From: a bacterium
GTDB taxonomy: Bacteria > Myxococcota_A > Polyangia > HGW-17 > JAJRWW01
Reading direction: 5' to 3'
DNA: 64,000 nucleotides
Assembly: GCA_043825095.1 (NCBI GenBank)
Contig: JBDRSE010000156.1
Span: 125,309 to 189,308, forward strand
Part shown: one piece after another, positions 1-64,000 of the stretch
How the letters are laid out: every line of letters starts with the position of its first letter
How positions within the stretch are numbered: position 1 is the first letter of the stretch
The notes under the pieces: generated by a model
The model's database searches: none
What the model was told of the DNA's origin: nothing
Seen by the model: only the letters and a program-made list of their open reading frames with translations
Translations under genes and position numbers: made by a program

Positions 1-1
1 C

Positions 2-163
2 ACGTATACCAACGACTGTGGCATCGGCGTAGGCTGCATGGGCAACCCAGGCGTCTGCACCGAGCTGTGCCACGGTGATGGCGACTGCACCACGGGCACC
101 TGCCAGGGCATCGGTCAGGTCGCCCCGGGCGCGAACAACGCCGACGTCGGCGCCTGCCAGTAG
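2..163 (+). CDS. C-terminal end of a Cys-rich secreted protein (partial, runs off window start)
   Basis: Open frame from window edge to TAG at 161-163; translation ...CTELCHGDGDCTTGTCQG... is Cys/Gly-rich like the downstream gene. Confidence 0.35.
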   Translation, partial: TYTNDCGIGVGCMGNPGVCTELCHGDGDCTTGTCQGIGQVAPGANNADVGACQ

Positions 164-259
164 GCTGGGGTCCCCCCGGCTCCCCTTCCCCACTCGATTG
201 CCTGCCGGCGGTCGCGTGGGAAGCTCGAACCACCCATTCTCGATACATTTTTCGCGCCG

Positions 260-1903
260 GTGCTTGACGGCGAGCCTGTTTCTTTTCTACGTTATGCCAC
301 GGAACCTGCGTACTTCAGGGAGTCAGACATGCAGCGGGCAATGAAGCGGTTCGGCAGCGCGACCCTCGCGGTCGTCTTTCTTTCAGTGGCGGGCGTGGGG
401 CTCCTGTCCTGCGCCAAGTCGAGCGGGACGAACTGTGGCAACGGCTTCCGAGACGGGGACGAGGCGTGCGACGGTCTCGATCTGTACGGAATGGACTGCC
501 AGTCCCTCGGGCTGGGGCTGGGCCCGCTCAAGTGCACGCAGAGCTGCACCTTCGACACCACGGCCTGCTCCGCCTCGTCCAACTGCGGCAACGGCTTCCG
601 GGAGGGAGCGGAGTTCTGCGACGGCGCAGACCTCGGCGGCCAGAGCTGCGAGTCGCTCAACCTGGGTCCCGGGCTCCTGGCGTGCGGCGCGAGCTGCGAG
701 TTCGACACGACCAACTGCCAGCAGGGCGCGGTGTGCGGCAATGGCGTGGTGGAGGGCGTGGAGCAGTGCGACGGGTTCAATCTGGACGGCAAGAACTGCG
801 CGAGCCCCGAGGTGGGGTTCGCGGGCGGCTCGCTGAGCTGTGTCGCGGCTTCGTGCACCTTCGACACCTCGGGCTGCACCACGGGCTCGGTGTGCGGCAA
901 CTCCCTGCAGGAGGGCACCGAGGAGTGTGACGGCGCGGATCTGCACGGCGTCACGTGTGTCTCCCTCGGCTACGCCGGCGGCCAGCTCAGCTGCAACGCG
1001 AACTGCACGCGAAACACGGCGGGCTGCACGCAGACCGCCGAGGTGTGTGACAACGGCGTGGATGACGATTCCGACGGCTTCGTGGACTGCAACGACGGCG
1101 ACTGCTTCTCCAGCCCGGCGTGCGGCGGGAGCCCGGAGAACTGCTCGAACGGCGTGGACGACGACCAGGACGGCCAGATCGATTGTGACGACCTGGACTG
1201 CAACGGGAGCCCCTCGTGCACCACCACCGGAGAGATCTGCGACAACGGCGTGGACGACGACGGGAACTTCCTGTGCGACTGCAACGACATCTTCGCGTGT
1301 CTGTTCGACTTTGCCTGCCTGCTCGCGCCCACCGTGGAGACCAACTGCACCGACGGCCAAGACGATGACCTGGACTGCGATGTGGACTGCGACGACTCGG
1401 ACTGCGCCGCGGATCCCGCCTGCGGCGGGCTGGCGGAGATCTGCGACAACGGCATCGACGACGACTCGGACGGGGACGTGGACTGCGCCGACGCCGACTG
1501 CGCAGGGCACGCGAGCTGCCCCACCTGCACCCCCCAGACGACCATCAGCTGTGGGGACACGTTGGGCGGCGACACGTCCTCGGGCCTGCCGAACATCACC
1601 GCGTACGGCTGCGGCGCCTATAACGATTCCGGCCCGGAGGCGTACTTCGTCTTCAGCCACACGAGCGGCGGCGCGGTGACCATCGATCTGGTCGGCACCG
1701 GCGGGGCAGACCTCGAGCTGTTGCTCGTGGGGGCGTCGGGCGGCGACTGCGACTATCAGAACAGCTGCCTGGAGTACAGCCAGCAGTCGGGCGGCACCGA
1801 GCAGATCCAGTTCACCGCCGCGGCGGGAAGCTCCTACTTCATCATCGTAGACGGCTACTCGAACGCCGCCGGCCCCTTCAACCTCACGGTGACCTGCCCG
1901 TAG
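260..1903 (+). CDS. Cys-rich repeat lipoprotein (Myxococcales-type CGNG..E.CDG repeats x5, DxDxDGxxDCxDxDC repeats) with C-terminal pre-peptidase (PPC)-like domain
   Basis: Signal peptide with lipobox LLSC; five ~45-aa Cys-rich repeats; five Asp-rich D-x-D-G-x-x-D-C repeats; C-terminal beta-sandwich-like segment; ORF track. Confidence 0.65.
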   Translation: MLDGEPVSFLRYATEPAYFRESDMQRAMKRFGSATLAVVFLSVAGVGLLSCAKSSGTNCGNGFRDGDEACDGLDLYGMDCQSLGLGLGPLKCTQSCTFDTTACSASSNCGNGFREGAEFCDGADLGGQSCESLNLGPGLLACGASCEFDTTNCQQGAVCGNGVVEGVEQCDGFNLDGKNCASPEVGFAGGSLSCVAASCTFDTSGCTTGSVCGNSLQEGTEECDGADLHGVTCVSLGYAGGQLSCNANCTRNTAGCTQTAEVCDNGVDDDSDGFVDCNDGDCFSSPACGGSPENCSNGVDDDQDGQIDCDDLDCNGSPSCTTTGEICDNGVDDDGNFLCDCNDIFACLFDFACLLAPTVETNCTDGQDDDLDCDVDCDDSDCAADPACGGLAEICDNGIDDDSDGDVDCADADCAGHASCPTCTPQTTISCGDTLGGDTSSGLPNITAYGCGAYNDSGPEAYFVFSHTSGGAVTIDLVGTGGADLELLLVGASGGDCDYQNSCLEYSQQSGGTEQIQFTAAAGSSYFIIVDGYSNAAGPFNLTVTCP

Positions 1904-1972
1904 CCCCGATGCCGGTCAGGCAAGAAACGCCGGACAAGATCTCTCCCTTGGTGCTGGTGCCGCCGGAAATTC

Positions 1973-2010
1973 GCAAAAAAAAGGCGCCTGGGTTCCGGGA
2001 ACCCAGACGC
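1973..2010 (-). terminator. Rho-independent terminator downstream of the tRNA-Pro/Arg/His cluster
   Basis: A8 run followed by inverted repeat gcgcctgggttcc/ggaacccagacgc on the + strand, i.e. hairpin + U-tract for the minus-strand transcript. Confidence 0.5.
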
Positions 2011-2014
2011 CGTG

Positions 2015-2091
2015 TGGGGTGAGCGAGGGGACTTGAACCCCCGACAACCGGGGCCACAACCCGGTGCTCTACCACCTGAGCTACGCCCACC
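2015..2091 (-). tRNA. tRNA-His (anticodon GTG), with G-1 and encoded CCA
   Basis: Cloverleaf read on reverse complement: acceptor GTGGGCG/CGCTCAC, anticodon loop ttGTGgc, T-arm GGTTCAAGTCC, extra 5' G paired with discriminator C. Confidence 0.85.
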
Positions 2092-2109
2092 ACATCAGGC
2101 CTTCTCCGT

Positions 2110-2183
2110 TACGCCCGGCAGGACTCGAACCTGCGTCCCACGGCTTAGAAGGCCGTTGCTCTATCCAACTGAGCTACGGGCGC
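2110..2183 (-). tRNA. tRNA-Arg (anticodon TCT)
   Basis: Reverse complement GCGCCCGTAGCTCAGTTGGATAGAGCAACGGCCTTCTAAGCCGT...GGTTCGAGTCC...; anticodon loop cTTCTaa. Confidence 0.85.
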
Positions 2184-2214
2184 TCGCGGTGCCGGTCGCG
2201 TCCTGGAGCACCAG

Positions 2215-2289
2215 TCGGGGCGAGAGGATTCGAACCTCCGACATCCTGCTCCCAAAGCAGGCGCGCTAACCAGACTGCGCTACGCCCCG
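2215..2289 (-). tRNA. tRNA-Pro (anticodon TGG)
   Basis: Reverse complement CGGGGCGTAGCGCAGTCTGGTTAGCGCGCCTGCTTTGGGAGCAGG...GGTTCGAATCC...; anticodon stem cctgc/gcagg, loop tTTGGga. Confidence 0.85.
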
Positions 2290-2406
2290 CTCGCCGAGAC
2301 GCCAGTCTATATGACAACCAGTGGGCTGCGATCAAGAGAAAAAGACGAAACCCTACGGGGTTGGCGACATCGCGTCCCCGCGCTGGGCTCCCAACAAAGC
2401 CTGCGC

Positions 2407-3015
2407 TCAGTGAAAGTATCGCTTCAGGAAGGACTGCATGAGCCGCATCGCCATCGCGCGGTGGCTGATGGTGTTTTTCACATCGGCCGGCAGCTCGGCA
2501 AACGTCTGGCCGCGCTCTGGGACCCAAAAAAGCGGGTCGTACCCGAATCCACCGGCGCCCTGCGGAGCCTCGGCAATGAGGCCGTTACACCGGCCCCGGG
2601 TGAGCTCCACGTGCTCGCCCAGGGTCCCATGGGGGTCGGCGAAGGCCATCACGCACACGAAATGCGCCTGCCGGCGCTCTGTCGGGACGTCTCGGAGCAG
2701 CTCCAGCAGGCGTTCGTTGTTGGCCCGGTCATCGGCGTCCGGCCCGGCAAACCGGGCCGAACGAACCCCTGGCGCGCCCCGCAGGGCCTCCACCACCAGC
2801 CCGCTGTCGTCTGCCAGGGACGGCTGACCCACGGCCGCACTGACCTCGAGCGCCTTCTTCGCGGCGTTGGCTTCGAAGGTGAGGCCGTCTTCCTCCACGT
2901 CCGGCGCCCCGAGGTCTGCGGCGGAAACCACCTCGAGCCCCAGGGGCTTCACCAGCGCCCTGAGCTCGGACAGCTTGCCGCGATTGCGGGTGGCGAAGAC
3001 CAGGGTAGAAGCCAT
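2407..3015 (-). CDS. rdgB: dITP/XTP pyrophosphatase (Ham1/RdgB family)
   Basis: MASTLVFATRNRGKLSEL... FGYDPLF motifs typical of Ham1; ATG at 3015 chosen over ORF-track start 3054 (the upstream in-frame ATG at 3054 overlaps the rph stop 3051-3053). Confidence 0.85.
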   Translation of the reverse strand: MASTLVFATRNRGKLSELRALVKPLGLEVVSAADLGAPDVEEDGLTFEANAAKKALEVSAAVGQPSLADDSGLVVEALRGAPGVRSARFAGPDADDRANNERLLELLRDVPTERRQAHFVCVMAFADPHGTLGEHVELTRGRCNGLIAEAPQGAGGFGYDPLFWVPERGQTFAELPADVKNTISHRAMAMRLMQSFLKRYFH

Positions 3016-3050
3016 CTCAGAACCCTTCGCTGTCATGCCTGTCCCGCGGA

Positions 3051-3789
3051 TCACGCCGGGGAGGAATCATCCAGCGCCTGTCGCTGCTTGTCCACGAGCG
3101 TCCGGATGCCTGCCAAGGCCAGGTCCAGCATGCGGTCCAGCTGTTCCCGGCTGAACGCCGCGCCCTCAGCCGTTCCCTGGAGCTCCACAAGCCGGCCCGA
3201 GCCGGTCATGGCGACGTTCAGATCCACGTCGGCGCGGCTGTCCTCTTCGTATCTGAGATCGAGCAGGGCTGCGTCCCCCAGGAGCCCGACGCTGACCGCG
3301 GCCACGGGCTCGCGCAGGGCCTCTGGTTTCACTTTCTGCTCCCGCACCAGCCCGGCGATCGCCAGGGCGAGGGCCACATATCCGCCGGTGATGGCCGCGG
3401 TGCGGGTGCCGCCGTCGGCCTGTAGTACGTCGCAGTCCACGGTGATCGCGTAGCCTTGGAGGGCTTGGAGATCCACGGCCTGCCGGAGGCAGCGCCCCAC
3501 GAGGCGGGAGATCTCCTTGGCGCGGCTGTTCTGCATCCGGCGGCCCCGGGTGTTCGTGGACCGGGGCAGCATGGCGTACTCGGCCGTGACCCAGCCCGTG
3601 CCGGCCTGCTCGGCGAAGGACGGGACGCTGGTCTCCACCGATGCGGTGCAGAGCACCCGGGTCCGGCCGAAGCTGATCTCAGCGGATCCCTCGGGGTGCA
3701 TCAGCACGCCGGTGGTCAGGGTGATCGGCCGCAGCTGATCCGGTTCGCGGTCGGTCCGGTGATAGGCGGGTCGGGGAGCAGAGGTCATG
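3051..3789 (-). CDS. rph: Ribonuclease PH
   Basis: 245-aa C-terminal part of the 3051..4352 ORF matches RNase PH ([12 protein letters not shown]..., [10 protein letters not shown]); ATG at 3789 preceded by the rest of the ORF, which has no homology. Confidence 0.88.
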
Positions 3790-4019
3790 GGTTCACCTTT
3801 TCGATCCGTTGATGGGCGGGCATCATGCCATAATCCTCGGCTGAGGCAAGGGCAATGGCGTGGATCGGGCGCTGTTCCCAGCAGGGTTAGGGACCGCGCC
3901 GGGATAGGGAGTGGTTTCCTCTGTTGACACGCGGGGCAGTCAGCGGTAAGAGAACGGCTCCTGCGGGATCCCCGGATCCCTGGGAGCCGTGTATTCAAGC
4001 TACGCAGGAAAGGAGATCG

Positions 4020-4253
4020 ATGTCGCAACACAATCCGGAACCGGTCCTTGGTCGGCCGCTTGAGGTCAAGGTGGATGAGCGGGGCGTTGAGCGCGCCATC
4101 CGCAAGCTGCGCCGACTCACGGCGGGCGAGGGTGTGCTTCGCGAGATGAAACGCAGACGGCACTACGAGAAGCCGAGCCAGCGGCGCAAGCGCAAGACCC
4201 GCGAGGCCGCCCGACGGCGCAAGCGCCGGATGCGTCGCCAGGAGACTCCCTGA
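4020..4253 (+). CDS. rpsU: 30S ribosomal protein S21
   Basis: [33 protein letters not shown]...[12 protein letters not shown]; RBS aggag at 4011-4015; internal start within the 3924 ORF. Confidence 0.85.
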
Positions 4254-4335
4254 CCCGCGACTCGTCTCTGGTAGCCCGCCGGCTCGCTCTCCCATTCGTT
4301 CCCTGTTTCCGCCGTTGTAGTATTCTGCCACGACC

Positions 4336-5295
4336 ATGCCCCGTCCCCCCAAGCTGCATGTAACGCTGGGCGATCCAGACGGGATCGGGCCCGAGGTGGT
4401 GCTGCGCGCGCTCCGCGGCTGGAGCGGCGTCGTCCCGGTGGTTCACGGACATCGCGCAGTGCTTGACCGGGCTGCGCGCCTGCTGGGGATCCCGGCGCCC
4501 GGCACGCGCGAAGGGCCGCCGCTGGAGCTCCGCGAACCGGAGGGCGCCGATCCCTTTGAGCAGCCGGGCCGGGCACAGGTGGCCATCCTGGAGCAGGCCG
4601 CCCGCTCGGTGGGGCAGGGCGAGGTCGACGCCCTGGTGACAGCGCCCATCAGCAAGGACACCATCTGCGGGGCGGGGTTCGCCTTTCCGGGGCACACCGA
4701 CTTTCTCGCCTCCCGGGCCGGGACGGACGCCGTGATGCTGTTCGCCGGGCCCCGACTCCGGGTGGCGCTGGCCACGGTGCACGTTCCGCTCCGGGAGGTG
4801 GCAGACCACCTGACCGCCGAGCGTCTCGTTGTCGTGCTCAAGCTCACGGCGAGCGCCCTCTGTCGGGATTTCGGGATTTCCCGGCCGCGCATCGCGGTCG
4901 CCGGGCTGAATCCCCATGCCGGAGAGGCGGGCCTCCTCGGCGACGAAGAGGAGCGGGTGATGGCTCCCGCGATCCGGGCCGCGCGGGCCTCGGTGGAGGG
5001 GCGAGGGATCAAGGGGAGCATCCACGGCCCGATCCCAGGGGATAGCGTCTTCCGGCGTGCCCTCGCCCAGGAGTTCGACGTGGTGGTGGCAGCCTATCAT
5101 GACCAGGCGCTCATCCCGGTAAAGCTGCTCGATTTCCAGCGCACGGTGAATGTCACCCTGGGTTTGCCCTACGTGCGGACGTCTCCGGCCCACGGAACGG
5201 CCAAGGACATCGCGTGGACCGGTCGGGCCGATCCGACGAGCATGGTCGCAGCGCTCGAGCTCGCGCTCAAGCTGGCGTCACGCCGTTGTCCCTGA
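4336..5295 (+). CDS. pdxA: 4-hydroxythreonine-4-phosphate dehydrogenase
   Basis: Full-length PdxA-like sequence ([38 protein letters not shown]). Confidence 0.85.
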
Positions 5296-5464
5296 CGTGG
5301 TCCGTTGTGCCCTGCTCAGGTCGATCACTACGGTTGACAAGCTGCGTCAAGTTGGTATTTTCCGTACTCTTCGGTAGTGGGCAAATGCAGAAGCAACGCA
5401 GTACGAGGCGCCGAGCGCGTAGGTGGAGCGAGGCGCGCGGGTAGAGCGGAGTAGGTGGATATCG

Positions 5465-8323
5465 GTGTCGGCGGCCAAGAACATCGTTATCAAGGGTGCT
5501 CGCACCCACAACCTCAAGAACATTGACGTTGTCCTCCCCCGGGACAAACTCGTCGTGATTACAGGTATATCCGGGTCTGGAAAGTCCAGCCTGGCCTTTG
5601 ATACGGTGTACGCGGAGGGGCAGCGGCGGTACGTGGAGAGCCTCTCGGCCTACGCCCGGCAGTTTCTGCCGCGAAATGCCAAGCCCGACGTGGACTCCAT
5701 CGACGGGCTCAGCCCGGCCGTGGCCATCGAGCAGCGGAACGCATCCAAGAATCCCCGCTCCACCGTGGGCACGGTCACTGAGATCTACGACTACATCCGA
5801 CTCCTCTACGCCCGTCTCGGCAAGCCCTATTGTCCGGAGTGCAAGCTGCCCATCAGCTCCCAGTCTGTGCAGCAGATTGTCGACGCGGTGCTCAAGTTTG
5901 AGAACGGGACGCGGTTTTCCGTGGTCGCGCCGGTGATCCGTCGCCAGATGGGGCAGTTCAAGACCGAGCTGAACGCGCTCCGACGGGAGGGCTTCACCCG
6001 AGTGGCCATCGACGGTGAGCTTTGCGATCTCGGGGACGAGGTCAAGCTGGATCGGCGCCGGCGCCACGACATCGATGTGTACGTCGACCGGCTCGTGATG
6101 AAAGAAGGCCTGCGCCGGCGGTTGACCGACTCGGTGGAGATCGCCCTCCGCTTGGCCGGGGGCCAGGTCAAGATCTCGCCCTTGGAAGGGGACAAGGACT
6201 TCCACTTCTCTCAGAGCTTCGCCTGCGTCGAGTGCGGCTTCAGCATTCCGGACCTCTCGCCGCGCATGTTCTCGTTCAACAATCCGCAGGGCGCCTGCAC
6301 GCGGTGCGACGGCCTGGGTCGGCTGTTCCAGTTTGACGACGAGCGCGTCGTGCACGAGCCGGACCTGTCGCTGCGGGAAGGCGCCATCGAGCCCTGGGCG
6401 CGTCGCTCTGCGGCGTACTTCCAGCAGATTCTGGAGGTGGTGGCCAAGCAGTACGGTTTCGACCTGTACACGCCCTACCGGCTGCTGACCAAGGAAGCGA
6501 AGGAGGTCCTGCTGCACGGCTCCGGCGAGGAGAAGCTCGTTTTCCCCACCGGACGCGGGAGCGACAAGGTGACCCGCCCCTTCGAGGGAGTGATTCCCAA
6601 CCTGGAGCGGCGGCTGCGCGAGATGGAGCGCCGCCGCCGTGACGGCGGTCATTCCGAGGACGGAGTGGACGACGCCTTCGAGGAGTTCCACCGCTACATG
6701 CGGGAGGTGATCTGCCCCGACTGCAAGGGCACCCGGCTGCGGAAGGAGTCCCGGCACGTCCTGCTGAACGACATGCCGATTCACAAGGTGACCCGGCTGA
6801 ACATCGGGGACTGCCTGGCCTTCTTCCGTGGACTGAAGCTCGAGAAGCAGGAGCAGGAGATCGGCGAGCGGGTCCTCCGGGAGGTCACGGACCGGCTCAG
6901 CTTCCTGGACGAAGTCGGGGTCGGTTACCTGACCGTGGACCGCTCCGTGGCCACGCTGTCGGGCGGCGAATCCCAGCGCATTCGACTGGCCACGCAGATC
7001 GGCTCCGCCCTCACTGGCGTGCTCTACATTCTCGACGAGCCGTCCATCGGCCTGCACCAGCGAGACAACCAGCGGCTGCTCAAGACGCTGGCACGACTGC
7101 GGGATCTCGGCAACACGGTGCTCATCGTGGAGCACGACGAGGACACCATCCGCGCGGCCGATTACGTGGTGGACATGGGCCCGGGCGCCGGTCAGGTGGG
7201 CGGCCGGGTGGTGGCCGCGGGTGCGCCCGAGGAGCTGGAAGGGAACGCCAACTCCCTGACCGGAGCCTACCTGTCCGGGCGGCGACGCATCGAAGTGCCG
7301 AAGCGACGGCGCAAGCCATCGCACGGCTTTCTGGTGGTCAAGGGCGCGACCAACAACAACCTGCGGAAGCTCACCGTCCGCTTCCCCATCGGCGTGTTCA
7401 CCTGCGTCACCGGTGTGTCGGGCTCGGGCAAATCGTCCCTCGTGGTCGACACCCTCCTCCGGGCGCTCCAGGAGCGGCTGTACCGCTCCAGTAAAATCGT
7501 CGGGCCCTACGAGGAGCTCACCGGTGTGCACCTCATCGACAAGGTGGTCGCCATCGACCAGAGCCCCATCGGACGCACCCCGCGCTCCAATCCGGCGACG
7601 TACACGGGGGTGTTCACGCACATCCGGGATCTCTTTGCGCAGCTCCCCGAAGCCAAGATGCGTGGCTACAAGGCCGGGCGCTTCTCCTTCAACGTCAAGG
7701 GGGGGCGCTGCGAGTCCTGTGAAGGGGACGGAGTGCTCCGCATCGAGATGAACTTCCTGCCGGACGTCTACGTCACCTGCGAGGTGTGCGAGGGGCGGCG
7801 GCTCAACCGGGAAACCCTCGAGGTGCGGTTCAAGGGGAAGAACATCGCCGATGTGCTGGACATGACCGTTCGGCAGGCGCACGTGTTCCTGGGGCACGTG
7901 CCCAAGATTCGCCAGAAGCTGGAAACGCTCATCGAGGTCGGCCTGGACTATCTGCGCCTGGGACAGCCGGCAAACACGCTGTCGGGGGGCGAGGCCCAGC
8001 GGATCAAGATCTCCCGGGAGCTCTCCAAGAAGTCCAACGGCATGACCCTTTACATCCTCGACGAGCCCACCACCGGGTTGCACTTCGAGGACATCAACCG
8101 TCTGCTGGACGTGCTGAATCGGCTCACGGATTCCGGAAACACCGTGGTCGTCATCGAGCACAACCTGGACGTGATCAAGTGTGCCGACTACATCATCGAT
8201 CTCGGCCCGGAAGGGGGAGACAAAGGCGGCGAGCTCGTTGCCGCCGGCTCGCCTCGCGACGTCGCCAAGGTGGCGCGTTCCTACACGGGGCAGTACCTGA
8301 AAGAGGCCCTCAAGGTCAAGTAG
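5465..8323 (+). CDS. uvrA: Excinuclease ABC subunit A
   Basis: Two ABC ATPase modules, zinc-finger Cys motifs, IVIKGARTHNLKNI N-terminus; GTG at 5465 with RBS aggtgga preferred over GTG at 5423 (start uncertain). Confidence 0.9.
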   Translation: MSAAKNIVIKGARTHNLKNIDVVLPRDKLVVITGISGSGKSSLAFDTVYAEGQRRYVESLSAYARQFLPRNAKPDVDSIDGLSPAVAIEQRNASKNPRSTVGTVTEIYDYIRLLYARLGKPYCPECKLPISSQSVQQIVDAVLKFENGTRFSVVAPVIRRQMGQFKTELNALRREGFTRVAIDGELCDLGDEVKLDRRRRHDIDVYVDRLVMKEGLRRRLTDSVEIALRLAGGQVKISPLEGDKDFHFSQSFACVECGFSIPDLSPRMFSFNNPQGACTRCDGLGRLFQFDDERVVHEPDLSLREGAIEPWARRSAAYFQQILEVVAKQYGFDLYTPYRLLTKEAKEVLLHGSGEEKLVFPTGRGSDKVTRPFEGVIPNLERRLREMERRRRDGGHSEDGVDDAFEEFHRYMREVICPDCKGTRLRKESRHVLLNDMPIHKVTRLNIGDCLAFFRGLKLEKQEQEIGERVLREVTDRLSFLDEVGVGYLTVDRSVATLSGGESQRIRLATQIGSALTGVLYILDEPSIGLHQRDNQRLLKTLARLRDLGNTVLIVEHDEDTIRAADYVVDMGPGAGQVGGRVVAAGAPEELEGNANSLTGAYLSGRRRIEVPKRRRKPSHGFLVVKGATNNNLRKLTVRFPIGVFTCVTGVSGSGKSSLVVDTLLRALQERLYRSSKIVGPYEELTGVHLIDKVVAIDQSPIGRTPRSNPATYTGVFTHIRDLFAQLPEAKMRGYKAGRFSFNVKGGRCESCEGDGVLRIEMNFLPDVYVTCEVCEGRRLNRETLEVRFKGKNIADVLDMTVRQAHVFLGHVPKIRQKLETLIEVGLDYLRLGQPANTLSGGEAQRIKISRELSKKSNGMTLYILDEPTTGLHFEDINRLLDVLNRLTDSGNTVVVIEHNLDVIKCADYIIDLGPEGGDKGGELVAAGSPRDVAKVARSYTGQYLKEALKVK

Positions 8324-8493
8324 TGGGCCTGCCGCTATTTCTACTACGACCGTTGTGATCTACCGAGCAACGCGTCCTGCCTGGACTGGCAAGCTGCCTG
8401 TCTGTCGAGAAACTGTAACGATGCTCGCGTTGGGGACCTACTTGAACCTCGGATAAGTGTATTTTCTCTTACTTTTTTATATCAATTTATGAT

Positions 8494-9243
8494 ATGTGTT
8501 ACCCATTGCAGACTGGGACATCCATGCTCTGCCCAGCTGCTCGGGAGGTCGAGGTGCAAGAAGAACGACGATTGCTCTGGTATCTGAAGAAATTACCAAT
8601 TCTCGAGGGGCTCCCGGGAAACGTGCTTCAGGAGCTCGTGGGCCGCGTGGAGATGCGAGAAGTTCGGCGACGTCAAGTGATCTACATTCCCGGTGATCCC
8701 GGGCAGTCGGTGTTCTTTCTGAACGGCGGCCGGGTGAAGATCTCCAAGGTCACCCGGGATGGTCGGGAGCTCACGTTGGCGTACCGCGTGCCCGGTCAGA
8801 TCTTTGGCGAGCTCTGCCTGGGCGAAGGCAGCCCTCGGGAGGAGATGGCCGAGGCCATGGAGAACGCGCTGATCACCGAGCTGGATCGCGAGGTGTTCGA
8901 GAAGCTCGTCGACCGGAATCCGCGGCTCGCCTTCGAGCTGATGCATGTCTCGAACCAGCGCCGGCAGGAGGTAGAGAACAAGGTCGCCCGTCTGATCTTC
9001 CGCGACGTGAACGCCAAGCTGGCCGACCTGCTGATCAGCTTGGGTCAAGAGTACGGGGTGGAGGATGCCCGCGGCACCCTCGTAGCCATCAAGATCACTC
9101 ACCAGGAGATGGCGAATCTGATCGGCTCCACCCGGGAAACGGTGAGCCTCACCTTGTCGCAGTTCAAGAAGCAGGGGCTCATCACCATGGACGGCCGCAA
9201 GGTCATCGTCACGGATTTCGACGGGCTCAAGGCGCTCGCCTAA
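8494..9243 (+). CDS. Crp/Fnr-family transcriptional regulator (cNMP-binding + C-terminal HTH)
   Basis: cNMP-binding beta-roll (IYIPGDPGQSVFFLNGGRVKISK...GELCL) and C-terminal HTH (RETVSLTLSQFKKQGLI); preceded by an AT-rich promoter region 8440-8493; start may be ATG at 8524. Confidence 0.8.
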   Translation: MCYPLQTGTSMLCPAAREVEVQEERRLLWYLKKLPILEGLPGNVLQELVGRVEMREVRRRQVIYIPGDPGQSVFFLNGGRVKISKVTRDGRELTLAYRVPGQIFGELCLGEGSPREEMAEAMENALITELDREVFEKLVDRNPRLAFELMHVSNQRRQEVENKVARLIFRDVNAKLADLLISLGQEYGVEDARGTLVAIKITHQEMANLIGSTRETVSLTLSQFKKQGLITMDGRKVIVTDFDGLKALA

Positions 9244-9273
9244 CCGCCCCGACCTTCGCGGTTTTCCTGACTT

Positions 9274-10911
9274 CTACTCACTCCATCCGGCCTGGTGGGT
9301 CTTGTCGGCGGCGGAGAAGGCCACCACGCGGTGGGTGCCCACGCCTGCGGCCAAGGGGATCGTGGTCACCAGAGTGAAGCCTCCCCTGGCGTTGCTCACG
9401 GTTTCCCCGAGGATGATCAAGTCCTTGTTTCCCGGCCTGCGGAGCAGCAGCTCCACCGGGCGGCCGGCGAGGGGCTCTCCCTGGGCGTTGGTCACCGTTC
9501 CGGTGATGGTCAACGGATCGCCGCGCAGCCCGGTGGTGTCGGCGCCGGCCACCGCAAGGCGCACCGCAACCCCGGGGGGTCTGGGTTGGCTCACGGCCGG
9601 GCTGCCGCTCGGCCCTGGAATGGGCTTGCCGCTCGGGTCGAACCGCCGTCGCGCCCCGTGACCGGTGCGGGGTTGGGGACCCTGACGCTGGCCCGGCGAG
9701 AGGCCGGTCACCGCGCCGTTGAGCCGGCTGTAGTTCTGGCTGTACTGGGGCGGTTTGGGAAACGGATCGTCCAGGGGACGGTGTACGGCGCGCCCCTTGG
9801 CGCCCGAGACGTTCAGCTCGTTCGCCGCGCCGCCGAGATCAATGCGAATCCAGCCCGTTCGTGGGACCCAAACCTCTACGAAGGCGTGAGCCTCGTTGGT
9901 CAGGTAGCGGGCCGGGAGCCCGATGGAGAGCGCCGTGATCACGAAGGCGTAGGAGCGGTGCCGGCAGACACCGCGTTGGCTCACCGTGAGGTCCTCATAG
10001 GTGTTTCCCGTGTTCACCGCCAGCGGTCCCTCCTCAAAGGCCCGGAAGTGCGCTACGAGCTTGTTCAGGACGTTTCCGAAGGTCTGTGAACGGTCGATTC
10101 CGAGCCGTCGGTGCATGCGTTCGGCGACGCGGGCCACGGCGGCGGGCACCACCGGTCGCCGCGCCTTGGGCACGTCGTCCAGGGAGAGGCCGGCCGGAAT
10201 CTCGTGGCTGAAGTACCGGTTGGGTGCGGACACCAGGAACCGCAGCCGCACCGAAGGCCGGGAGCGGGACGGAGCCACGGCAAAGTTGCCGGCGCCGTCC
10301 CGGTAGAAGGTGACGCCAATCCCCCGCGGCAAGGTTTCGTAGCCGTGGATCTGCATGTCCGGCGCCACGGAGGGCAGCGGGAGCTTCGAGTGCCGGCGGG
10401 CCCGCAGCAGCACCGAGCCCCAGAAGTAGGCGCGGTCGGGGGCCTGCTGGACCTTGGTGAGCCCGACTGTGCGATACACCGGATCGCGGTTGACGAGCAC
10501 GAAACGGCTGTTCACGCCGTCCAGCGCGGACACCCGCTTGAACGGCACCACCGAGGGGTTGAACACCGCCTGGTAGTGGAGCTGGCCCTCGTGCTTGGTT
10601 TCGCGATCCGGCGCGGCCTGCTTCTGCCGCTGGGTTTGCCGATCGGTGTCGCCGATCTTCTTCTCTCGAGGACGAGGTGTGAGGCCGTCTTTGGGCCGCT
10701 TCAGCAGGTCGCCGTCCTGCCGGAACCCCGGAGGCAGCTTGCCCGCGCCGGTCTGTTTGGCAAAGTCGATGAGGGCCTGCAGGTCCTTTTCGTCAGGGAC
10801 GTACTCGTGGAGTACGGGGCCGCTCGAGGAGGGTTCCGGAGTTTGACCCGTGGCGGGGCCCGAGGCGAACAGCGCGGCGCAGGCCAGCCAGACAGGAGCG
10901 AGTCGCAGCAT
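9274..10911 (-). CDS. Secreted transglutaminase-like protein with N-terminal carboxypeptidase-regulatory-like domain
   Basis: Signal peptide; transglutaminase core Cys motif GVCRHRSYAFVITALSIGLPARY...HAFVEVWV. Confidence 0.65.
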   Translation of the reverse strand: MLRLAPVWLACAALFASGPATGQTPEPSSSGPVLHEYVPDEKDLQALIDFAKQTGAGKLPPGFRQDGDLLKRPKDGLTPRPREKKIGDTDRQTQRQKQAAPDRETKHEGQLHYQAVFNPSVVPFKRVSALDGVNSRFVLVNRDPVYRTVGLTKVQQAPDRAYFWGSVLLRARRHSKLPLPSVAPDMQIHGYETLPRGIGVTFYRDGAGNFAVAPSRSRPSVRLRFLVSAPNRYFSHEIPAGLSLDDVPKARRPVVPAAVARVAERMHRRLGIDRSQTFGNVLNKLVAHFRAFEEGPLAVNTGNTYEDLTVSQRGVCRHRSYAFVITALSIGLPARYLTNEAHAFVEVWVPRTGWIRIDLGGAANELNVSGAKGRAVHRPLDDPFPKPPQYSQNYSRLNGAVTGLSPGQRQGPQPRTGHGARRRFDPSGKPIPGPSGSPAVSQPRPPGVAVRLAVAGADTTGLRGDPLTITGTVTNAQGEPLAGRPVELLLRRPGNKDLIILGETVSNARGGFTLVTTIPLAAGVGTHRVVAFSAADKTHQAGWSE

Positions 10912-10975
10912 ACCGGGTAGTATGCCACGGCGACGAGCTGTGGCAATGGGCGGCGAAAGAGTTAGAGAGTAAAGG

Positions 10976-12601
10976 CTAGGGCTGGACCTTGATCATGCCG
11001 AACCGGAAGGGGGGCGCGAAGCTCGCCTTGGGGAGCTTGCCGAGGGTGTGGATCCTGGCCTCGCCTTTGAGCGTCGGCTTGACCAACAGCCCGCAGGGAA
11101 CCTCCACCTTGGGCGGGTCTACAGACACCTGGGGCTGGCACATCACGGCGAGGAGGAGCTGTCCGTCCCCGGTGACCTGGATCGAAGAAAACAGGGCGGC
11201 CGCCTGATGGAACGGCGCGCCGGCGCCGAGGTGGTCCGTCTGGAGGATCGTCCCGAACTTGCCCAGCCGGCGCAGCAGCTCGGCTCCTTGCTGCAGTCCG
11301 GTCGGCGTGTTGAGGGGGTGTTTTGCGAGCAGGTGCATGTCGGGATGCATCATGCTGATCAGGAAGGACATCTTGCTGGGCTCCCGACGGATGACCGAGG
11401 CCGAGGCGATCTGGGTCATGGCGTAGGAGGTGTCTACCACCAGCGGCGTGCGCTGGCCGGGGAGCGCCAGGGTCGCCAGCGGTTTCAGCGAAGGCAGCAC
11501 GGTTGTGTCGACGGCAGAGACGACGCCGTACTTGCGCAGCATCGGCGGATGCTTGCCCACCAGCTGGCTGCGGGGGGTGTCCCCGGTCGCGATCCAGAGG
11601 ACCTGCTTGTAGCTGGAGCGAGGCTCGTAGGAGAAATGCATGGAGCGCACGAGAGGCTCCTTGGCCTCGGGGAGCAGCGGGATGAAGCTGGTGTTTCGGA
11701 CCTGGTTTGGGTCCGACACGTCGAAGAGCACCAAGGCGTTCTTGCCCTCGGTAAGCACGGCAAGGGTCTTGCCGTCCGGAGAGAGCTTGATGTCCACCAC
11801 ACCCGCCTTCAGCACGCCCGGCGGGAACCGCGCCGGCACGTACCGGCGGGGATTTCGGGGGTCGTCCAGATCGAACATCAGGATTGCCTTCTCGTGCACC
11901 ACGGCGGCCATCTTGGCCTCCGTCGCCACATCCAGGCCGATCACCTTCCACATCCCCAGCTTGCGTTGGGTCACCTCTTTGGGTCCCCCTGCGGCGGCGA
12001 GGTCGATCACCAGGAGCCGGGGTGCAGTGCCACCGGTGGTCACATAGGCCACGGAGCCGTAGCGGTCGAGGGCTACGAACTGCGGGGCGGTGGCCAGGAG
12101 CGGTTTTCCCACAACCTTCACGTCCGTGGCTCCGACGTCCAGCACCTGGACGCCCGGGAGCCCGGGGATGATGGCGAGGCCGTAACGCCGGAGCTCCAGC
12201 GGAACAGAGGCCGACCCTCGATCGTGGCTGATGGTGATGTTCAGCTTGCCGGGGGTGGTTCCGGCCGGGGCCCGGACGACGATGCCGCCGTCCTCGGTCC
12301 GCGCGATGACGGCCATCGGCTTGGAGCCGAAGCTCACCTGGGGCTGCTTGCCCAGATCCTTGCCGCGGATGACCAGGAGCTCTCCCACCACCGCGATGCC
12401 GTCGCTCTTGTCGTGTTTGAGCGGCTTGTTCATGATCAGGGGCACCGAGCCCAGATCCTGTACTCTCTCGATTTTGGGATCGCCGCTGGGGGACTCAAGG
12501 TCCATCTTGGTGACGAGCTTCCAGAGGTCCGGCGGCTTGCAGCCCGCCAACACGGATACGGCGCACACTGGGATGAGCCATCGGCGTAGCGTGGATACCA
12601 T
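10976..12601 (-). CDS. Lipoprotein with YVTN-type beta-propeller repeats
   Basis: Signal peptide + lipobox LAGC; repeated SPDGKTLAV-like propeller blades; ATG at 12601 (internal to the ORF-track ORF starting 12673). Confidence 0.5.
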   Translation of the reverse strand: MVSTLRRWLIPVCAVSVLAGCKPPDLWKLVTKMDLESPSGDPKIERVQDLGSVPLIMNKPLKHDKSDGIAVVGELLVIRGKDLGKQPQVSFGSKPMAVIARTEDGGIVVRAPAGTTPGKLNITISHDRGSASVPLELRRYGLAIIPGLPGVQVLDVGATDVKVVGKPLLATAPQFVALDRYGSVAYVTTGGTAPRLLVIDLAAAGGPKEVTQRKLGMWKVIGLDVATEAKMAAVVHEKAILMFDLDDPRNPRRYVPARFPPGVLKAGVVDIKLSPDGKTLAVLTEGKNALVLFDVSDPNQVRNTSFIPLLPEAKEPLVRSMHFSYEPRSSYKQVLWIATGDTPRSQLVGKHPPMLRKYGVVSAVDTTVLPSLKPLATLALPGQRTPLVVDTSYAMTQIASASVIRREPSKMSFLISMMHPDMHLLAKHPLNTPTGLQQGAELLRRLGKFGTILQTDHLGAGAPFHQAAALFSSIQVTGDGQLLLAVMCQPQVSVDPPKVEVPCGLLVKPTLKGEARIHTLGKLPKASFAPPFRFGMIKVQP

Positions 12602-12678
12602 TTGAGTCTCTCCTTCGACCGAAGTATGGGACGGGATTATCGGTATCTCCGCAGCCTTAGTCAACCATCCCACGGACG

Positions 12679-12796
12679 GATGTGTTCACGGGGGGGCTAT
12701 TTGCAGCACCTCACGAGCGCAGCGACTCCCGTCCCCCCAAGGGGTAGCCCGCGCTGCGTTGGGGGGCGCAATGCCGTCTGCCACGTGAACGGTTCA
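12679..12796. repeat. MITE-like intergenic repeat, copy A (related to 34620-34862)
   Basis: Shares GATGTGTTCACGG..CTATTTGC(A/G)GCACC..CCAAGGGGTAGCCCGC..GCCGTCT..ACGTGAACGGTT blocks with copy B; terminal inverted GTTCACG/CGTGAAC. Confidence 0.45.
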
Positions 12797-12881
12797 CCCT
12801 GGGACAAGGGTGTCGGAGACCCTCTTGACACTCGTCGAATGTTCAGTATACTGATTAAATGTTTAGATCTCGGAGGATCTC

Positions 12882-13493
12882 ATGGAGCCCTTGACGAAAC
12901 GACAGCGGCAGGTGCTGAATTTCATTACCCGCTCCATCGAGGAGCGTGGGTATCCCCCGACCATGCGTGAGATCGGCGAGCACATGGGCATCCGGTCCAC
13001 GAACGGAGTGAACGACCACCTCAAGGCCCTGGAACGCAAGGGGCACATCGTGCGGGAGGACCTCAAGTCCAGGACGCTCCGGCCGGTTTCAGCGTCGCCC
13101 CTGCCCGCGTCCATCCCCCTCGTGGGTCGGGTCGCCGCCGGTCAGCCGATCCTCGCCGTGGAGAACCTTGAGGAAACCATCAAGGTCGATCGCTATCTCG
13201 TGGGCGCCGGCGAAGACCTCTTCGGGCTGCGCGTGCAGGGCGAATCCATGATCGAAGACGGCATCCTGGACGGAGACATTGTCTTCGTGCGCCAGCAGCC
13301 CACTGCGAACCGGGGGGAGATCGTCGTCGCGCTCGTGGACGACGAAGCCACGGTCAAGCGCTACTACCCGGAGAAGAACGGCGTTCGTCTTCAGCCGGCG
13401 AACGCCTCCATGAAGCCGTTTCACATCCGCCCTGAGGACGGCACCGAGTTCAGCCTCGTCGGGGTGGTGGTCGGGGTGTACCGTCGCGTCTGA
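12882..13493 (+). CDS. lexA: LexA repressor
   Basis: N-terminal wHTH ([12 protein letters not shown]...[10 protein letters not shown]), Ala-Gly cleavage site, S24 peptidase Ser/Lys motifs; RBS ggagga 12872-12877. Confidence 0.9.
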
Positions 13494-13566
13494 GGTCCCC
13501 TCTCCAGGAGCGACGTCTCAGATCGACATTCCTGACCGTGCACATCCCCGCAGTATCCCGTACAAT

Positions 13567-15561
13567 GTGGACGTGAACGACGGCTCCTCCACTGACCAAG
13601 ACCGCCCGCTCGCCCTCCGGTGGAAGCTCCTCATCGGCCTGGCGATCTCACTGCTGGTGAACGTGCTGGCGGTGTGGCCGCTGTTCGGGCGGCTGGTCAC
13701 CGGCAACGGCAAGGCGCCCGAGATCGTGCGCCCCCGGGAGCTGGTGGTCGAGCTCCACCCGGCCAAGCCCGCGCCCGAGGAACAGAGGGTCCCCGAGCGG
13801 CAACCTCGGTCGCTGGCGCGGACGCTGGACCCGAAACAGCACAAGCTGCTGGCCCAGCGCACGCGCCCCCGCGTCCGGCCGGATCGGCTCCAACGCCCGA
13901 GGCGCCTGCTGCGCCGGCAACCGAAACCTCGACCCAGGCCGAAACCCAAGCGCCCAAAGCCGAAGGCGAAGCAGAAGCGGCAGAAGATCGAGCCCCTGAA
14001 GATGCGACTGAAGATGGTCGATCAGGACTATCAGAAAAACGAGCAGCCACCCAAGGACGCGCGCTTTCTGGCGGCCAAGAATCGTGATGTGAAGCGTGAG
14101 ACCCGGGCCCGGCACGTAAACCTGGATCGGCACAGCAACAAGACGCAGCTGAGCCCCAAGCCGAAGCAGCGGATCGGCTCGCTCACGCGTCAGACCAAGA
14201 CGGAGACCCGGCTGCCTCAGCGGGCCGTGCAGGAGCGGGCCGGCGCCGCTCGTCAGGGACCCAGACCCCGACCGAAGGTCGTGGCCCAGGAGCGGCCGCA
14301 GCCGGCCCAGGAGGCCCGCCGCCAGTCATTGCTCACCATGCGGGATCGACGGGTGAACCAGGACAAGGACGTGCTGAATCCTGACAAGCTGCCGCGCTCC
14401 AAAGAGGGGCTCCGGGTGGCGCGGCCGGATCGTCGTCGGCAGCGCATGACGGCGATGGGCCGCACGCCGATCACCGCCCGTCGCCGGCTCAAGCTGCGCC
14501 TGACACCGCAAGATGCGGACCGCATCTATGGGAAGCAGTGGGCTCAGCAGTGGAAGCAGCGGCACGCCCGGCGGGGCGCCCGGGGACCCAAGAGCCAGCG
14601 CTGGGCCAAGATCAAGGCGGCCCTGGCGAACTACATCCCGGAGGTGAAGGAGGGGAACCAGACGGCCCTCAAGACCCGGGCCCATCCCTTTGCGCGATAT
14701 ATCGCTTTCATGCATCGAAAGATCCACCCGCGGTGGGGAGACGGCTTCCTGGTGGATCTGGATCGGCTGCCGGCCGCGGACGGCTTCAATGATTACACGC
14801 GGTGGACCAAGCTCGAGATCGTGCTCAATCGACAGGGACAGGTGGTGAAGGTGGGGATCGTGAAGCCCTCGGGTTACCTGCCCTTCGACGTGGCCGCGCT
14901 GGACGTGGTGTTCTCGGCCGGACCCTTTGGCGCGCCCCCTCAGGCCATTGTCTCGCCCAATGGCAACGTGTACATGCACTGGGAGTTCTGGCGGAACCAC
15001 CGGCAGTGCGGGACCTTCGGGGTCAATCCGTTCATCCTGGCGGCGCCGAAGACCGGGCCGTCGGACCGGGGAGCCGGCAGCGCCGCCGCTGGCAAGCAGC
15101 GGCTCGGGCGTGCCTTGCGCAGGCGGGGTCCGGCCGTCAGGCAGCGGGTGGCCGCGGCCTCGCGTCGCGCGGCCCGGCAGCCCGACGGGGACCTGGATGC
15201 TCGAGCCCGGGGCCCGGCCGTCGCCTGGTTGATGGGCCTCATGCAGGGCCAGGTCGGGAAGATGCTCGCGGTGAGCAAGGTGCCCTTCACCGCGTCCGGC
15301 AAGGTGGTGGCCCGGACCAAGCCACGGCTGCAGCGAGTGCTCCAAGCCCTGATCGATGAGAACCCCAAGCTCCGGCTTCAGACCGAGGTGCAGCTGCTGA
15401 CCGCGTCCGGCCTGCGATCACGTCTCGGGACGCTGCCCCGGGGCGTGCGGCCGGGCACGCCGGACCTGTTCGTGGTCGCCCGGCTGGGACAGGCAGATGT
15501 CGTGCTGATCCTGGGCCGCGCAGCGGGCGCCCGCTGGCAAGTGGTCGGCCTCGCCCGCTAG
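13567..15561 (+). CDS. TonB-family energy transducer-like protein (N-terminal TM anchor, hyper-basic Pro/Arg/Lys-rich linker, TonB-C-like domain) with C-terminal extension
   Basis: TM helix LLIGLAISLLVNVLAVWPLF; PKPRPRPKPKRPKPK linker; TonB_C-like LEIVLNRQGQVVKVGIVKPSGYLPFDVAALDVVFSAGPFGAPP; GTG start. Confidence 0.5.
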   Translation: MDVNDGSSTDQDRPLALRWKLLIGLAISLLVNVLAVWPLFGRLVTGNGKAPEIVRPRELVVELHPAKPAPEEQRVPERQPRSLARTLDPKQHKLLAQRTRPRVRPDRLQRPRRLLRRQPKPRPRPKPKRPKPKAKQKRQKIEPLKMRLKMVDQDYQKNEQPPKDARFLAAKNRDVKRETRARHVNLDRHSNKTQLSPKPKQRIGSLTRQTKTETRLPQRAVQERAGAARQGPRPRPKVVAQERPQPAQEARRQSLLTMRDRRVNQDKDVLNPDKLPRSKEGLRVARPDRRRQRMTAMGRTPITARRRLKLRLTPQDADRIYGKQWAQQWKQRHARRGARGPKSQRWAKIKAALANYIPEVKEGNQTALKTRAHPFARYIAFMHRKIHPRWGDGFLVDLDRLPAADGFNDYTRWTKLEIVLNRQGQVVKVGIVKPSGYLPFDVAALDVVFSAGPFGAPPQAIVSPNGNVYMHWEFWRNHRQCGTFGVNPFILAAPKTGPSDRGAGSAAAGKQRLGRALRRRGPAVRQRVAAASRRAARQPDGDLDARARGPAVAWLMGLMQGQVGKMLAVSKVPFTASGKVVARTKPRLQRVLQALIDENPKLRLQTEVQLLTASGLRSRLGTLPRGVRPGTPDLFVVARLGQADVVLILGRAAGARWQVVGLAR

Positions 15562-17600
15562 CTCGGTTTTTCGTGATAGTGGCTCCAGACGGCCTCGGCC
15601 GCCTTGAGGTTCATGCCGGGCGCCGCGCGCAGGGCTTCCCGGGTGGCTTGTTCTACGTCCCGGACGCTCCCGAAGTGTTTCAGCAGCGTCGCCGCCCGCT
15701 TGGGACCCACCCCGGGGATGTCCAGCAGGGCACTGCGGAGCGTGGTGGCGCGGCGCAGCTTGCGGTGGTAGGTGATGGCAAAGCGGTGAGCCTCGTCCCG
15801 GAGCCGGGCCAGGAGGAAGAGCTCGGCCGTGTTGGGGCGCAGCCGGATGGGATCCTTCACGCCGGGGAGGAACACCCGGTCCACCACGTCTCCGCCCGCG
15901 GTCTGCTCTGCCGCGCCGGCCGATGCGGGAGGGGACGCCACCCCGGGCCACTGCTTGCGCGCCTTGGCCAGCGCGGCCACGTCCATCTCCCCGCCCCCGT
16001 GGGGCACGCCGAGGTCGGCGAGGACTGTGAGGGCGGTGTTGAGCTGCCCCTTGCCGCCGTCGATGACCAGGAGGTCGGGCGGCTCCCAGTCCTCCTCGCC
16101 CGCCTGGGCTCGGGCGAAGCGGCGGCCGAGCACCTCGCGGAGGGCGCCGTAATCATCCTGGCCGGTCGTGGTTTGCACCTTATAGTGACGGTAGCGCGCC
16201 TTGCACGGCTCTCCGTCCTCCATCACCACCAGGGATCCCACGATCTGCTCCCCCTGGAGGTTTGAGATGTCGTAGCCCTCGATCCGATGTGGAATCCGGC
16301 CGAGCCGGAGCCGCTTCTGAAGGCGCAAGAGCAGCTCCTCGGTGTCGGCGGCGCGGGTGGAGCGGGCTTCGAAGGAGGCCTCTGCCGTGCGCTCCGCCAT
16401 CTCCATCAGGCGCCGGCGGTAGCCGCGCCGGGGCTGGAGCACCCGGACCTTGCGTCCCCGTTTGTCGCTCAGCCATTCGGCGAGGACCGGGCCATCCTCG
16501 AGCGCCGCGCTAACCAGCACCTCGTCGGGAAGGGGGCGATCGCCCTCGTAGAGCAGCGCCAGGAACGAGCTGAGCATCTCAGCGTCCGGAAACTCCTGGT
16601 TTCGAAGCGGCACCTCTTCCGAGCCGATCATCCGCCCCTGGCGGATCGTCATCAGGCACAGCTCCACCCGATCTCCCTGCCGGTACTGGCCGATGACGTC
16701 CTGGTTCAACCCGACGGCCTCGACCACGTGCTGCTCCTGCATGATGCGGCGCAGGTCGGCCACGAGATCCCGGAGCCGCGCCGCCTCCTCGAAGGACTCC
16801 TGGGCCGCGGCGGTGTACATTCGCTGCTCCAGGCTGCGGACCAGCTCGTCCTCGCGACCCGATAGGAACAGCGCCACGTCGGCCACCCGCTCGGCGTACA
16901 CCACCGCGTCCACCGGCAAGGTGCAGGGCGCCAGGCAGCGGCCGATCTGGTACTGCAGGCACGGCCGGGTGCGGGACGCCATCACCCGGTCCGTGCAGAC
17001 CCGCAGCTGGAAATGCTTGTTCAGCAGCCGGGTGACCTGCCGGGCAGGCCGCGCCGACTGGTACGGCCCGAAGTAGTGCGCGCCGTCTTTACGAATGCGG
17101 CGTACGAGCTCGAGGCGGGGGTACGGCTTCCGGGTGTCCAGGCGCAGCGCCAGGTAGTTCTTGTCGTCCCGCAGCAGGACGTTGTAGCGGGGCTGGTGCT
17201 CCTTGATGAGATTGTTCTCCAGGAGCAGCGCCTCCTTCTCGTTGGCGGTGACCACGAACTCGATCTGATACAGGATGCGGTCGAGCAGCGCCACGAAGGT
17301 CCTCGTGTCACCGCTGGCACTGAAGTAGGAGCGCACGCGTGAGCGCAAGTTGGCCGCCTTGCCCACGTAGAACACGTTCCCCTGCCGTCCCTTCATCAGG
17401 TAGACGCCGGGCGCCCGCGGCAGCCGCGCCACCCGCCGCTGGATCCGCTCCTGCCGGGTGAGTTTCCGCGCCTTCTGAATCGGCTTCGCCTGGGAGTCGG
17501 TTTTCCGCTCGGCCTCCGGCTCGGCCTCTGGCTCGGCCTCCGGCTCGGCCTCTGGCTGAGCGTCCGGCAGGGCTTCGTCTTTCGTGTTCGTGTCCTTCAT
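15558..17600 (-). CDS. uvrC: Excinuclease ABC subunit C
   Basis: GIY-YIG (PGVYLMKGRQGNVFYVGKAANLRSRVRSYF), UvrBC-interaction and RNase H-like/HhH C-terminal domains; ATG 17600 chosen (ORF-track 17642 would overlap the upstream gene). Confidence 0.88.
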   Translation of the reverse strand: MKDTNTKDEALPDAQPEAEPEAEPEAEPEAERKTDSQAKPIQKARKLTRQERIQRRVARLPRAPGVYLMKGRQGNVFYVGKAANLRSRVRSYFSASGDTRTFVALLDRILYQIEFVVTANEKEALLLENNLIKEHQPRYNVLLRDDKNYLALRLDTRKPYPRLELVRRIRKDGAHYFGPYQSARPARQVTRLLNKHFQLRVCTDRVMASRTRPCLQYQIGRCLAPCTLPVDAVVYAERVADVALFLSGREDELVRSLEQRMYTAAAQESFEEAARLRDLVADLRRIMQEQHVVEAVGLNQDVIGQYRQGDRVELCLMTIRQGRMIGSEEVPLRNQEFPDAEMLSSFLALLYEGDRPLPDEVLVSAALEDGPVLAEWLSDKRGRKVRVLQPRRGYRRRLMEMAERTAEASFEARSTRAADTEELLLRLQKRLRLGRIPHRIEGYDISNLQGEQIVGSLVVMEDGEPCKARYRHYKVQTTTGQDDYGALREVLGRRFARAQAGEEDWEPPDLLVIDGGKGQLNTALTVLADLGVPHGGGEMDVAALAKARKQWPGVASPPASAGAAEQTAGGDVVDRVFLPGVKDPIRLRPNTAELFLLARLRDEAHRFAITYHRKLRRATTLRSALLDIPGVGPKRAATLLKHFGSVRDVEQATREALRAAPGMNLKAAEAVWSHYHEKPS
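17505..17563. repeat. In-frame 12-bp tandem repeat (ctcggcctcYgg x5) encoding (PEAE)n at the UvrC N-terminus
   Basis: Direct tandem repeat visible in sequence; translates to PEAEPEAEPEAEPEAE. Confidence 0.6.
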
Positions 17601-17619
17601 GGCAACGCGTTCCAGTGCA

Positions 17620-18927
17620 TCAACGTCTGCGGAGCTGGGCATCGAGCTGCGCTGCGCGGGGGGTCAGGTCCTCCTCCACCAGGCGGAACTCCCCGTTGCG
17701 TCCGTAGGTTTCCTGTAGCCGGAGCACGCGCAGCTTCACCCCGGGGCACGTCAGCACGTGGGAGACTTGAAAGGTGTTGCCGATCCGCCCGATCACGGCG
17801 AGGTTGGTATACCCGTGCTGTGCCTTCCAGAACTGACAGGCCAGACGGTGCGGCGCGGCCGGCCCAAGGCAGGCGTGGCGAGGGGTCCCGGCGTCGACCC
17901 TCCGGGTTCCCATGCCGCAGCTCGGGTACTTGAGCTCAAGCAGGATGGCGTGAAGCTGTTCGATCTGCTTGTGGTGGGTCAGCGGGGCGGCCTGTTTCAG
18001 CAGCTCTCCGAAGGGGATCGGCGTTGCCCTTCGGTGCTGCTGCCGTGTCAGATATCGACAGCTCACCCCCGGCGCTCCACCGCACGGCACCTCCAGCAGG
18101 TGCAGCCCGGGGAAGCGAGGCAGCGCGCTGGTCTGCAGGCTCAGCCGCCGGCTGCGAGGCCGGCTCGGAAACTGCGCGTCCGCGAGCTCCCAGACGCCCA
18201 GGATTGTTTTGACCGCCGGGACGCCCGACCGCCCCGCTCGGGGTTGCCCGGGTCGGCTGTCCAAGGTGTTTCGCGTAGGATCGAGCAGAAGCTGAATCCG
18301 CTCTCCCACGGGGATCGTCGGCTGCTGCTGCCGGGGAATCGATTGCCGCCCCTGGCCACGCCCTTGGGGCCACAGGCTCGTGGACGCCCGGCCCTTGGTC
18401 CGCGCGAGGCGGATTCGGATGCTGCTGCCTTGGATCACGTACTTCTGGGTTTGGCAGAGAGGAATGAACCGCAGCTGCAGGACCAGCTCCGGGCGCGCGC
18501 GCGCACGGTTCAGCCGTGGCGCATCCTCTGGGTGCATCCGGACGGTGAAGCTGAATCGCTGATAGGGCCGCCCGTCCAGGGTGATCAGGCTGGCCTCGTG
18601 AGGTTCGGCCACCAACTGCACGGCCTGTGCGAACTGGTCCTGAAAGTGGGAGCTGGTGATCCGTTGGCGCAGCTCCCGGCCGGGGTCGCAGGCCGCCCGG
18701 GCACGGGGCGGCGGCGGCGTGGTGGCGCCGGCGATCTGTCGGCGGTAGCGCTCGTGCCATCGCTGGCGGTGGGCCGCCCGGGCGCGCGCCAGGCGCGCGC
18801 GACGGAGCCGCTCCTCCCGGGTGATCCGCTGCTCCTCCTCCCGCTCCTGTAAAGCGCCCTGCCGACAACCGATCACCACCAGCGCCGCCAGCCAGAGCAC
18901 CCGCAGCGATGTCGCGAGTCGACGCAT
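17620..18927 (-). CDS. Hypothetical lipoprotein (Arg-rich)
   Basis: Signal peptide + lipobox VIGC; no recognisable domain; ORF track. Confidence 0.4.
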   Translation of the reverse strand: MRRLATSLRVLWLAALVVIGCRQGALQEREEEQRITREERLRRARLARARAAHRQRWHERYRRQIAGATTPPPPRARAACDPGRELRQRITSSHFQDQFAQAVQLVAEPHEASLITLDGRPYQRFSFTVRMHPEDAPRLNRARARPELVLQLRFIPLCQTQKYVIQGSSIRIRLARTKGRASTSLWPQGRGQGRQSIPRQQQPTIPVGERIQLLLDPTRNTLDSRPGQPRAGRSGVPAVKTILGVWELADAQFPSRPRSRRLSLQTSALPRFPGLHLLEVPCGGAPGVSCRYLTRQQHRRATPIPFGELLKQAAPLTHHKQIEQLHAILLELKYPSCGMGTRRVDAGTPRHACLGPAAPHRLACQFWKAQHGYTNLAVIGRIGNTFQVSHVLTCPGVKLRVLRLQETYGRNGEFRLVEEDLTPRAAQLDAQLRRR

Positions 18928-18990
18928 CCGACACAGGCTAGCAGCTATCCCCCAAAAGCTGAACGCCCTAAAGCAATTTGTGAGCGGGCC

Positions 18991-20619
<1,629 letters not shown>

Positions 20620-20887
20620 TCCGTGGCTCCTGTCACTCCGATGGCTCAGGGGCGGGCCGCATTTTCGATAGAAGATCGGCCGCTCCGGTGCGTCGGAGCA
20701 GATGAGAGTGCATCGCCTGGTGGATCCGAGCGGCGGGGGCCCGTCCCGCGAGTGCCCGGATCTGCCAAGCCGATCGCCCTCGGCCGAGCAACGGCCGGCC
20801 GAGAGGCTGCAGGCGTACTTAGCACAGTCGGGCCGAGCTAGACAAGCAGCTGGCGTCCTGTAATAATTCACGCCCCAAGGAGGAACC

Positions 20888-22126
20888 ATGCGCCTACGCC
20901 TCAGCTTCAGCCTGGTCACTGTCTCTCTGTTCTTGGGGTCCACTTCCGCCCTGGCCGCCCCCCCCGTGGAGTGTCTGCGAGTGCCGGATGGGACCATCAG
21001 CATCGACGGCCTGCGGAACGATTGGGGCGACGTCACGCCGCAGAAGCTGGGCGCAAAGCACGTGCTCAGCGGCAAGAGCGAGTGGCAGGGCGATCCGGAT
21101 CTGGCGGCCAAGCTCTTCTGCGCGCACGACAGCAAGGGCACCTACCTGTTGCTCGAGGTCAACGACGATCAGGTGGTCCGGACGGCCCGGGCCACGACCC
21201 GGGAGGATCGGGTGGAGCTGCTGTTCGACGGCGGCGGCAAGGTGGAGACCCTGCGGATCCACCCCCCCAACGCCCAGCATCGCCAGGCCTCGGTCAAGTG
21301 GGTCGGGGGCAGGCGCAGCCTCAAGGGGCTGTCCAAGTTCGTGTTCCGGCTCAAGCACGGGTATGCCATCGAGCTCAAGATCACCGACGGCGCCGTGCCC
21401 GGGTACGGCCTCGGATCCCCCAAGCTCAAGATGTCGGTGCGCATCGTCGATCACGATGGCGGACCCTCGCGCAAGGCCGACACGGTGATGGGAACCGGCG
21501 GGGACAAAACGTCCTCGCTGGGCACCGTGGAGTACGACACCGCCAAGCTGCTCCTGGCCACGTTCCTCAAGCAGAAGGGTTTGACCAAGAACAACATCCT
21601 GTACTACCAGGTGGGCAACTTCATCACCGGCCGGGCGCGGGAGCAGCTGGTCATCGCCGGCAACCAAGTGGCGCTGCTCGGGGAGGACGTGTCCAAGGGA
21701 GGCGCTTACTATGCCGTGCCCGCGCCGTGGGCCAAGACGCAGTCCGACCTGCTGCGCTTTCGGACGGTGGATCTCGACGGCAACGGCAACCTCGACATCG
21801 TCTACGTGGCGAGGCAGGCCGGGTCCCAGGGGCTGTCTCGAGACATCCTCGTGGTCCTGCGCTTCCTGGACTCGAACAAGTTCGATGTCTACTTCATGCA
21901 GGAGATCTCCAAGCGCTGGCAGGGCATGGTGCTCGAGAACAAGTACCGGTTCCTCAAGCGCGGAAAGAAGATCGACATCGAGATCTCCGTCGGCAAGAAC
22001 AGCGGCTGGACCAAACAGAACTACCGGCCCTCCCACGGCGGGCGACTGGAGGGAATCCTCACCCCCTGGGGCGTCGCCAAAAAGAAGCGCTACCAGTTCG
22101 CCCACGACGGCTACACGGAGAAGTAA
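20888..22126 (+). CDS. Secreted hypothetical protein
   Basis: Cleavable signal peptide (SALAAP); RBS aaggagga; no confident domain assignment. Confidence 0.5.
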   Translation: MRLRLSFSLVTVSLFLGSTSALAAPPVECLRVPDGTISIDGLRNDWGDVTPQKLGAKHVLSGKSEWQGDPDLAAKLFCAHDSKGTYLLLEVNDDQVVRTARATTREDRVELLFDGGGKVETLRIHPPNAQHRQASVKWVGGRRSLKGLSKFVFRLKHGYAIELKITDGAVPGYGLGSPKLKMSVRIVDHDGGPSRKADTVMGTGGDKTSSLGTVEYDTAKLLLATFLKQKGLTKNNILYYQVGNFITGRAREQLVIAGNQVALLGEDVSKGGAYYAVPAPWAKTQSDLLRFRTVDLDGNGNLDIVYVARQAGSQGLSRDILVVLRFLDSNKFDVYFMQEISKRWQGMVLENKYRFLKRGKKIDIEISVGKNSGWTKQNYRPSHGGRLEGILTPWGVAKKKRYQFAHDGYTEK

Positions 22127-22179
22127 GCGACAGCGCTGATACCGGCACGTCCCCGAAGCTGGCATTGCCCATTAGGGCT

Positions 22180-24777
22180 CTACTGGGCTGTGAGCCTCAC
22201 CAGGTGGTGCTGCAGCACCAACGGATCGGGGAGCTTGCCGAGGTAGACGACCTGGGCCCGACCCCGGCTGTCGAGCACGAGCAGGCGGGACAACGTTCCT
22301 GCCGGGAGTCCGGCTGCGGTGCGGAGCTGCGTGACGCCGACCAACCGTTGGGTCGGCTTGCTGGGGGTGACGATCAGGATCGACACCCCTCGGCGTTTCC
22401 AGCGTTGTCCGAGCTGGGAGAGCCTGCGCCCGTAGCCCGGACAATTCGGGCAGGGCGTCGGCGGGAAGAGCAGCACCGTGGCGGCCCGACCAAAGAATGC
22501 GCTCAACGGCTGGGGCGCGCTCGGCCCGCGGGGCGGAACCACGCGGAATCCACCGAGCTGTTCCAATGGAAGCCCGGCGAGCTCTCCGGGTTTTTGCGGT
22601 GGAGGCGGGCGCCGCGGCGGCGTGGTGCGTGGGGCCGCCGGCCGGCGTGCCGACAGGCCCGGAGTCGGATCCTCCACTCCCTTGAAGATCGTGTAGCTCG
22701 CGCCGGTATTCAGGTCCTGCACGAGCTGGCGCTGCCCGTCAGGCCAACGGATCTCCACCCTGTCAGCCCGGGACGCGCTGCCGAGGCCCAGGCGGACCTC
22801 GCCTGCCGGTCCGTCACCGTTTCCACCGTCCAGGTTGACCGAGACGCGGCGGCCCAGGCTCCAGGCGGTGACCGTGGCGCCGGCCGAAACCCCGGAGGTG
22901 AGGCGTAGCGTGAGGGAATTGCCGCGGCGCTGGCTCCAGCGCCAGATCCGCACCGATCCGTCTCGGAGACGCAGCAGCAGCTCCGGAGTGGTGTCGCGAT
23001 CGAGATCCGCCCAGACCGCGGCCCGGACGCCGGTGGGCACCTCCAGGCCCGCGGGAGTGCCGATGTCCGTCCACCCCCCGGCGTGACCCAGCAGCAGGGT
23101 CGCTCCCCGGGTGGCGCCCAAGGGCCCCGCGCGCGCAGCCAGCCGTGGCCAGCTTCGCCCCGTGAGCCGTTGGGGCAGCGCCACGGTGAAGAAGAGATCG
23201 TCCAGGGCGGCGCCTCGCGCGGCGTGATTCCCTCCTGCCAGGAGAACGTCTGCCCTGCCGTCGCCGTCGAGGTCTGTCACGGCCACGGTCACGTCCCAGC
23301 CCAAGGACGCGGTGTCGGCGAGCTCAGCGCGCGTGAATCCCGGGTTGGTGTTCCGCAGCCAGAAGGAGCCTTGGGTGGCCAGGCTCAGCCGGGCGGGCAA
23401 CCCGCGCGGTGGGCGGAAGGGTGAGCCGGGGAGCGGGAAGTCGGGCTGAGAGAACTTCCAGGCCTCGTGGGTGGCCACCGCGGCGATCACCACGTCCAGC
23501 GCACCGTCCCCATTCAGGTCGGCGATGGAGCAGGCGCGTCCCATCACGGTGCCGGTCGTGTGCGCGGGCCGGAGGCGGCCGTCGCGATTGAGCAGCACGC
23601 GGACCGGCCCGAGGGCGTCCACCAGCACCAGATCGGTTCGTCCGTCCCCGTTCAGATCGCCGGTACATGCCGCGACAACTCGGCCGCTCAGCTTGGGCAG
23701 CCGGCTGGCGTCGGCCTGGAATCCGGCCTTGCGGTTCATGAGCACCTGCGGCCGGGAGGTCTCCGATGGGGTGCCGGAAAAGAACAGATCCAGCCGGCCG
23801 TCCCCGTCGACGTCCAGCCAGGCGGCGGCGCTGCCGTTGCCCAGGGTCAATCCCCTGCCGCCGACCCGGAGCGTGCCGCCCTGGTTCAGGAGCAGGCGGG
23901 ATCCCCCGCGCTGGGCGACCACGAAGAGATCGGGATCGCCGTCGTTGTCCACGTCGCCGAACACGGCCGCACGGCCGATGGTGTGGCTCGCGTGTCCGGG
24001 AAGAATCGGTCCGGGAACAAAGCCGCCCTTCCCGTCCCCGTAATACAGCGCGCCCAGGTGCGGCCCGGGCAGAAAGACGTCGAGGCGACCGTCGCCGTTG
24101 ACGTCGGCCACGGCTAGGCCGGGGCCTTGGTCTGCGCCGATCTCGGCCGGGTCCTGCGCCGGGGCGGTCCGCCGGGTGTGCGGCGCCTTCCCCTTCGAAG
24201 CGTCCGAGAACAAAGGCGTTGTGGCGACGACCGTGCGCATGGAGCCGGGCGCGAAGCCATCGATCCGCCAGGTTTCGTCGGCGCTTTGGCGTAGCTCCAC
24301 GTCCAGGATCCCGCGATCGCTCCTCCTGGCGCCGTCGCGAAGAACGCCGTCCACGGCCACGGTGAGCCGAGCCGTCGCCCGCCGTTGTCCCTCGAAGCTC
24401 AAGGAATCGATGTGGACTTCTGCCCAGGACACGAGCTTGTAGATGTTCAGCTGTCCGTAGAGATCATCGGCCAGACTGCCGGCCGCGGTCCGCGCCGTCC
24501 ACCGGAAGCGGTGCAGCGCGCCGTCGCGGCCCACGGGTGAGAAGGTGAACCCTCGGCAGCTGGTCAGACACCGGTCGGTGAAGAGCCGCACCAGCTTCTC
24601 GCCCTGCTTTTTCCGCACGGCCGAGGCGAATTCACCGACCACTGTGCTGGCCCCTCGGCTGGCCACCAGGGAACCGTACGGCCGAGGCGTCGGACAGGCG
24701 GTGTTCGCCAGGGGGCTCGAGATCACGAAGGCATACAGAATAACCGTGTGTTTCCAATTATTTAAAAAAGTATCCAT
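22180..24777 (-). CDS. FG-GAP/VCBS repeat (ASPIC/UnbV-like) protein with C-terminal thioredoxin-like CPxC domain
   Basis: Six or more D-x-N/D-G-D-G-x-x-D repeats (ADVNGDGRLDVF, GDLNGDGRTDLVLV...); C-terminal LLFPPTPCPNCPGY...ILIVTPSKP redoxin-like segment. Confidence 0.55.
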   Translation of the reverse strand: MDTFLNNWKHTVILYAFVISSPLANTACPTPRPYGSLVASRGASTVVGEFASAVRKKQGEKLVRLFTDRCLTSCRGFTFSPVGRDGALHRFRWTARTAAGSLADDLYGQLNIYKLVSWAEVHIDSLSFEGQRRATARLTVAVDGVLRDGARRSDRGILDVELRQSADETWRIDGFAPGSMRTVVATTPLFSDASKGKAPHTRRTAPAQDPAEIGADQGPGLAVADVNGDGRLDVFLPGPHLGALYYGDGKGGFVPGPILPGHASHTIGRAAVFGDVDNDGDPDLFVVAQRGGSRLLLNQGGTLRVGGRGLTLGNGSAAAWLDVDGDGRLDLFFSGTPSETSRPQVLMNRKAGFQADASRLPKLSGRVVAACTGDLNGDGRTDLVLVDALGPVRVLLNRDGRLRPAHTTGTVMGRACSIADLNGDGALDVVIAAVATHEAWKFSQPDFPLPGSPFRPPRGLPARLSLATQGSFWLRNTNPGFTRAELADTASLGWDVTVAVTDLDGDGRADVLLAGGNHAARGAALDDLFFTVALPQRLTGRSWPRLAARAGPLGATRGATLLLGHAGGWTDIGTPAGLEVPTGVRAAVWADLDRDTTPELLLRLRDGSVRIWRWSQRRGNSLTLRLTSGVSAGATVTAWSLGRRVSVNLDGGNGDGPAGEVRLGLGSASRADRVEIRWPDGQRQLVQDLNTGASYTIFKGVEDPTPGLSARRPAAPRTTPPRRPPPPQKPGELAGLPLEQLGGFRVVPPRGPSAPQPLSAFFGRAATVLLFPPTPCPNCPGYGRRLSQLGQRWKRRGVSILIVTPSKPTQRLVGVTQLRTAAGLPAGTLSRLLVLDSRGRAQVVYLGKLPDPLVLQHHLVRLTAQ

Positions 24778-24884
24778 GCTGCTCCAGGTGGCGTGATTCC
24801 GCGGCGTTGACGCCTCTTGACATCCCTAGGGTGGACCTCTATTGTACCTGTCGAATTCAGGCAATCAACCGGCTGAGGCTAAGC

Positions 24885-25247
24885 ATGCCAGCAGACACGT
24901 ATCTGCCCTTAATCGTCTTCATTTTTGTGGGGTTGATCGTCGCCGCGATGTTCTACATCCCGGCCATTATCCTGGGCCCCAGCAACAAGACGGCCGTGAA
25001 GCTCGAACCCTTCGAATGCGGGAACGATCCCGTGGGTGAGCCGACGGTTCCCTTCAACCCCCGTTTCTACCAGGTGGCGATCCTGTTCCTGGTCTTCGAC
25101 GTGGAGGTCGCCTTCCTCTATCCATGGGCGATGATCTACGCCGAGAAGCAGACCTTCGCCGGGCTGGTGATCATGGGACTCTTCGTGACGGTCCTGTTGG
25201 CCGCGTTGATCTTCGTGGTCAGAAAGGGAGTCCTGAAATGGGTATAG
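24885..25247 (+). CDS. nuoA: NADH-quinone oxidoreductase subunit A
   Basis: MPADTYLPLIVFIFVGL...EPFECGN...YPWA; internal ATG 24885 of the ORF-track ORF. Confidence 0.85.
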   Translation: MPADTYLPLIVFIFVGLIVAAMFYIPAIILGPSNKTAVKLEPFECGNDPVGEPTVPFNPRFYQVAILFLVFDVEVAFLYPWAMIYAEKQTFAGLVIMGLFVTVLLAALIFVVRKGVLKWV

Positions 25248-25744
25248 AGCTCTACAGCTCCGACAAGCTCCAGGACCTGCTCAGCTGGGCGCGCAAGTTC
25301 TCCATGTTCAAGCAGCCGTACGTCACGGCCTGCTGCGGCATGGAGTACATGTCCACCATGGGTCCCCGGTACGACCTCTCCCGGTTCGGCTGTGAGTTTG
25401 TGCAGTTCACGCCGCGCCACACCGACTTGCTGTTCGTGGTGGGTACCATCTCGGAGCGGCAGGCACCGGTGCTCCGCCGGATCTACGACCAGATGGCGGA
25501 TCCCAAGTTCGTGGTCGCCTTCGGCGTGTGCGCGAGCTCGGGCGGCTTCTACCAGAACTACTCCGTGGTTCCGGGCATTGACCAGATCCTCCCGGTGGAC
25601 GTCTATATCCCGGGCTGCCCGCCCCGCCCCGAGCAGGTCATCGACGGCATCGTGCGACTTCAGGAGATCATCCAGGCCGGGAAGACCCACAGCCAGCAAG
25701 AGCTGCGCCAGCTCGCCGCCCAGCGGCAGGCGGCGAGGGGGTAG
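25238..25744 (+). CDS. nuoB: NADH-quinone oxidoreductase subunit B
   Basis: CCGMEYM, GTISERQ, CASSGG, PGCPPRP motifs; RBS aagggag; 10-nt overlap with nuoA. Confidence 0.9.
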
Positions 25745-25746
25745 CC

Positions 25747-26316
25747 ATGAGCAAAGCGGCACTGGAAGCGACCAAGAAGAAGTTCTCCGGCGAGGTGATC
25801 TCGGACCACGCCGCCCACGGCGACGAAACCCTCGTGCTCAAGCCGGGCAAGCTGCAGCAGATCTGTGAATCCCTGCGGGACGACGCTGCCCTGCAGTTCG
25901 ACATGCTCACCGACCTGACCGCGGTGGACTATCTCATGCAGGGCCGGGACCCCCGGTTCGAGGTGGTGTACCACCTCTACTCCACCGTCAAGCGGCACCG
26001 GTTGCGGCTCAAGGTTCCGGTGGCGCTCGGCAGCGGCGTGCCCAGCCTGACCGGGCTGTGGAAATCGGCCAACTGGTTGGAGCGAGAGGTCTGGGACATG
26101 TATGGGATCTCCTTCGACGGTCATCCCGATCTCCGACGGATCCTGCTGTACGAAGAGTTCGAGGGGCATCCGCTGCGCAAGGACTACCCCATGGCCAAGC
26201 GGCAGCCGCTGACCCGGCGTGAGGAACGGACCGAAGAGATCTGGCAGCAGAAGCACATTCTGACGGGGCCGAACGCGGGCGCCCACTTCAAGGGAAGCTA
26301 TGACATCGATCAGTGA
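25747..26316 (+). CDS. nuoC: NADH-quinone oxidoreductase subunit C
   Basis: 30-kDa subunit signature (ERE.WDM.GI.F.GHP.LRRIL). Confidence 0.88.
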
Positions 26317-27517
26317 ACAGCTCGCGGTCCAGGGAGGCGTCGAGCTCCCCACGGAAACCATGACCATCATGATGGGACCGGTGCATCCCGCGATGCACGG
26401 CACCGTGCGGATCGTGGTCACCGTGGACGGAGAACGCATCGTGCACGCCGACGTGCAGGTCGGCTACCTTCACCGCGGCTTCGAAAAAGAGTGCGAGAAT
26501 GTCACCTGGGCGCAGATCTTCCCCTACACGGACCGGCTCAACTACGTCTCGCCGATTCTGTGCAACACCGGCTACGCCATGGCCGTGGAGAAGCTGCTCG
26601 ACCTGAAGGTGCCCGATCGGGCCGAATACCTCCGGGTGATCACCGGGGAGCTCTCCCGGATCGGAGACCACCTCACCTGCGTGGCGGCCATCGCCATGGA
26701 GATGGGTGCCTTCTCGATCTTCCTGTACTGCATCCGGGCGCGAGACGTGGTGTACGACCTGCTCGAAGAGATCAGCGGGGCCCGCGTCACCCACGCCTAC
26801 TGTCGGGTCGGCGGCGTGAAGTTCGACGCGCCCGACGGCTGGCTCGAGCGGGTCCGGGGCGGCTTCGACGAGATCCACGGCGTGATCGACGACATCGACG
26901 GCCTGCTCTCCCAGAACCGGATCTTCCTGGATCGGACCCAGGGCGTCGGCGTGGTCTCCCGGGAGGACGCCATCTCCGTCGGCTTTACCGGGCCGGTGGG
27001 GCGCGCTTCGGGCATCGACTACGACGTACGGAAAGACCACCCGTACAGCGTCTACAACCGGTTCGACTTCGACGTGCCGATCATGGAGAGCGGCGACTGC
27101 TTCGCTCGCTACTATGTGCGGATGGAGGAGATGCGCCAGTCGATGCGGATCATCGAGCAGGCGATCCAGCAGATCGAGCCCGGCCCGGTGCTGGCCCCGG
27201 ACGCCCACCGCGTGGTGCTGCCCTCGAAGAACGAGACCTACAACACGATCGAGGGCATGATCCGCCACTTCAAGCTGGTGGTGGACGGCATCCCGGTCCC
27301 TGCGGGCGAGGCCTACGCCTACTCCGAAGGGGGCAACGGGGAGCTCGGCTTCTACGTGGTGTCCGACGGCTCGGGCGTTCCGGTGAAGGTGCGCTGCCGG
27401 CCGCCGTGTTTCATCATCACCTCGCATCTGGGCAACATGCTGGTGGGTCACGCCATCGCGGATGTGGTGCCCATTTTCGGCTCGCTGAACATGATCGGCG
27501 GGGAGTGTGACCGATGA
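26300..27517 (+). CDS. nuoD: NADH-quinone oxidoreductase subunit D
   Basis: 49-kDa subunit ([24 protein letters not shown]). Confidence 0.9.
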
Positions 27518-29091
27518 GCGATGAAGAGAAAGTCGTGGACGAGAACCGGGTCAACCTCACGATCAACGGACAGGAGGTGTCCGTCGACAAAGGGACCAAC
27601 CTGATCGAGGCCGCCAAGGCCGTCGGGATCGAGGTCCCGCACTTCTGCTACCACCCCGGGCTGTCCATCGTGGCCGTGTGCCGCCAGTGCCTGGTGGAGG
27701 TCAAAGGGTTTCCGAAGCTGGTGCCCGGCTGCCAGACCTTCGTCAACGAAGGCATGGAGGTGTTCACGGATTCGGACCTCGCCAAGGACGCCCAGCGCCA
27801 GGCCCTCGAGTTCACGTTGCTCAACCACCCCATCGATTGCCCCATCTGCGATCAGGTGGGCGAGTGCGACCTGCAGCGGCTGTATTTCGACTACGACCAT
27901 CAGCCGGCGCGGCACGACCTGAAGCGGCGGAGCAAGGGCAAGCGGGTGGACATCGGCCCCCGGGTCCTCATGGACGAGGAGCGCTGCATCCTGTGCTGGC
28001 GCTGCATCCGGGTCTGTGACGAGGTCGCCAAGTCCCATGACATCGACCTCAAGGACCGCGGGCTCAAGACGTCGGTCGCTGCGGCGCCGGGTCGGGCCCT
28101 GGACAACGACTACTCGCTGTGCACCGTGGACCAGTGCCCGGTGGGGGCGCTTACGGAGAAGGCGTTCCGGTTCGACACCCGGGTGTACCGCCTGAGCACG
28201 GTGGACTCCATTTGCCCGGGCTGTGCCACGGGCTGTCATATCGAGCTGCACACCTACGGCGGCCAGATTCGCCGCACCAAGCCGCGGTACTGCGAGTCGG
28301 TGAACAAGTGGTGGATGTGTGACGAGGGGCGCGACATCTTCCAGGAGTACGCCGCCGACGCGCGCCTTACCACGGCCCGGCTCAAGGGCGCCGAGGTGGC
28401 GCTGGAGGAGGCTGTTGCTGCGGCGGGCAAGGCGCTCGAGGGCGTGTCCGGGGACGAGGTGATCGTCCTGATCTCAGCGCGGCTCGCCACGGAAACCATG
28501 TTCGCGGTCAAGCGGCTCGTGGACAACCTGGGAGGGGCGCAGGTCTTTGGCACCGGTCGTCCCAACTGGGAGGCCGATGAGATCCTGAAGGTGGCGGATC
28601 GCAATGCGAACTCGGCCGGCCTGGCGGCGGTGTTCGGGGAAGATCTGGGCTCCCCGGCCGATCTCGAGCAGCGGCTGAGCAGCGGCACGGTGAAGGTTGC
28701 GCTCTGCCTGGACGAGAAGACCACCGATCCCAAGTCTCTGGAGGACATCGAGACGGTTATCGCCCTGGTTCACCGCGCCGCCGGAATCGGCAAACAGGCG
28801 GACGTGGTGCTGCCCCTGGCGGCCTGGTGCGAGATCGATGGCTCCTTCGTGAACAAGGACGGCAAGGTGGGCCGGTTCCATCCGGCGGTGGAGCCGCCGG
28901 GAGCCGCCCTTTCAGGCTGGGTGCTGGTGGATCGGATCGCCGAGGCGGCCGGTCGGGCGCTGAAGCTGGGAGAGACGGCGCAGCAGGTGTACGCCGCCGC
29001 GGCGGGGGCCCTGGGAGAGGCGCTGCCGGCGGAGGAGTTCGGTCCGACGCGTCCGGCGGTGCTCCTGCGCTTTGCCAACTCGCGCGGATAG
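27514..29091 (+). CDS. nuoG: NADH-quinone oxidoreductase subunit G (short form, 2Fe-2S + 4Fe-4S N-terminal domains)
   Basis: CYHPGLSIVAVCRQC, HPIDCPICDQVGEC, CILCWRCIRVC cluster motifs; follows nuoD directly (no nuoE/F). Confidence 0.8.
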   Translation: MSDEEKVVDENRVNLTINGQEVSVDKGTNLIEAAKAVGIEVPHFCYHPGLSIVAVCRQCLVEVKGFPKLVPGCQTFVNEGMEVFTDSDLAKDAQRQALEFTLLNHPIDCPICDQVGECDLQRLYFDYDHQPARHDLKRRSKGKRVDIGPRVLMDEERCILCWRCIRVCDEVAKSHDIDLKDRGLKTSVAAAPGRALDNDYSLCTVDQCPVGALTEKAFRFDTRVYRLSTVDSICPGCATGCHIELHTYGGQIRRTKPRYCESVNKWWMCDEGRDIFQEYAADARLTTARLKGAEVALEEAVAAAGKALEGVSGDEVIVLISARLATETMFAVKRLVDNLGGAQVFGTGRPNWEADEILKVADRNANSAGLAAVFGEDLGSPADLEQRLSSGTVKVALCLDEKTTDPKSLEDIETVIALVHRAAGIGKQADVVLPLAAWCEIDGSFVNKDGKVGRFHPAVEPPGAALSGWVLVDRIAEAAGRALKLGETAQQVYAAAAGALGEALPAEEFGPTRPAVLLRFANSRG

Positions 29092-29124
29092 TACGGCGAA
29101 CGAGCAGACGACGAGGCGAAACTG

Positions 29125-30426
29125 ATGGCAGACATACAACAGCTCTACGCGATTACCTGGAACGCCGGCTGGGGCGAGCTCATTGCGACGCTCATCCGGG
29201 CGGTGCTGGTGATCCTCCCGGTGATTCTCCTCATGGCGATCTACACCTGGATGGAGCGCCGGCAGGCGTCCTTCATGCAGGATCGCATCGGTCCCACCCG
29301 GGCGAACATCCCCATCGCGGGCAAGAACATCACGCTCTGGGGCCTGGTGCACATCGCTGCGGACGGCCTGAAGTTCAGCTTCAAAGAGGACGTGGTCCCG
29401 AACAAGGTCCACCGGTTCCTGTTCGCCCTGGCGCCCATCCTGTCGCTGGCGCCGGTGGTGATCGTCTTCGTGGTCATCCCCTTTGGCGGGTACTTCGCCT
29501 ACCACCAGTGGGACCAGGTCGTAACGGCGGAAACCGTGCGCCTCGCGGCGGAGCAGGGCCGCTCGTTCCGGCTGCAGGCCACCAACCTCGACATCGGCCT
29601 GCTGCTGGTCTTCGCCTTCTCCGGGCTGGGCGTGTTCGGCGCCTCGCTGGCGGGCTACGGCTCCCACAACAAGTGGGCCCTCATCGGCGGGCTCCGGGCC
29701 GCGGCGCAGATGGTTTCCTACGAGGTCACCCTGGGCCTGACGGTCGTCGGCGCGCTGCTGCTCTACGGCACCCTGGAGCCCATGGCCATCGTCCAGTGGC
29801 AGGGCCCGAACCCCAGCAAGTGGGGCCTGGTGATCCAGCCCATCGGAGCGCTCCTCTTCCTCGCGGCGTCCATCGCCGAGTCCAAGCGCATCCCCTTCGA
29901 CCTCCCGGAGGGCGAGTCGGAGATCATCGGCTTCAACCTCGAGTACTCCGGCATGCGCTGGGGCATCTTCTTCATGGGCGAGTACATGGAGCTGGTGTTC
30001 GTGGGCGCGATGTTCACGACCCTGTTCCTCGGCGGCTTCAACGTCCCGTGGCTCTACGCCGACGGATTCCACTTCGGCGGCGCCCACCTGGCGCTGCCGC
30101 ACCTGGCCGTGGTGCTTCTGCAGATGCTCGCCTTCTGGATGAAGGTCGTCGCCATCGGGTTCCTCCAGGTCGCCATCCGTTGGACCCTGCCGCGGCTGCG
30201 GTACGACCAGCTGATGAAGCTCGGCTGGGTCGGCATGCTGCCGGTGTCCCTGGCCAACGTGATGATCACGGCCGTGCTGCTGCTGGTCTACAAAAAGCTC
30301 GGCTGGAAGATCGAGAACTTCTGGATCGCCTCCGTTGCCATGTTGCTGCTCACCTTCGCCTGCGTCACCATGCTGCCGCACTCCGGGGCCGCCGCAGGGG
30401 ATGAGAGCCACAGCGAAAGTCACTAG
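29125..30426 (+). CDS. nuoH: NADH-quinone oxidoreductase subunit H (with insertions)
   Basis: NuoH/ND1 motifs (MERRQASFMQDRIGP, RIPFDLPEGESE, RLRYDQLM). Confidence 0.88.
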   Translation: MADIQQLYAITWNAGWGELIATLIRAVLVILPVILLMAIYTWMERRQASFMQDRIGPTRANIPIAGKNITLWGLVHIAADGLKFSFKEDVVPNKVHRFLFALAPILSLAPVVIVFVVIPFGGYFAYHQWDQVVTAETVRLAAEQGRSFRLQATNLDIGLLLVFAFSGLGVFGASLAGYGSHNKWALIGGLRAAAQMVSYEVTLGLTVVGALLLYGTLEPMAIVQWQGPNPSKWGLVIQPIGALLFLAASIAESKRIPFDLPEGESEIIGFNLEYSGMRWGIFFMGEYMELVFVGAMFTTLFLGGFNVPWLYADGFHFGGAHLALPHLAVVLLQMLAFWMKVVAIGFLQVAIRWTLPRLRYDQLMKLGWVGMLPVSLANVMITAVLLLVYKKLGWKIENFWIASVAMLLLTFACVTMLPHSGAAAGDESHSESH

Positions 30427-30435
30427 GAGTCTTCT

Positions 30436-31209
30436 ATGCCCGCTCGCACTGTGAAACTCGACGCTCCCCAACGGACGGTTGCCGTGCAGTCCTACGTGGT
30501 GGAGATCGGCAAGGGGCTCTCCATTACGCTGCGCCACTTCTTCGTGAACTGGCCATCCCGGGTTCCCTGGATTCTCTTTGGCATCCTGGGCCTGGTGGGG
30601 GCCGGTCTCGGCGCCGGCGTGGTGGCGGGATTGAGCGCGGTATCTGGCAAACTCCAGGGTTACAACGGCGCCATGGTGATGTTCGCCGGCGTGCCGGCCG
30701 GCCTGGGACTGCTCTCCCTGGTGGCCGGTGTGGCCCAGCGCAAGTGGCTCACCCAGGACAAGACGTACCTGCGGCTCGTGCCGTATCCCGACGTGCCCGC
30801 GGACTACTACCCCCCCCGATACCGGGGAGAGCATCGGCTGATGCACCGGGAGGACGGCTCGGTGCGCTGCGTGTCGTGCATGATGTGCGCCACCGTCTGT
30901 CCGGCGGACTGTATCAACATCGTAGCCGCAGACGCGGCCGACCCGCCCGCGAACAAGACCGCGGTCCCGGACGCGAACGCCGAAAAGTTCCCCATCCGGT
31001 TCGAGATCGACCAGCTGCGCTGCGTGGTGTGCGGTCTGTGCGTGGAGGCGTGCCCCTGCGATGCCATCCGCATGGACTCCAATGTGCATGTGACCGCCTA
31101 TGCGAAGCGCGAAGATTTTCTCTTCGACCGGGCGCGTCTCATGAAGCGCGGCGCGCCTTCGAATGCGCTGCAGGGCGGTCATGGCCCTGGCTGGCGCGAG
31201 CTCGAGTAG
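30436..31209 (+). CDS. nuoI: NADH-quinone oxidoreductase subunit I with an N-terminal two-helix membrane extension
   Basis: Two 4Fe-4S motifs CVSCMMCATVCP / CVVCGLCVEACP; ~100-aa N-terminal extension with two hydrophobic helices. Confidence 0.78.
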   Translation: MPARTVKLDAPQRTVAVQSYVVEIGKGLSITLRHFFVNWPSRVPWILFGILGLVGAGLGAGVVAGLSAVSGKLQGYNGAMVMFAGVPAGLGLLSLVAGVAQRKWLTQDKTYLRLVPYPDVPADYYPPRYRGEHRLMHREDGSVRCVSCMMCATVCPADCINIVAADAADPPANKTAVPDANAEKFPIRFEIDQLRCVVCGLCVEACPCDAIRMDSNVHVTAYAKREDFLFDRARLMKRGAPSNALQGGHGPGWRELE

Positions 31210-31485
31210 CGCCGCCAGCGGATCTCTCACTCCTTCGGTCCCACATTCCGTCGTGATTCGCCCCCGCAGAGGCCGGCGCCTTTGTGCGGCGGGCGCTTGG
31301 TTTCGGACCCGAAGTCTCCTCAGGGTCGCGAAAAGGCGAAGGCGGACCCCGCAAACGGCGAAAAATCGGCCTGAAAACGTAAGAACCGGTCTTGAAACTC
31401 GGATCCAGGCGTGGGAAACTTTTTTCGGCTCTCGCCGCATGCGCGGGGGCTGTGACAACGGAAGGAACTGCAGCTGAGCGGGGCA

Positions 31486-32298
31486 ATGTCCCAACGAAAA
31501 TGGCGATTTCACCTGGTGCGCGGTGCCCGCTGTCTCGAGGTGGGCGACTTCGTGGGTGCGCACCGTCACTTCGAGACGGCCCATCGGGAGGCTCCCGGGG
31601 AGGCCATCGTGTGCCTGGCCTGGGGCCGGGAACTTCTCAGAACCGGTGAGCTCGAGGGGGCCGAGCGCCTCCTGCGGCAGGCGTGGAGCCTCGACTCCTC
31701 TCTGGACTCCGCGGCCTTTGCGCTGGCCCGCCTGCTGGGCCTACACGCCGACCGGCGGCAGGAAGCGCTCGACGTGCTGGACGAGGTGGAACGGCAGCGC
31801 GGGGTGGACGCGCCGTCGGTGCTGCTCCGGGGAGAGATTGCCGTGGCCGATCCGAGCTGTTTCGCAGAGGCGATCACCTGCTTTGCCCGGGCGAGGCAGC
31901 TGGGTGCAGACGAGGAGCTCGTCCGGCTCGGGCTGGCCAAGGCGCACAACGCCGAGGGAATCGTCCGGGGCCGGGAGGGAGATCATCACCAGGCGCTGTT
32001 CGCGCTGAAGCGCGCCGCAGATCTCGATCCGGAGTGGTCTGGTCCACGCGTGAACAGCGGCGCGATATTCGAACGGCTCGGACAGCTCCGCAAGGCGCGG
32101 GCGCACTATCATGAAGCCCTGCGGCTCGACCCGGTGAACCCGGTGGCGCTGTACAACCTCGCCGAGTCGCTCCGGCGGGAGGGCTCCTATTCGGGCGCGG
32201 CACGGTTCTACCGCCGCTTGCTGGCCGTGCAGCCCGACTATCCGGGTGGTGAGGATGGGTTGCGACTTACCCTCGCGGCTCATCGCCCGCAGTCGTGA
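31486..32298 (+). CDS. TPR-repeat protein
   Basis: Multiple 34-aa TPR-like units (A..A..LGQLRKARAHYHEALRLDP). Confidence 0.6.
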   Translation: MSQRKWRFHLVRGARCLEVGDFVGAHRHFETAHREAPGEAIVCLAWGRELLRTGELEGAERLLRQAWSLDSSLDSAAFALARLLGLHADRRQEALDVLDEVERQRGVDAPSVLLRGEIAVADPSCFAEAITCFARARQLGADEELVRLGLAKAHNAEGIVRGREGDHHQALFALKRAADLDPEWSGPRVNSGAIFERLGQLRKARAHYHEALRLDPVNPVALYNLAESLRREGSYSGAARFYRRLLAVQPDYPGGEDGLRLTLAAHRPQS

Positions 32299-32409
32299 AA
32301 TCGCCAGAAGCCCGGCCTTTGACGGGCCTGTGAGTCGCTTTTCTGCGTGGTTACCCTTGATTTGAAGATCTGGCTTGGATAAGATCGGTCGAACTTCGGA
32401 GGAATTGTC

Positions 32410-33312
32410 TTGGCCGACGAAGAAGTCACGAGGATCACGTCGTTTGATCTCAGCGAGTTGACCGGACCCAAGGATCTGACTCAGGCGTATCTGATCGTCC
32501 TAGCCGGCAGCAACGTCGGCGAGATGTACAAAGTCGAAGGCGAGATGTTCATCGGCCGGAGCGCAACGGCGGAGATCCAGCTCCTCGATGAAGGGATCAG
32601 CCGGAAGCACTGTAGGATCCGGCGGACCCCCACCGGGGACGTGGCAATCGAAGATCTGGCGAGCACCAACGGCACCTTTGCCAATGGGGAACGGATCGGC
32701 CTGCACCAGCTCGCCGACGGCGACAAGATCCAGGTGGGCTCCACCACGATCCTCAAGTTCACATATCACGACAATCTGGAGGAGAACTTCCAGCGGCAGA
32801 TGTACGACTCCGCCCTACGAGACGGGCTCACGAAAGCGTTCAACAAGCGCTACTTCACGGATCGTCTGCACGCCGAGTTCGCGTTCGCGCACCGGCACCA
32901 GAGCCCGCTGGCCCTGTGTATGATGGATCTGGACCACTTCAAGTCGGTCAATGACACCTACGGTCATCTGGCCGGCGACTATGTGCTTCAGAACCTGGCG
33001 CTGCAGATTCAGCAATCGGTGCGAGCGGAAGACGTTTTCAGCCGCTATGGGGGCGAGGAGTTCGCGGTCATCAGCCGTGGCATTTCGGTCGAGAGCGCCA
33101 TCATCATGGCCGAGCGGATTCGTCAAGGGGTGGAGTCGTTCGCCTTCCAGTGGAACGGCAAGCGCATGCCGGTCACGATCAGCATCGGCCTCGCCGGGCT
33201 TCCCGACCCCAGAATCACCGAGCCCATGAGGCTGATCGCCGCGGCCGACGAGGCGCTCTACAGCGCGAAGCACGGCGGACGGAACCAGGTGAAGATCTAC
33301 CGACCACGCTAG
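32410..33312 (+). CDS. FHA-domain diguanylate cyclase (FHA + GGDEF)
   Basis: FHA (FIGRSATAEIQL...RKHCRI...STNGTFANG); GGDEF domain with intact RYGGEEF and RxxD-like segments. Confidence 0.8.
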   Translation: MADEEVTRITSFDLSELTGPKDLTQAYLIVLAGSNVGEMYKVEGEMFIGRSATAEIQLLDEGISRKHCRIRRTPTGDVAIEDLASTNGTFANGERIGLHQLADGDKIQVGSTTILKFTYHDNLEENFQRQMYDSALRDGLTKAFNKRYFTDRLHAEFAFAHRHQSPLALCMMDLDHFKSVNDTYGHLAGDYVLQNLALQIQQSVRAEDVFSRYGGEEFAVISRGISVESAIIMAERIRQGVESFAFQWNGKRMPVTISIGLAGLPDPRITEPMRLIAAADEALYSAKHGGRNQVKIYRPR

Positions 33313-33333
33313 TCGAAGCTTAGGGGACGCGAG

Positions 33334-34575
33334 ATGATCATACCGGCGATGGAGCTATGCGGGGGTAGGGTGGTGGTTGCGCAGGCGGACGAAACGACGC
33401 TCGAACGCGCAGAGGATCCCGTAGAGCTTGCCAAGGTCTTGTATCGCTACGGCGAAATCGCCCTGATCGATCTGGACGCCGCACGGGGCGAGGGGGACAA
33501 CCTGGAGCTCATCCGCGAGATCTGTCGCGTCTGCGAGTGTCGCGTCGGCGGGGGGATTCGAGACGAGAAGCGGGGAGATGCGCTGCTTCGCGCCGGCGCC
33601 ACCCAGCTGATTGTGGGCACCGGCGCCGACGAGGAGCTCCTGGCGCGTTTTCCGCGGAAGAAGGTGCTCGTCGGGATCGACGTCAAGGACGGAAAGATGG
33701 TCCACGGGGGGTGGATCGAGGCCACGGACATAGATCCCGTGCAGCTCGCTGTGCGGCTCCAGGAGTACTGTGCGGGCTTCGTTTATACGCCCGTTGGACA
33801 TCGCGACCGATTGGAGCCGGCCGAGGTTCAACGCTTCGAGGAGCTCCAGACCGCCTTGCCCAGGCATCGGTTCATCTTCAACGGCGGATTCTCCTCGTTG
33901 GACGAGCTCCGCGAGCTGGACCGCATCGGCGTCGACACCCAGGTGAGCTACGGCTTGATCCCGGAGGGGGTGGATCTCGCCGAGGCCTTCGTGGCGGTGA
34001 TCGACTTCGAGAAGAGCAGCGGGCTCGTTCCGGTGATCGTGCAAGACCAGGCAGGGCAGGTACTGACCCTCGTCTACGCCAACGAGGACGCGGTGCACAA
34101 GAGCCTGCAGACCGGCAAGGCGACCTACTGGAGCCCCGGGCGCGGCGAGATGTACACGAAAGGCCAGACCTCGGGGAATACCCATGAGGTGATTACGGTG
34201 CGGCCGGACTGCGATCGGGACGCGTTGCTGTTCGTCGTCGAGCCCCACGGCGCGTCCTGCCACGTGGGCCGTTACGCTTGCTTTGACGATATCTCGTACA
34301 ACCTGCAGCGCATCGAGCAGATGATGCGCTCCCGTCAGGCGGCTGCGGACGCCCGCAAGAGCTACACGTCGCTCATGCTGGCGGATCGCCAGGCGGTGAA
34401 GGATCGGGTCCGCGACGAGGCCGAAGCCCTGGTCGCCGCGAAGAGTCGCGACGAGGTCCTTTGGGAAACGGCGGATCTCCTCTATTTCGTGTTGCTCCAT
34501 CTCGTAGGGGAAGGCATCACCTTGGACGAAGTCCTCAAAGAGCTGCGCGGGAGGGCCGGGCGTCGGAGGTCCTGA
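33334..34575 (+). CDS. hisIE: Fusion protein: HisA-like (beta/alpha)8 domain + phosphoribosyl-AMP cyclohydrolase (HisI) + phosphoribosyl-ATP pyrophosphatase (HisE)
   Basis: N-term IIPAMELCGGRVV...VGGGIR...NGGFSSLDEL (HisA/HisF fold); middle DCDRDALLFVVEPHGASCHVGRYACF (HisI); C-term ETADLLYFVLLHLVGEGITLDEVLKEL (HisE). Confidence 0.7.
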   Translation: MIIPAMELCGGRVVVAQADETTLERAEDPVELAKVLYRYGEIALIDLDAARGEGDNLELIREICRVCECRVGGGIRDEKRGDALLRAGATQLIVGTGADEELLARFPRKKVLVGIDVKDGKMVHGGWIEATDIDPVQLAVRLQEYCAGFVYTPVGHRDRLEPAEVQRFEELQTALPRHRFIFNGGFSSLDELRELDRIGVDTQVSYGLIPEGVDLAEAFVAVIDFEKSSGLVPVIVQDQAGQVLTLVYANEDAVHKSLQTGKATYWSPGRGEMYTKGQTSGNTHEVITVRPDCDRDALLFVVEPHGASCHVGRYACFDDISYNLQRIEQMMRSRQAAADARKSYTSLMLADRQAVKDRVRDEAEALVAAKSRDEVLWETADLLYFVLLHLVGEGITLDEVLKELRGRAGRRRS

Positions 34576-34619
34576 CTTATCCTGAGCACGAGGGGGTGGG
34601 GCGCTCGAAAAGTACAGCG

Positions 34620-34862
34620 TATGTGTTCACGGGGTGAGCTATTTGCGGCACCCAGAGCGTAGCGAGGGCCACCCCCGGAGGGGGCGGAGGGGGAGATCTG
34701 AGCCGCGAAGTGGCGGATCGATCTCCGGCAGGTGCCAGCCTTCGCACCGCGCCGAAACCAGCCCGACAGCGCCGCCGCTGCGGCGGAGCACACCCCTGTC
34801 GGCCCCTCAAGGGGTAGCCCGCTAGCGCGGGCGTGCTGTGCCGTCTAATACGTGAACGGTTG
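34620..34862. repeat. MITE-like intergenic repeat, copy B (longer; flanked by direct repeat AGTACAGC)
   Basis: Same conserved blocks as 12679-12796 plus ~130-bp internal insertion with palindrome ggagatc..gatctcc; AGTACAGC at 34611-34618 and 34864-34871. Confidence 0.45.
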
Positions 34863-34925
34863 CAGTACAGCTTTGTGCCCATTCCTGGTAGGTTGAACCT
34901 CAGAGGACAGGCCATAGGAGGCGCC

Positions 34926-36164
34926 GTGAAAATCGTCAAGGGTGGTCCGCTTCCCGAGCGCCGACGACGAGGGAGCGCCCAGGATCGCGAGGCCGTGCGA
35001 GCCGCGTGTGAGGAGGTTCGGCGGTTCGGGGATCGCGCGTTGCGTCGCAGAGTGAAAGCCCTCGCCGTGCCGGGTGCGGAGCTGCGGCGAGCTTTCAGCC
35101 GCTTGACGCCCCAGGCGCGGAGTGCGCTCGAGCTGGCTTGTCGCCACGTCGGCCTGCTGGCTCGGCGCGAGCTGGCGGCGCTCAAGGAGTTCAACGTCAA
35201 GCCCACGGCAGGGGTGAGCTTGTACCAGCGTCTGCTTCCGGTACGCTCGGTCGGGATCCTCGCGCCGTCACGACAGATTGTGGCCGTGCTCATGGGGGCC
35301 ATACCAGCCGCAGTGGCCGGAGTGGAGCGGCGCGTGCTCTGCGCTGCCAGCGCAGACGGCGAGCTGGATCCCCATGTCCTCGCTGCGGCCTACATGTGTG
35401 ATATTACGGAGGTCTACCGCGTCGGCGGGGTGCTCGCCGCGGCAGCCCTCGCCTACGGGACCAAGACCATCCTGGCAGTGGATCTGATCGTCGGCGCCGG
35501 GGACTCGGCGGTGGCGATCGCCAAACAGGAGCTGGCCTCGGTCTGCGGCGTCGATCTGGCCACCGGCCCCCATGAGCTGCTCGTGCTGGCCGATTCCACG
35601 GCCCCACCGGAGTTCGTGGCCGCAGATCTGCTGGCCCAGGCGGAGCTGGATCCCGAGGCGGTGTGCCTGCTCGTCACCACCTCTGCCGACGTGGCCCAGC
35701 GTACCCGCGACGAGCTACGGAGGCTTGGGGGCTCGTTGCCCAAGGGACATCCGGCCCGGGGACCACTCAGCCGGGCTCGGGCCGTGGTGGTGGAGAGTCT
35801 CGACGAGGCCGTCGGGCTGGTCAATGCACGGGCTCCCCAGCGGCTCGCCCTGTTGGTCAAGCGTCCCGACGACCTGGCAGGTCGACTTCGAAGCTACGGC
35901 TCGCTGCTGGTCGGTCCGCAGTCGCCCGCGGCCCTGGGTGAGCTGGTGACCGGGGCCAACGCGCTGCTGCCCGCGGCGGGTGCAGCCGGGCAGTGGGGCG
36001 CCTTTGGTGTCGGCTCTCTGCTCCGGCGGGTGACCGTGCAGCAGGTCGACCCGTCCGCGTACCACCGGCTGTCCAGGGCAGCCGCCACCCTGGCCGAGCT
36101 GCAGGGACGAACCCTCACGACCCACGCCTTGACGGCCCGGCTCACCTCGGTCGAAGACGACTGA
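34926..36164 (+). CDS. Histidinol dehydrogenase-like protein (divergent; signature His replaced)
   Basis: HisD-like blocks GAGDSAVAIAKQELASVCGVDLATGPHELLVLAD and VAADLLAQAELDPEA (consensus ..SQAEHDP..); GTG start with RBS aggagg at 34916-34921 preferred over GTG 34833 lying inside the repeat. Confidence 0.6.
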   Translation: MKIVKGGPLPERRRRGSAQDREAVRAACEEVRRFGDRALRRRVKALAVPGAELRRAFSRLTPQARSALELACRHVGLLARRELAALKEFNVKPTAGVSLYQRLLPVRSVGILAPSRQIVAVLMGAIPAAVAGVERRVLCAASADGELDPHVLAAAYMCDITEVYRVGGVLAAAALAYGTKTILAVDLIVGAGDSAVAIAKQELASVCGVDLATGPHELLVLADSTAPPEFVAADLLAQAELDPEAVCLLVTTSADVAQRTRDELRRLGGSLPKGHPARGPLSRARAVVVESLDEAVGLVNARAPQRLALLVKRPDDLAGRLRSYGSLLVGPQSPAALGELVTGANALLPAAGAAGQWGAFGVGSLLRRVTVQQVDPSAYHRLSRAAATLAELQGRTLTTHALTARLTSVEDD

Positions 36165-36327
36165 TCCAATCGCGTGAAAATAGCTCGTGGCCGCCGTCTG
36201 CGGCGCCTTGCGCGCTTCGCGCGGCGGCTTTGCGCAATCATCCCCCAAGGTTTCAAACGCACCGTGAGCGGTCGTTTCTCCACGAATTTTCCGACCCATC
36301 AGGTCGGGAGCGGGACTGAACAGGGAC

Positions 36328-36362
36328 AAAAAAAGCGGGCCGTCCATGTGGACGACCCGCTG
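36328..36362 (-). terminator. Rho-independent terminator downstream of tRNA-Lys
   Basis: A7 run then imperfect hairpin gcgggccgtcca/tggacgacccgc on + strand (U-tract for minus transcript). Confidence 0.4.
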
Positions 36363-36367
36363 AATCG

Positions 36368-36440
36368 TGAGCCCAGAAGGAATCGAACCTTCAACCTCCG
36401 GATTAAGAGTCCGCTGCTCTGCCAATTGAGCTATGGGCCC
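36368..36440 (-). tRNA. tRNA-Lys (anticodon CTT)
   Basis: Reverse complement GGGCCCATAGCTCAATTGGCAGAGCAGCGGACTCTTAATCCG...GGTTCGATTCC; loop cTCTTaa. Confidence 0.85.
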
Positions 36441-36457
36441 AGAGCAAGTTTTTAGTG

Positions 36458-36531
36458 CGCGCCCGGGGTGACTCGAACACCCGACCTGCGGATTCGAAGT
36501 CCGACGCTCTATCCAACTGAGCTACGGGCGC
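36458..36531 (-). tRNA. tRNA-Arg (anticodon TCG)
   Basis: Reverse complement GCGCCCGTAGCTCAGTTGGATAGAGCGTCGGACTTCGAATCCG...GGTGTTCGAGTCACC; loop cTTCGaa. Confidence 0.85.
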
Positions 36532-36748
36532 GCAAGTCAAGGCGGGGATGTAACCGGTTCGGAGATTTCTGTCAAGGCACATTTCTGAATGGGTCTGGGC
36601 CAAGGCGAAGCGGCTGGCCGGTTGTCGTCCTGTAGGGACGTTTTTCTCTTTCCTCCACCTCCTAACTCCTCGATATTGGACTGTAAGCCAGCACGCGTTG
36701 ACTTTGTTCTAGTCCTCTGGTTAACTCTTAGCTAGAATCGGGAGTCGT

Positions 36749-39700
36749 ATGAACACTGTTTACTTGAGCACTCAGAGGTCTAACATGCGGAGAAATAAAG
36801 CCCTGAAGTGGGCAATCAGCGTTGTTTTCATCTTTGCCGTGGGCGCGAGCTGCAACTCGTCGGGCTGCGAGATCCTGCAGCCGATGCCGGACGGCAACGA
36901 GGTGCCGCCGAATCAGACCATCGAAGGCGGCATGCAGGTGCGTGTCACGGCCGACGGGTTTGACAAGATCTCGTCGATCATCCCCGGGATCCTGGAGAAC
37001 TCCGGGCTGGGTGCCATCGAGCTCATCGCGCCCGGAACGCCGTTTGAGGTCGGCTCCTGCGGCACGATCGATTGGGCGTGCATCCGCTTCCAGTACTGCC
37101 CCACGGGTTGCGGCATCGATGTGTCCATCCCGCAGGGAGGGGTGGACATGTACGTCGACACGGCCTCCAACATGCTGATGTTGGATCTCACCATCGACGT
37201 CGCCTTTGTGCTGGATGCGCACCTCGAAATCGACATCATGAACTTCAGCGTCCTCGACATTACCTGTGGGCTCGGGCTGACGACCTTGGACGGCCCCCTC
37301 CACGTGACCGTGGGCATCGAGCCCTATATCCGCCCCGAGGACGGCGAGCTGCGGATTCGGCTTGGTCACCTCTCCAACCTGGACATCAGCGGCTTCAACC
37401 TCAGTCTCCAAGGTTGCGGCATCGTCGGGGACTACCTCAACACGTACCTCGACTACGTCAACGACATCATCGACATCATCGATTCCATCCTCGGGAACGC
37501 CATCACCGACTTCATCATGAACCAGTTCCTCCTGCCGATGGTGGGCGATATGATCGACGGCTTCGTGCCCGACCCCCTGGGGCTCGAGGGACAGTTCGAC
37601 GTCGGCTCGCTGCTGGCGGGCTTCTCGCCCGGCGCCGAGGGCGTTTTGGAGCTGCGCCTCACCCCGGGAGGCTACGTCAACCTGCTCGGCAACGGCATGA
37701 GCCTGGGGGTGATCACCGGTGTCAACAGCGACGCTGATCCCACCACCCGCAGCGCGACCCTGGATCCGGCCACAGGTGTGCGGATGCACTCCGAGCCGCA
37801 CCGCAAGATGCCGCCCATGCCCACTCCGGACTTCACCGGTGTGCTGGCCTCGGCGCCGGCGCGCAGCGCCCTGTCGGGGACGCCGTTCAAGCTGGACGCC
37901 GCGAGCGAGCTGGGCGGCTTCAACGACAGCCAGTACCTGCGGTACAAGGACCCCAACAGCCCGCTCAACAACCAGATCGCTGACCTCGCCATCGGCACGC
38001 CCGAGACGTTCCTCGACCTCCTGGGCTTCCACCTGCTCAACTCCGGCGCGCTGTGCCTGGAGATCGGGACCCAGGAGGTGGACATGCTCACCGTCGGGCT
38101 GTTCAGCATCATGGTCAGCTCCCTGGGCGATCTCGTGGATCCCCTGGTGGGGGACGCGCCCATGCGGCTGGTGATCCGGCCGCAGACGCCCATGGACTTC
38201 TGGATCGGCAACCCGTTGGACCAGGCCAACCCCACCCCGCTTTTGAACCTGTATCTGCAGGACTTCCAGATCGACATGTACGCGTGGTCCGAGGAGCGGT
38301 ACACCCGCGCGTTCACCATGGCGGTGGACATGGAGCTCGGCCTGAACCTATTGAGCGAGGTGGACCCGAACGACGGGACCCTCTATCTCAAGCCGGTTCT
38401 GGAGGACGTAAACGCCTCGGACCTGACCGTGCGGATCCACAACAGCGAGCTCATCGGCGACAGCCCGGAGGAGCTCGAGGCGCTCTTCCCGAGCGTGCTG
38501 TCGATGCTCATGCCGATGATCACCGGGATGCTGCCCGACATCGCCATGCCGGAGCTCATGGGGCTCTCCATGGAGTACCTGGAGTTCCGCCCCAACGACG
38601 CCCAGAACATGATGTTGATCCTCGCGAACATCAAGCTGCCGTCGAACCCGGTTCCCCCGGCGCCGGTGCCCGTGCTGCCGGTGCGCACCAGCGCCGAGCT
38701 GGTGGACGTCTACGTGCCCACACCGGCCGAGTGGCGCCGCTCCCAGCTGGACGAGAGCGTGCCGGCCGCGGAGAAGGACGTCCCCACGGTGCGCATCGCC
38801 GTGAACACCCGGACCGCCGATTCGAGCCTTGTGGAGTGGCAGTACCGGCTGAACGCCGGCGCCTGGCGCGGGTTCCGCCCCGGACCGGAGCTGGTGCTCA
38901 CGGACCAGACCTTCACTTTCCAGGGCTGGCACCACATCGAGGTGCGCGGTCGGGTGCGCGGAGAGCCCCGCTCCCTGGAACGGCAGCCGGTGAGCTTCGA
39001 CGTGCTGATCGACTCCACGCCGCCCCTGCAGAAGGCCACCGTGGAGGACGACACCCTGATCTTCAACGGCTTCGACCTGGTGACCGCGCGGACCGAGCTT
39101 CGGTACTCCTACGAGTTCGAGCCGGGGAACTACTCGTCCTGGTCTGATCGGGGGTCGATGCCCCTGTCCCGGGCGCGGACCCTGGCCAAGGCCCACGGCG
39201 GCGTGCTTCGGGTGCGGGTGATGGACGAGGCGGGCAACGTCTCTGAGGCCGAAATCGACGAGTCCTTGATGGGCGCGGTGAACGTGGATCCCAAGGTGGG
39301 CGGGTGCGGCTGCGCCACGTCCGGCAACGGTGAGGTGCCCTTCGCGGTGCTGTTCCTTGGACTTCTGGGGGTGCTGTTTTTTCGGCGCGGCCGGTCGGCG
39401 AGGCCGGCCGGCGCGCTCCTCGTAGTCGGTGTGGCCGCGCTGCTCGCCCTCGGCGGCTGCGCGAAAAAGGCGGGCGCCGGGGACCCGGACGCCACGGTGA
39501 CCGTGCCCTGCACCGATGATGACGAGTGCGTGGCCCTGCAGTGCGAGGACGATCAGATCCCGCTCTGCATCGACGGTGAGTGTCAGTGCATGGACGATCT
39601 GTTGTTCGGCAAGACCGGCCCGTACACGTCGCTGTCCGTGTCGTACAGCGACGTGATGGTGGCGGCGTACAACACCCGGTACGGCGACCTGATGTACGGC

Positions 39701-40975
39701 CACATCAGCAAGAACGACATCGGCTCGAACCCCATCATCACCAACTGGGAGTTCGTCGACGGTGTGCCGTGGGACCAGGATCCCGACGTGCCGACCTCGG
39801 AGATCCGGGGCGGCATCCGGACCAAGGGCGACAACGTGGGGCGGTTCACGTCCATCGGCACCGACGACAGCGGCCAGCCCGTGATCGCCTACTACGACGT
39901 CACCCACGGCGCGCTCAAGATCGCCCGCCACGACGGCACCAACTGGCAGATCTTCGTGGTGGATGACGGAGGGAACTCCGAGTCGGCCGAGGGCGGCGAC
40001 GCGGGTCGGTACACGTCGATGTCCATGCGGCCCTCTGACCGGGCGCCGGGAGTGGCGTATCTGGTGCAGGATCTGCCGTCGAACGACACCAGCGCCACCA
40101 TCACCCAGGTGCGCTTCGCCCAGGCCATCACGGCCAGCCCCATGAGCGGCGCGGACTGGATGATCTACATCGTGGACGAGCTGGCGGTGCCCGTTCTGGC
40201 CGACGACGCTCCGCTGCCCGACCTGCCCATGGGCGTCGGCGTCACCACGTCCGTGGATCGCACCTCGGACGGCCGGCCGGTGGTGGTGTACTACGACTCC
40301 TACAACGGCAACCTCAAGGGCGCGGAGTTCGACGACGCCAGCCAGCAGTTCTTCCCGCCCATCATCCTCGACGGCGACGACGGCGCGGGCACCGACACCG
40401 GCAACGTCGGCCTGTCCCCGTCGGTCCGGATCCGGGGCGACGACACGGTGTGGCACGTGAGCTACATGGACGCCGCGCTCAAGCAGCTGCTCTACCTGCG
40501 CACGGGCGCCGACTCCATTATCGAGGTGGTGGACGATGGCCTGCGCGAGGAGGTCAACGATCTCACCGGGCTCCCCATGCCGATCTCCCACTTCGTGGGC
40601 TACGACTCCAAGATCACCGTGGCGGGCAGCAGCCCCGATCCGGCCCAGAACAAGGTCTTCATCGCCTACAGCGACTCCACGACCCACGAGCTGCTCTGGG
40701 CCGTGCGGGACCCGGCCGCGCCCACGCCGTGGATCACCAGCTCGATCATCGGCGGCGACCCGGCCATCTGGAACTCCTCCCTCGCGCGGTTCGAGGACAG
40801 CTATGGCGAGCCCTGGCAGGGCGCCTACGGCTTCTACGTCGGCCTCGTCGACGACCAGACCACCGCGTACCTCTGCTCCTACGCCATCAACGAGTGGGCC
40901 GAGTCGGACCTCTTCGGCAACGCACCCCTCAACTACTGGGTGCAGATCTTCGCCAAGGCGCTGTCCGAAGGCTAA
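36749..40975 (+). CDS. Giant (1408 aa) secreted/surface protein: N-terminal extracellular part ending in a MYXO-CTERM-like motif, continuing in-frame into a lipoprotein-signal-like segment and a C-terminal repeat (YYD..G.LK) beta-propeller-like region
   Basis: ATG with RBS gggag; signal-like N-terminus; internal GGCGCATSGNGEVPFAVLFLGLLGVLFFRRGR (MYXO-CTERM pattern) at ~39300-39400 followed without stop by SARPAGALLVVGVAALLALGGC (lipobox). Confidence 0.55.
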   Translation: MNTVYLSTQRSNMRRNKALKWAISVVFIFAVGASCNSSGCEILQPMPDGNEVPPNQTIEGGMQVRVTADGFDKISSIIPGILENSGLGAIELIAPGTPFEVGSCGTIDWACIRFQYCPTGCGIDVSIPQGGVDMYVDTASNMLMLDLTIDVAFVLDAHLEIDIMNFSVLDITCGLGLTTLDGPLHVTVGIEPYIRPEDGELRIRLGHLSNLDISGFNLSLQGCGIVGDYLNTYLDYVNDIIDIIDSILGNAITDFIMNQFLLPMVGDMIDGFVPDPLGLEGQFDVGSLLAGFSPGAEGVLELRLTPGGYVNLLGNGMSLGVITGVNSDADPTTRSATLDPATGVRMHSEPHRKMPPMPTPDFTGVLASAPARSALSGTPFKLDAASELGGFNDSQYLRYKDPNSPLNNQIADLAIGTPETFLDLLGFHLLNSGALCLEIGTQEVDMLTVGLFSIMVSSLGDLVDPLVGDAPMRLVIRPQTPMDFWIGNPLDQANPTPLLNLYLQDFQIDMYAWSEERYTRAFTMAVDMELGLNLLSEVDPNDGTLYLKPVLEDVNASDLTVRIHNSELIGDSPEELEALFPSVLSMLMPMITGMLPDIAMPELMGLSMEYLEFRPNDAQNMMLILANIKLPSNPVPPAPVPVLPVRTSAELVDVYVPTPAEWRRSQLDESVPAAEKDVPTVRIAVNTRTADSSLVEWQYRLNAGAWRGFRPGPELVLTDQTFTFQGWHHIEVRGRVRGEPRSLERQPVSFDVLIDSTPPLQKATVEDDTLIFNGFDLVTARTELRYSYEFEPGNYSSWSDRGSMPLSRARTLAKAHGGVLRVRVMDEAGNVSEAEIDESLMGAVNVDPKVGGCGCATSGNGEVPFAVLFLGLLGVLFFRRGRSARPAGALLVVGVAALLALGGCAKKAGAGDPDATVTVPCTDDDECVALQCEDDQIPLCIDGECQCMDDLLFGKTGPYTSLSVSYSDVMVAAYNTRYGDLMYGHISKNDIGSNPIITNWEFVDGVPWDQDPDVPTSEIRGGIRTKGDNVGRFTSIGTDDSGQPVIAYYDVTHGALKIARHDGTNWQIFVVDDGGNSESAEGGDAGRYTSMSMRPSDRAPGVAYLVQDLPSNDTSATITQVRFAQAITASPMSGADWMIYIVDELAVPVLADDAPLPDLPMGVGVTTSVDRTSDGRPVVVYYDSYNGNLKGAEFDDASQQFFPPIILDGDDGAGTDTGNVGLSPSVRIRGDDTVWHVSYMDAALKQLLYLRTGADSIIEVVDDGLREEVNDLTGLPMPISHFVGYDSKITVAGSSPDPAQNKVFIAYSDSTTHELLWAVRDPAAPTPWITSSIIGGDPAIWNSSLARFEDSYGEPWQGAYGFYVGLVDDQTTAYLCSYAINEWAESDLFGNAPLNYWVQIFAKALSEG

Positions 40976-41071
40976 CCGCCCCAGGACCCTCAAGCACAAT
41001 CAGGAAGGGTCGAGGAGAGCAGCAGCTCTGCGAGGAAGAGACTCCCGGCAATGCCTCCGGCGTGACTGGCG

Positions 41072-41089
41072 TGTCAAGTTTACTTGACA
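41072..41089. promoter_or_regulatory. 18-bp palindrome TGTCAAGTT|TACTTGACA (candidate operator overlapping a TTGACA -35) upstream of the HTH gene
   Basis: Inverted repeat (mismatch only at the 2 central bases), 34 nt upstream of ATG 41123. Confidence 0.4.
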
Positions 41090-41122
41090 TCAGGCGCGAA
41101 CAGCCTACCCTGTCAGTTGAGA

Positions 41123-41595
41123 TGAACACACGCACGCTCAGAGCCCATTTGAAGGCAAGAGGATGGTCGCAAAACGAGCTGGCAAGCCGCATCGGCGTGA
41201 GTCGTCAGGCGGTTTCACTCTGGCTCAAACGCCCAGAAATATCGGTCCGCAGCAACCACCTGTTGAGCGTGAGCAAGGCCCTCGGTATCCCGGTGGAGTC
41301 GCTGGTGCAGCCGCTTCCCGCGCTTGGAGACGAGGGCGATCACGAACTGCTCCGCGCCACGTATCTGTGGGACCGCCTGTATCCGGATCTCGATGATTTC
41401 GCGATTGCCGTCAACCGGTGGGAGCCTTCCGCCGTGGGCCGCCTGGTGCAGGTCAGCGGACTGTTCGTGGCGGAGCGACTCCTGGGACGCGCGGTGTGGA
41501 AGAAGTTCGACCTGTACAAGCACCACATTCATTCCGCGCGCCGGCAGCAGCTGGAAGGCCTGGTCAAATGGCACGAGCACCCGACGCGCGACTAG
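41123..41595 (+). CDS. XRE-family (Cro/C1-type HTH) transcriptional regulator, putative antitoxin
   Basis: N-terminal HTH LKARGWSQNELASRIGVSRQAVSLWLKR; overlaps the downstream toxin-like gene. Confidence 0.65.
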
Positions 41596-42305
41596 CCCAA
41601 CGGGTGCTTTCGCCGCCGCTCTATCGCGCTCTCCGGCACGTGTTTGCGCAGGAGCCGGCCGGGTGTATGCTCGTCGGCGGAACAGCTCTAGCCGGCTACT
41701 ACGCGGGCCACCGTCGTTCCGATGATCTGGACCTGTTCGTCCGCGACCAGTCCGCGCTCCGGGCGGCCGTCGGCGCGGTCGAAGCACTGACCCGGCTCGG
41801 CGCTGTGCTCCACCCCCGACAACGCACTCCCCAGTTCTACGACGCAACTTGTGAGCTTTCCGATCACGCCTTCACAGTGCAGGTGGTTGTCGACGCACCT
41901 CTGCACCAGGTCGGTCAGCTCAGCCGCGCCAAAGACGGCGTGTCCGTCGCCACCCTCGAAACCCTGCTCAAGCAAAAGGCCGCCACGCTGGTCAGTCGCT
42001 GCTCCGAAAAGGACCTCTACGATCTGCAGTGGCTCCTGCAGGCCCATTCCGATCTGAAGCTCGATGCTCTCGTGGCGCTGGGTTCTCAAATCGACGGTGG
42101 GATGACTGCCGAGTCCGCGGTTGTCAGCCTGGTCGGCGCCACGCTCCGGCGGGCCGCGTGCGACTTCTCAATCGCCCAGGACAGCGCCGCCGTCTACCAG
42201 GACATCACCACCCTCAGAAAGTCCCTGGTGCAGGCATTCGAAAAGCTCGCCCGCAAAGAGCCCATCGGCGCCTTCGGCGACCTCGTCCGCAGCCTCAAGA
42301 CCTGA
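41568..42305 (+). CDS. Nucleotidyltransferase AbiEii/DUF1814-family toxin-like protein
   Basis: GGTALAGYYAGHRRSDDLDLFV motif typical of AbiEii-type NTases; ATG at 41568 overlaps the upstream HTH gene by 28 nt. Confidence 0.55.
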   Translation: MARAPDARLAQRVLSPPLYRALRHVFAQEPAGCMLVGGTALAGYYAGHRRSDDLDLFVRDQSALRAAVGAVEALTRLGAVLHPRQRTPQFYDATCELSDHAFTVQVVVDAPLHQVGQLSRAKDGVSVATLETLLKQKAATLVSRCSEKDLYDLQWLLQAHSDLKLDALVALGSQIDGGMTAESAVVSLVGATLRRAACDFSIAQDSAAVYQDITTLRKSLVQAFEKLARKEPIGAFGDLVRSLKT

Positions 42306-42365
42306 AACAGGCCTCGACCCTGAAACAGACCGAACGCAGAACCGCCGGAGCCTAGGCAATTCTCC

Positions 42366-43124
42366 CTAGGGATAGACGTTGTCGATGCACAGGGCGGTGT
42401 CGTCCGTGGCCAGGGTGCACCAGTAGTCCACGCCCTGTCCTTCGTCGGTGCACCAGGGGTGGAGATCCTGCAGGCTCACGGTCTCCGACCCGGCGAGGGT
42501 GTCGGTGACGCAGCCGCTGTGACTGACCCCGTCAGACTGGCAGAACAGGCAGTAGATCGCGTCGGCCACCGTGTTGGAGACTACGCCCTCGATCAGGCTG
42601 CCGCCCGTGCCGCAGGCGCCCCCGGCGATCGCGCTCACGGCGGGGACGCGGTAGTTGCAGTCGTCCGAGCAGTAGTCGACATAGGGGCTGCCCACGGGCG
42701 CGCAGGCCCGGTCCCATCCCCCGAGGCTCACGCAGCACAGGCTGTCGCACGTGCTGTCATCGATGCAGCTGGGCGAGCAGGTGGCGGGATAGTTCGGCGG
42801 ATCGCCGATACACAGCTCGTCGCTCTCACAGGTCTCGCTGCCGCAAGTCCCGGGCTGTCCGAACTCGGCACAGGAGTGCGCAGTGCACCAGCTCGCCTCG
42901 ACGCAGACGCCGGCCCCGCCGTTGTCGGCGCACACCTCGGTGGGTCCACAGTCGCCGCTGTCGTCACAGTCGGCCCCCTGGACGCAGTCGCCGAGCAGGC
43001 AGATCTCGGACGTGCCGTCAGACTCCGGACAGCCGCCGAGGCTCAACACGGCCACCAGGCCGACCGCCCCGAGCGCCGTCCGCAGGCCCGCGCCCCTGGC
43101 CCGCGCTGTTTTCGAAATGCTCAT
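42366..43124 (-). CDS. Cys-rich secreted lipoprotein
   Basis: Signal peptide + lipobox LGGC; ~40 Cys in 250 aa. Confidence 0.5.
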   Translation of the reverse strand: MSISKTARARGAGLRTALGAVGLVAVLSLGGCPESDGTSEICLLGDCVQGADCDDSGDCGPTEVCADNGGAGVCVEASWCTAHSCAEFGQPGTCGSETCESDELCIGDPPNYPATCSPSCIDDSTCDSLCCVSLGGWDRACAPVGSPYVDYCSDDCNYRVPAVSAIAGGACGTGGSLIEGVVSNTVADAIYCLFCQSDGVSHSGCVTDTLAGSETVSLQDLHPWCTDEGQGVDYWCTLATDDTALCIDNVYP

Positions 43125-43282
43125 CTCGTGCCTCCCCGGGGCGCCTACGCCGCGCTACGGTGTCGCCGCTGGGCGCCTCATTGATCCAGACGATCGAAGC
43201 GGACGAAACCCAATCTGACCCGCTCCAAGCCAGAGTGACATTGTCGTGCGAACGCCCGGACGGGTCAAGGAGCGCCGAAGCG

Positions 43283-43330
43283 TTGGTGAGCGCCGGTGAG
43301 CGCCGGAGCGCCGGTGAGCGCCGGGAGGGT
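43283..43330. repeat. Short tandem repeat (GGTGAGCGCC x3-4) in the WD40 gene upstream region
   Basis: gttggtgagcgccggtgagcgccggagcgccggtgagcgccggg. Confidence 0.5.
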
Positions 43331-43495
43331 GTTCCGCAAAGGCGGGGGCGGGAGCCTGCGATGGGCCTGCGTTTTGCTCATTTGAGGAAGTATCGGATTT
43401 GGCGGCCTGAGGGTCGAGGACGGGCTGGCAGATTTTTTTGGGAATACCCATCGATCTTTGCACATCGTGTTTCTGGGATGGGATACGGTACTGGT

Positions 43496-44635
43496 ATGCA
43501 CCTGAAAATCAACGCCATGACCCGTGGGTTGAAACGTCTGAATGCGTGGGTCTGCGCTTGGCGCGCGCCGCTGTTGGCGGGCCTGCTCGTGGCTTGCGCG
43601 GGTGGAGCGGGGAAACCCGATCAAGTTGTGCGGCACCGCTCACCTCCCCCGGACGTACGACACCGACTGTTTTCCACCGGCCCGGCCCGGCCTTCCGCGG
43701 GTGACGTTCCGCCGGCGGCTGGAACGTCTACTCAAAAATTCACGCCCCGGGGCAAGTTCGTCAACTGTGGGGATGGAGGTCCCCATGCGTTGGTTATCAG
43801 TGGAGACGGGCGCTGGTTGGTCACAACCGAGGATCGGTATCAGGTAGTGCGCCGCGAGCTGCCCTCAGGGCGAAAGGTCTGGACGCATCGGCAGGGATCA
43901 AAGGCATTTTGCCTGGCGATCTCAGGCGACGGTCGCACCGTGGCGTCAGCGGGGCTCGACAGAGAGGTGCATCTCCTCGACGCCGCCACGGGCCGGCAGC
44001 GTCGCAAGGTGCGAAATAAAGGAGCGGCATCCGGGGTCGCCCTCGGCCCTGCGGGTCGCTGGATTGCGTTGGCAGACCAGGAGCAGTCTGGACTGCTCCT
44101 GATGCCCCTTCCATCCGGCAAGGGTCGGCGCCTCAAGGCGGCTGGGGCAGCCATGGCCGTCGCGTTTTCCCGAGGCGGTCACCTGGCGGTCGGCGACGAA
44201 GCTGGAGTGGTGAGGTTGATTGCGCCTTCATTGCGCAGTGTCACCGCAACGCACCGTGGTTTCAAACCCTACATCACCGTCGTGGGATTTTCCCCAGATG
44301 GCAAGCAACTCGCCGGCGCCGGAATCAAGGGTGAGATTCGGGTGTGGAAGACCTCCTCGGGCCGCTTGCTACGGTCCGTTTCCCTCCCTGCACCTTGGTC
44401 CGTCTCCTTCAGCCATGATGGCAAGCTCTTGGCCTCTGGTGGAGTACAAGGCCTGCGGATTTGGGAACTGGCGACGGGACGCGTTCTATTCGAGCGCAAG
44501 GGCGGTGACTACCTGTTAGCGGCCTTCAGCCCGAAGGGTCGTCAATTGATCGTCATCGGCAGCCGCAATCAGTACTCCCCCCGGATGCGCCGGACAGGGC
44601 GTACGCGCTGCCAACTGGCGATCTGGAGCTACTAG
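43496..44635 (+). CDS. WD40-repeat lipoprotein
   Basis: Lipobox LVAC; multiple WD40-like blades (VASAGLDREVHLLDAATGR, LAGAGIKGEIRVWKTSSGR, LASGGVQGLRIWELATGR). Confidence 0.65.
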   Translation: MHLKINAMTRGLKRLNAWVCAWRAPLLAGLLVACAGGAGKPDQVVRHRSPPPDVRHRLFSTGPARPSAGDVPPAAGTSTQKFTPRGKFVNCGDGGPHALVISGDGRWLVTTEDRYQVVRRELPSGRKVWTHRQGSKAFCLAISGDGRTVASAGLDREVHLLDAATGRQRRKVRNKGAASGVALGPAGRWIALADQEQSGLLLMPLPSGKGRRLKAAGAAMAVAFSRGGHLAVGDEAGVVRLIAPSLRSVTATHRGFKPYITVVGFSPDGKQLAGAGIKGEIRVWKTSSGRLLRSVSLPAPWSVSFSHDGKLLASGGVQGLRIWELATGRVLFERKGGDYLLAAFSPKGRQLIVIGSRNQYSPRMRRTGRTRCQLAIWSY

Positions 44636-44819
44636 ACCCTGCTGGCTCGGTCGAGTCACTTTGGAGACGCATGTGCAGCGTCCGGCCACGGTCCGCATGA
44701 TGGCCTGATCCCGGAATGATCGTCGTCCTTCAAGGAATAGCGGAATACGGTACACTCAGCGCGGCTCATCACTGGAGCCCTCCGTCGCCAAATCGCTCGA
44801 TCAAAGGAAAGGGATTTCC

Positions 44820-45863
44820 GTGATGTGTGCTCAAGCTTTCCGCTCCGCTTTTTTTGTCGTGACCGTACTGGTACTGACCAGCTCGGGTTGCACCAAGAAG
44901 CCGAAGGGAGAGGCCTCGAAAGGTGCTGACGACAGCCTATCCGCCATGAAATCCGTCCCCTTGGCAAAGCCCAGGCCCGAGGGTTCCGCCACGACTGTCC
45001 CACGCCCGCGAGAGGTCCCACGCCCGCGAAAGGCATCGACGGACAAGGCGTACACCATCCTGTTCCACCGCCCCCTGCGGGTGGGGCTGCGGTATCGGTT
45101 GTTGGTCAAGGCTCGCAATGACACGCGGACCACTGCAGACGGCAAGGTGCTGCCCGTGCAGACCGTCAAGTTCAGCTATGTCTACGAAGCGGTGGTCACG
45201 GTCCTGGCCGTGGATCCCAAGGGCTGGCCCACCCGAGAAGACCACAAGGTGGTCCAGCTCAAGGCGACCAAGGCCGGGAAGACCTGGGATGTCTTGGCGC
45301 GAGATGTTGTGGTGTCGGCGTCAGCCACGACTGAGAGGAAGTTCTACAAGGTGGCTGGCAAACCCGTGTCCAAGGAGGTCCTGTTCTATCTGGCCAGGGC
45401 GATCGATCTGAACGAGCGCGCTGACCCGAGCAACGACGATGTGTACGGCCCCGGAGGTCCGAAAAAACCGGGCGACCAATGGAAGGTCAATCGCGAAAAG
45501 CTGCTCGAACAGCTCCATAAAAACCTCAAGAATCAGGTCGTGCTGCCAAAGGCAAGCGACGTCATAAGCCGTGTGCGTCTGGTGGGCGCCAGGAAGAGAA
45601 AAGGCATCGATGAGCTGCTCGTCCTGGCCGTGGTCAGAGTCGAAAATCTCATCCCCAACTTCCCAAACGTCAAGGGCACCGCTGGGACCCTGAAAATGGA
45701 GCAAGGATCGATGCTTCCGCAAAACACCCGGTCCATTGCCGTCGAGCAGGCGCAAAATATTGTCATACACTTCGAGGGTCTGGTCAAAAAAGGCGACCAG
45801 CGAATCAAGCTGGTGCTCCACGGCACAGCGATCACGGAAGTGAAGCGGTCTCCCATCCCCTAG
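44820..45863 (+). CDS. Hypothetical lipoprotein
   Basis: Lipobox SSGC; RBS aaaggaaaggga; no recognisable domain. Confidence 0.45.
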   Translation: MMCAQAFRSAFFVVTVLVLTSSGCTKKPKGEASKGADDSLSAMKSVPLAKPRPEGSATTVPRPREVPRPRKASTDKAYTILFHRPLRVGLRYRLLVKARNDTRTTADGKVLPVQTVKFSYVYEAVVTVLAVDPKGWPTREDHKVVQLKATKAGKTWDVLARDVVVSASATTERKFYKVAGKPVSKEVLFYLARAIDLNERADPSNDDVYGPGGPKKPGDQWKVNREKLLEQLHKNLKNQVVLPKASDVISRVRLVGARKRKGIDELLVLAVVRVENLIPNFPNVKGTAGTLKMEQGSMLPQNTRSIAVEQAQNIVIHFEGLVKKGDQRIKLVLHGTAITEVKRSPIP

Positions 45864-45961
45864 CAGCCGCGTTAATGCCGGTGTGTTCGGCCAACTGGGC
45901 GGCACACCAGCTGGACAGTGATTCGCGTTCTGGAGACGAAATCCGGACGCGAGAGCTGGGG

Positions 45962-46031
45962 GAGCTTCATGTACGTCGGTCCCCAGGGCATCGTGCGCGG
46001 GACCGCGGCCACGCTGCTGGGCGCGGCGGCA
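45962..46031 (+). pseudogene. Orphan fragment of urocanate hydratase gene (duplicate of hutU 47648-47715)
   Basis: ~68 bp with ~85-90% identity to the internal hutU segment encoding SFMYIGPQGIVHGTTITLLGAG; no flanking hutU sequence. Confidence 0.45.
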
Positions 46032-46078
46032 AAAGATTTCTTACGCATCTGATCTTACTGGTATGATGCGTACGCGCG

Positions 46079-46891
46079 ATGCATCGGAGGCAGGCAATGG
46101 GAAAGTGGAAGCCTGAGAAATGTCGCAGGAGGACGCCCAACCTCCAAAACCAGCGATCTCAATGGGCAACGCTTGCCCTGCTCGCTGTAGGTGCCTGCAT
46201 GCAGGCCGCTTGCGGTAGCGGAACGCGGCGCCGAGGCTCCGGAAACGTGCCCGCTCCGCCCCTCAGACCCTCCGCAGCCCACAGGTCCTCCGCGACGCCC
46301 AAGCCCTCCGCGACGCCCAGGCCCTCCACGACGCCCAGATCCTCGGCGGCCCACAGGCCCACTCCGACCTCCAAGCCACCTCGACCTCGGGCAGCCGACA
46401 AGGGTCTCCCTGGGTGGAATGGTTTCGGTGGGAAGCAACCATCGCGCCCTGCCGGGCGGAGCCGCGACACCGCTGTGCTCTCGGACGGCGAGCAACCCCT
46501 GGGCGCCCTGGTCGGCCACTCTGTCGGCCCCTACGGTGCAGGGAAGTACCGCAGTTCTGTTCCCAGGGTCTTCATGAGTCGTGCGAAAGTGATTGGCCCC
46601 CTGGACGCCAGCGCGATCCGCAAGGTCGCCCGGCACCACCTGGCCGAGGTCAGGCACTGCTACGTCAGCGTGGGCATTGCCGCGAACCGCAACCTGAAAG
46701 GAAGGGTCGAAGTCAGATTCACGATCAAGCCAACCGGATCGGTAGGCACATTGCGGATTGCTCGTTCCACGCTTCACCATGCCAGGACAGAGAGCTGTAT
46801 CAAGAGCGCCATGCGTCGCTGGCGCTTTCCCAAATCCGCGAGAGGCAGCACCACCGTCAATTACCCCTTCACCTTTGTGTCCAAGGGGTAG
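46079..46891 (+). CDS. Lipoprotein with Pro/Ser/Thr-rich repeat linker and C-terminal AgmX/PglI (TonB-C-like) domain
   Basis: Lipobox AVGAC; in-frame 21-bp tandem repeat (46286-46348) encoding PSATPKPSATPRPSTTPRSS; C-terminal block HHLAEVRHCY...GRVEVRFTIKPTGSV...CIKSAMRRWRFP. Confidence 0.5.
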   Translation: MHRRQAMGKWKPEKCRRRTPNLQNQRSQWATLALLAVGACMQAACGSGTRRRGSGNVPAPPLRPSAAHRSSATPKPSATPRPSTTPRSSAAHRPTPTSKPPRPRAADKGLPGWNGFGGKQPSRPAGRSRDTAVLSDGEQPLGALVGHSVGPYGAGKYRSSVPRVFMSRAKVIGPLDASAIRKVARHHLAEVRHCYVSVGIAANRNLKGRVEVRFTIKPTGSVGTLRIARSTLHHARTESCIKSAMRRWRFPKSARGSTTVNYPFTFVSKG

Positions 46892-46972
46892 TGAGCGCCA
46901 GGGCAATCCTGCGCCTTGCCGAAGGGGTTTGAACTACGGGGTCGAAGGAGCGAGCCGCGAGGAGAGCCGACC

Positions 46973-49036
46973 ATGAATGACAGGACCGACAGGACCGACG
47001 TGAAGGACGCCGAGTTCCAGCAGGCCGTTCGCGCGGGGATTCCGCAGGAGCTGCCGGAGCTGCGGCCCGTAGACGATACGGTGGACCATGCGCCGCCGCG
47101 GCCGCAGGTGCTCAAAGGGCCGGAGCGCAGGCGGGCGTTGGAGAACGCGCTGCGGTATTTTCCGGAGTCGATGCACCGGGAGCTGGCGCCGGAGTTTGCG
47201 CGGGAGCTGGCCAAGGACGGGCGGATCTACATGCGGCGGTTCCGGCCGCGCTACGAGATGTACGCGCGGCCCATCGACGAGTATCCGGCGCGATGTCGGC
47301 AGGCGGCGGCGGTGATGGTGATGATCCAGAACAACCTGGACCCACGGGTGGCGCAGCATCCGCACGAGCTGGTGACCTACGGCGGGAACGGTACGGTGTT
47401 CCAGAACTGGGCGCAGTACCTGCTTACGATGGAGTATTTGTCGGAGATGAGCGAAGAGCAGACCCTGGTGCTCTATTCGGGGCATCCGCTAGGGCTGTTC
47501 CCTTCGCACGCCGACGCGCCGCGGCTGGTGGTCACCAACGGGATGGTGGTGCCGAACTACAGCTCTGGGGACGACTACAACCGCATGGCGGCGCTGGGGG
47601 TGACGTCCTATGGGCAGATGACCGCGGGGAGCTTCATGTACATCGGTCCCCAGGGCATCGTGCACGGCACCACGATCACGCTGCTGGGTGCGGGGCGGGT
47701 GTTTTTGGGGCTGGAGAACGACCAGGACCTTCGGGGCAAGGTGTACGTGACGTCGGGGTTGGGGGGGATGAGCGGCGCCCAGGGCAAGGCGTCGGTGATC
47801 TGCGGGGCGGTGGGGGTGATCGCGGAGATCAACCCTCTGGCGGCCAAGAAGCGCCACGAGCAGGGGTGGGTGGACGAGGTGGAGTCGGACCTGGACAAGG
47901 TGCTCCGGCGCATGGACGCGGCCCGGAAGGCGAAGGAGCCCCTGGCCCTGGCGTACGTGGGCAACGTGGTGGACCTCTGGGAGCGGTTCGTGAAAGCGGA
48001 TGTGGAGGTGGAGCTGGGCTCGGATCAGACCTCGCTGCACATTCCGTATACGGGCGGGTACTACCCGGCGGGGCTGAGCTTGGAGCAGTCCCGGGAGCTG
48101 ATGGGTCGGGACCCGGAGGGGTTCAAAGAGCGGGTGCACGCGTCGCTGCGGCGGCAGCTGGACGCCATCAACACCCTGGCGGAGCGCGGGATGGCCTTCT
48201 GGGACTACGGCAACGCGTTCCTGCTCGAGGCGTCGCGCGCCGGGGCGGCGGTGGCCGGGGATCGGCCGTCCGGCTTCCGGTACGCGTCCTACGTGGAGAA
48301 CATCATGGGGCCGCTGTGCTTCGACTACGGCTTCGGGCCCTTCCGCTGGGTGTGTACCAGCGGTGAGCCGGCGGACCTGCGGGTCACGGATCAGCTGGCC
48401 GCCGAGGTGCTCGCCGAGCTGATGGAGACGGCGCCCTGCGAGATCCGCGGCCAGCTGGGAGACAACCTGCGCTGGATCCGGCGGGCGGAGGAGCACCGGC
48501 TGGTGGTGGGCTCCCAGGCGCGGATCCTCTACGCCAACGAGGAGGGCCGCGTGAGGATCGCCCGGGCCTTCAACCGGGCCATCCGGGACGGCCGGGTGCA
48601 GGGGCCGGTGGTGCTCGGCCGGGACCACCACGACGTGTCGGGCACGGATTCTCCTTATCGCGAGACGGCCAATATCTACGACGGGAGCCAGTTTTGCGCC
48701 GATATGTCCGTGCACAACGTGATCGGCGATGCGTTCCGGGGCGCGACCTGGGTGAGCCTGCACAACGGCGGCGGCGTGGGCTGGGGCGAAGTGATGAACG
48801 GCGGGTTCGGGCTCGTGCTCGACGGCAGCGACGACGCGGATCGACGGCTGGCGGCCATGCTCTTCTGGGACGTGAACAATGGCATCGCGCGCCGGGCCTG
48901 GGCCCAGAACCCCGGCGCCGAGCACGCGGCCCGGGCCGTGATGGAGCGCGAGCAACGGATTCGGGTCACCCTGCCGAGCCATGCCGATCAGGACCTGCTC
49001 CAAGAAGCGCTGCGGGCGGCATTCTCAGAGAGCTGA
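46973..49036 (+). CDS. hutU: Urocanate hydratase
   Basis: Full-length urocanase; RBS gaggagag; ATG 46973. Confidence 0.9.
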   Translation: MNDRTDRTDVKDAEFQQAVRAGIPQELPELRPVDDTVDHAPPRPQVLKGPERRRALENALRYFPESMHRELAPEFARELAKDGRIYMRRFRPRYEMYARPIDEYPARCRQAAAVMVMIQNNLDPRVAQHPHELVTYGGNGTVFQNWAQYLLTMEYLSEMSEEQTLVLYSGHPLGLFPSHADAPRLVVTNGMVVPNYSSGDDYNRMAALGVTSYGQMTAGSFMYIGPQGIVHGTTITLLGAGRVFLGLENDQDLRGKVYVTSGLGGMSGAQGKASVICGAVGVIAEINPLAAKKRHEQGWVDEVESDLDKVLRRMDAARKAKEPLALAYVGNVVDLWERFVKADVEVELGSDQTSLHIPYTGGYYPAGLSLEQSRELMGRDPEGFKERVHASLRRQLDAINTLAERGMAFWDYGNAFLLEASRAGAAVAGDRPSGFRYASYVENIMGPLCFDYGFGPFRWVCTSGEPADLRVTDQLAAEVLAELMETAPCEIRGQLGDNLRWIRRAEEHRLVVGSQARILYANEEGRVRIARAFNRAIRDGRVQGPVVLGRDHHDVSGTDSPYRETANIYDGSQFCADMSVHNVIGDAFRGATWVSLHNGGGVGWGEVMNGGFGLVLDGSDDADRRLAAMLFWDVNNGIARRAWAQNPGAEHAARAVMEREQRIRVTLPSHADQDLLQEALRAAFSES

Positions 49037-49280
49037 GCGCCCGCGCCCGGCGGCGCAGAGATCATCAGATCTCCCCGCAAACCAGCCCCCAATCAGAGCC
49101 TCGATTAGTCATCCCTAACTTGTCGAATTGTTGTCCCATCATTATATAATCATGGGCTAAAACTATTATTATAGGATTATAGTTTAAACAAATAAGCAAA
49201 TATTCTTTCTGGGTGTTAAACTTCTGTTTGTTTTAGCATAATATGTTGAAATTCTAGTCCATTTCCCCGCCAACTTTTCC

Positions 49281-49309
49281 TTGACACACTGCGACGTGCT
49301 TGCTACCAA
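49281..49309 (+). promoter_or_regulatory. Sigma70-like promoter TTGACA-N17-TACCAA upstream of the dsrMKJOP operon
   Basis: ccTTGACAcactgcgacgtgcttgcTACCAAcc; nearly identical element at 55841-55869. Confidence 0.4.
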
Positions 49310-49417
49310 CCGGCTGAATATCGGTTTGATTTTTTGTTCTACGCTCAGGGCAAGCGCTCTGAGACGCCGCTTTCTCCCCGCTGTGCGAGGGTGAGCGCGG
49401 CGCGGAGGAACCGCATC

Positions 49418-49948
49418 GTGAGTCTGGAGGAGATCCTTCAGGGCAAGAGGCAGACCATCCTGCAGCGGTGGCTCGACCTCGTGCTCGAGAGCTACTCCCC
49501 TGACACCTCCAAGTTCCTCAAACGCAAGAAGGACCAGTTCGGCAACCCGGTCGGCCATGCGCTCACCCAGGGGCTCGGGGGGCTCTGCGACGCCGTGCTC
49601 GACGGGCGCGACCTGGACGAGGTGCAGGCCCTGCTCGAAGACGTGATCCGGATTCGCGCGGTGCAGGAGCTCCCGCCCTCGGTCGGCGTCGGCTTTGTCT
49701 TCGGGCTGAAGCAGGCCTTGGACGACGTGCTGCGCGACGCTCAGGTGAGCGCCGAGGAGCGGCGGGAGCTGGATCGTCGCGTGGACGCCCTCGCCCTGCG
49801 GGCCTTCGACCACTACGTGGCCTGTCGCCACAAGATCTACGAGCTGAGAATCTACGAGCTGAAGAGTCAGACCATGGACGTGCGGGAGCTGGTGGCCCGC
49901 CGCAAGGCTCAGCAGAAGGACAAACCATCGGACAACAACGGGGCGTAG
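49418..49948 (+). CDS. Hypothetical protein, first gene of the dsrMKJOP operon
   Basis: GTG start with RBS ggaggaa (49404-49410); no confidently recognised domain. Confidence 0.4.
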   Translation: MSLEEILQGKRQTILQRWLDLVLESYSPDTSKFLKRKKDQFGNPVGHALTQGLGGLCDAVLDGRDLDEVQALLEDVIRIRAVQELPPSVGVGFVFGLKQALDDVLRDAQVSAEERRELDRRVDALALRAFDHYVACRHKIYELRIYELKSQTMDVRELVARRKAQQKDKPSDNNGA

Positions 49949-49972
49949 CAGTACGCCAGGCAAGGTAGCTCC

Positions 49973-50986
49973 ATGAGTGTATTCGTTGCTTTCGTCGCAT
50001 TTCTGGTCGTCCTGGGCCTGGGATACGTCGGCGGGAAAGTGACCGGGCTGCACATGCTCTTCGGGATGGTCATCCCGTACGCGGCCTTCTTCATTTTCCT
50101 CGTCGGGGTGATCCTGCGCATCTACAAGTGGGCGCGGTCTCCGGTCCCCTTCCGGATTCCCACCACGAGTGGACAGCAGAAATCCCTGGACTGGATCAAG
50201 TCGAACAAGTTCGACAATCCGAGCTCCACCTGGGGCGTCATCGGGCGGATGCTCGCCGAGGTGCTGCTGTTCCGGTCGCTGTTTCGGAACACCAAGGCCG
50301 AGGTGCACGACGGGCCGCACGTGGCCTACGGATCGTCCAAGTGGCTCTGGATCGGCGCCATGGCGTTTCACTGGTGCTTCCTGATCATCTACCTGCGCCA
50401 CTTCCGGTTCTTCCTGGAGCCGGTCCCGCTGTTCGCGAGCTACATGGCCGACGTGGACGGCTGGCTGACCATCGGGATCCCGGCGATCTACCTCACCAAC
50501 ATCCTGATCGTGCTGGCCCTGTCCTATCTGCTGGTGCGGCGGCTGCTGAATCCCCAGGTCCGCATCATCTCGCTCCCGGCGGACTACTTCCCGCTGCTGC
50601 TCATCCTCGGGATCGTGCTCAGCGGCATGGCGATGCGGTACCTGGAGTGGTTCCGGGTGGACCTCATCAAGGTGAAGGAGTTGGCGCTGGGCCTCGTCGC
50701 CTTCAGCCCCACGGTGCCCAAGGGCATCGGGACGCCCTTCTACGTGCACCTGTTCCTGATCTCCGTGCTGCTGGTCTACTTCCCCTTCTCCAAGCTGATG
50801 CACGCCGGGGGCGTGTTCCTGAGTCCCACCCGGAACCTGGCGAACAACAACCGGTTCGTGCGGCACGTAAACCCCTGGAACCCGGCGGTGGAAGTGCACG
50901 AGTACGACCACTGGGAGCACGAGTACAAGGACAAGATCGTGGCCTGCGGCTTGCCGCTCGACAAACCGGCTGACGAGGAAGCATAA
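49973..50986 (+). CDS. dsrM: DsrM-type membrane cytochrome b (NarI/HdrE family)
   Basis: Five TM helices with conserved His; NarI-like. Confidence 0.75.
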   Translation: MSVFVAFVAFLVVLGLGYVGGKVTGLHMLFGMVIPYAAFFIFLVGVILRIYKWARSPVPFRIPTTSGQQKSLDWIKSNKFDNPSSTWGVIGRMLAEVLLFRSLFRNTKAEVHDGPHVAYGSSKWLWIGAMAFHWCFLIIYLRHFRFFLEPVPLFASYMADVDGWLTIGIPAIYLTNILIVLALSYLLVRRLLNPQVRIISLPADYFPLLLILGIVLSGMAMRYLEWFRVDLIKVKELALGLVAFSPTVPKGIGTPFYVHLFLISVLLVYFPFSKLMHAGGVFLSPTRNLANNNRFVRHVNPWNPAVEVHEYDHWEHEYKDKIVACGLPLDKPADEEA

Positions 50987-50989
50987 GCA

Positions 50990-52663
50990 ATGTCATCTGG
51001 ATTCCCCAAGAATTTCCCGGCGCCCGAAGATCTGGCGGCGGTGGATTTGGAAAAAAAGCACCTCAAGAACTGGATGGACCCGTCCGTCAACTTCGAGGGT
51101 CGGCGCGGCACCTGGTCCTACCCGGCCGCCGCCAAGAACCTCAGGTACCTGGGTCTGCCGAACCCGCGGGAGTGGTCCCCCACCGACGACGACTGGAAGC
51201 TGCCCGACAGGTGGCAAGACACCGTGCTCGACGGCATGGCCGACCGGCTCGAGCGGTTCCGCTCCTTCCAGGTGATGATGGACATCTGCGTGCGCTGCGG
51301 CGCCTGCGCGGACAAGTGCCACTTCTTCATCGGCTCCGGCGACCCGAAGAACATGCCGGTGCTCCGGGCGGAGCTGCTCCGGTCCATCTACCGGCGACAC
51401 TTCACCACCACGGGCAAGATCCTGAAGTCCCTGGCGGGTGGGCGGGAGCTCACCGCCGAGGTGATGAAGGAGTGGTACTACTACTTCTTCCAGTGCACCG
51501 AGTGCCGCCGCTGCTCGGTGTTCTGTCCCTACGGCATCGACACCGCCGAGGTGACGATGATCGCCCGAGAGCTGATGAACCTCATCGGGCTGAACATCAA
51601 CTGGGTGCTCGAGCCGGCGGCCAACTGCCAGCGCACGGGCAACCACCTCGGCATCGAGCCCCACGCCTTCGTGGACAACATCGACTTCTTCTTGGACGAG
51701 ATCGAGGAGAACACCGGGTTTCGCCCCGAGGTGCCCATCAACAAAAAGGGCGCCGACGTGCTCTTCGTCACGCCTTCGGGCGACATCTTTGCCGATCCGG
51801 CGATCTACACCCTCATGGGCTACTTCCTGCTCTTCGACTTCCTGAAAAAGGAGCACGGGTTCAACTGGACCATGAGCGCCTACGCGTCCGAGGGCGGCAA
51901 CTTCGGCCTGTTCACCTCCAACGAGATGATCAAGCGGCTCAACGCCAAGATGTACCGCGAGGCGGACCGGCTCGGCGTGAAGTGGATCCTGGGCGGCGAG
52001 TGTGGCCACATGTGGCGGGTGGTCAACCAGTACATGGACACCATGAACGGCCCGGCCCCGTCGAAGATGATCGTCCCGAAGTCGCCCTTCACGCCGACCA
52101 TCTTCGAAAACGCCGCGTCCACGAAGATGGTGCACATCACCGAGTTCACCGCGGACCTGATCAAGCACAACATGCTGCCGCTGGACCCGTCCCGGAACGA
52201 CCGGTACCGGGTCACCTTCCACGACTCCTGTAACCCGGCCCGCGGCATGGGCCTGTTCGAGGAGCCGCGGTACATCCTGCGGAACGTCTGCAACAACTAC
52301 TGGGACATGCCGGAGTCCACCATCCGCGAGAACACCTTCTGCTGCGGGGGCGGCGCCGGCCTGGGCAACGACGAGAACTTCGAGATGCGCATGCGGGGTG
52401 GCCTGCCCCGGGGCAACGCCGTCAAGTACGTGCGGGACAAGCACGGCGTGAACCTGCTCACCTGCGTCTGCGCCATCGACAAGGCCACGCTGGTGCCGGT
52501 GTGCGACTACTGGGCCGAGGGCGTGGGCGTGGCCGGGATCCACGAGCTGGTGGCCAACGCCCTGGTGTTCAAGAAGGGCGAAGAGCGGAAGCTGAACCTG
52601 CGCGGCGAGCCCCTCAAGGACGAGGAAGAGGCAGCAGCAGAGACGGAGGGCAATGATGCCTGA
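50990..52663 (+). CDS. dsrK: DsrK-type iron-sulfur protein (HdrD family, CCG domain)
   Basis: CVRCGACADKCHF and CTECRRCSVFCPYGI 4Fe-4S motifs, C-terminal CCGGGAG CCG domain. Confidence 0.8.
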   Translation: MSSGFPKNFPAPEDLAAVDLEKKHLKNWMDPSVNFEGRRGTWSYPAAAKNLRYLGLPNPREWSPTDDDWKLPDRWQDTVLDGMADRLERFRSFQVMMDICVRCGACADKCHFFIGSGDPKNMPVLRAELLRSIYRRHFTTTGKILKSLAGGRELTAEVMKEWYYYFFQCTECRRCSVFCPYGIDTAEVTMIARELMNLIGLNINWVLEPAANCQRTGNHLGIEPHAFVDNIDFFLDEIEENTGFRPEVPINKKGADVLFVTPSGDIFADPAIYTLMGYFLLFDFLKKEHGFNWTMSAYASEGGNFGLFTSNEMIKRLNAKMYREADRLGVKWILGGECGHMWRVVNQYMDTMNGPAPSKMIVPKSPFTPTIFENAASTKMVHITEFTADLIKHNMLPLDPSRNDRYRVTFHDSCNPARGMGLFEEPRYILRNVCNNYWDMPESTIRENTFCCGGGAGLGNDENFEMRMRGGLPRGNAVKYVRDKHGVNLLTCVCAIDKATLVPVCDYWAEGVGVAGIHELVANALVFKKGEERKLNLRGEPLKDEEEAAAETEGNDA

Positions 52664-53234
52664 AGACAAGAAGTCGGAGACGGCGGAGAAGCCGGAGACG
52701 GCGGAGAAGACCGAGAAGGCGAAGAAGGCGGCGGAGTACAAGCCGCACGTCTACAAGTATCCGCCCACGGAGCAGGCCAGGTCCGACATGCCCATGGTCT
52801 TTTTCGGGCTGCTGGTCTTCGTCGGGCTGATGCTGGCGGCCACCGTTGGCAATCGGGTCCTCCACAAGTTCAAGCAAAAGCCCGTGCTGGAGCTGCCCAA
52901 GCACGAGAAGAACTGCGTCCGGGACGTCCAGTTCATGCGCGAGAACCACATGAAGCTGCTCAACGACTGGCGGGACCAGGTGGTGCGCACGGGCGTCCGG
53001 TTCGAGCAGATCCCCCGGCGGGACGACCACGGCAAGGTCCTCAAGGACGGCCAAGGCAAGATCGTGCACCAGAAGATCGAGCGGAGCCTGACCAAGACCT
53101 GCCTGCGGTGCCACGACAACCCCCGGGCGTTCTGCGACCGGTGTCACGAGTACGCCGGCGTCACGAAGAAGGGCGGCCTGCTGGGTTGTTTTTCCTGCCA
53201 CATCCAGCCGAACCCCAAACCCGCGCGGAGATAA
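52653..53234 (+). CDS. dsrJ: DsrJ-type triheme cytochrome c
   Basis: Three CxxCH motifs (CLRCH, CDRCH, CFSCH); N-terminal TM/signal; RBS gacggaggg. Confidence 0.7.
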   Translation: MMPEDKKSETAEKPETAEKTEKAKKAAEYKPHVYKYPPTEQARSDMPMVFFGLLVFVGLMLAATVGNRVLHKFKQKPVLELPKHEKNCVRDVQFMRENHMKLLNDWRDQVVRTGVRFEQIPRRDDHGKVLKDGQGKIVHQKIERSLTKTCLRCHDNPRAFCDRCHEYAGVTKKGGLLGCFSCHIQPNPKPARR

Positions 53235-53237
53235 CCC

Positions 53238-54005
53238 ATGGACAGTGGAAAGAGAAATTTCCTGAAGATCGCCGGGCTGACCGCGGTGGGCGGGTACGTG
53301 GGCGTCAGGGCCGTGGGGGCCATCGCCGCGGGGCCCCAGAAGGCCAAGCAGACGCTGGCGCTCGTCATCGACACGCGCAAGTGCAAGGGCGACTGCCCGG
53401 ACTGCATCACGGCGTGCCACCGCGAGCACAACGTGCCCGAGCGGCACAACCCCAATTTCAAGCCCCCGGGGCCGTCTGCCAAGCAGGCCATCAAGTGGAT
53501 CTGGGTGGACACCTTTGCCGGCGCCTTCCACGAGCAGATCCACCAGCGTACGGGCAGGCGCAAGGACCCCTTGCTCGTGCTGTGCAACCACTGCGACGAT
53601 CCTCCCTGCACCCGGGTCTGTCCCACCAAGGCGACCTGGAAGCGGGAGCAGGACGGCATCATCACCATCGACATGCACCGCTGCATCGGCTGCCGGTTCT
53701 GCATGGCGGCGTGCCCCTACGGCTCCCGGTCCTTCAACTTCCACGACCCCCGCAAGTCGCTCAAGAGCGTCACGCCGGGGTTCCCCACCCGCACCCTCGG
53801 GGTGGTGGAGAAGTGCAACTTCTGCGAGGAGCGGCTCGAACGGGGTCTGCAGCCGGCCTGCGTGGAAGCCTGTGAGAAGAAGGCGATGTCCTTCGGTGAT
53901 CTGAACGACGACAAGTCGCCGGCTTCGGTGGCCCTCAAGGGCAACTTCACCATAACCCGCAAACCGCACCTCGGGACCGGTCCCGAGGTGTACTACATTC
54001 TGTGA
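53238..54005 (+). CDS. dsrO: DsrO-type periplasmic 4x[4Fe-4S] ferredoxin (Tat-like signal)
   Basis: KRNFLKIAGLTAVGG Tat-like signal; four Cys clusters typical of PsrB/DsrO. Confidence 0.75.
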   Translation: MDSGKRNFLKIAGLTAVGGYVGVRAVGAIAAGPQKAKQTLALVIDTRKCKGDCPDCITACHREHNVPERHNPNFKPPGPSAKQAIKWIWVDTFAGAFHEQIHQRTGRRKDPLLVLCNHCDDPPCTRVCPTKATWKREQDGIITIDMHRCIGCRFCMAACPYGSRSFNFHDPRKSLKSVTPGFPTRTLGVVEKCNFCEERLERGLQPACVEACEKKAMSFGDLNDDKSPASVALKGNFTITRKPHLGTGPEVYYIL

Positions 54006-54012
54006 GGCGCCA

Positions 54013-55164
54013 ATGCTCGAGAAAGCGTTAACCGGTAGCAAGCGGTATTGGGCCTGGATCTTCCTGCTGCTCTGCCTGTGCGGCATGGGCGGCGGCCTGT
54101 GGCTGTATCAGCTCAACGAAGGGCTGGGCGTCACGGGCCTGAACCGGGACGTGTCCTGGGGCCTGTACATCGCCCAGTTCACCTTCCTGGTCGGAGTGGC
54201 CGCCTCGGCGGTGATGGTGGTCCTGCCCTACTACCTCCACGACTACAAGGAGTTCGGGAAGATCACCATTCTGGGTGAGTTCCTGGCCATCCCGGCCTGC
54301 ATCATGTGCATGGCGTTCATCGTCGTGGACATGGGCCGGCCCGACCGCGTCGTGTACATGTTCATGCACGCCTCGCCCAACTCGGTCATGTTCTGGGACA
54401 CCGTGGTGCTCAGCGGCTACCTGGGCCTGAACATCGTGATCGGCTGGACCATGCTCACCTCGGAGCGCAAGGGCGTGCCCGCGCCGAAGTGGGTCAAGCC
54501 CCTGATTTACCTGTCCATCCCCTGGGCCGTCTCGATCCACACGGTGACGGCGTTCCTGTATCAGGGCCTGCCCGGCCGGGGCTTCTGGATGACCGCCATC
54601 ATGGCGCCGCGCTTCCTGGCCTCGGCCTTTGCCGCGGGTCCGTCCTTTTTGATCCTGATGTGTCTGCTGGTGCGGCGCTTCACCAAGTTCGATCCGGGTG
54701 ACAACGCCCTGCGCAAGCTCGGCCAGATCGTGACCTACGCCATGTTCATCAGCGTGTTCTTCTTCCTGATGGAGGTGTTCACGACCTACTACTCGAACAT
54801 CCCGGAGCACAAGCACCACTTCTACTACCTGTTCCGGGCCGGCCCCTGGTGGCTGCTCGCCGCGATGTGGGGCTTTGCCGCGCTGGCGGTGATCGGGCTG
54901 GTGATCATGGTCAATCCCCGCACCCGCAACCACATCCCCACCCTCGCGGTGGGCGCGGGCTGCGTTTTCGCGGCCAGCTGGTTGGAGAAGGGCCTCGGGC
55001 TCGTCATCGGCGGGCTCACGCCGAACCCCATGGGAAAATACACGGTCTACACGCCCACCCTCGTGGAGATCGGCATCGCCGTGGCCGTGTGGTCCTTTGG
55101 GATGCTCATCCTGACCGTGCTGTACAAGGTCGCCACCGGCGTCAAGGAAGAGCAGGCCGCGTAG
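54013..55164 (+). CDS. dsrP: DsrP-type NrfD/PsrC-family integral membrane protein
   Basis: ~10 TM helices, NrfD-family. Confidence 0.75.
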   Translation: MLEKALTGSKRYWAWIFLLLCLCGMGGGLWLYQLNEGLGVTGLNRDVSWGLYIAQFTFLVGVAASAVMVVLPYYLHDYKEFGKITILGEFLAIPACIMCMAFIVVDMGRPDRVVYMFMHASPNSVMFWDTVVLSGYLGLNIVIGWTMLTSERKGVPAPKWVKPLIYLSIPWAVSIHTVTAFLYQGLPGRGFWMTAIMAPRFLASAFAAGPSFLILMCLLVRRFTKFDPGDNALRKLGQIVTYAMFISVFFFLMEVFTTYYSNIPEHKHHFYYLFRAGPWWLLAAMWGFAALAVIGLVIMVNPRTRNHIPTLAVGAGCVFAASWLEKGLGLVIGGLTPNPMGKYTVYTPTLVEIGIAVAVWSFGMLILTVLYKVATGVKEEQAA

Positions 55165-55840
55165 CCTGGGCGCTCAAAACCACCCGCTCCCTCCTCTCTC
55201 TCTGTTTCAGTCTGTCCAGGGCGCCGCCGTCGATGCGGTGGATCGTCCAGTCGACCAGGGGCTTGGCGGGCTCGCGTAGAAGTTGATGGCCGGCTGGTTC
55301 CAGTCGAGCACCGCGAGCTCCAAAAACGGATCGGATCCACACAACTCGGGACCTGTGAGATCCCCTGGAACGCGTGGGAGCACCGGTGGCGGATCCGCGG
55401 GGGCCCCGCCCGATGACCCGGGCTGACCTACGGATGGGCGCGAGAGATGATCCTTTCGAATCACTGAGCTTGCGGAGCAATAGCTTCGGGAATCTGACTA
55501 TGAGAAACAGGTGTTTATCACGATGCAATCATCGGAATATTTGCGCATGGCAGATGGTAGACATCCCTGGAAAACACCGATGCCGGAATTGGCTGAGCAG
55601 GCCCCTCTCAGGCCCGATCCTGGCCGCTGTTCCCAGGTCGTGAGTTGCAGATTTTCACTGAGAATGGAACGCAAAAAGCGTGGTTTCGAGCCTCGATTTT
55701 CAGGGCACAATCCTGCGATTTTCCAGGTGATTGCCAGGATCTTCGTCAGTGGCTGGGCGCAAAGAAAACACCTGTTTTTATAGAGTATTTTCTCTGTTAG
55801 GCGCGACTCATTAAACTGCTCTTCGGAGAGCAAGTTTCTC

Positions 55841-55869
55841 TTGACACGCTGCATTGCGCTTGTTACCAA
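55841..55869 (+). promoter_or_regulatory. Sigma70-like promoter TTGACA-N17-TACCAA upstream of dsrC
   Basis: tcTTGACAcgctgcattgcgcttgtTACCAAgc; same architecture as 49281-49309. Confidence 0.4.
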
Positions 55870-56013
55870 GCAGTACACAAGTTGAAAAGACAATCGGTTT
55901 GCCCGTGAAGACAGTCACGACCTTTCGGTGCGGCGCGACTGGGTGGTAGCGCGGCGGACTAGAATTCAGCACCGGGTGGAAAAACGTTTCGGAGAATTCT
56001 GGAGGCCTTTCAC

Positions 56014-56331
56014 ATGCCTATGTTCGAGCAGGGTGACGTCAAGATCGAAGTCGATGAAGATGGATTCATCGTCAACCCCGACGATTGGAGCGAAGCAGTT
56101 GCAGCCGCGCTCGCCGGTGGCGAGGGCGTCGACGAGCTCACCGAAGAGCACTGGAAGGTGATGAACTACCTCCGTGACTACTATCAGAAGTTCGGTGTGG
56201 CTCCTATGATCCGCAAGCTCTGTAAGGAAACCGGTTTCCCGCTCAAGAGGATCTATGATCTGTTCCCCAGCGGGCCTGCGAAGGGTGCCTGCAAGCTGGC
56301 TGGACTTCCCAAGCCCACCGGTTGCGTCTGA
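56014..56331 (+). CDS. dsrC: DsrC (TusE/DsrC/DsvC family) with both C-terminal arm cysteines
   Basis: ...KGACKLAGLPKPTGCV C-terminus; RBS ctggagg. Confidence 0.85.
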   Translation: MPMFEQGDVKIEVDEDGFIVNPDDWSEAVAAALAGGEGVDELTEEHWKVMNYLRDYYQKFGVAPMIRKLCKETGFPLKRIYDLFPSGPAKGACKLAGLPKPTGCV

Positions 56332-56515
56332 TCCGGAGACCCGGTTGTACTCCTTCGCGGCGATCGGGCGACCGCATCGCCATCACCGTCGCTTTTCCCC
56401 TTTGCCCGTAACGAAACGCTGCGGCGGCGATTTGTCGCGCCGAGGGGCGTGGTGCGCGTGGAGTGTCACCTGAGCCAAGTTATCAACCACTGGGAGTCCC
56501 CCTAAGGAGTAGCCT

Positions 56516-57751
56516 GTGATGAGCCAAGCCGAGAGCAAACCGATTCTGGTTGTTGGCGGCGGAGTGAGCGGCATCAGCACCGCGCTGGAGCTGAGCGAGT
56601 TCGGCCGGCCGGTGATTCTCGTCGAGAAGGAGCCCTTTCTCGGCGGGAAGGTGGCCGCCTTCAACAAGTACTTTCCCAAGCTCTGTCCGCCCACCTGCGG
56701 GCTGGAGATCAACTACAAGCGTCTCCGGAAAAACGCGAATGTCACCGTGCACACCATGGCGCAGGTGACGCAGGTCAAAGGCGAGGCGGGCAGCTACGAG
56801 GTCACGATCGAGGTGCAGCCGCGCTTCGTAAACGACCGCTGCACCGCCTGCGGCGACTGCGCCGAGGCGTGCGCGGCGGAGCGCGAGGACACCTTCAATC
56901 AGGGCCTCGGCAAGACCAAGGCGATCTACACCGCGGGGAACATGGCGTACCCGAACCGGTTCGTGCTGGACCGGGCCGCCTGCGCCGAGGGGGATCTGGC
57001 CAAGATCAAGGACGCGTGCAAGTTCGGCGCGGTGGACCTAGACCAGACTGCGCAGACCCTGACCGAGCAGGTGGGGGCCATCGTCTGGGCCACGGGGTGG
57101 AGCTCCTACGACGTGTCCAAGGTGGAGTACCTCGGCTTCGGCAGGCTCCCCGACGTGATCACGAACCTGATGATGGAGCGGCTGGCCGACAACAGCGGGC
57201 CCACGGGAGGGAAGCTGTTACGGCCGTCGGACGGCAAGGAGGTCGAGAGCGTGGCCTTCGTGCAGTGCGCCGGCTCCCGGGACGTCAACCACCTGGCCTA
57301 TTGCTCCGGTGTCTGCTGCCTGGCCTCGCTCAAGCAGATCAACTATGTGCGGCAGGCGGCTCCGAACGCGAAGATCTACATGTTCCACATCGACGTGCGG
57401 GCCGGCAAGTACGAGGAGTTCTACACTCGGGTGTGTGGCGAACAGAACGTGGAGATCATCAAGGGCAAGGTCGCGGGCATCTTCCCCGAGGGCGACAAGC
57501 TGCGGCTGCAGGTGGAGAACATCGAGTCCGGGGAGTCGCTCAAGGTCGACGTGGACCTGGCGGTGCTGGCCACCGGCATCGTGCCCAACACGGCCGAGCT
57601 GCCTTTTGAGGGCACCAGGGACGACTACGGCTTTCTGATGCTCGACCCGACGAGCGGGATGATCCCCACCGGGTGCGTGCGTCGGCCGGCCGACGTCTCC
57701 ACCGTGGTGCAGGACGCAACCGGAGCCGCCATGCGGGCTCTCAGCCTTTGA
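56516..57751 (+). CDS. qmoA: QmoA-like FAD flavoprotein (HdrA family)
   Basis: FAD-binding ILVVGGGVSGISTALEL; RBS aaggagt; possible ATG at 56519. Confidence 0.75.
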   Translation: MMSQAESKPILVVGGGVSGISTALELSEFGRPVILVEKEPFLGGKVAAFNKYFPKLCPPTCGLEINYKRLRKNANVTVHTMAQVTQVKGEAGSYEVTIEVQPRFVNDRCTACGDCAEACAAEREDTFNQGLGKTKAIYTAGNMAYPNRFVLDRAACAEGDLAKIKDACKFGAVDLDQTAQTLTEQVGAIVWATGWSSYDVSKVEYLGFGRLPDVITNLMMERLADNSGPTGGKLLRPSDGKEVESVAFVQCAGSRDVNHLAYCSGVCCLASLKQINYVRQAAPNAKIYMFHIDVRAGKYEEFYTRVCGEQNVEIIKGKVAGIFPEGDKLRLQVENIESGESLKVDVDLAVLATGIVPNTAELPFEGTRDDYGFLMLDPTSGMIPTGCVRRPADVSTVVQDATGAAMRALSL

Positions 57752-57765
57752 GTAGAGGTACCCCA

Positions 57766-59961
57766 ATGGACAAAAAGCTAGGAGTGTACATCTGCACCGG
57801 ATGCGGCATCGGCGACGCCCTCGACATCGAGGCGGTGGCCAAGATCGCGACCAGCGATGGCAAGGCCGCGCTCTGTAAAAACCATGAATACCTGTGCGGC
57901 GAGGAGGGCCGCGCGCTCATCCAGGGGGACTTAGACAGCGAGTCCCTGGACGTGGTCGCCGTGGCTGCGTGCTCCATGCGCGAGAAGCAGCGGGAGTTCC
58001 AGTTCGGCAACGCCTGGGTGGAGCGGATCAACTTCCGTGAGCACCTGGCCTGGTGTCACGAGCCCAACGACGAGGACACCCAGTGGCTGGCCGAGGACTA
58101 CCTGCGGATGCTCGGCGCCCGGGTGGCCGTGACGTCGAAACCGGAGCCGCACGTCGAGGAGATGACGGATCGGCTGCTCGTGGTCGGCGGCGGAGTCAGC
58201 GGCCTGAATGCGGCCCTTTTCGCGGCCGAGGCGGGCCGCGAGGTGGTGCTGGTGGAGAAGGAGGACGCCCTGGGCGGCTTCCTCAGGCGCGTGCACAAGA
58301 AGTTTCCGGTCTCGCCACCCTACGAGGAACTCGAGGACAACGACATCGCGGACACCGTGGCCGCCGTGGAGGGCCACGGCAAGATCACGGTCTACAAGTC
58401 TTCCACTCTGGGCAAAGTCAACGGAGCTCCGGGCCGCTTCGAGGTGACCATCGAGGGCGCCGGCGCCAGCGAAACGGTGGGCTCCATCGTCGTGGCGGCC
58501 GGGTTCCAGCCCTACGACGTGTCCAAGGTCGCCAACCTGGGCTACGGCACCGTCAAGGACGTCGTGACCTCGGTAGAGCTGGAGGACATGGCCCGGGAGG
58601 GCAAGCTCACCCGGCCCTCGGACGACGGCGACCTCGAGACCGTGGTGTTCATCCAGTGCGCCGGCTCCCGGGACGCGGATCACCTGCCCTACTGCTCCAC
58701 GACCTGCTGCGCCGTGTCGCTCAAGCAGACGCAGTACATCCGGGACGCCAACGACGAGGCCAAGACCTACGTCCTGTACAAGGACATCCGGACCCCGGGA
58801 CAGTGGGAGACTTTCTATCAGAGCGTGCAGAAGAAGGGCACGCTCTTCGTGAAGGCCGAGATCACGTCCGTGGAGGCCGGGGACGACGGCGGCGCGGTGG
58901 TCCTGGCCCGCGATCTGCTGCTGGGCGAGGACATCGAGATCGAGTGCGACCTGGTGGTCCTGGCCGTGGGCCAGCAGACCACGGTGCTGGATCAGAAGGT
59001 CCTGAACCTGGGATATCGGCAGGGCCCCGAGCTGCCGGCGCTGGGCGAGAAGGTCCAGCTCACCGAGGGCGAGGGCGAAGCTGCGCAGGAGGTGGCCCGG
59101 GTGGACCAGCCCACGGGCGGCTTCCCCAATTCCCACTTCATCTGCTTCCCCTACGAGAGTCGGCGCACGGGCATCTACGCCGCCGGCTCGGTGCGTCAGC
59201 CCATGGACACCGCCTCCGCGGCGGACGACGCGGCGGGCGCCGCCTTCCAGGCCCTCAAGTCAGTGAAGCTGGGCGGTGAGGGCAAAGCCGTGCACCCGCG
59301 GGTGGGCGACGTCTCGTGGCCCGACTTCGCGCTGCAGCGGTGCACCCAGTGCAAGCGCTGCACCGAGGAGTGCCCCTTCGGCGCGCTGGACGAGGACGAG
59401 AAGGGCACGCCGAAGCCGAACCCGACCCGCTGTCGGCGGTGCGGCGTCTGCATGGGCGCGTGCCCGGAGCGGATCGTCAACTTTGCCGACTACTCCGTGC
59501 AGTCCATCAACTCGATGATCAAGGGCATCAACGTGCCCGAGGAGTGGGAGGAGAAGCCCTGCGTGCTGTGCCTGATGTGCGAGAACGACGCCTACCCGGC
59601 GCTGGACATCGTGGGCACCCAGCGGCTGAAGTACTCACCCTTCGTGCGCTTCGTCCAGATGCGCTGCCTCGGCGGGCTGAACCTCCAGTGGATCGCCGAC
59701 TCCATGGCCAAGGGCTTCGACGGCGTGCTGCTGCTGGGGTGCAAGGCCGGGGACGACTACCAGTGCCACTTCATCCAGGGGAGCGAGCTGGCCCAGATCC
59801 GGCTCAGCAAGGTGGCCGAGACCCTGGATCGGCTGATGCTGGAGTCGGACCGCGTGGAGTACCACGAGGTGGAGATTGACAACTACGGGGCCATGCCGAA
59901 GATCATCGATGACTTCTTGGCGAAGCTCGAGGCGCTCGGTCCCAACCCGTTCAAGGATTAG
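57766..59961 (+). CDS. qmoB: QmoB-like flavoprotein (HdrA family with 2x[4Fe-4S] and C-terminal MvhD-like domain)
   Basis: LLVVGGGVSGLNAA FAD site; CTQCKRCTEECPFG and CRRCGVCMGACPER clusters; C-terminal MRCLGGLNLQWIADSMAKGFDGVLLLGC MvhD-like. Confidence 0.75.
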   Translation: MDKKLGVYICTGCGIGDALDIEAVAKIATSDGKAALCKNHEYLCGEEGRALIQGDLDSESLDVVAVAACSMREKQREFQFGNAWVERINFREHLAWCHEPNDEDTQWLAEDYLRMLGARVAVTSKPEPHVEEMTDRLLVVGGGVSGLNAALFAAEAGREVVLVEKEDALGGFLRRVHKKFPVSPPYEELEDNDIADTVAAVEGHGKITVYKSSTLGKVNGAPGRFEVTIEGAGASETVGSIVVAAGFQPYDVSKVANLGYGTVKDVVTSVELEDMAREGKLTRPSDDGDLETVVFIQCAGSRDADHLPYCSTTCCAVSLKQTQYIRDANDEAKTYVLYKDIRTPGQWETFYQSVQKKGTLFVKAEITSVEAGDDGGAVVLARDLLLGEDIEIECDLVVLAVGQQTTVLDQKVLNLGYRQGPELPALGEKVQLTEGEGEAAQEVARVDQPTGGFPNSHFICFPYESRRTGIYAAGSVRQPMDTASAADDAAGAAFQALKSVKLGGEGKAVHPRVGDVSWPDFALQRCTQCKRCTEECPFGALDEDEKGTPKPNPTRCRRCGVCMGACPERIVNFADYSVQSINSMIKGINVPEEWEEKPCVLCLMCENDAYPALDIVGTQRLKYSPFVRFVQMRCLGGLNLQWIADSMAKGFDGVLLLGCKAGDDYQCHFIQGSELAQIRLSKVAETLDRLMLESDRVEYHEVEIDNYGAMPKIIDDFLAKLEALGPNPFKD

Positions 59962-59995
59962 GATTCCCTAACCCTAGGAACCATCGAGGTCGAAC

Positions 59996-61162
59996 ATGTC
60001 GGATGCACAGAATCCGGAACCCGAACTAGGCGCAGCCATCGCGGAGATGGGCGGTGAGACCCTCTACTGGTGCATGCAGTGTGGACTCTGCACGGGGGGC
60101 TGCCCCTGGCGATTGACCGACGGCGAGATCAACCGGGAGTTCAACGCCCGCAAGCTCCAGCACATGGGTCAGCTGGGGCTGGAGGGCTATGAGTCGGACA
60201 ACAACCTCTTCGCGTGCACCACCTGCGGCCTCTGCGTCAAGCGGTGCCCGCGGGAGGTGAACGCCATCGACAACATCCGGTCCATGCGGATGATGCTGGC
60301 CGAGGGGGGCGGGGTTCCACAGAACTACCGCTCCATCGTGGGCAGCCTGACCGACAACGGCAACCCGTGGATGGAGGGCCGTGAGAAGCGGAAGTCCTGG
60401 ATCAAGGACCTGGACGTGCCCACCTTCACCGAGGACACGGAGTACCTGCTCTTCGTCTGCTGCACGTCGTGCTACGACGCGCGCTCTCAGCACATCGCCC
60501 GGGCCATCGCCACGCTGCTCAACAAGGCCGGAGTGAGCTGGGGCATTCTCGGCGAGCAGGAGAGCTGCTGCGGCGAGTCGATCCGCAAGATCGGCCAGGA
60601 GGAGCTCTTCGGAACCCTCGCCGAGGCCAACATCGAGCTGTTCAATGGCAGGGGCGTCAAGAAGATCATCGTCACCTCGCCCCACTGCATGTTCACGTTC
60701 TTGAACGAGTACCCCGAGCGGGGCGGCGAGTTCCAGGTGCAGCACTACACCCAGCTCCTGGCGGACCTGATTCGCGAAGGCAAGCTGAAGCTGGACAAGG
60801 ACCTCGGCGTAGTGGTCGCCTTCCACGACCCGTGCTACCTGGGGCGACACTGCGACGTCTACCAGGACCCCAGGGAGGTCCTCGCGGCGCTCCCGGGCAC
60901 GCAGGTGATGGAGCTCACGCGGAATCGCGAGAGCAGCATCTGCTGTGGCGGCGGCGGCGGGCGGGTGTGGATGGAGACCCCTCCGGGAGAGCGTTTCGGT
61001 GACCTGCGGGTCAATGACGCCTTGGCCCACGAGGCGTCGGTGCTGGTCACTTCCTGTCCTTACTGCACGATCATGATGGAGGCGTCGGTGCTCGGGCTGG
61101 ACAAAGAGGAGGAGATCAAGGTCAAGGACGTAGCTGAGCTCGTGCTGGACGCCCTCGCGTAG
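59996..61162 (+). CDS. HdrD-like (HdrC+HdrB fusion) iron-sulfur protein with two CCG domains, soluble
   Basis: CMQCGLCTGGCPW / CTTCGLCVKRCPR 4Fe-4S motifs; two CCG motifs (ESCCGES, SICCGGGG); no TM helices. Confidence 0.7.
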   Translation: MSDAQNPEPELGAAIAEMGGETLYWCMQCGLCTGGCPWRLTDGEINREFNARKLQHMGQLGLEGYESDNNLFACTTCGLCVKRCPREVNAIDNIRSMRMMLAEGGGVPQNYRSIVGSLTDNGNPWMEGREKRKSWIKDLDVPTFTEDTEYLLFVCCTSCYDARSQHIARAIATLLNKAGVSWGILGEQESCCGESIRKIGQEELFGTLAEANIELFNGRGVKKIIVTSPHCMFTFLNEYPERGGEFQVQHYTQLLADLIREGKLKLDKDLGVVVAFHDPCYLGRHCDVYQDPREVLAALPGTQVMELTRNRESSICCGGGGGRVWMETPPGERFGDLRVNDALAHEASVLVTSCPYCTIMMEASVLGLDKEEEIKVKDVAELVLDALA

Positions 61163-61192
61163 CGCGGCGGCGCAGACGCACCGCTGCACCGC

Positions 61193-61858
61193 ATGTCGAA
61201 ACCGCTGTATCCCGTCGCCCTGCGACTTCGAGACAAACCCGTGCTGGTGGTGGGCGGCGGCCCTGTGGCCGCACGCAAGGTCGCACGCCTGCTCGACTGC
61301 GGCGCCCGCGTCACCCTGGTCGCCCTCGCTGCTGCCCAGGAGCTGGAGGACGCAGCCGTCCGAGGGACGATCGTCTGGCATCGGCGGCCCTTCACTCCCA
61401 CGGACGTGGAGGGCGCGGCGCTCGTGTTCACCGCCACCGGCGACGAGGCCGTGGATGCGTCCGTCGCCGCGGCTGCCCAGGGCCTGTCCATCTGGGTCAA
61501 CGTCGCCGATTCCGCGGCGGCCGGGGACGTGCAGCTGCCCGCGCTCCTGCGGGCCGGTGCCGTGACGGTGGCGGTCTCCACCGCCGGGGCCGCGCCCGGG
61601 TTTGCGGCCCGGCTCGCGCGGGAGCTGGAGCCGCGGCTGTCGCATGTGGGCCCCTACGTGGAGCTGCTCGGCGCGCTGCGGCAGGATCTGCGGCAGCGAT
61701 TCCCGGACGCGCCGGCCCGGCGGCAGCGTGCCTTTGCGGCGGCGCTCGACTGCGCTGCCGCCCGCGAGCACGCTGAGCAGGGTCGCCTGGACGAGGCCGG
61801 ACTGGCGCTGCGATCGGCCGCGGAGGCTGCGCTGGACGCGGAAGGGGACCAAGGATGA
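61193..61858 (+). CDS. sirC: Precorrin-2 dehydrogenase / sirohydrochlorin ferrochelatase (SirC/CysG N-terminal-like)
   Basis: Rossmann LVVGGGPVAARKVARLL; CysG N-domain-like. Confidence 0.65.
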   Translation: MSKPLYPVALRLRDKPVLVVGGGPVAARKVARLLDCGARVTLVALAAAQELEDAAVRGTIVWHRRPFTPTDVEGAALVFTATGDEAVDASVAAAAQGLSIWVNVADSAAAGDVQLPALLRAGAVTVAVSTAGAAPGFAARLARELEPRLSHVGPYVELLGALRQDLRQRFPDAPARRQRAFAAALDCAAAREHAEQGRLDEAGLALRSAAEAALDAEGDQG

Positions 61859-61864
61859 AGCCTC

Positions 61865-63454
61865 ATGCGAGCAGGTGACCACGTGCCCGCCGCAGGGGAC
61901 GGGCTGTTTAACGGCGCGTCCACCGCCGCGGACGAGTCGGCAGGCGGTCCGGGGAAGATCTACCTCGTCGGTGCGGGCCCCGGGGACCCGGATCTGATCA
62001 CCGTCCGCGGCGCCCAGCTCTGCCAGAGCTGCGATGCGTTGGTCTACGACAGCCTGGTCCCCGCCGAGCTCGTGGCGAACAGCCCGGCCCTGCGCAAAAT
62101 CTACGTGGGCAAGACCGAGGGCGGCCACACCATGACCCAGGACGAGATCACCCGGCTGTTGGTGGATCTGGCCCACGAGCCCGGGGGACCGCGTCGAATC
62201 GTCAGGCTGAAAGGTGGCGATCCCTACGTCTTCGGCCGCGGGGGCGAGGAGGCGCTGGCCTGCCGCGAGGCAGGCGTTCCGCTGGAGGTCGTGCCCGGCG
62301 TGACCGCCGGGGTGGCCGCGCCGGCCTATGCCGGCGTGCCGGTGACGCACCGACGCACCAGCCGCGGGGTCATCTTTTTTACGGGCCATCTGGCGCACGG
62401 AAACCTGGATCACCTGCCCTGGGCCCAGCTGGCGACCAGCGGATTCACCCTGGTGAGCTACATGGGGGTGTCGACCCTGGAGCAGATCGCCGCCCGTCTC
62501 GTGGAGGCGGGTTTGGCTCCCGACACTCCGGCCATGGTCGTTCAGGAGGGCACCACCCCGGGCCAGCGAAGCGTGTGCGCGCCTCTTTCGCAGCTCGCGG
62601 AGCGCGCCCGGGCGGTTGGCATTCGGCCGCCCGCCGTGACCGTGATCGGGCAGGTGGTTTCCCTTGCCGAGACGCTCGGGCCCCAGCGCCCTCGGCCGCT
62701 GGCCGGCAAGACCGTGGTGCTGCTCAAGGCCGAAGAGAGCAGCTACTCCGAGCTGGCGCCGCTGCGCCGGGCGGGAGCGCGGGTCATCGAGGTTTCGGTG
62801 GTGCGCTGCGTGCAGAGCCCCCATCCCGAGGAAGTGGAGACCGGGCTCTTGGCCATGCGTGGGGAGCATGTGGTGTTCTTCCGATCCGCCGCTGCCGCGC
62901 GGTTCTTCGGCGACGCCTGGCGAAAGCTGTCCGGGCGACCGCAGCCGCGGCTGATTGCGGGCAGCCCCACCGTGCGGGATGCGCTGCTGCGCCAGGGATT
63001 CGACGTGGTCTACACCGAGCAAGGGCGCGTCGGGGCGTTGGAGACGCTGCGCGGGGCCGCGGTGGCGCCGGGGACCACGGTCTGGATGCCTCGGAGCACG
63101 GGCGCAGGGACCGAGACCCCGCGCGAGCTCGAGGCTGCCGGCTTCAGTCCGCGCCTCCTCCGCGTGTACGAAACCAAGCACGTCCCAGTGCCCAACGACG
63201 TCCGCTCCATCCTCTCCTCAGGGCGCGTGGACGCAGTGTTGTTCCTGTCTGGAAGCTGCGCTCGCGCGGCGGCAGTGGCCGCTCCTCACCTCGGGCGGCA
63301 GCAGGACCGGCCCGTGCTGTTCGGCGCCGTGGGGCCCCTCACCGCGCGCGCTGCGAGCGAGGTAGGGATCCACTGTGAGGTCGTACCGGATCTACCGCGT
63401 GTTGCGGATCTGGTGGACGCGGTCCTCACCCAAATGATCCCCGGATCCCGGTAG
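61865..63454 (+). CDS. cobA-hemD: Uroporphyrinogen-III C-methyltransferase fused to uroporphyrinogen-III synthase (CobA/HemD)
   Basis: IYLVGAGPGDPDLITVRG, VVRLKGGDPYVFGRGGEE SAM-MTase motifs; C-terminal ~250 aa HemD-like. Confidence 0.75.
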   Translation: MRAGDHVPAAGDGLFNGASTAADESAGGPGKIYLVGAGPGDPDLITVRGAQLCQSCDALVYDSLVPAELVANSPALRKIYVGKTEGGHTMTQDEITRLLVDLAHEPGGPRRIVRLKGGDPYVFGRGGEEALACREAGVPLEVVPGVTAGVAAPAYAGVPVTHRRTSRGVIFFTGHLAHGNLDHLPWAQLATSGFTLVSYMGVSTLEQIAARLVEAGLAPDTPAMVVQEGTTPGQRSVCAPLSQLAERARAVGIRPPAVTVIGQVVSLAETLGPQRPRPLAGKTVVLLKAEESSYSELAPLRRAGARVIEVSVVRCVQSPHPEEVETGLLAMRGEHVVFFRSAAAARFFGDAWRKLSGRPQPRLIAGSPTVRDALLRQGFDVVYTEQGRVGALETLRGAAVAPGTTVWMPRSTGAGTETPRELEAAGFSPRLLRVYETKHVPVPNDVRSILSSGRVDAVLFLSGSCARAAAVAAPHLGRQQDRPVLFGAVGPLTARAASEVGIHCEVVPDLPRVADLVDAVLTQMIPGSR

Positions 63455-63689
63455 CGCCTGCCCGCTATTTCCGGCGTAGTTAATGAGTACTCAATAACGA
63501 ATGGTTAGTGGGGGCTCATTATCGAGCCCGAATCCGTGCCTTTCCGAGGGGAATTGAAGCACTTTTACCATTGGGACTGACAATGGATATAATGCAATTA
63601 TTTCAGAAGGTTAAATAGCAGTCAAACTGGATGAGATTAGGCCGGAACTACCACTATCGGAAAATCGAAAATCAGCGTGACGAATATGC

Positions 63690-63718
63690 TTGACAGCCCC
63701 CCGGCGACGGGGTAGCAC
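63690..63718 (+). promoter_or_regulatory. Sigma70-like promoter TTGACA-N17-TAGCAC upstream of aprB (long 5' UTR)
   Basis: gcTTGACAgccccccggcgacggggTAGCACaa in a low-GC leader ~190 nt before ATG 63907. Confidence 0.35.
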
Positions 63719-63906
63719 AACCCGGTATAAACAAGGAGAAGTGTGTCGGATATTCCGTGTTTTTCCCTCCCAGGGATCCTGGAAAATCCGGTACCAAGAA
63801 ATCGAGTTTTGAGCACCTTTTTTGTTCAATTCGGAGTTCTGGACGGGAGACCGTCCACCAGATCCGCCCGGAGAAGCGAAAGCCTCCGGGCCACAGGAGG
63901 GCATTC

Positions 63907-64000
63907 ATGCCGAGCTATGTGATCACTGAGAAATGTGATGGATGTAAAGGCCAGGACAAGACTGCCTGCATGTACATCTGTCCCAACGACCTGATGCTGC
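63907..64000 (+). CDS. aprB: Adenylylsulfate reductase beta subunit (N-terminal fragment, continues past window)
   Basis: MPSYVITEKCDGCKGQDKTACMYICPNDLM matches the characteristic AprB N-terminus; RBS acaggaggg. Confidence 0.75.
   Translation, partial: MPSYVITEKCDGCKGQDKTACMYICPNDLML

Follow-up and report, generated by a model that had tools for sequence, protein, structure and literature searches.

Related gene clusters in Myxococcota and other phyla

Complete Sat, Apr, Qmo and Dsr gene sets have been published for uncultured Myxococcota in 2021, 2023, 2024 and 2026. They were described in family JAFGIB01 from Zodletone spring (Murphy et al. 2021, bioRxiv 10.1101/2021.07.06.451402), in Myxococcota and Myxococcota_B metagenome-assembled genomes (MAGs) (Diao et al. 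2023, PMC10591310), in Myxococcota MAGs from Äspö deep groundwater (PMC11484514) and in Danish MAGs of Blaeremorphaceae, UBA5297 and UBA6930 (2026 preprint, bioRxiv 10.64898/2026.07.10.737566). For one Myxococcota_B MAG the order dsrCTMKJOP was described (PMC10591310). Peatland clusters comprise dsrAB-dsrD-dsrN-dsrL-dsrC, dsrT-dsrMKJOP and the sirohaem genes dsrV/dsrW, and in peatland Acidobacteria dsrD is reported to be paired with dsrN (Hausmann et al. 2018, PMC6018796). DsrD counts as a marker of reductive Dsr, and its fusion to DsrB is known in Bilophila (PMC8794893).

We analyzed a stretch of 64,000 nucleotides (the window). From 49.3 kb to the window end, its plus strand carries a gene set for dissimilatory sulfite and APS reduction. 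Every gene named in an earlier sequence-only reading is present on that strand, at roughly the coordinates it gave, as judged from profile scores and motifs. That reading called the set complete, a slight overstatement, since roughly 80 kb of examined sequence yielded no sat. Its proposal that sulfate-reducing myxobacteria were unknown, and hence that the lineage might be novel or the island horizontally acquired, is out of date in view of the published genomes. The GenBank record of the source MAG already names DsrM, DsrK and DsrP as DsrMKJOP subunits. Because comparable genomes and this annotation exist, the window represents one more case of a group already known, not a discovery.

Gene content and comparison with known systems

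The genes are ordered dsrT-MKJOP, dsrC, qmoAB-hdrD, sirC, cobA/hemD, aprBA, dsrAB, dsrN and dsrL; features within the window are listed in Table 1. DsrM, DsrK, DsrO, DsrP, AprB, AprA, DsrA and DsrB exceed the cut-offs of curated equivalog HMMs, and DsrJ falls just below its cut-off of 100 bits.

Table 1. Features of the sulfur-respiration locus within the window
Feature	Position	Strand	Basis
DsrT-like protein, RsbRD_N domain	49334..49948	+	Pfam PF14361, 67 bits; directly 5' of dsrM
DsrM, NarI-like membrane haem-b subunit	49973..50986	+	NF038037, 504.5 bits (cut-off 300)
DsrK, cytoplasmic Fe-S/CCG catalytic subunit	50990..52663	+	NF045796, 703 bits (cut-off 400)
DsrJ, periplasmic trihaem cytochrome c, one membrane anchor	52653..53234	+	NF038038, 96.2 bits
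DsrO, periplasmic Fe-S protein	53238..54005	+	NF045797, 275 bits (cut-off 200)
DsrP, NrfD-type membrane subunit	54013..55164	+	NF045798, 460 bits (cut-off 350); Pfam NrfD
Long non-coding spacer 5' of dsrC	55165..56013		No family match, no Rfam match
DsrC	56014..56331	+	PF04358, 133 bits; TIGR03342, 122 bits
QmoA-like HdrA-type flavoprotein	56519..57751	+	HdrA2 FAD domain match, 328 bits
QmoB-like flavoprotein, HdrA-type domain, 2x[4Fe-4S], MvhD/FlpD	57766..59961	+	Pfam FlpD 123 bits, Fer4, FAD
Soluble HdrD-like protein, fused HdrC/HdrB-type	59996..61162	+	Two CCG domains 103 bits, Fer4 dicluster
SirC, precorrin-2 dehydrogenase, DsrV-like, sirohaem synthesis	61241..61858	+	TIGR01470 (CysG N-terminal domain), 127 bits (cut-off 62)
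CobA (uroporphyrinogen-III methyltransferase, DsrW-like) fused to HemD	61865..63454	+	TIGR01469, 284 bits (cut-off 185)
AT-richer region 5' of aprBA	63455..63906		Sigma-70-like site 63564-63593
aprB 5' end, first 31 codons	63907..64000	+	Translation MPSYVITEKCDGCKG...

The first gene, previously labelled hypothetical, is the conserved gene of the dsrT position; the order dsrC-dsrT-dsrM, at 32-43 % identity, also occurs in Bryobacterales (L053) and Zixibacteria (L063, L073 and L078). DsrM has five hydrophobic segments. DsrK contains two CxxCxxCxxxC motifs and one CCG motif; models of the Tmc and Hmc paralogues reach only 141-155 bits on it, compared with 703 for NF045796. DsrJ has one hydrophobic segment and three CxxCH motifs (residues 150, 161 and 179). 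DsrO had been read as a Tat-type ferredoxin; the assignment to DsrO stands, and the Tat-like motif is a KR variant (N-terminus GKRNFLK), not RR.

Neither the ORFs of the spacer upstream of dsrC nor an Rfam search of it gave a match, and it probably holds the dsrC promoter and leader. The diagnostic DsrC tail was borne out: both conserved C-terminal cysteines are present in the translated DNA (...ACKLAGLPKPTGCV*, read from the DNA as CKLAGLPKPTGCV). The protein scored 126-130 bits against DsrC of Desulfomicrobium, Desulfovibrio and Pyrobaculum, compared with 97 against Allochromatium DsrC and 43 against TusE.

The QmoA-like protein is 48-55 % identical to the products of aprBA-adjoining qmoA genes in Desulfosporosinus, Acidobacteria and Myxococcales loci. 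The QmoB-like protein, whose start was set as in the independent gene call of contig L082, has a C-terminal FlpD/MvhD domain and is about 50-54 % identical to QmoB (80 genome loci). The third protein has two 4Fe-4S motifs and two CCG motifs, and no hydrophobic or membrane segment was predicted in it. With the qmoC model it reaches only 33.7 bits (cut-off 300). This predicted soluble HdrD-like protein takes the place of QmoC. It is 64-65 % identical to the product of the gene 3' of qmoB in three Myxococcales/Myxococcota MAGs (L045, L062 and L072) and 53-55 % identical to its Desulfosporosinus counterpart. Gram-positive sulfate reducers have hdrBC in place of QmoC. Desulfosporosinus and Desulfotomaculum resemble the present locus in having no QmoC and a soluble CCG-domain Hdr-type protein after qmoB, and in Desulfosporosinus the trio likewise lies upstream of aprB (51-55 % identity). 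They differ in host phylum, and here two sirohaem genes separate hdrD from aprB.

In the CobA-HemD fusion, TIGR01469 covers residues 30-268 and HemD models cover residues 281-522. The region that follows, in which neither an ORF family match nor an Rfam match was found, would be the leader and promoter of aprBA. The start of AprB lies in the window as previously read, with its first base at 63907 and not 63908. Contigs L001 (100 % identical) and L082 (99.94 % identical) complete AprB to 145 aa (TIGR02060: 198 bits, cut-off 136).

The independent contig L082/L086, 99.94 % identical over 10,034 nt, extends the window. It carries aprB and aprA, then a small gene for a Zn-ribbon protein, dsrA, a dsrB with a fused DsrD-like winged-helix domain, and finally dsrN and dsrL. 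Of the genes expected just past the window, aprA and dsrAB are therefore on this contig and sat is not. DsrB is 465 aa long, and its core shares 72-75 % identity with the DsrB proteins of Zixibacteria, Acidobacteriota, Calditrichota and Ignavibacteria. The C-terminal domain, joined to this core through some 25 residues of acidic linker, comprises 86 residues predicted to form a winged helix (pLDDT 80). A structure search returned DsrD (1wq2) among the matches, the fold match being to winged helices in general; neither the Pfam DsrD model nor a profile search of the PDB matched the domain. Acidobacteriota (L083) and Zixibacteria (L084) have an 82-83-aa gene directly 3' of dsrB whose product matches the domain at 55-58 % identity (E 1e-28 to 1e-31), and in L083 dsrN follows this small gene. 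Bilophila wadsworthia also has a DsrD-type winged-helix domain on the DsrB C terminus (PMC8794893). Because the domain described here belongs to the divergent Acidobacteria/Zixibacteria type, which escapes the Pfam DsrD model, the two fusions probably arose independently.

The uncultured Myxococcota share with this locus the phylum-level host, aprBA, qmo, dsrAB, dsrC and dsrMKJOP. Most of the reported MAGs have dsrD and type 2 dsrL, as here, and JAFGIB01 DsrAB was likewise reported closest to acidobacterial DsrAB. The differences are the fusion of DsrD to DsrB and, relative to the Myxococcota of Murphy et al., a soluble HdrD-like protein where QmoABC is found there. The Myxococcales MAG L045 carries dsrL-dsrB-dsrA, aprBA and qmoAB-hdrD; proteins of L045, L062 and L072 are only 48-68 % identical to those encoded here, which therefore belong to a different lineage, and the GC content is 65 % here versus 52-57 % there. 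The closest sequence relatives are the peatland Acidobacteria and Zixibacteria clusters (DsrB core 72-75 %, DsrA 63-64 %, DsrL 54-58 %, DsrK 65-70 % and DsrC 70-78 % identity), which have the same accessory set of DsrD, DsrN, DsrL, DsrT and sirohaem-synthesis genes. They differ in host phylum, in gene order and in having DsrD as a separate 82-83-aa gene, and the Acidobacteria were reported with qmoABC (PMC6018796).

Proposed electron flow and direction of the pathway

The identity, order and contiguity of the genes and the affinity of the host are established here; the electron routes and the direction of the pathway we infer, the routes from established knowledge of these protein families. 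AprBA would reduce APS to sulfite with electrons from the QmoAB module, whose third partner would be the soluble HdrD-like thiol/disulfide-type Fe-S protein and not membrane-bound QmoC, the arrangement of Gram-positive sulfate reducers. DsrAB, with the DsrD-like domain on DsrB as a putative activator, would reduce sulfite onto DsrC to give the DsrC trisulfide. The membrane complex DsrMKJOP would then reduce the trisulfide with quinol-derived electrons, yielding sulfide and conserving energy. SirC, CobA-HemD and DsrN would make and amidate the sirohaem cofactor, and DsrL may provide an NAD(P)H electron input.

DsrD and DsrT point to a reductive type, as do the DsrAB proteins, whose nearest relatives are those of Zixibacteria and Acidobacteriota. 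It is unlikely that the enzymes mainly oxidize sulfide or sulfur by running in reverse, or that they serve disproportionation, as in the Desulfurivibrio proposal and the discussion of DsrL-bearing Acidobacteria. dsrL lies directly 3' of dsrN and its product is 54-58 % identical to Acidobacteriota and Zixibacteria DsrL; DsrL occurs in sulfur oxidizers too. Hausmann et al. explicitly leave reverse operation open for such gene sets (PMC6018796), and Diao et al. note that type-2 DsrL is shared by the two metabolic types, find it in the Myxococcota MAGs of their study, and report oxidative DsrAB in some Myxococcota (PMC10591310). Against reverse operation, the locus has a DsrD-like domain and dsrT, the cluster of roughly 35 kb showed no dsrEFH, and DsrA, DsrB and DsrC have their closest relatives among proteins of the reductive type. 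Moreover, the one source sample that could be identified was deep groundwater from 345 m below sea level, and an oxidant for sulfur oxidation is not evident in these data. The Äspö SA2600A metagenome, on which PMC11484514 drew, contains a contig that matches part of the window at 100 % identity.

Host affinity and integrity of the contig

The Myxococcota affinity of the host was upheld. UvrA has its nearest named relatives in Polyangia, Myxococcales and Myxococcota (about 65 % identity), and a MAG labelled 'Polyangia bacterium' has an Ffh 81 % identical to the one encoded here. Both the AgmX/PglI C-terminal domain (46079-46891; NF033768, 93.7 bits against a cut-off of 40) and FHA-GGDEF (32410-33312) are present. 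We consider it quite improbable that the host is a separate deep-branching lineage merely sharing 'delta-proteobacterial' features. The NCBI entry for the MAG is an unclassified 'bacterium', the UvrA identity to named Myxococcota is modest, and TonB-like AgmX/PglI domains and FHA-GGDEF also occur outside the phylum; yet all named UvrA matches among the best 120 are Polyangia, Myxococcales, Myxococcota or Deltaproteobacteria, and the Ffh match is to a Polyangia-classified MAG.

There is little likelihood that the cluster arrived recently as a mobile genomic island. Transposase-like fragments follow dsrL at the end of the Logan contig, and repeated lateral transfer of dsrAB into Myxococcota has been inferred (PMC10591310). 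Composition gives no support to recent transfer: GC, GC3, codon and tetranucleotide usage agree with those of the host. The left border showed no noticeable tRNA, integrase or direct repeats, and a clade of relatives has the same genes (DsrB-DsrD and HdrD-like proteins 77-90 % identical). With even the nearest foreign homologues at only 50-78 % identity, any transfer would be ancient.

Mis-assembly or mis-binning of another organism's sulfur genes with a myxobacterial contig is largely refuted: the Dsr, Apr and Qmo proteins are nearest to Acidobacteriota, Zixibacteria and Desulfobacterota types and the housekeeping genes resemble Myxococcota, but the two halves of the window correlate at r = 0.93 in tetranucleotides (left-half controls 0.90-0.95) and 0.992 in codon usage (RSCU; left-half control 0.995), an independent, separately assembled contig (L087, from SRR26275509) is 100 % identical over 48760-51307, crossing the hutU-dsrT junction and the suspected break at about 49.1 kb, and other MAGs labelled Myxococcales have the same kind of cluster.

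We conclude that the locus is probably a native, reductive-type cluster for dissimilatory sulfur respiration in an uncultured relative of the Polyangia (Myxococcota) from deep anoxic groundwater. As neither the window nor the 10-kb extension yielded a sat gene, sulfate activation is unproven, and respiration could be limited to sulfite or other sulfur compounds. Modestly new in this clade are only the DsrB-DsrD fusion and the QmoAB-HdrD arrangement.

Sulfur-metabolism genes within the window

The sulfur-metabolism genes form a single array, all on the plus strand, that begins at 49.3 kb and fills the rest of the window. The genes for DsrMKJOP are adjacent, and four of the five subunits scored well over the curated cut-offs, with DsrJ being marginal. 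The expected heme c (DsrJ), CCG/Fe-S (DsrK), and membrane (DsrM and DsrP) features were all present. MFH2007363, MFH2007364, and MFH2007367 already are annotated in GenBank as the DsrMKJOP subunits DsrM, DsrK, and DsrP. The N terminus of DsrO (MDSGKRNFLKIAGL) begins GKRNFLK, a variant of the Tat motif with KR instead of RR. Models for the Hmc, Tmc, and Qrc paralogues all scored far under their own cut-offs, and a reading of the five genes as Hmc/Tmc paralogues was rejected. The RsbRD_N gene upstream of dsrM takes up a slot between dsrC and dsrM that is kept in Bryobacterales, Zixibacteria, and other loci and is the recorded position of dsrT (PMC6018796, PMC10591310).

Features of the sulfur-metabolism region (paired values are bit scores over the curated model cut-off)
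Feature	Position	Strand	Evidence or remarks
DsrT-like ("hypothetical" gene)	49334-49948	+	RsbRD_N domain
DsrM	49973-50986	+	NCBIfam equivalog 504/300; 5 hydrophobic segments
DsrK	50990-52663	+	NCBIfam equivalog 703/400; one CCG, two CxxCxxCxxxC motifs
DsrJ	52653-53234	+	NCBIfam equivalog 96.2/100, marginal; three CxxCH, one anchor helix
DsrO	53238-54005	+	NCBIfam equivalog 275/200
DsrP	54013-55164	+	NCBIfam equivalog 460/350; 7 hydrophobic segments
Noncoding region upstream of dsrC	55165-56013		849 bp, unusually long
DsrC	56014-56331	+	PF04358, 133 bits
QmoA-like flavoprotein (HdrA-like)	56519-57751	+	domain content
QmoB-like (HdrA-like + Fe-S, C-terminal MvhD/FlpD)	57766-59961	+	domain content
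HdrD-like, 388 aa	59996-61162	+	two Fe-S motifs, two CCG domains
SirC	61241-61858	+	
CobA-HemD fusion	61865-63454	+	
Noncoding region upstream of aprB	63455-63906		452 bp, unusually long, AT-richer; sigma-70-like site 63564-63593
aprB start	63907	+	31 codons inside window

The tail of DsrC, as translated from the DNA, is ...GACKLAGLPKPTGCV*, with a penultimate cysteine and a second cysteine ten residues upstream; both redox-active cysteines therefore are present (...CKLAGLPKPTGCV), the feature that sets DsrC apart from TusE and RspA. The protein scored 126 to 130 bits against the DsrC chains of the sulfate/sulfite reducers Desulfomicrobium, Desulfovibrio, and Pyrobaculum and 97 bits against that of Allochromatium. 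The C-terminal cysteine pair, together with a score of only 43 bits to the sulfurtransferase chain 7syb, ruled out TusE. No RNA family in Rfam matched the regions upstream of dsrC and aprB. Two ORFs without family matches (55374-55643 and 55511-55783) probably are not genes.

QmoA and QmoB were called from their domain content. No QmoB relative over about 54% identity was found among the matches listed from species-representative genome contigs, and the lineage may be missing from that set. The aprB start lies 3.9 kb downstream of qmoAB on the same strand. The third gene of the module does not encode QmoC, the membrane-bound heme b/Fe-S protein that connects the complex with the quinone pool: it scored 33.7/300 on the qmoC model and has no hydrophobic segment. 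Given this and its two CCG domains, the module is, as judged from the encoded proteins, a QmoAB-Hdr variant rather than canonical QmoABC. SirC and CobA are siroheme genes of the dsrV/dsrW type, which have been recorded beside dsr genes in Acidobacteria (PMC6018796).

Genes downstream of the window and the C-terminal domain of DsrB

The neighbors of the window were recovered by exact-protein look-ups in separately assembled public contigs. One of these (L001, from SRR26275509) was 100% identical to positions 59580 to 64000, and a second, which runs past the end of the window (L082/L086, 20,094 nt, from SRR10569040), was 99.94% identical to positions 53967 to 64000. The gene order on the second contig is aprB, aprA, a zinc-ribbon gene, dsrA, dsrB, dsrN, dsrL, and transposase-like fragments. 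AprB (145 aa; TIGR02060, 198/136) and AprA (625 aa; TIGR02061, 912/642) are encoded by adjoining genes. DsrA (TIGR02064, 573/393) gave 529 to 542 bits against DsrA of Desulfovibrio, Desulfomicrobium, and Archaeoglobus, and DsrB is 465 aa long (TIGR02066, 492/342). The gene in the dsrN position encodes a CobB-type amidase, and that in the dsrL position encodes a 562-aa GltD-type Fe-S flavoprotein 54 to 58% identical to acidobacterial and zixibacterial proteins. The sequence-only reading had expected aprA, dsrAB, and sat just beyond the window; aprA and dsrAB were found there, and no sat was detected, either among the scanned window ORFs or among those genes that were called in the extension.

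Two further features of this contig were noted. The zinc-ribbon protein (88 aa; L082 12370-12636, about 2.3 kb past the window end) has a weak Ogr/Delta-like match (24.8 bits); its gene lies between aprA and dsrA and has a terminator-like hairpin, with a T-run after it, on its upstream side. The transposase-like fragments (e.g., ...RWHIENTAFNQWVKHWNLSHVYRHS...; L086 14640-15966) lie directly 3' of dsrL at the end of the Logan contig and may represent a repeated IS element at the cluster border.

Compared with its closest relatives, DsrB has about 105 additional residues. The extra part consists of an acidic linker and an 80-residue domain, both of which are kept in a small clade of 463- to 468-aa DsrB proteins. 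The Pfam DsrD model gave no DsrD signal in this tail, and neither did PDB searches with phmmer and with a profile built from 7 sequences; a BLASTP comparison with a D. vulgaris DsrD sequence gave an E value of only 0.036 in a three-sequence database, which counts as no evidence. AlphaFold2 predicted the domain to be a winged helix of three helices and a beta-hairpin (pLDDT 80), and a Foldseek search with this model returned generic winged-helix matches, among them DsrD (1wq2) and Z-alpha domains. The domain is 55 to 58% identical (E values of 1e-28 to 1e-31) to the products of 82- to 83-aa genes in an acidobacterial locus (L083) and a zixibacterial locus (L084), where they lie immediately 3' of dsrB, between dsrB and dsrN. 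In peatland Acidobacteria dsrD reportedly pairs with dsrN (PMC6018796), and the small gene of L083 occupies the slot next to dsrN, as reported for dsrD. On the basis of the predicted winged helix, the identity to the small genes, and their dsrN-adjacent slot, we read the long DsrB as a putative DsrB-DsrD fusion. It would be analogous to the DsrB-DsrD fusion of Bilophila (PMC8794893). About a dozen DsrB-DsrD proteins 77 to 90% identical to this one were found, and the contigs that carry some of them are as long as 213 kb.

Direction of the pathway, continuity of the contig, and host

Several observations point toward the reductive type. The cluster contains a DsrD-like domain and dsrT, and neither dsrEFH nor any other oxidative-type marker was found in the approximately 35 kb that stretch from 49.3 kb through the end of L086. 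DsrC scores higher with its counterparts from Desulfomicrobium, Desulfovibrio, and Pyrobaculum than with that of Allochromatium. The DsrB core shares 72 to 75% identity, in a nearest-neighbor comparison, with proteins of Zixibacteria, Acidobacteriota, Calditrichota, and Ignavibacteria, and there were no classical sulfur oxidizers among the best 80 QmoB loci. The presence of dsrL, however, argues against certainty on direction, and a reverse or disproportionating mode has been left open for dsrL-bearing gene sets (PMC6018796, PMC10591310).

An origin of the two halves of the window in different organisms, with a break at about 49.1 kb, had been raised as a point to check. No compositional break was seen: the correlation in tetranucleotide usage between the left and right halves was 0.93 (0.90 to 0.95 for left-internal controls), and that in codon usage was 0.992 (0.995 for the control). 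Since the composition of the island matches that of the left half, its recent acquisition was set aside as unsupported; the dsr genes may plausibly have been acquired laterally in the distant past, as the literature infers (PMC10591310). The window lies inside a GenBank MAG contig of 226,808 nt, which encodes the proteins MFH2007331 to MFH2007373, and an independently assembled contig (L087, from SRR26275509) is 100% identical over 48760 to 51307, spanning the hutU-dsrT junction. Together with the matching composition, this excludes a chimeric assembly for practical purposes.

The left 49 kb carries the housekeeping genes RNase PH, pdxA, uvrA, lexA, uvrC, ffh, nuoBCDGHI, hisA-hisIE, and hisD. 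Of the best 120 UvrA matches, those that carry a name all belong to Polyangia, Myxococcales, Myxococcota, or Deltaproteobacteria, with identities of about 65%, and further, closer relatives were found at 74 to 86%. Ffh is 81% identical to a protein of a MAG labeled "Polyangia bacterium." The affinity to Myxococcota is judged from the best matches of UvrA and Ffh. An AgmX/PglI C-terminal domain (93.7/40) and an FHA-GGDEF protein, both noted previously from the sequence, were recovered.

Other features of the left part were recorded alongside these. The complex I genes (25124-31209, plus strand) are in the order nuoB-C-D-G-H-I; NuoG is short (525 aa), and nuoD is followed by nuoG with no nuoE or nuoF in between, a pattern suggestive of a complex I variant that lacks the NADH-oxidizing module. 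HisA (residues 2 to 219) and HisIE (residues 216 to 409) are joined in one 413-aa protein (33334-34575, plus strand), an unusual fusion in histidine biosynthesis. The ffh ORF (18991-21141, minus strand) could begin about 176 codons before the conserved Ffh core, and in that form it would overlap a strongly coding plus-strand ORF (20888-22126); the true start probably is internal. A 1,408-aa ORF (36749-40975, plus strand) has a GC3 of 0.92 and a strong coding signal, with no Pfam or NCBIfam matches. Two proteins probably are secreted or lie at the surface. The first has acidic double-disulfide repeats (260-1903, plus strand; NF033662, 93 bits), and the second is 865 aa long with FG-GAP/ASPIC repeats (22180-24777, minus strand); they probably are the Cys-rich repeat lipoproteins of the sequence-only reading. 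The sole Rfam matches in the window were two minus-strand tRNA clusters, of three genes (2018-2289) and two genes (36368-36531).

Relation to known sulfate and sulfite reducers

The original observation of the sulfur genes was accurate, and most of their annotation was correct. The accompanying proposal that the lineage might be novel does not hold, as metagenomic studies have already established that there are Myxococcota with genes for dissimilatory sulfate/sulfite reduction. Murphy et al. (2021) described the family JAFGIB01 with a full Sat/AprAB/QmoABC/DsrAB/DsrC/DsrMKJOP set and with DsrAB closest to that of Acidobacteria (bioRxiv 10.1101/2021.07.06.451402). Diao et al. (2023) reported Myxococcota MAGs in which full Dsr sets occur along with dsrD and type-2 dsrL, as well as one Myxococcota_B MAG with dsrCTMKJOP (PMC10591310), and a 2026 preprint found reductive DsrAB in 6 of 90 Danish Myxococcota MAGs (bioRxiv 10.64898/2026.07.10.737566). 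The run that yielded window-identical contigs, SRR26275509, is from borehole SA2600A of the Äspö HRL, at 345 m below sea level. According to the paper on the Äspö data set, sulfate/sulfite reduction is encoded by both of its novel Myxococcota MAGs/SAGs (PMC11484514).

The closest HdrD-like genes in the genome collection (64 to 65% identity) are in three loci of MAGs labeled Myxococcales or Myxococcota (L045, L062, and L072), one of which (L045) has dsrL-dsrB-dsrA, aprBA, and qmoAB-hdrD all together. In Desulfosporosinus loci QmoC likewise is replaced by a soluble Hdr-type protein, and there too the trio lies upstream of aprB. Soluble Hdr-type proteins in place of QmoC are known as the usual arrangement in Gram-positive sulfate reducers. 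Trios of QmoA, QmoB, and HdrD-like genes, with 58 to 61% identity in HdrD, also were seen in Desulfomonilaceae/Syntrophaceae loci (L004, L007, L008, L015, L016, L022, and others). No aprB was found near these in the fetched flanks (up to 10 kb on each side), and they may encode HdrA-type paralogues that have nothing to do with APS reduction.

Two features are modestly new: the putative DsrB-DsrD fusion, in which DsrD is of a divergent type, and the particular order of the genes, including QmoAB-HdrD, in this clade. Neither the fusion nor the replacement of QmoC alters how the pathway is currently understood. The putative fused DsrD, of the Acidobacteria/Zixibacteria type, escapes the Pfam DsrD model, and surveys relying on that model would wrongly score the clade as lacking dsrD. 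This fusion and the replacement of QmoC by a soluble HdrD-like protein in a Gram-negative lineage may be of interest to specialists in sulfur energy metabolism. It is possible, though less likely than not, that these sequences represent a distinct Polyangia-related clade, recurrent in subsurface and other metagenomes, that respires sulfate/sulfite with DsrD permanently tethered to DsrB and with APS reduction uncoupled from the quinone pool, the latter because the partner of QmoAB is soluble and HdrD-like, which possibly couples APS reduction to DsrC or to another thiol/disulfide pair. If so, the clade would lend itself naturally to work on how DsrD activates and on how Qmo functions independently of quinone in a Gram-negative host. 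The 226.8-kb contig adds a well-assembled example to the growing list of nonclassical sulfate/sulfite reducers and supports the notion that there are anaerobic sulfur respirers among the non-soil Myxococcota of the deep terrestrial biosphere.

Follow-up and report, generated by a model that had tools for sequence, protein, structure and literature searches.

The three promoter-like elements that precede the dsrT-dsrMKJOP, dsrC and aprBA units in the analysed stretch of 64,000 nucleotides (the window), together with a fourth element of like build before dsrA just past its end, are most likely the core promoters of the sulfate-reduction operons and would be read by the holoenzyme of the primary sigma factor (sigma-70/sigma-A type), a reading to which we assign a probability of about 0.75. 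They look like ordinary strong promoters of a well-known kind, and their sequences provide no evidence for a special sulfur regulator, as had been proposed in an initial annotation of this DNA.

Based on Pfam and NCBIfam assignments, the gene order of the region is urocanase, site 1, dsrT, dsrMKJOP, site 2, dsrC, and the qmoA-like and qmoB-like genes, which are followed by the gene for a soluble HdrD/CCG-type protein, the sirohaem genes cysG-N and cobA/hemD, site 3 and aprB. A contig of the same strain (L090), which was found via the CysG-N protein, extends beyond the window and carries there aprA, a strong terminator, an 88-aa zinc-finger ORF, dsrA, dsrB, dsrN and a dsrL-like gene. A MYXO-CTERM protein of 1408 aa places the organism in the Myxococcota, with MAGs of Polyangia and Kofleriaceae as the closest relatives that have a name. 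The genes that matter for the following are:

46916-49036: urocanase
about 49418-49948, plus strand: dsrT, encoding 176 aa with an RsbRD_N domain (PF14361, E=2e-18)
49973-55164, plus strand: dsrM, dsrK, dsrJ, dsrO and dsrP (Pfam and NCBIfam), tightly packed 3' of dsrT
56014-56331, plus strand: dsrC (PF04358, E=8e-39)
63907-64000, plus strand: 5' end of aprB, which leaves the window

The dsrT gene has a GTG start preceded by a GGAGGA Shine-Dalgarno sequence and is the first gene predicted to be read from the promoter at 49281. It has been described that dsrT always precedes dsrMKJOP, and a regulatory role of it is suspected (Anantharaman et al., PMC6018805; dsrT also in PMC13047784). As the RsbRD_N gene is dsrT, the first unit is dsrT-MKJOP. 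The initial annotation had placed the elements upstream of the dsrMKJOP, dsrC and aprB units, which agrees with their orientation, distance and conservation, except that dsrT, and not dsrM, comes first after site 1.

The elements themselves and the DNA directly upstream of them can be described as follows:

49281-49309, plus strand: predicted promoter of dsrT-dsrMKJOP, TTGACACACTGCGACGTGCTTGCTACCAA (= TTGACAcactgcgacgtgctTGcTACCAA), with the -35 hexamer TTGACA at 49281-49286, a 17-bp spacer, TGc at 49301-49303 and the -10 hexamer TACCAA at 49304-49309
near 49316-49317, plus strand: predicted transcription start site of the dsrT promoter
55841-55869, plus strand: predicted dsrC promoter, TTGACACGCTGCATTGCGCTTGTTACCAA (= TTGACAcgctgcattgcgctTGtTACCAA), with TTGACA at 55841-55846, TGt at 55861-55863 and TACCAA at 55864-55869
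near 55876-55877, plus strand: predicted transcription start site of the dsrC promoter
63690-63718, plus strand: predicted aprBA promoter, TTGACAGCCCCCCGGCGACGGGGTAGCAC (= TTGACAgccccccggcgacggggTAGCAC), with TTGACA at 63690-63695, a 17-bp spacer and the -10 hexamer TAGCAC at 63713-63718
near 63725, plus strand: predicted transcription start site of the aprB promoter
49130-49280, plus strand: AT-rich DNA upstream of the dsrT -35 hexamer, 26-39% GC
55760-55840, plus strand: AT-rich DNA upstream of the dsrC -35 hexamer, with an invariant block (A)AGTTTCTC directly next to the hexamer
63590-63689, plus strand: AT-rich DNA upstream of the aprB -35 hexamer, 39% GC

All three sites, and every orthologue of the dsrT, dsrC and aprB promoters, have a spacer of 17 bp, and the sites are co-oriented with their genes at distances to the start codon of about 100-110 nt (dsrT), 140-145 nt (dsrC) and 180-190 nt (aprB). 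The aprB promoter is without a TGn and has GGg at that place. Near-identical elements had been reported for sites 1 and 2, and their coordinates are right, the leading c of the strings given there being positions 49280 and 55840; 23 of the 29 bases are identical. The related TTGACA-N17-TAGCAC ahead of aprB is present as it was described, and so is the AT-richer setting, as the 100 nt upstream of the -35 hexamer have a GC content of 32% at dsrT, 45% at dsrC and 39% at aprB, against 65.7% for the window. Within the AT-rich DNA before the dsrT -35 hexamer, an AATATT...ATT...CCA block is partly conserved, and the whole stretch 49130-49280 could be an UP element or a region of curved DNA.

It could be argued that the likeness of the sites arose by chance and that the sequences have no function, since we estimate that a match of 23 out of 29 between two arbitrary 29-mers in 64 kb is not extraordinary. 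The pattern as a whole was not reproduced by any shuffle, though. When up to three mismatches were allowed, TTGACACNCTGCN5GCTTGNTACCAA matched only sites 1 and 2 in the window and nothing in 100 shuffles, and in 500 trials with shuffled upstream regions of 300 nt, no two 29-mers had more than 21 bases in common. The relaxed pattern TTGACA-N17-TASYMM returned exactly the three sites against an expectation of 0.04. From the pattern counts, the shuffles and the AT-rich setting, the observation of the initial annotation is confirmed. Chance would moreover have to explain the equivalent positions before four operons and conservation islands in up to eight lineages, and this footprint effectively refutes it, so that we consider coincidence highly improbable.

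The footprint was obtained from syntenic loci of related uncultured Myxococcota lineages, in which DsrT is 56-66%, CobA/HemD 61-70% and DsrC 87-90% identical, and in which the promoters are likewise placed upstream of the first genes. Two loci that had been found with the exact DsrC sequence (L001 and L002) are identical to the window and therefore useless for footprinting, and they were left out. Among the DsrC loci of the genome collection (L003-L082), the same dsrC promoter is found only in L003 and L004; in L005-L007, the nearest of the remaining loci that were examined, another gene immediately precedes dsrC. The upstream consensus is CTTGAC(A/C)C-N11-yTGnTACC(A/T)A for dsrT (six lineages), TTTCyCTTGACAC-N11-TTGnTAC(C/T/G)(A/C)A for dsrC (eight lineages) and CTTGACA-N14-GGnTAGCA(A/C) for aprB (five lineages, one of them with TAAGCA). 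The dsrA promoter just past the window reads cTTTACA-N14-TGcTACATA in the source genome and CTTGACC-N15-TGCTACA(T/C)A in its relatives (four lineages in all), with a spacer of 17 bp in the former and 18 bp in the latter.

Conservation is concentrated in the elements. Of the 29 columns of the dsrT promoter, 18 are invariant, compared to 20 of the 100 columns that precede it, and the corresponding values are 14/29 and 12/100 for dsrC, 13/29 and 11/90 for aprB, and 16/29 and 30/100 for dsrA. The -35 hexamer TTGACA of sites 1-3 is unchanged across the orthologues but for one TTGACC. In the -10 hexamers, T at -12 and A at -11 are invariant, position -10 is C or G in almost every lineage at the four sulfur promoters, and at -7, A is present in 18 and C in one of the 19 sites pooled from dsrT, dsrC and aprB, with A also in all four dsrA sites; TACCAA as such is kept in 11 of 14 dsrT/dsrC sites. 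On this basis the three sites are very probably functional promoters. A sigma-70 promoter scan provided by the analysis environment did not list them in the window, because that scan demands a T at the last position of the -10 hexamer.

The spacer deserves separate consideration, as its internal CTGC...GCTTG had been taken as conserved. This holds between sites 1 and 2 of this genome, where the dsrT and dsrC spacers agree at 11/17 positions (P=6e-4) or, minus the TG, at 9/15 (P=0.004). In relatives the same comparison, counted by hand, gives only 7-10/17, and most spacer bases drift among relatives, including the CTGC in the dsrC orthologues, while the hexamers and the TG are kept. All 14 dsrT/dsrC sites and all 4 dsrA sites have the TG at -15/-14, usually as TTG. 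As the conserved spacer signal reduces to this TG, the "GCTTG" block is an extended -10 (TGn) element.

TTGACA followed after 17 bp by a hexamer beginning with TA is the signature of group-1/2 sigma-70 factors, and RpoH-like and ECF-like readings do not fit, as the -35 hexamer and the spacing are the sigma-70 consensus. The same architecture is indeed found at other genes. The window contains 13 TTGACA hexamers, and seven of these are intergenic, in promoter context and with a TA at 16-17 bp, namely the three sulfur sites and four others:

5334-5361, plus strand: upstream of uvrA, TTGACA-N16-(TGg)TATTTT
12825-12852, plus strand: upstream of lexA, TTGACA-N16-TATACT
24817-24845, plus strand: upstream of nuoB, TTGACA-N17-TATTGT
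36547-36575, minus strand: tRNA-Arg/tRNA-Lys operon, cTTGACA-N17-TACATC, the tRNA beginning 16 nt past the -10 hexamer

The promoters of uvrA, lexA and nuoB have a T at -7, unlike the sulfur promoters. The tRNA-Arg/Lys promoter is conserved in the relatives L095 and L096, where it reads TTGACA-N17-TAATAC, so that -7 is again not T. For the full dsrT/dsrC composite, CTTGACAC-N12-TTGnTACCAA with its 17 fixed bases, a scan of metagenomes returned 98 stretches; the readable sites number 81 and fall into 32 sequence families. Only three of the 81 belong to dsrT or dsrC of this clade. Another 24, which represent seven families with 52-72% GC, are followed after 12-54 nt by a tRNA gene on the same strand (tRNA-Val/Lys, mostly tRNA-Val), compared to about 0.03 such sites expected by chance in a rough estimate, and other families precede genes for ThiS-like, NrdR, PanC, DUF899 and SLT proteins. 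The taxa with these tRNA sites are others than the clade studied here. The motif is thus not confined to a coherent gene set, as it occurs at uvrA, lexA, nuoB and a tRNA operon in the window and at tRNA, nrdR, panC and thiS-like genes in the metagenomes. Its presence at tRNA and housekeeping genes elsewhere implies that the exact motif, including TACCAA, probably serves as a promoter there, and such a use at stable-RNA and housekeeping genes points to the primary sigma factor.

These comparisons bear directly on the proposal that a dedicated sigma factor, for example of group 2, or a dedicated regulator reads the shared TA(C/G)CA(A/C) hexamer together with spacer bases and thereby co-controls the sulfur island. 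The conserved presence of TACCAA at two promoters that are not homologous would be in line with such a factor, but the complete composite including TACCAA precedes tRNA-Val/Lys and unrelated genes elsewhere. The nearly uniform A at -7 sets the sulfur sites, dsrA included, apart from uvrA, lexA and nuoB, yet the clade's own tRNA promoter is of like build. Similarly, the excess of identity between the dsrT and dsrC spacers agrees with a dedicated factor, but in the orthologues the conserved spacer bases reduce to the TGn, and the -35 hexamer is the exact consensus of the primary sigma factor. The RsbRD_N family of DsrT is linked to sigma-B partner switching and a regulatory function has been hypothesised (PMC6018805); neither the 64-kb window nor the following 8 kb on contig L090 yielded a gene for a sigma or anti-sigma factor. 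As the architecture occurs at non-sulfur genes, control by a dedicated sigma factor or regulator via this motif is unsupported, and we consider it unlikely. The perfect -35 and the non-canonical -10, which had been the starting point of the proposal, are real, with an exact TTGACA and an A or C at -7, but they need not indicate a special factor, since tRNA genes share this build.

We therefore prefer the reading as primary-sigma promoters of the "-35/TGn" type. [quoted passage not shown] These contacts to double-stranded DNA would compensate for the -10 hexamers TACCAA, TAGCAC and TACATA, which have no T at -7. Recruitment would consequently be strong, as suits very highly expressed genes, and the weakness would lie in open-complex formation, at which regulation could possibly act, as at tRNA and rRNA promoters. 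In Myxococcota, CdnL could assist the melting step. Indeed, CdnL stabilises open complexes of sigma-A, and the sigma-A promoters of M. xanthus have a consensus -35 and differing -10 hexamers (PMC4182748). Furthermore, in cable bacteria and Desulfurivibrio alkaliphilus, dsrC and aprAB rank among the genes with the highest expression (PMC13047784), so that a high expression is expected by analogy for the organism studied here. The sequences show where the hexamers and the TG lie, how they are oriented and conserved, and that they recur at housekeeping and tRNA genes; we infer the identity of the sigma factor, the start sites, the promoter strength and any kinetic regulation.

It is known that the -35 hexamer, TGn, -10 hexamer and UP elements combine in a mix-and-match manner, and a "-35/TGn" class with weak -10 hexamers has been defined (PMC2613000). 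Members such as gapA P1 of E. coli and Pminor of T4 share the good -35, the TG at -15/-14 and the weak -10 with the promoters described here (PMC2613000), in which the AT-rich upstream DNA may add UP-element contacts, as in that class. Unlike in gapA P1 and Pminor, T at -12 and A at -11 are kept and -7 is A or C, the aprB promoter is without the TGn, and the organism is an uncultured myxobacterium. A second parallel are stable-RNA promoters, given the composite before tRNA-Val/Lys genes in the seven metagenomic families and the cTTGACA-N17-TACATC of the tRNA-Arg/Lys operon in the window; sulfur genes and tRNA/rRNA genes both need very high expression. The sulfur promoters differ from these in that they drive protein-coding operons and have 5' leaders of 100-180 nt.

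A common cis element before dsr, apr, qmo and sat operons is also known from Desulfovibrio, where Rex and HcpR act (PMC4045070). Their sites are palindromes, TTGTGA-N6-TCACAA, and none is present at the promoters studied here. The only weak match, at 55903-55920, does not exceed chance, as five hits in total compare to 9.8 expected; it aligns to sequence that is variable in relatives and looks like an RNA stem. Likewise, no FNR-like TTGAT-N4-ATCAA was found at the promoters, with totals at or below chance, and no sigma-54 element TGGCAC-N5-TTGCW in the three upstream regions, with totals below chance. A palindromic reading of the elements as TTGnnA...TnnCAA pairs, by eye, 6 of 14 positions, which is close to chance. 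The Pcauto motif of acetogens is similar in that a distinctive motif before core energy-metabolism genes led to the suspicion of a special factor (PMC6873888). Pcauto, however, departs from TTGACA/TATAAT and a TetR-family activator has been shown experimentally, whereas the layout found here is that of standard sigma-70 promoters. Of further candidates, TTTACC-18-TATAAT at 63564-63593, which lies upstream of aprB and looks canonical, is not conserved in L004, and 63690-63718 is therefore preferred as the aprB promoter. Two hairpins that resemble terminators, at 49308-49336 and 55817-55832, lack conservation in relatives.

Another possibility is that the promoters are of the housekeeping type and that an extra transcription factor acts on far-upstream GTTAGKG blocks (about -127 to -220) or on the leaders. 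The motif lies at conserved positions upstream of dsrT (-200), dsrC (-212, in relatives), aprB (-220) and dsrA (-127), and it is over-represented compared to dinucleotide shuffles in five of eight lineages, although these P values are optimistic because the motif was picked post hoc. It has only 7 nt, its orientation and its partner half-site vary, three lineages are without the strict form or enrichment, and in the window as a whole 5 copies were found against 4.4 expected. The best-conserved part of the spacer between urocanase and dsrT is a 30-nt block with this motif, which could possibly be a binding site of a regulator:

49100-49129, plus strand: conserved far-upstream block at about -215 to -186, CTCGATTAGTCATCCCTAACTTGTCGAATT

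A hidden Markov model of this block did not find a significant copy at the other promoters. A candidate protein would be encoded by the 88-aa ORF that is conserved between aprA and dsrA and resembles an Ogr/Delta-like zinc finger with E=2e-5, just under the Pfam cut-off. A regulator gene near dsrAB had been suggested as something to look for, and this ORF before dsrA is such a candidate. A Crp-family regulator is encoded at 8494-9243, 40 kb away from the sulfur promoters. Taken together, we think that such an extra factor is rather improbable.

The leaders offer some structure. The predicted dsrC leader may form a long-range stem and a helix capable of masking the Shine-Dalgarno sequence, and a conserved hairpin is predicted in the dsrT leader; the support from covariation is modest in both cases.

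55870-56013, plus strand: predicted 5' leader of dsrC, about 140 nt, with the conserved blocks GGTTTGCC, CGGTGCGGCG and TCAGCACCGGGTGG

No Rfam family was found between 48900 and 64000 at the E-value threshold, so that this region contains no known leader RNA.

In a more far-reaching version, the four operons dsrT-MKJOP, dsrC-qmo, aprBA and dsrAB would form a co-regulated set that is read by a dedicated factor via a -10 hexamer of the form TA[C/G]NA[A/C] with A at -7, via the GTTAGKG blocks, or both. Candidates for the factor would then be a group-2 sigma factor gated by DsrT or the Ogr/Delta-like zinc-finger protein. We regard this version as doubtful at best. More generally, an additional sulfur-specific layer of control, for which the class of the -10 hexamers, the likeness of the spacers, GTTAGKG and the zinc-finger ORF could be quoted, appears to us to be improbable, and no such layer is needed to explain the reported motif. 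If the co-regulated set nevertheless existed, the function of DsrT would become testable.

As core promoters that are most likely read by the primary sigma factor, the elements mark the likely start points and control regions of the core sulfate-respiration operons in a group of uncultured Myxococcota that is widespread in the environment. This may be of use for the reading of metatranscriptomes and for the choice of strong native promoters, and it helps in the calling of operons, where the first unit is dsrT-MKJOP rather than dsrMKJOP. It also illustrates that a perfect -35 hexamer, conserved "spacer" bases and an odd -10 hexamer need not mean that a special regulator is at work.

The first gene past the predicted promoter at 49281-49309 (forward strand) is dsrT, an ORF with an RsbRD_N domain, and the transcription unit is thus best described as dsrT-MKJOP. 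A role in regulation is hypothesised for DsrT. Besides the gene itself, three elements in its vicinity are relevant here:

49100-49129, 30-nt block CTCGATTAGTCATCCCTAACTTGTCGAATT in the spacer between the urocanase gene and dsrT
49308-49336, terminator-like hairpin with T-run, overlapping the -10 element and the predicted start of the dsrT promoter
49343-49365, hairpin in the predicted dsrT leader, arms GCTCAGGGC...GCTCTGAG
49418-49948, dsrT

The 30-nt block is the most highly conserved part of the urocanase-dsrT spacer, as compared across six lineages, and it contains the core GTTAGKG. On either strand, this core recurs at conserved positions upstream of aprB (63504-63510), of dsrA and, in relatives, of dsrC. 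The block may be a binding site for a regulator, but the statistics are post hoc. Within the AT-rich DNA upstream of the promoter, the stretch 49135-49188 contains CCCATCATTATATAATCATGGG, which is a near-perfect palindrome, as well as a direct repeat of 24 nt with a spacing of 27 nt; neither is kept in relatives. The leader hairpin is retained in relatives with some compensatory changes. No conservation in relatives was found for the hairpin with the T-run, which could terminate read-through from urocanase.

Further upstream, an ORF of 1408 residues (36749-40975) without a Pfam domain is annotated in public records as a MYXO-CTERM sorting-domain protein, and this annotation, together with homologues in Polyangia and Kofleriaceae, indicates that the window belongs to Myxococcota. 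Some 6 kb of ORFs (40976-46915; HTH_3, AbiEii toxin-like, WD40, TonB_C) separate this gene from urocanase. As both genes adjoin each other in the related loci L095 and L088, this block is probably an insertion.

The predicted dsrC 5' leader (55870-56013, about 140 nt) is conserved across eight lineages, and an Rfam search with it gave no match. A long-range stem possibly begins at GGTTTGCC, and a predicted helix, GCACCGGG:CCTGGAGGC, would mask the Shine-Dalgarno sequence. The region 56516-63454 encodes QmoA-like and QmoB-like proteins followed by a soluble HdrD/CCG-type protein in place of the membrane protein QmoC, and sirohaem-synthesis genes (cysG N-domain, cobA/hemD fusion) lie between these genes and aprBA.

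The -10 hexamer TACCAA is found at other genes as well. In metagenome contigs (L097-L176), CTTGACAC-N12-TTG(G/T)TACCAA precedes tRNA-Val genes in several unrelated lineages, many of these sites also containing the palindrome TTGGTACCAA, which hints that TACCAA is a recurrent -10 form of stable-RNA promoters.

Beyond the window end, the same-strain contig L090 continues from aprA to dsrA:

L090 ~12320-12352, predicted intrinsic terminator after aprA
L090 12370-12636, 88-aa ORF between aprA and dsrA, about 2.4 kb past the window end, containing an Ogr/Delta-like zinc finger
L090 12747-12775, predicted dsrA promoter, cTTTACA-N14-TGcTACATA

The dsrA promoter is the fourth with the same build as those of dsrT, dsrC and aprB, and it reads CTTGACC-N15-TGCTACA(T/C)A in three relatives. 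The zinc finger of the 88-aa ORF matches Pfam at E=2e-5, just under the cut-off, and the ORF is also kept in the related loci L091, L092 and L094. It is a candidate for a small regulator near dsrAB.

Follow-up and report, generated by a model that had tools for sequence, protein, structure and literature searches.

A soluble HdrD-like protein in the place of QmoC within a dsr/apr/siroheme gene supercluster of a Myxococcota-like bacterium

Analysis of a 64,000-nucleotide stretch of DNA (referred to here as the window) from an uncultured bacterium, probably a relative of the Myxococcota with a sulfur metabolism, supports the replacement of QmoC by a soluble HdrD-like protein at a locus where qmoA and qmoB have otherwise been kept. 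This protein would probably, though with considerable room for doubt, join QmoA and QmoB as third subunit in a cytoplasmic QmoAB-HdrD complex, which would work together with dissimilatory APS reductase. The QmoAB-HdrD arrangement is not new, having already been described in other sulfate reducers, and the value of the present locus is therefore confirmatory. The locus departs from the classical picture in modest ways only: qmoC is lost in the presence of a full dsrMKJOP set, and the genes are packed in the order dsrC-qmoAB-hdrD-siroheme genes-aprBA. The features on which the following account is built are:

49973-55164, + strand: dsrMKJOP, complete five-gene membrane complex (NCBIfam, Pfam families, synteny in locus L083)
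56014-56331, + strand: dsrC, with both C-terminal cysteines present (...GACKLAGLPKPTGCV; Pfam DsrC E=8e-39, TIGR03342, sequence)
56519-57751, + strand: qmoA, HdrA-like flavoprotein of 410 aa (Pfam and NCBIfam HdrA-type matches, identity to QmoA of canonical loci)
57766-59961, + strand: qmoB, HdrA-like flavoprotein of 731 aa with 2x[4Fe-4S] and a C-terminal MvhD domain (Pfam FlpD, FAD and Fer4, identity to homologues)
59996-61162, + strand: hdrD-like gene, an HdrC-like + HdrB-like fusion in the qmoC position (ORF listing, Pfam, hydropathy, AF2 model)
60068-60259, + strand: N-terminal 2x[4Fe-4S] ferredoxin (HdrC-like) domain, residues 25-88 (Pfam, NCBIfam, matches to QmoC and to HdrC chains)
60458-60688, + strand: core of the first CCG domain, C155 to C231, VCCTSC...CCG...S228-P-H230-C231 (sequence, alignment, mapping onto EtfD 9OJN)
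60815-61078, + strand: second CCG domain, residues 274-361, C280-X35-C316C317-X36-C354xxC357 (Pfam; aligns to HdrB residues 112-245)
61241-63454, + strand: sirC-like gene (NAD_binding_7) and cobA/hemD fusion, siroheme-synthesis genes between hdrD and aprB (Pfam, gene calls on contig L001)
63907-64000, + strand: 5' part of aprB, truncated where the window ends and continuing as aprB-aprA on contig L001

The hdrD-like ORF starts with ATG, encodes 388 residues (GenBank MFH2007371.1) and has a coding-type third-position GC content (GC3 of 0.90) similar to that of the adjoining genes. A preliminary description of this DNA had credited its product with two 4Fe-4S motifs and two CCG domains, and this is borne out by the ORF listing, Pfam and the sequence itself. 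Pfam identifies a Fer4_8 dicluster ferredoxin domain at residues 25-88, where the two CxxCxxCxxxCP motifs C26xxC29xxC32xxxC36P and C74xxC77xxC80xxxC84P are found, followed by two CCG domains (PF02754, E=8.8e-30, with the best stretch at residues 274-361) featuring cysteines C155/C156/C159, C191C192G, C231, C280, C316C317G and C354xxC357. All cysteines (19/19) as well as His230 are invariant or near-invariant across 121 family members of 57-100% identity. No membrane helix is predicted in the protein, the Kyte-Doolittle profile (19-residue window, segment threshold 1.6) reaching a maximum of 1.34 and yielding 0 segments. As controls in the identical scan, DsrM had 5 segments, DsrP had 7 and two reference QmoC proteins had 6 apiece. 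The absence of transmembrane segments, and of a QmoC-type membrane domain, thus held up, and an HdrD-like ORF with these domains is real.

This ORF directly follows qmoB after a gap of 34 nt, in agreement with the position right after qmoA-qmoB that had been reported for it. No terminator-like site was detected between qmoB and hdrD in a scan in which terminator counts overall were at chance level, so that operon structure was judged from gene spacing only. Similarity to QmoC is limited to the N-terminal part of the protein: the NCBIfam qmoC model (NF038018) matches residues 14-109 only, with 33.7 bits for a cut-off of 300, and two reference QmoC sequences match the window only at 59996-60322, i.e. 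over the first ~107 residues of the ORF, with 26-29% identity. It follows that the HdrC-like domain was retained and that the difference lies in the C-terminal module, which is a cytochrome b in QmoC and two CCG domains here; of the two parts of QmoC, the FeS domain alone is present, and the HdrE-like di-haem b membrane domain is missing. Beyond this N-terminal match, no qmoC-like sequence was found in the window, in the overlapping contig L001 or in loci L083, L090 and L102. In particular, a search for a canonical qmoC adjoining apr genes was negative both beside aprBA and across the ~71 kb formed by the 64-kb window and ~7 kb of L001, and the same DNA was negative for aprM. Nor is there an hdrE cytochrome b gene next to hdrD, whose neighbours are qmoB and the sirC-like gene, DsrM being the sole NarI-type protein nearby. 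All this agrees with the earlier proposal of a soluble protein in place of QmoC. The further proposal that the quinone link was lost along with QmoC is matched by the same inference in the literature, in which QmoC loss is considered to remove the membrane connection (PMC10504309).

Since NCBIfam holds no model for QmoA or QmoB, the two preceding genes were assigned through identity to apr-linked loci and through a rough NJ tree. Homologues of the QmoB protein at 51-55% identity carry the JGI name QmoB. Two canonical loci, L133 (sat / aprBA-qmoA-qmoB-qmoC-dsrAB...dsrD) and L135 (aprBA-...-qmoA-qmoB-qmoC), both feature a third gene encoding a Fer4 domain together with a CitB/NarI-type membrane domain, and the window proteins are 55% (QmoA) and 53-54% (QmoB) identical to their counterparts at these loci. 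In the rough NJ tree of QmoB, QmoC-linked sequences nest among HdrD-linked ones, and paralogues from hdrD-hdrA-hdrA/mvhD clusters form a separate clade. Judged from these comparisons of sequence, QmoA and QmoB of the window are orthologue-grade relatives of those of canonical aprBA-qmoABC loci. Of what characterizes canonical QmoABC, the locus thus has QmoA, QmoB and the association with aprBA, and lacks QmoC.

The association with aprBA only becomes apparent past the end of the window, which contains no complete apr or sat gene but only the 5' end of aprB. Metagenome contig L001, found by exact-protein look-up and 99.94% identical over 10,034 bp, runs past this end and continues with aprB (TIGR02060, 197 bits) and aprA (TIGR02061, 912 bits; both above cut-off), an 88-aa zinc-ribbon ORF, dsrA, dsrB, a dsrN-type amidase gene and a dsrL-like gene. 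This places the HdrD-like ORF within a single dsr/apr/siroheme supercluster of the order dsrMKJOP-dsrC-qmoAB-hdrD-sirC-cobA/hemD-aprBA-dsrAB-dsrN-dsrL, in which the qmoAB-hdrD trio lies 2.7 kb upstream of aprBA. The same order is evident in three related contigs with 77-88% protein identity. No sat gene was seen in the 71 kb examined. That the trio is located inside such a compact supercluster argues for a function dedicated to dissimilatory sulfur metabolism. A promoter-like site was noted at 63564-63593, before aprB.

Other components of the supercluster were assigned with the following results. NCBIfam models gave 504 bits for DsrM, 703 bits for DsrK and 96.2 bits, slightly below the 100-bit cut-off, for DsrJ, and DsrO and DsrP were assigned through Pfam families and synteny with L083. 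An 850-bp non-coding gap separates dsrP from dsrC, and a spacing of 187 nt separates dsrC from qmoA, the ATG of which at 56519 is preceded by AAGGAG. In the long qmoB ORF, Pfam places the FlpD/MvhD domain at residues 631-756. The DsrAB proteins are 60% identical to those of L133, a locus with dsrD and a canonical sat-aprBA-qmoABC set, and this likeness suggests that DsrAB would be a reductive-type enzyme. A C-terminal extension of ~110 aa in DsrB was considered as a possible fused DsrD; this was rejected, as Pfam DsrD and a reference DsrD both failed to detect it. The extension gave a weak winged-helix hint only (E=0.12).

Homologues of the HdrD-like protein at 58-66% identity are numerous, and the trio is conserved as such. 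Outside the clade of the window, qmoAB lies directly upstream of hdrD in 36 of 36 assessable loci (31 with both genes, and 5 with a partial set at a contig edge), and likewise in a Desulfosporosinus locus found through QmoB. Adjacency of the trio to aprBA, in some cases together with sat, is found in the window clade, in the two large genomes L086 and L087, in the Bacillota MAG L088 (sat-aprBA-qmoAB-hdrD, with an HdrD 60% identical to the window protein), and in Desulfosporosinus sp. Sb-LF (L134; qmoAB-hdrD-sat-aprBA, with an HdrD 54% identical over the full length). For most trios, at 58-64% identity, no apr gene was present in the flanks that were fetched (up to 10 kb downstream and ~6 kb upstream of qmoA), and the trio is therefore not an obligate partner of Apr. 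In other words, qmoAB-hdrD is a conserved module that is linked to apr only sometimes. The presence of dsrC next to the trio is a feature of the window clade only, and is not found in the other ~36 loci. A 1114-aa match (P0171) was examined as a candidate QmoB-HdrD fusion, which would have backed a physical complex, and turned out to be a QmoA-QmoB fusion. A search of genome contigs with the family alignment returned at least 600 matches, mostly paralogues at 36-58% identity which were used as outgroup only; the types among the matches listed include hdrD-hdrA-hdrA/mvhD clusters and actinobacterial EtfD-like genes. Among these listed matches, the hdrD-hdrA-hdrA/mvhD clusters (from Desulfobacterota, Chloroflexota and Bacillota MAGs) share with the window the three protein types, an HdrD of 43-49% identity and the motifs CCTSC and HDPCYLGR. 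In contrast to the window, however, hdrD comes first in these clusters, their HdrA-like proteins reach no more than 25-32% identity with QmoA and QmoB, and no linkage to apr was seen.

Complexes of the QmoAB-HdrD type have been published for Gram-positives, some Deltaproteobacteria and unclassified lineages, with QmoAB-HdrBC/HdrD regarded as an alternative to QmoABC in which membrane coupling is lost (Neukirchen et al. 2023, PMC10504309). The QmoAB-HdrD/HdrCB variant is also credited to Junier et al. 2010 and Pereira et al. 2011, and the loss of qmoC with hdrCB found instead in Gram-positive sulfate reducers appears in Ramos et al. 2012, in DiSCo (Neukirchen and Sousa 2021) and in proteomics of Desulfotomaculum reducens (PMC4759654, PMC3333476, PMC8477390). 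The comparison with Gram-positive sulfate reducers drawn in the preliminary description was correct, and the fused HdrD form is itself present in Desulfosporosinus sp. Sb-LF. As in this variant, qmoA and qmoB are followed in the window by a soluble protein with 2x[4Fe-4S] and 2x CCG and with linkage to aprBA. Unlike in the classical pairing of qmoC loss with a dsrMK-only set (PMC3333476), the host of the window is a high-GC, diderm-type organism with complete dsrMKJOP, and the gene order of its supercluster is unusual. Diao et al. 2023 use the notation QmoAB(C) for the complex and describe Myxococcota MAGs that have full sets of Dsr-pathway genes, dsrL-2 among them. UvrA of the present host comes closest, at 65-66% identity, to named proteins of Polyangia and Myxococcota. 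Relative to canonical QmoABC of the Desulfovibrio, Archaeoglobus and Chlorobium types, the window shares QmoA and QmoB at 53-55% identity and the HdrC-like ferredoxin domain at 26-29% identity, but two CCG domains stand in place of the six-helix, HdrE-like cytochrome b domain, and the window protein thus has no quinol site.

Clues on the chemistry of the protein come from its structural relatives. The AF2 model (pTM 0.82) finds its best fold match in the soluble region of EtfD from Mycobacterium smegmatis (9OJN, TMq 0.79), followed by LutA, HdrB and HdrC. In a sequence search against structures, EtfD is again the closest (E=7e-67 over residues 69-387), with ferredoxin clusters and both CCG domains aligned. 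The HdrC chains 8rvv_C and 5odc_C match residues 7-118 (HdrC E ~1e-14), and the CCG half has E=8e-52 with EtfD versus ~3e-4 with HdrB. The PDB copy searched contained no solved QmoABC structure. EtfD differs by its long disordered tail and by five transmembrane helices with haem b, no such helices being predicted in the window protein, and the partner of EtfD is ETF rather than HdrA-like flavoproteins. HdrBC/HdrD of methanogens share the order of HdrC-like and HdrB-like parts, the canonical spacing of the second CCG domain and the fold (TMt ~0.65 with HdrB, and a match to HdrC), but their sequence likeness to the CCG half is weak, their first CCG domain has CxxC where the window protein has SPHC and extra cysteines, and their partner is a single HdrA or HdrE instead of QmoA and QmoB. 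The heterodisulfide CoM-S-S-CoB is not expected in a bacterium.

The canonical motif of HdrB and CCG proteins consists of two copies of CX31-39CCX35-36CXXC. The second copy in the window protein has exactly this spacing, C280-X35-CC-X36-C354xxC357. The first copy reads C156-X34-CC-X35-S228-P-H-C231, with a serine for one of the cysteines and the additional invariant C155 and C159. When residues are mapped on the EtfD structure (PMC13083937), C156, C191 and C231 correspond to ligands of cluster D1. The pair C191-C192 aligns with EtfD Cys538-Thr539; in EtfD, this Cys-Thr in the first CCG goes with a linear [3Fe-4S] cluster, whereas C192 restores the Cys-Cys pair of the Hdr type. Ser228 stands where both Hdr and EtfD have cysteine, and His230 is the counterpart of EtfD His583, a residue that caps cluster D2 and renders this cluster non-catalytic. 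In EtfD, the clusters equivalent to the CCG pair are non-catalytic electron relays (PMC13083937). The closer relationship to EtfD than to HdrB, the retention of His230 and the substitution of cysteine by Ser228 make disulfide chemistry at the CCG site uncertain.

The reading of the HdrD-like protein as third subunit of a QmoAB-HdrD complex serving APS reductase builds on its domain content and solubility, on gene order, on QmoAB orthology, on conservation of the trio and on its linkage to apr and dsr genes. We infer the complex from the invariant adjacency of the three genes; which way the electrons flow, and what reacts with the CCG site, are proposed in the same spirit. The HdrC-like two-cluster ferredoxin domain probably docks to QmoB/QmoA and wires into them, and the two CCG domains, in the place of the di-haem cytochrome b of QmoC, are expected to hold two noncubane-type Fe-S clusters, so that there would be no direct electron supply from menaquinol. 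Electrons would most likely be exchanged between AprBA and a redox partner in the cytoplasm that meets the complex at its CCG site, passing from this site by way of the two [4Fe-4S] clusters and the flavins of QmoB/QmoA to AprB/AprA. Candidates for this partner are DsrC or another thiol/disulfide couple, a small thiol, and a protein that acts as donor. Flavin-based confurcation might bring in electrons from a second, low-potential donor, and DsrMKJOP would provide the connection of the pathway to the membrane. The literature searched contained no experimental work on QmoAB-HdrD complexes, and electron transfer from menaquinol to APS could not be reconstituted even for QmoABC (PMC3333476).

Several other explanations deserve consideration. 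The CCG clusters may form a non-catalytic relay as in EtfD, the HdrD-like subunit docking a protein donor (such as an ETF-like flavoprotein, a ferredoxin or another oxidoreductase) and having no thiol/disulfide site, in a complex that still serves AprBA. EtfD is indeed the best match in both sequence and fold, His230 aligns with the histidine capping D2, and a cluster cysteine is replaced by Ser228. We nevertheless regard such a relay as fairly unlikely, since the CC192 pair for a noncubane [4Fe-4S] cluster is kept as in Hdr, C155 and C159 are extra invariant cysteines, no gene for ETF or another donor was found in the cluster, and the immediate upstream neighbour of qmoA encodes the thiol protein DsrC. 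This last observation, on the other hand, also speaks for another reading, in which the trio would primarily be a soluble, HdrABC-like enzyme processing DsrC beside DsrMK (for example a cytoplasmic reductase of DsrC trisulfide or disulfide, possibly bifurcating electrons) rather than the electron partner of APS reductase. DsrK, the known subunit for reduction of DsrC trisulfide, is itself HdrD-like and weakly similar to the window protein, and most trios elsewhere are not beside apr. Yet adjacency to dsrC is confined to the window clade, the sulfur genes that adjoin the trio in other lineages are aprBA and sat, and QmoA, here orthologue-grade to that of aprBA-qmoABC loci as is QmoB, is the published Apr-interacting subunit (PMC3333476); this renders a role in DsrC processing instead of APS reduction unlikely. 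Alternatively, a qmoC, a full qmoABC set or aprM located elsewhere in the genome could serve AprBA, the trio being an accessory paralogue with another role. Some sulfate reducers, e.g. Syntrophobacter fumaroxidans, do have two Qmo sets, many qmoAB-hdrD trios are unlinked to apr, and the ~71 kb searched are a portion of the genome, the contig with MFH2007371.1 alone measuring 226,808 bp. Given that the trio sits inside the single visible dsr/apr supercluster just upstream of aprBA, that this gene order is kept in the three related contigs, and that neither the window nor any of the four other sequences searched has a qmoC-like sequence, we judge this to be quite improbable.

A QmoAB-HdrD complex partnering APS reductase thus is the interpretation we prefer. 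It is tempting to extend it by supposing that the HdrD-like subunit uses DsrC as its thiol or trisulfide substrate, QmoAB-HdrD then acting as a cytoplasmic hub for flavin-based bifurcation or confurcation, although we consider this specific form of the proposal rather unlikely. If true, it would couple APS reduction to the redox cycling of DsrC and free the APS step from the quinone pool. In a variant of this idea suggested by the residues of the first CCG domain, the His-capped, Ser-substituted CCG site would represent a distinct chemistry between those of Hdr and EtfD. That the CCG half is closer to the recently solved EtfD than to HdrB may in any case interest specialists.

By which route electrons reach APS reductase, and whether this step conserves energy, are questions even for canonical QmoABC. 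Lineages in which a soluble CCG protein has taken over from the quinol-binding subunit offer natural experiments on these questions, and in the present case the swap is seen in a Myxococcota-like organism that has kept the full DsrMKJOP complex.

The siroheme-synthesis genes that follow hdrD in the window are inserted between hdrD and aprB and spaced tightly with the qmo and hdrD genes, an arrangement conserved only within the window clade. Upstream, dsrP and dsrC are separated by a gap that holds neither a called gene nor an ORF of coding composition, and which is presumably the regulatory region of dsrC and qmo. By eye, this gap also seemed richer in AT. These and the other features discussed here are as follows.

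Features of the window, of L001 (a nearly identical metagenome contig that runs past the window end), of L083 (a related contig of the window clade), and of loci with qmoAB-hdrD (L086, L087) or qmoABC (L135)
Window 24800-31300: nuo (complex I) gene block
Window 46079-46891: protein with AgmX/GltG-type C-terminal domain (myxobacterial gliding-motility family)
Window 55165-56013: dsrP-dsrC gap, 850 bp
Window 61241-63454: sirC-like gene and cobA/hemD fusion (siroheme synthesis)
L001:12370-12636 (just past the window end), L083:16303-16569, L086:5126-5401, L087:5195-5473: zinc-ribbon ORF, 88-92 aa
L001:14129-15526: dsrB, 465 aa product
L001:17078-17199 and beyond: dsrL-like gene, Fer4_20 and Pyr_redox_2, at least 562 aa
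L086:5428-6324, L087:5586-6461, L135:2980-4716: PF03692 (CxxCxxCC, YkgJ-like) genes

In several distant lineages aprA is directly followed by the zinc-ribbon ORF, which is conserved at 33-70% identity and weakly matches an Ogr/Delta-like zinc finger (E = 2e-5). The interval between aprA and qmoA holds one or two PF03692 genes in HdrD-type (L086, L087) and QmoC-type (L135) loci alike; the window clade lacks such genes. Further along L001, the dsrB product has an acidic linker and, at its C-terminus, about 110 additional aa that may form a DsrD-like domain of the winged-helix type. This extension was matched by neither the Pfam model for DsrD nor a reference DsrD, the only hit being to TBPIP (E = 0.12), and no separate dsrD was seen on L001 or on the window-clade contigs L083 and L090. 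A dsrN-type gene on L001 is followed by the dsrL-like gene.

The existence of a natural QmoA-QmoB fusion of 1114 aa (P0171; QmoA, residues 3-401; QmoB, residues 406-1112), homologous to the products of window 56519-59961, lends support to the idea that these two flavoproteins associate physically. Paralogous hdrD-hdrA-hdrA/mvhD clusters are widespread among the matches listed from the genome-contig scan (L007-L038 and others), with hosts in Desulfobacterota, Chloroflexota, Bacillota, Acidobacteriota and other MAGs. Among these matches, gene order is reversed relative to the window trio, HdrD is 43-49% identical to its window counterpart, and no apr genes are linked to the clusters.

Elsewhere in the window, the AgmX/GltG-type protein and the nuo block both fit with the host being a Myxococcota-like diderm that respires.
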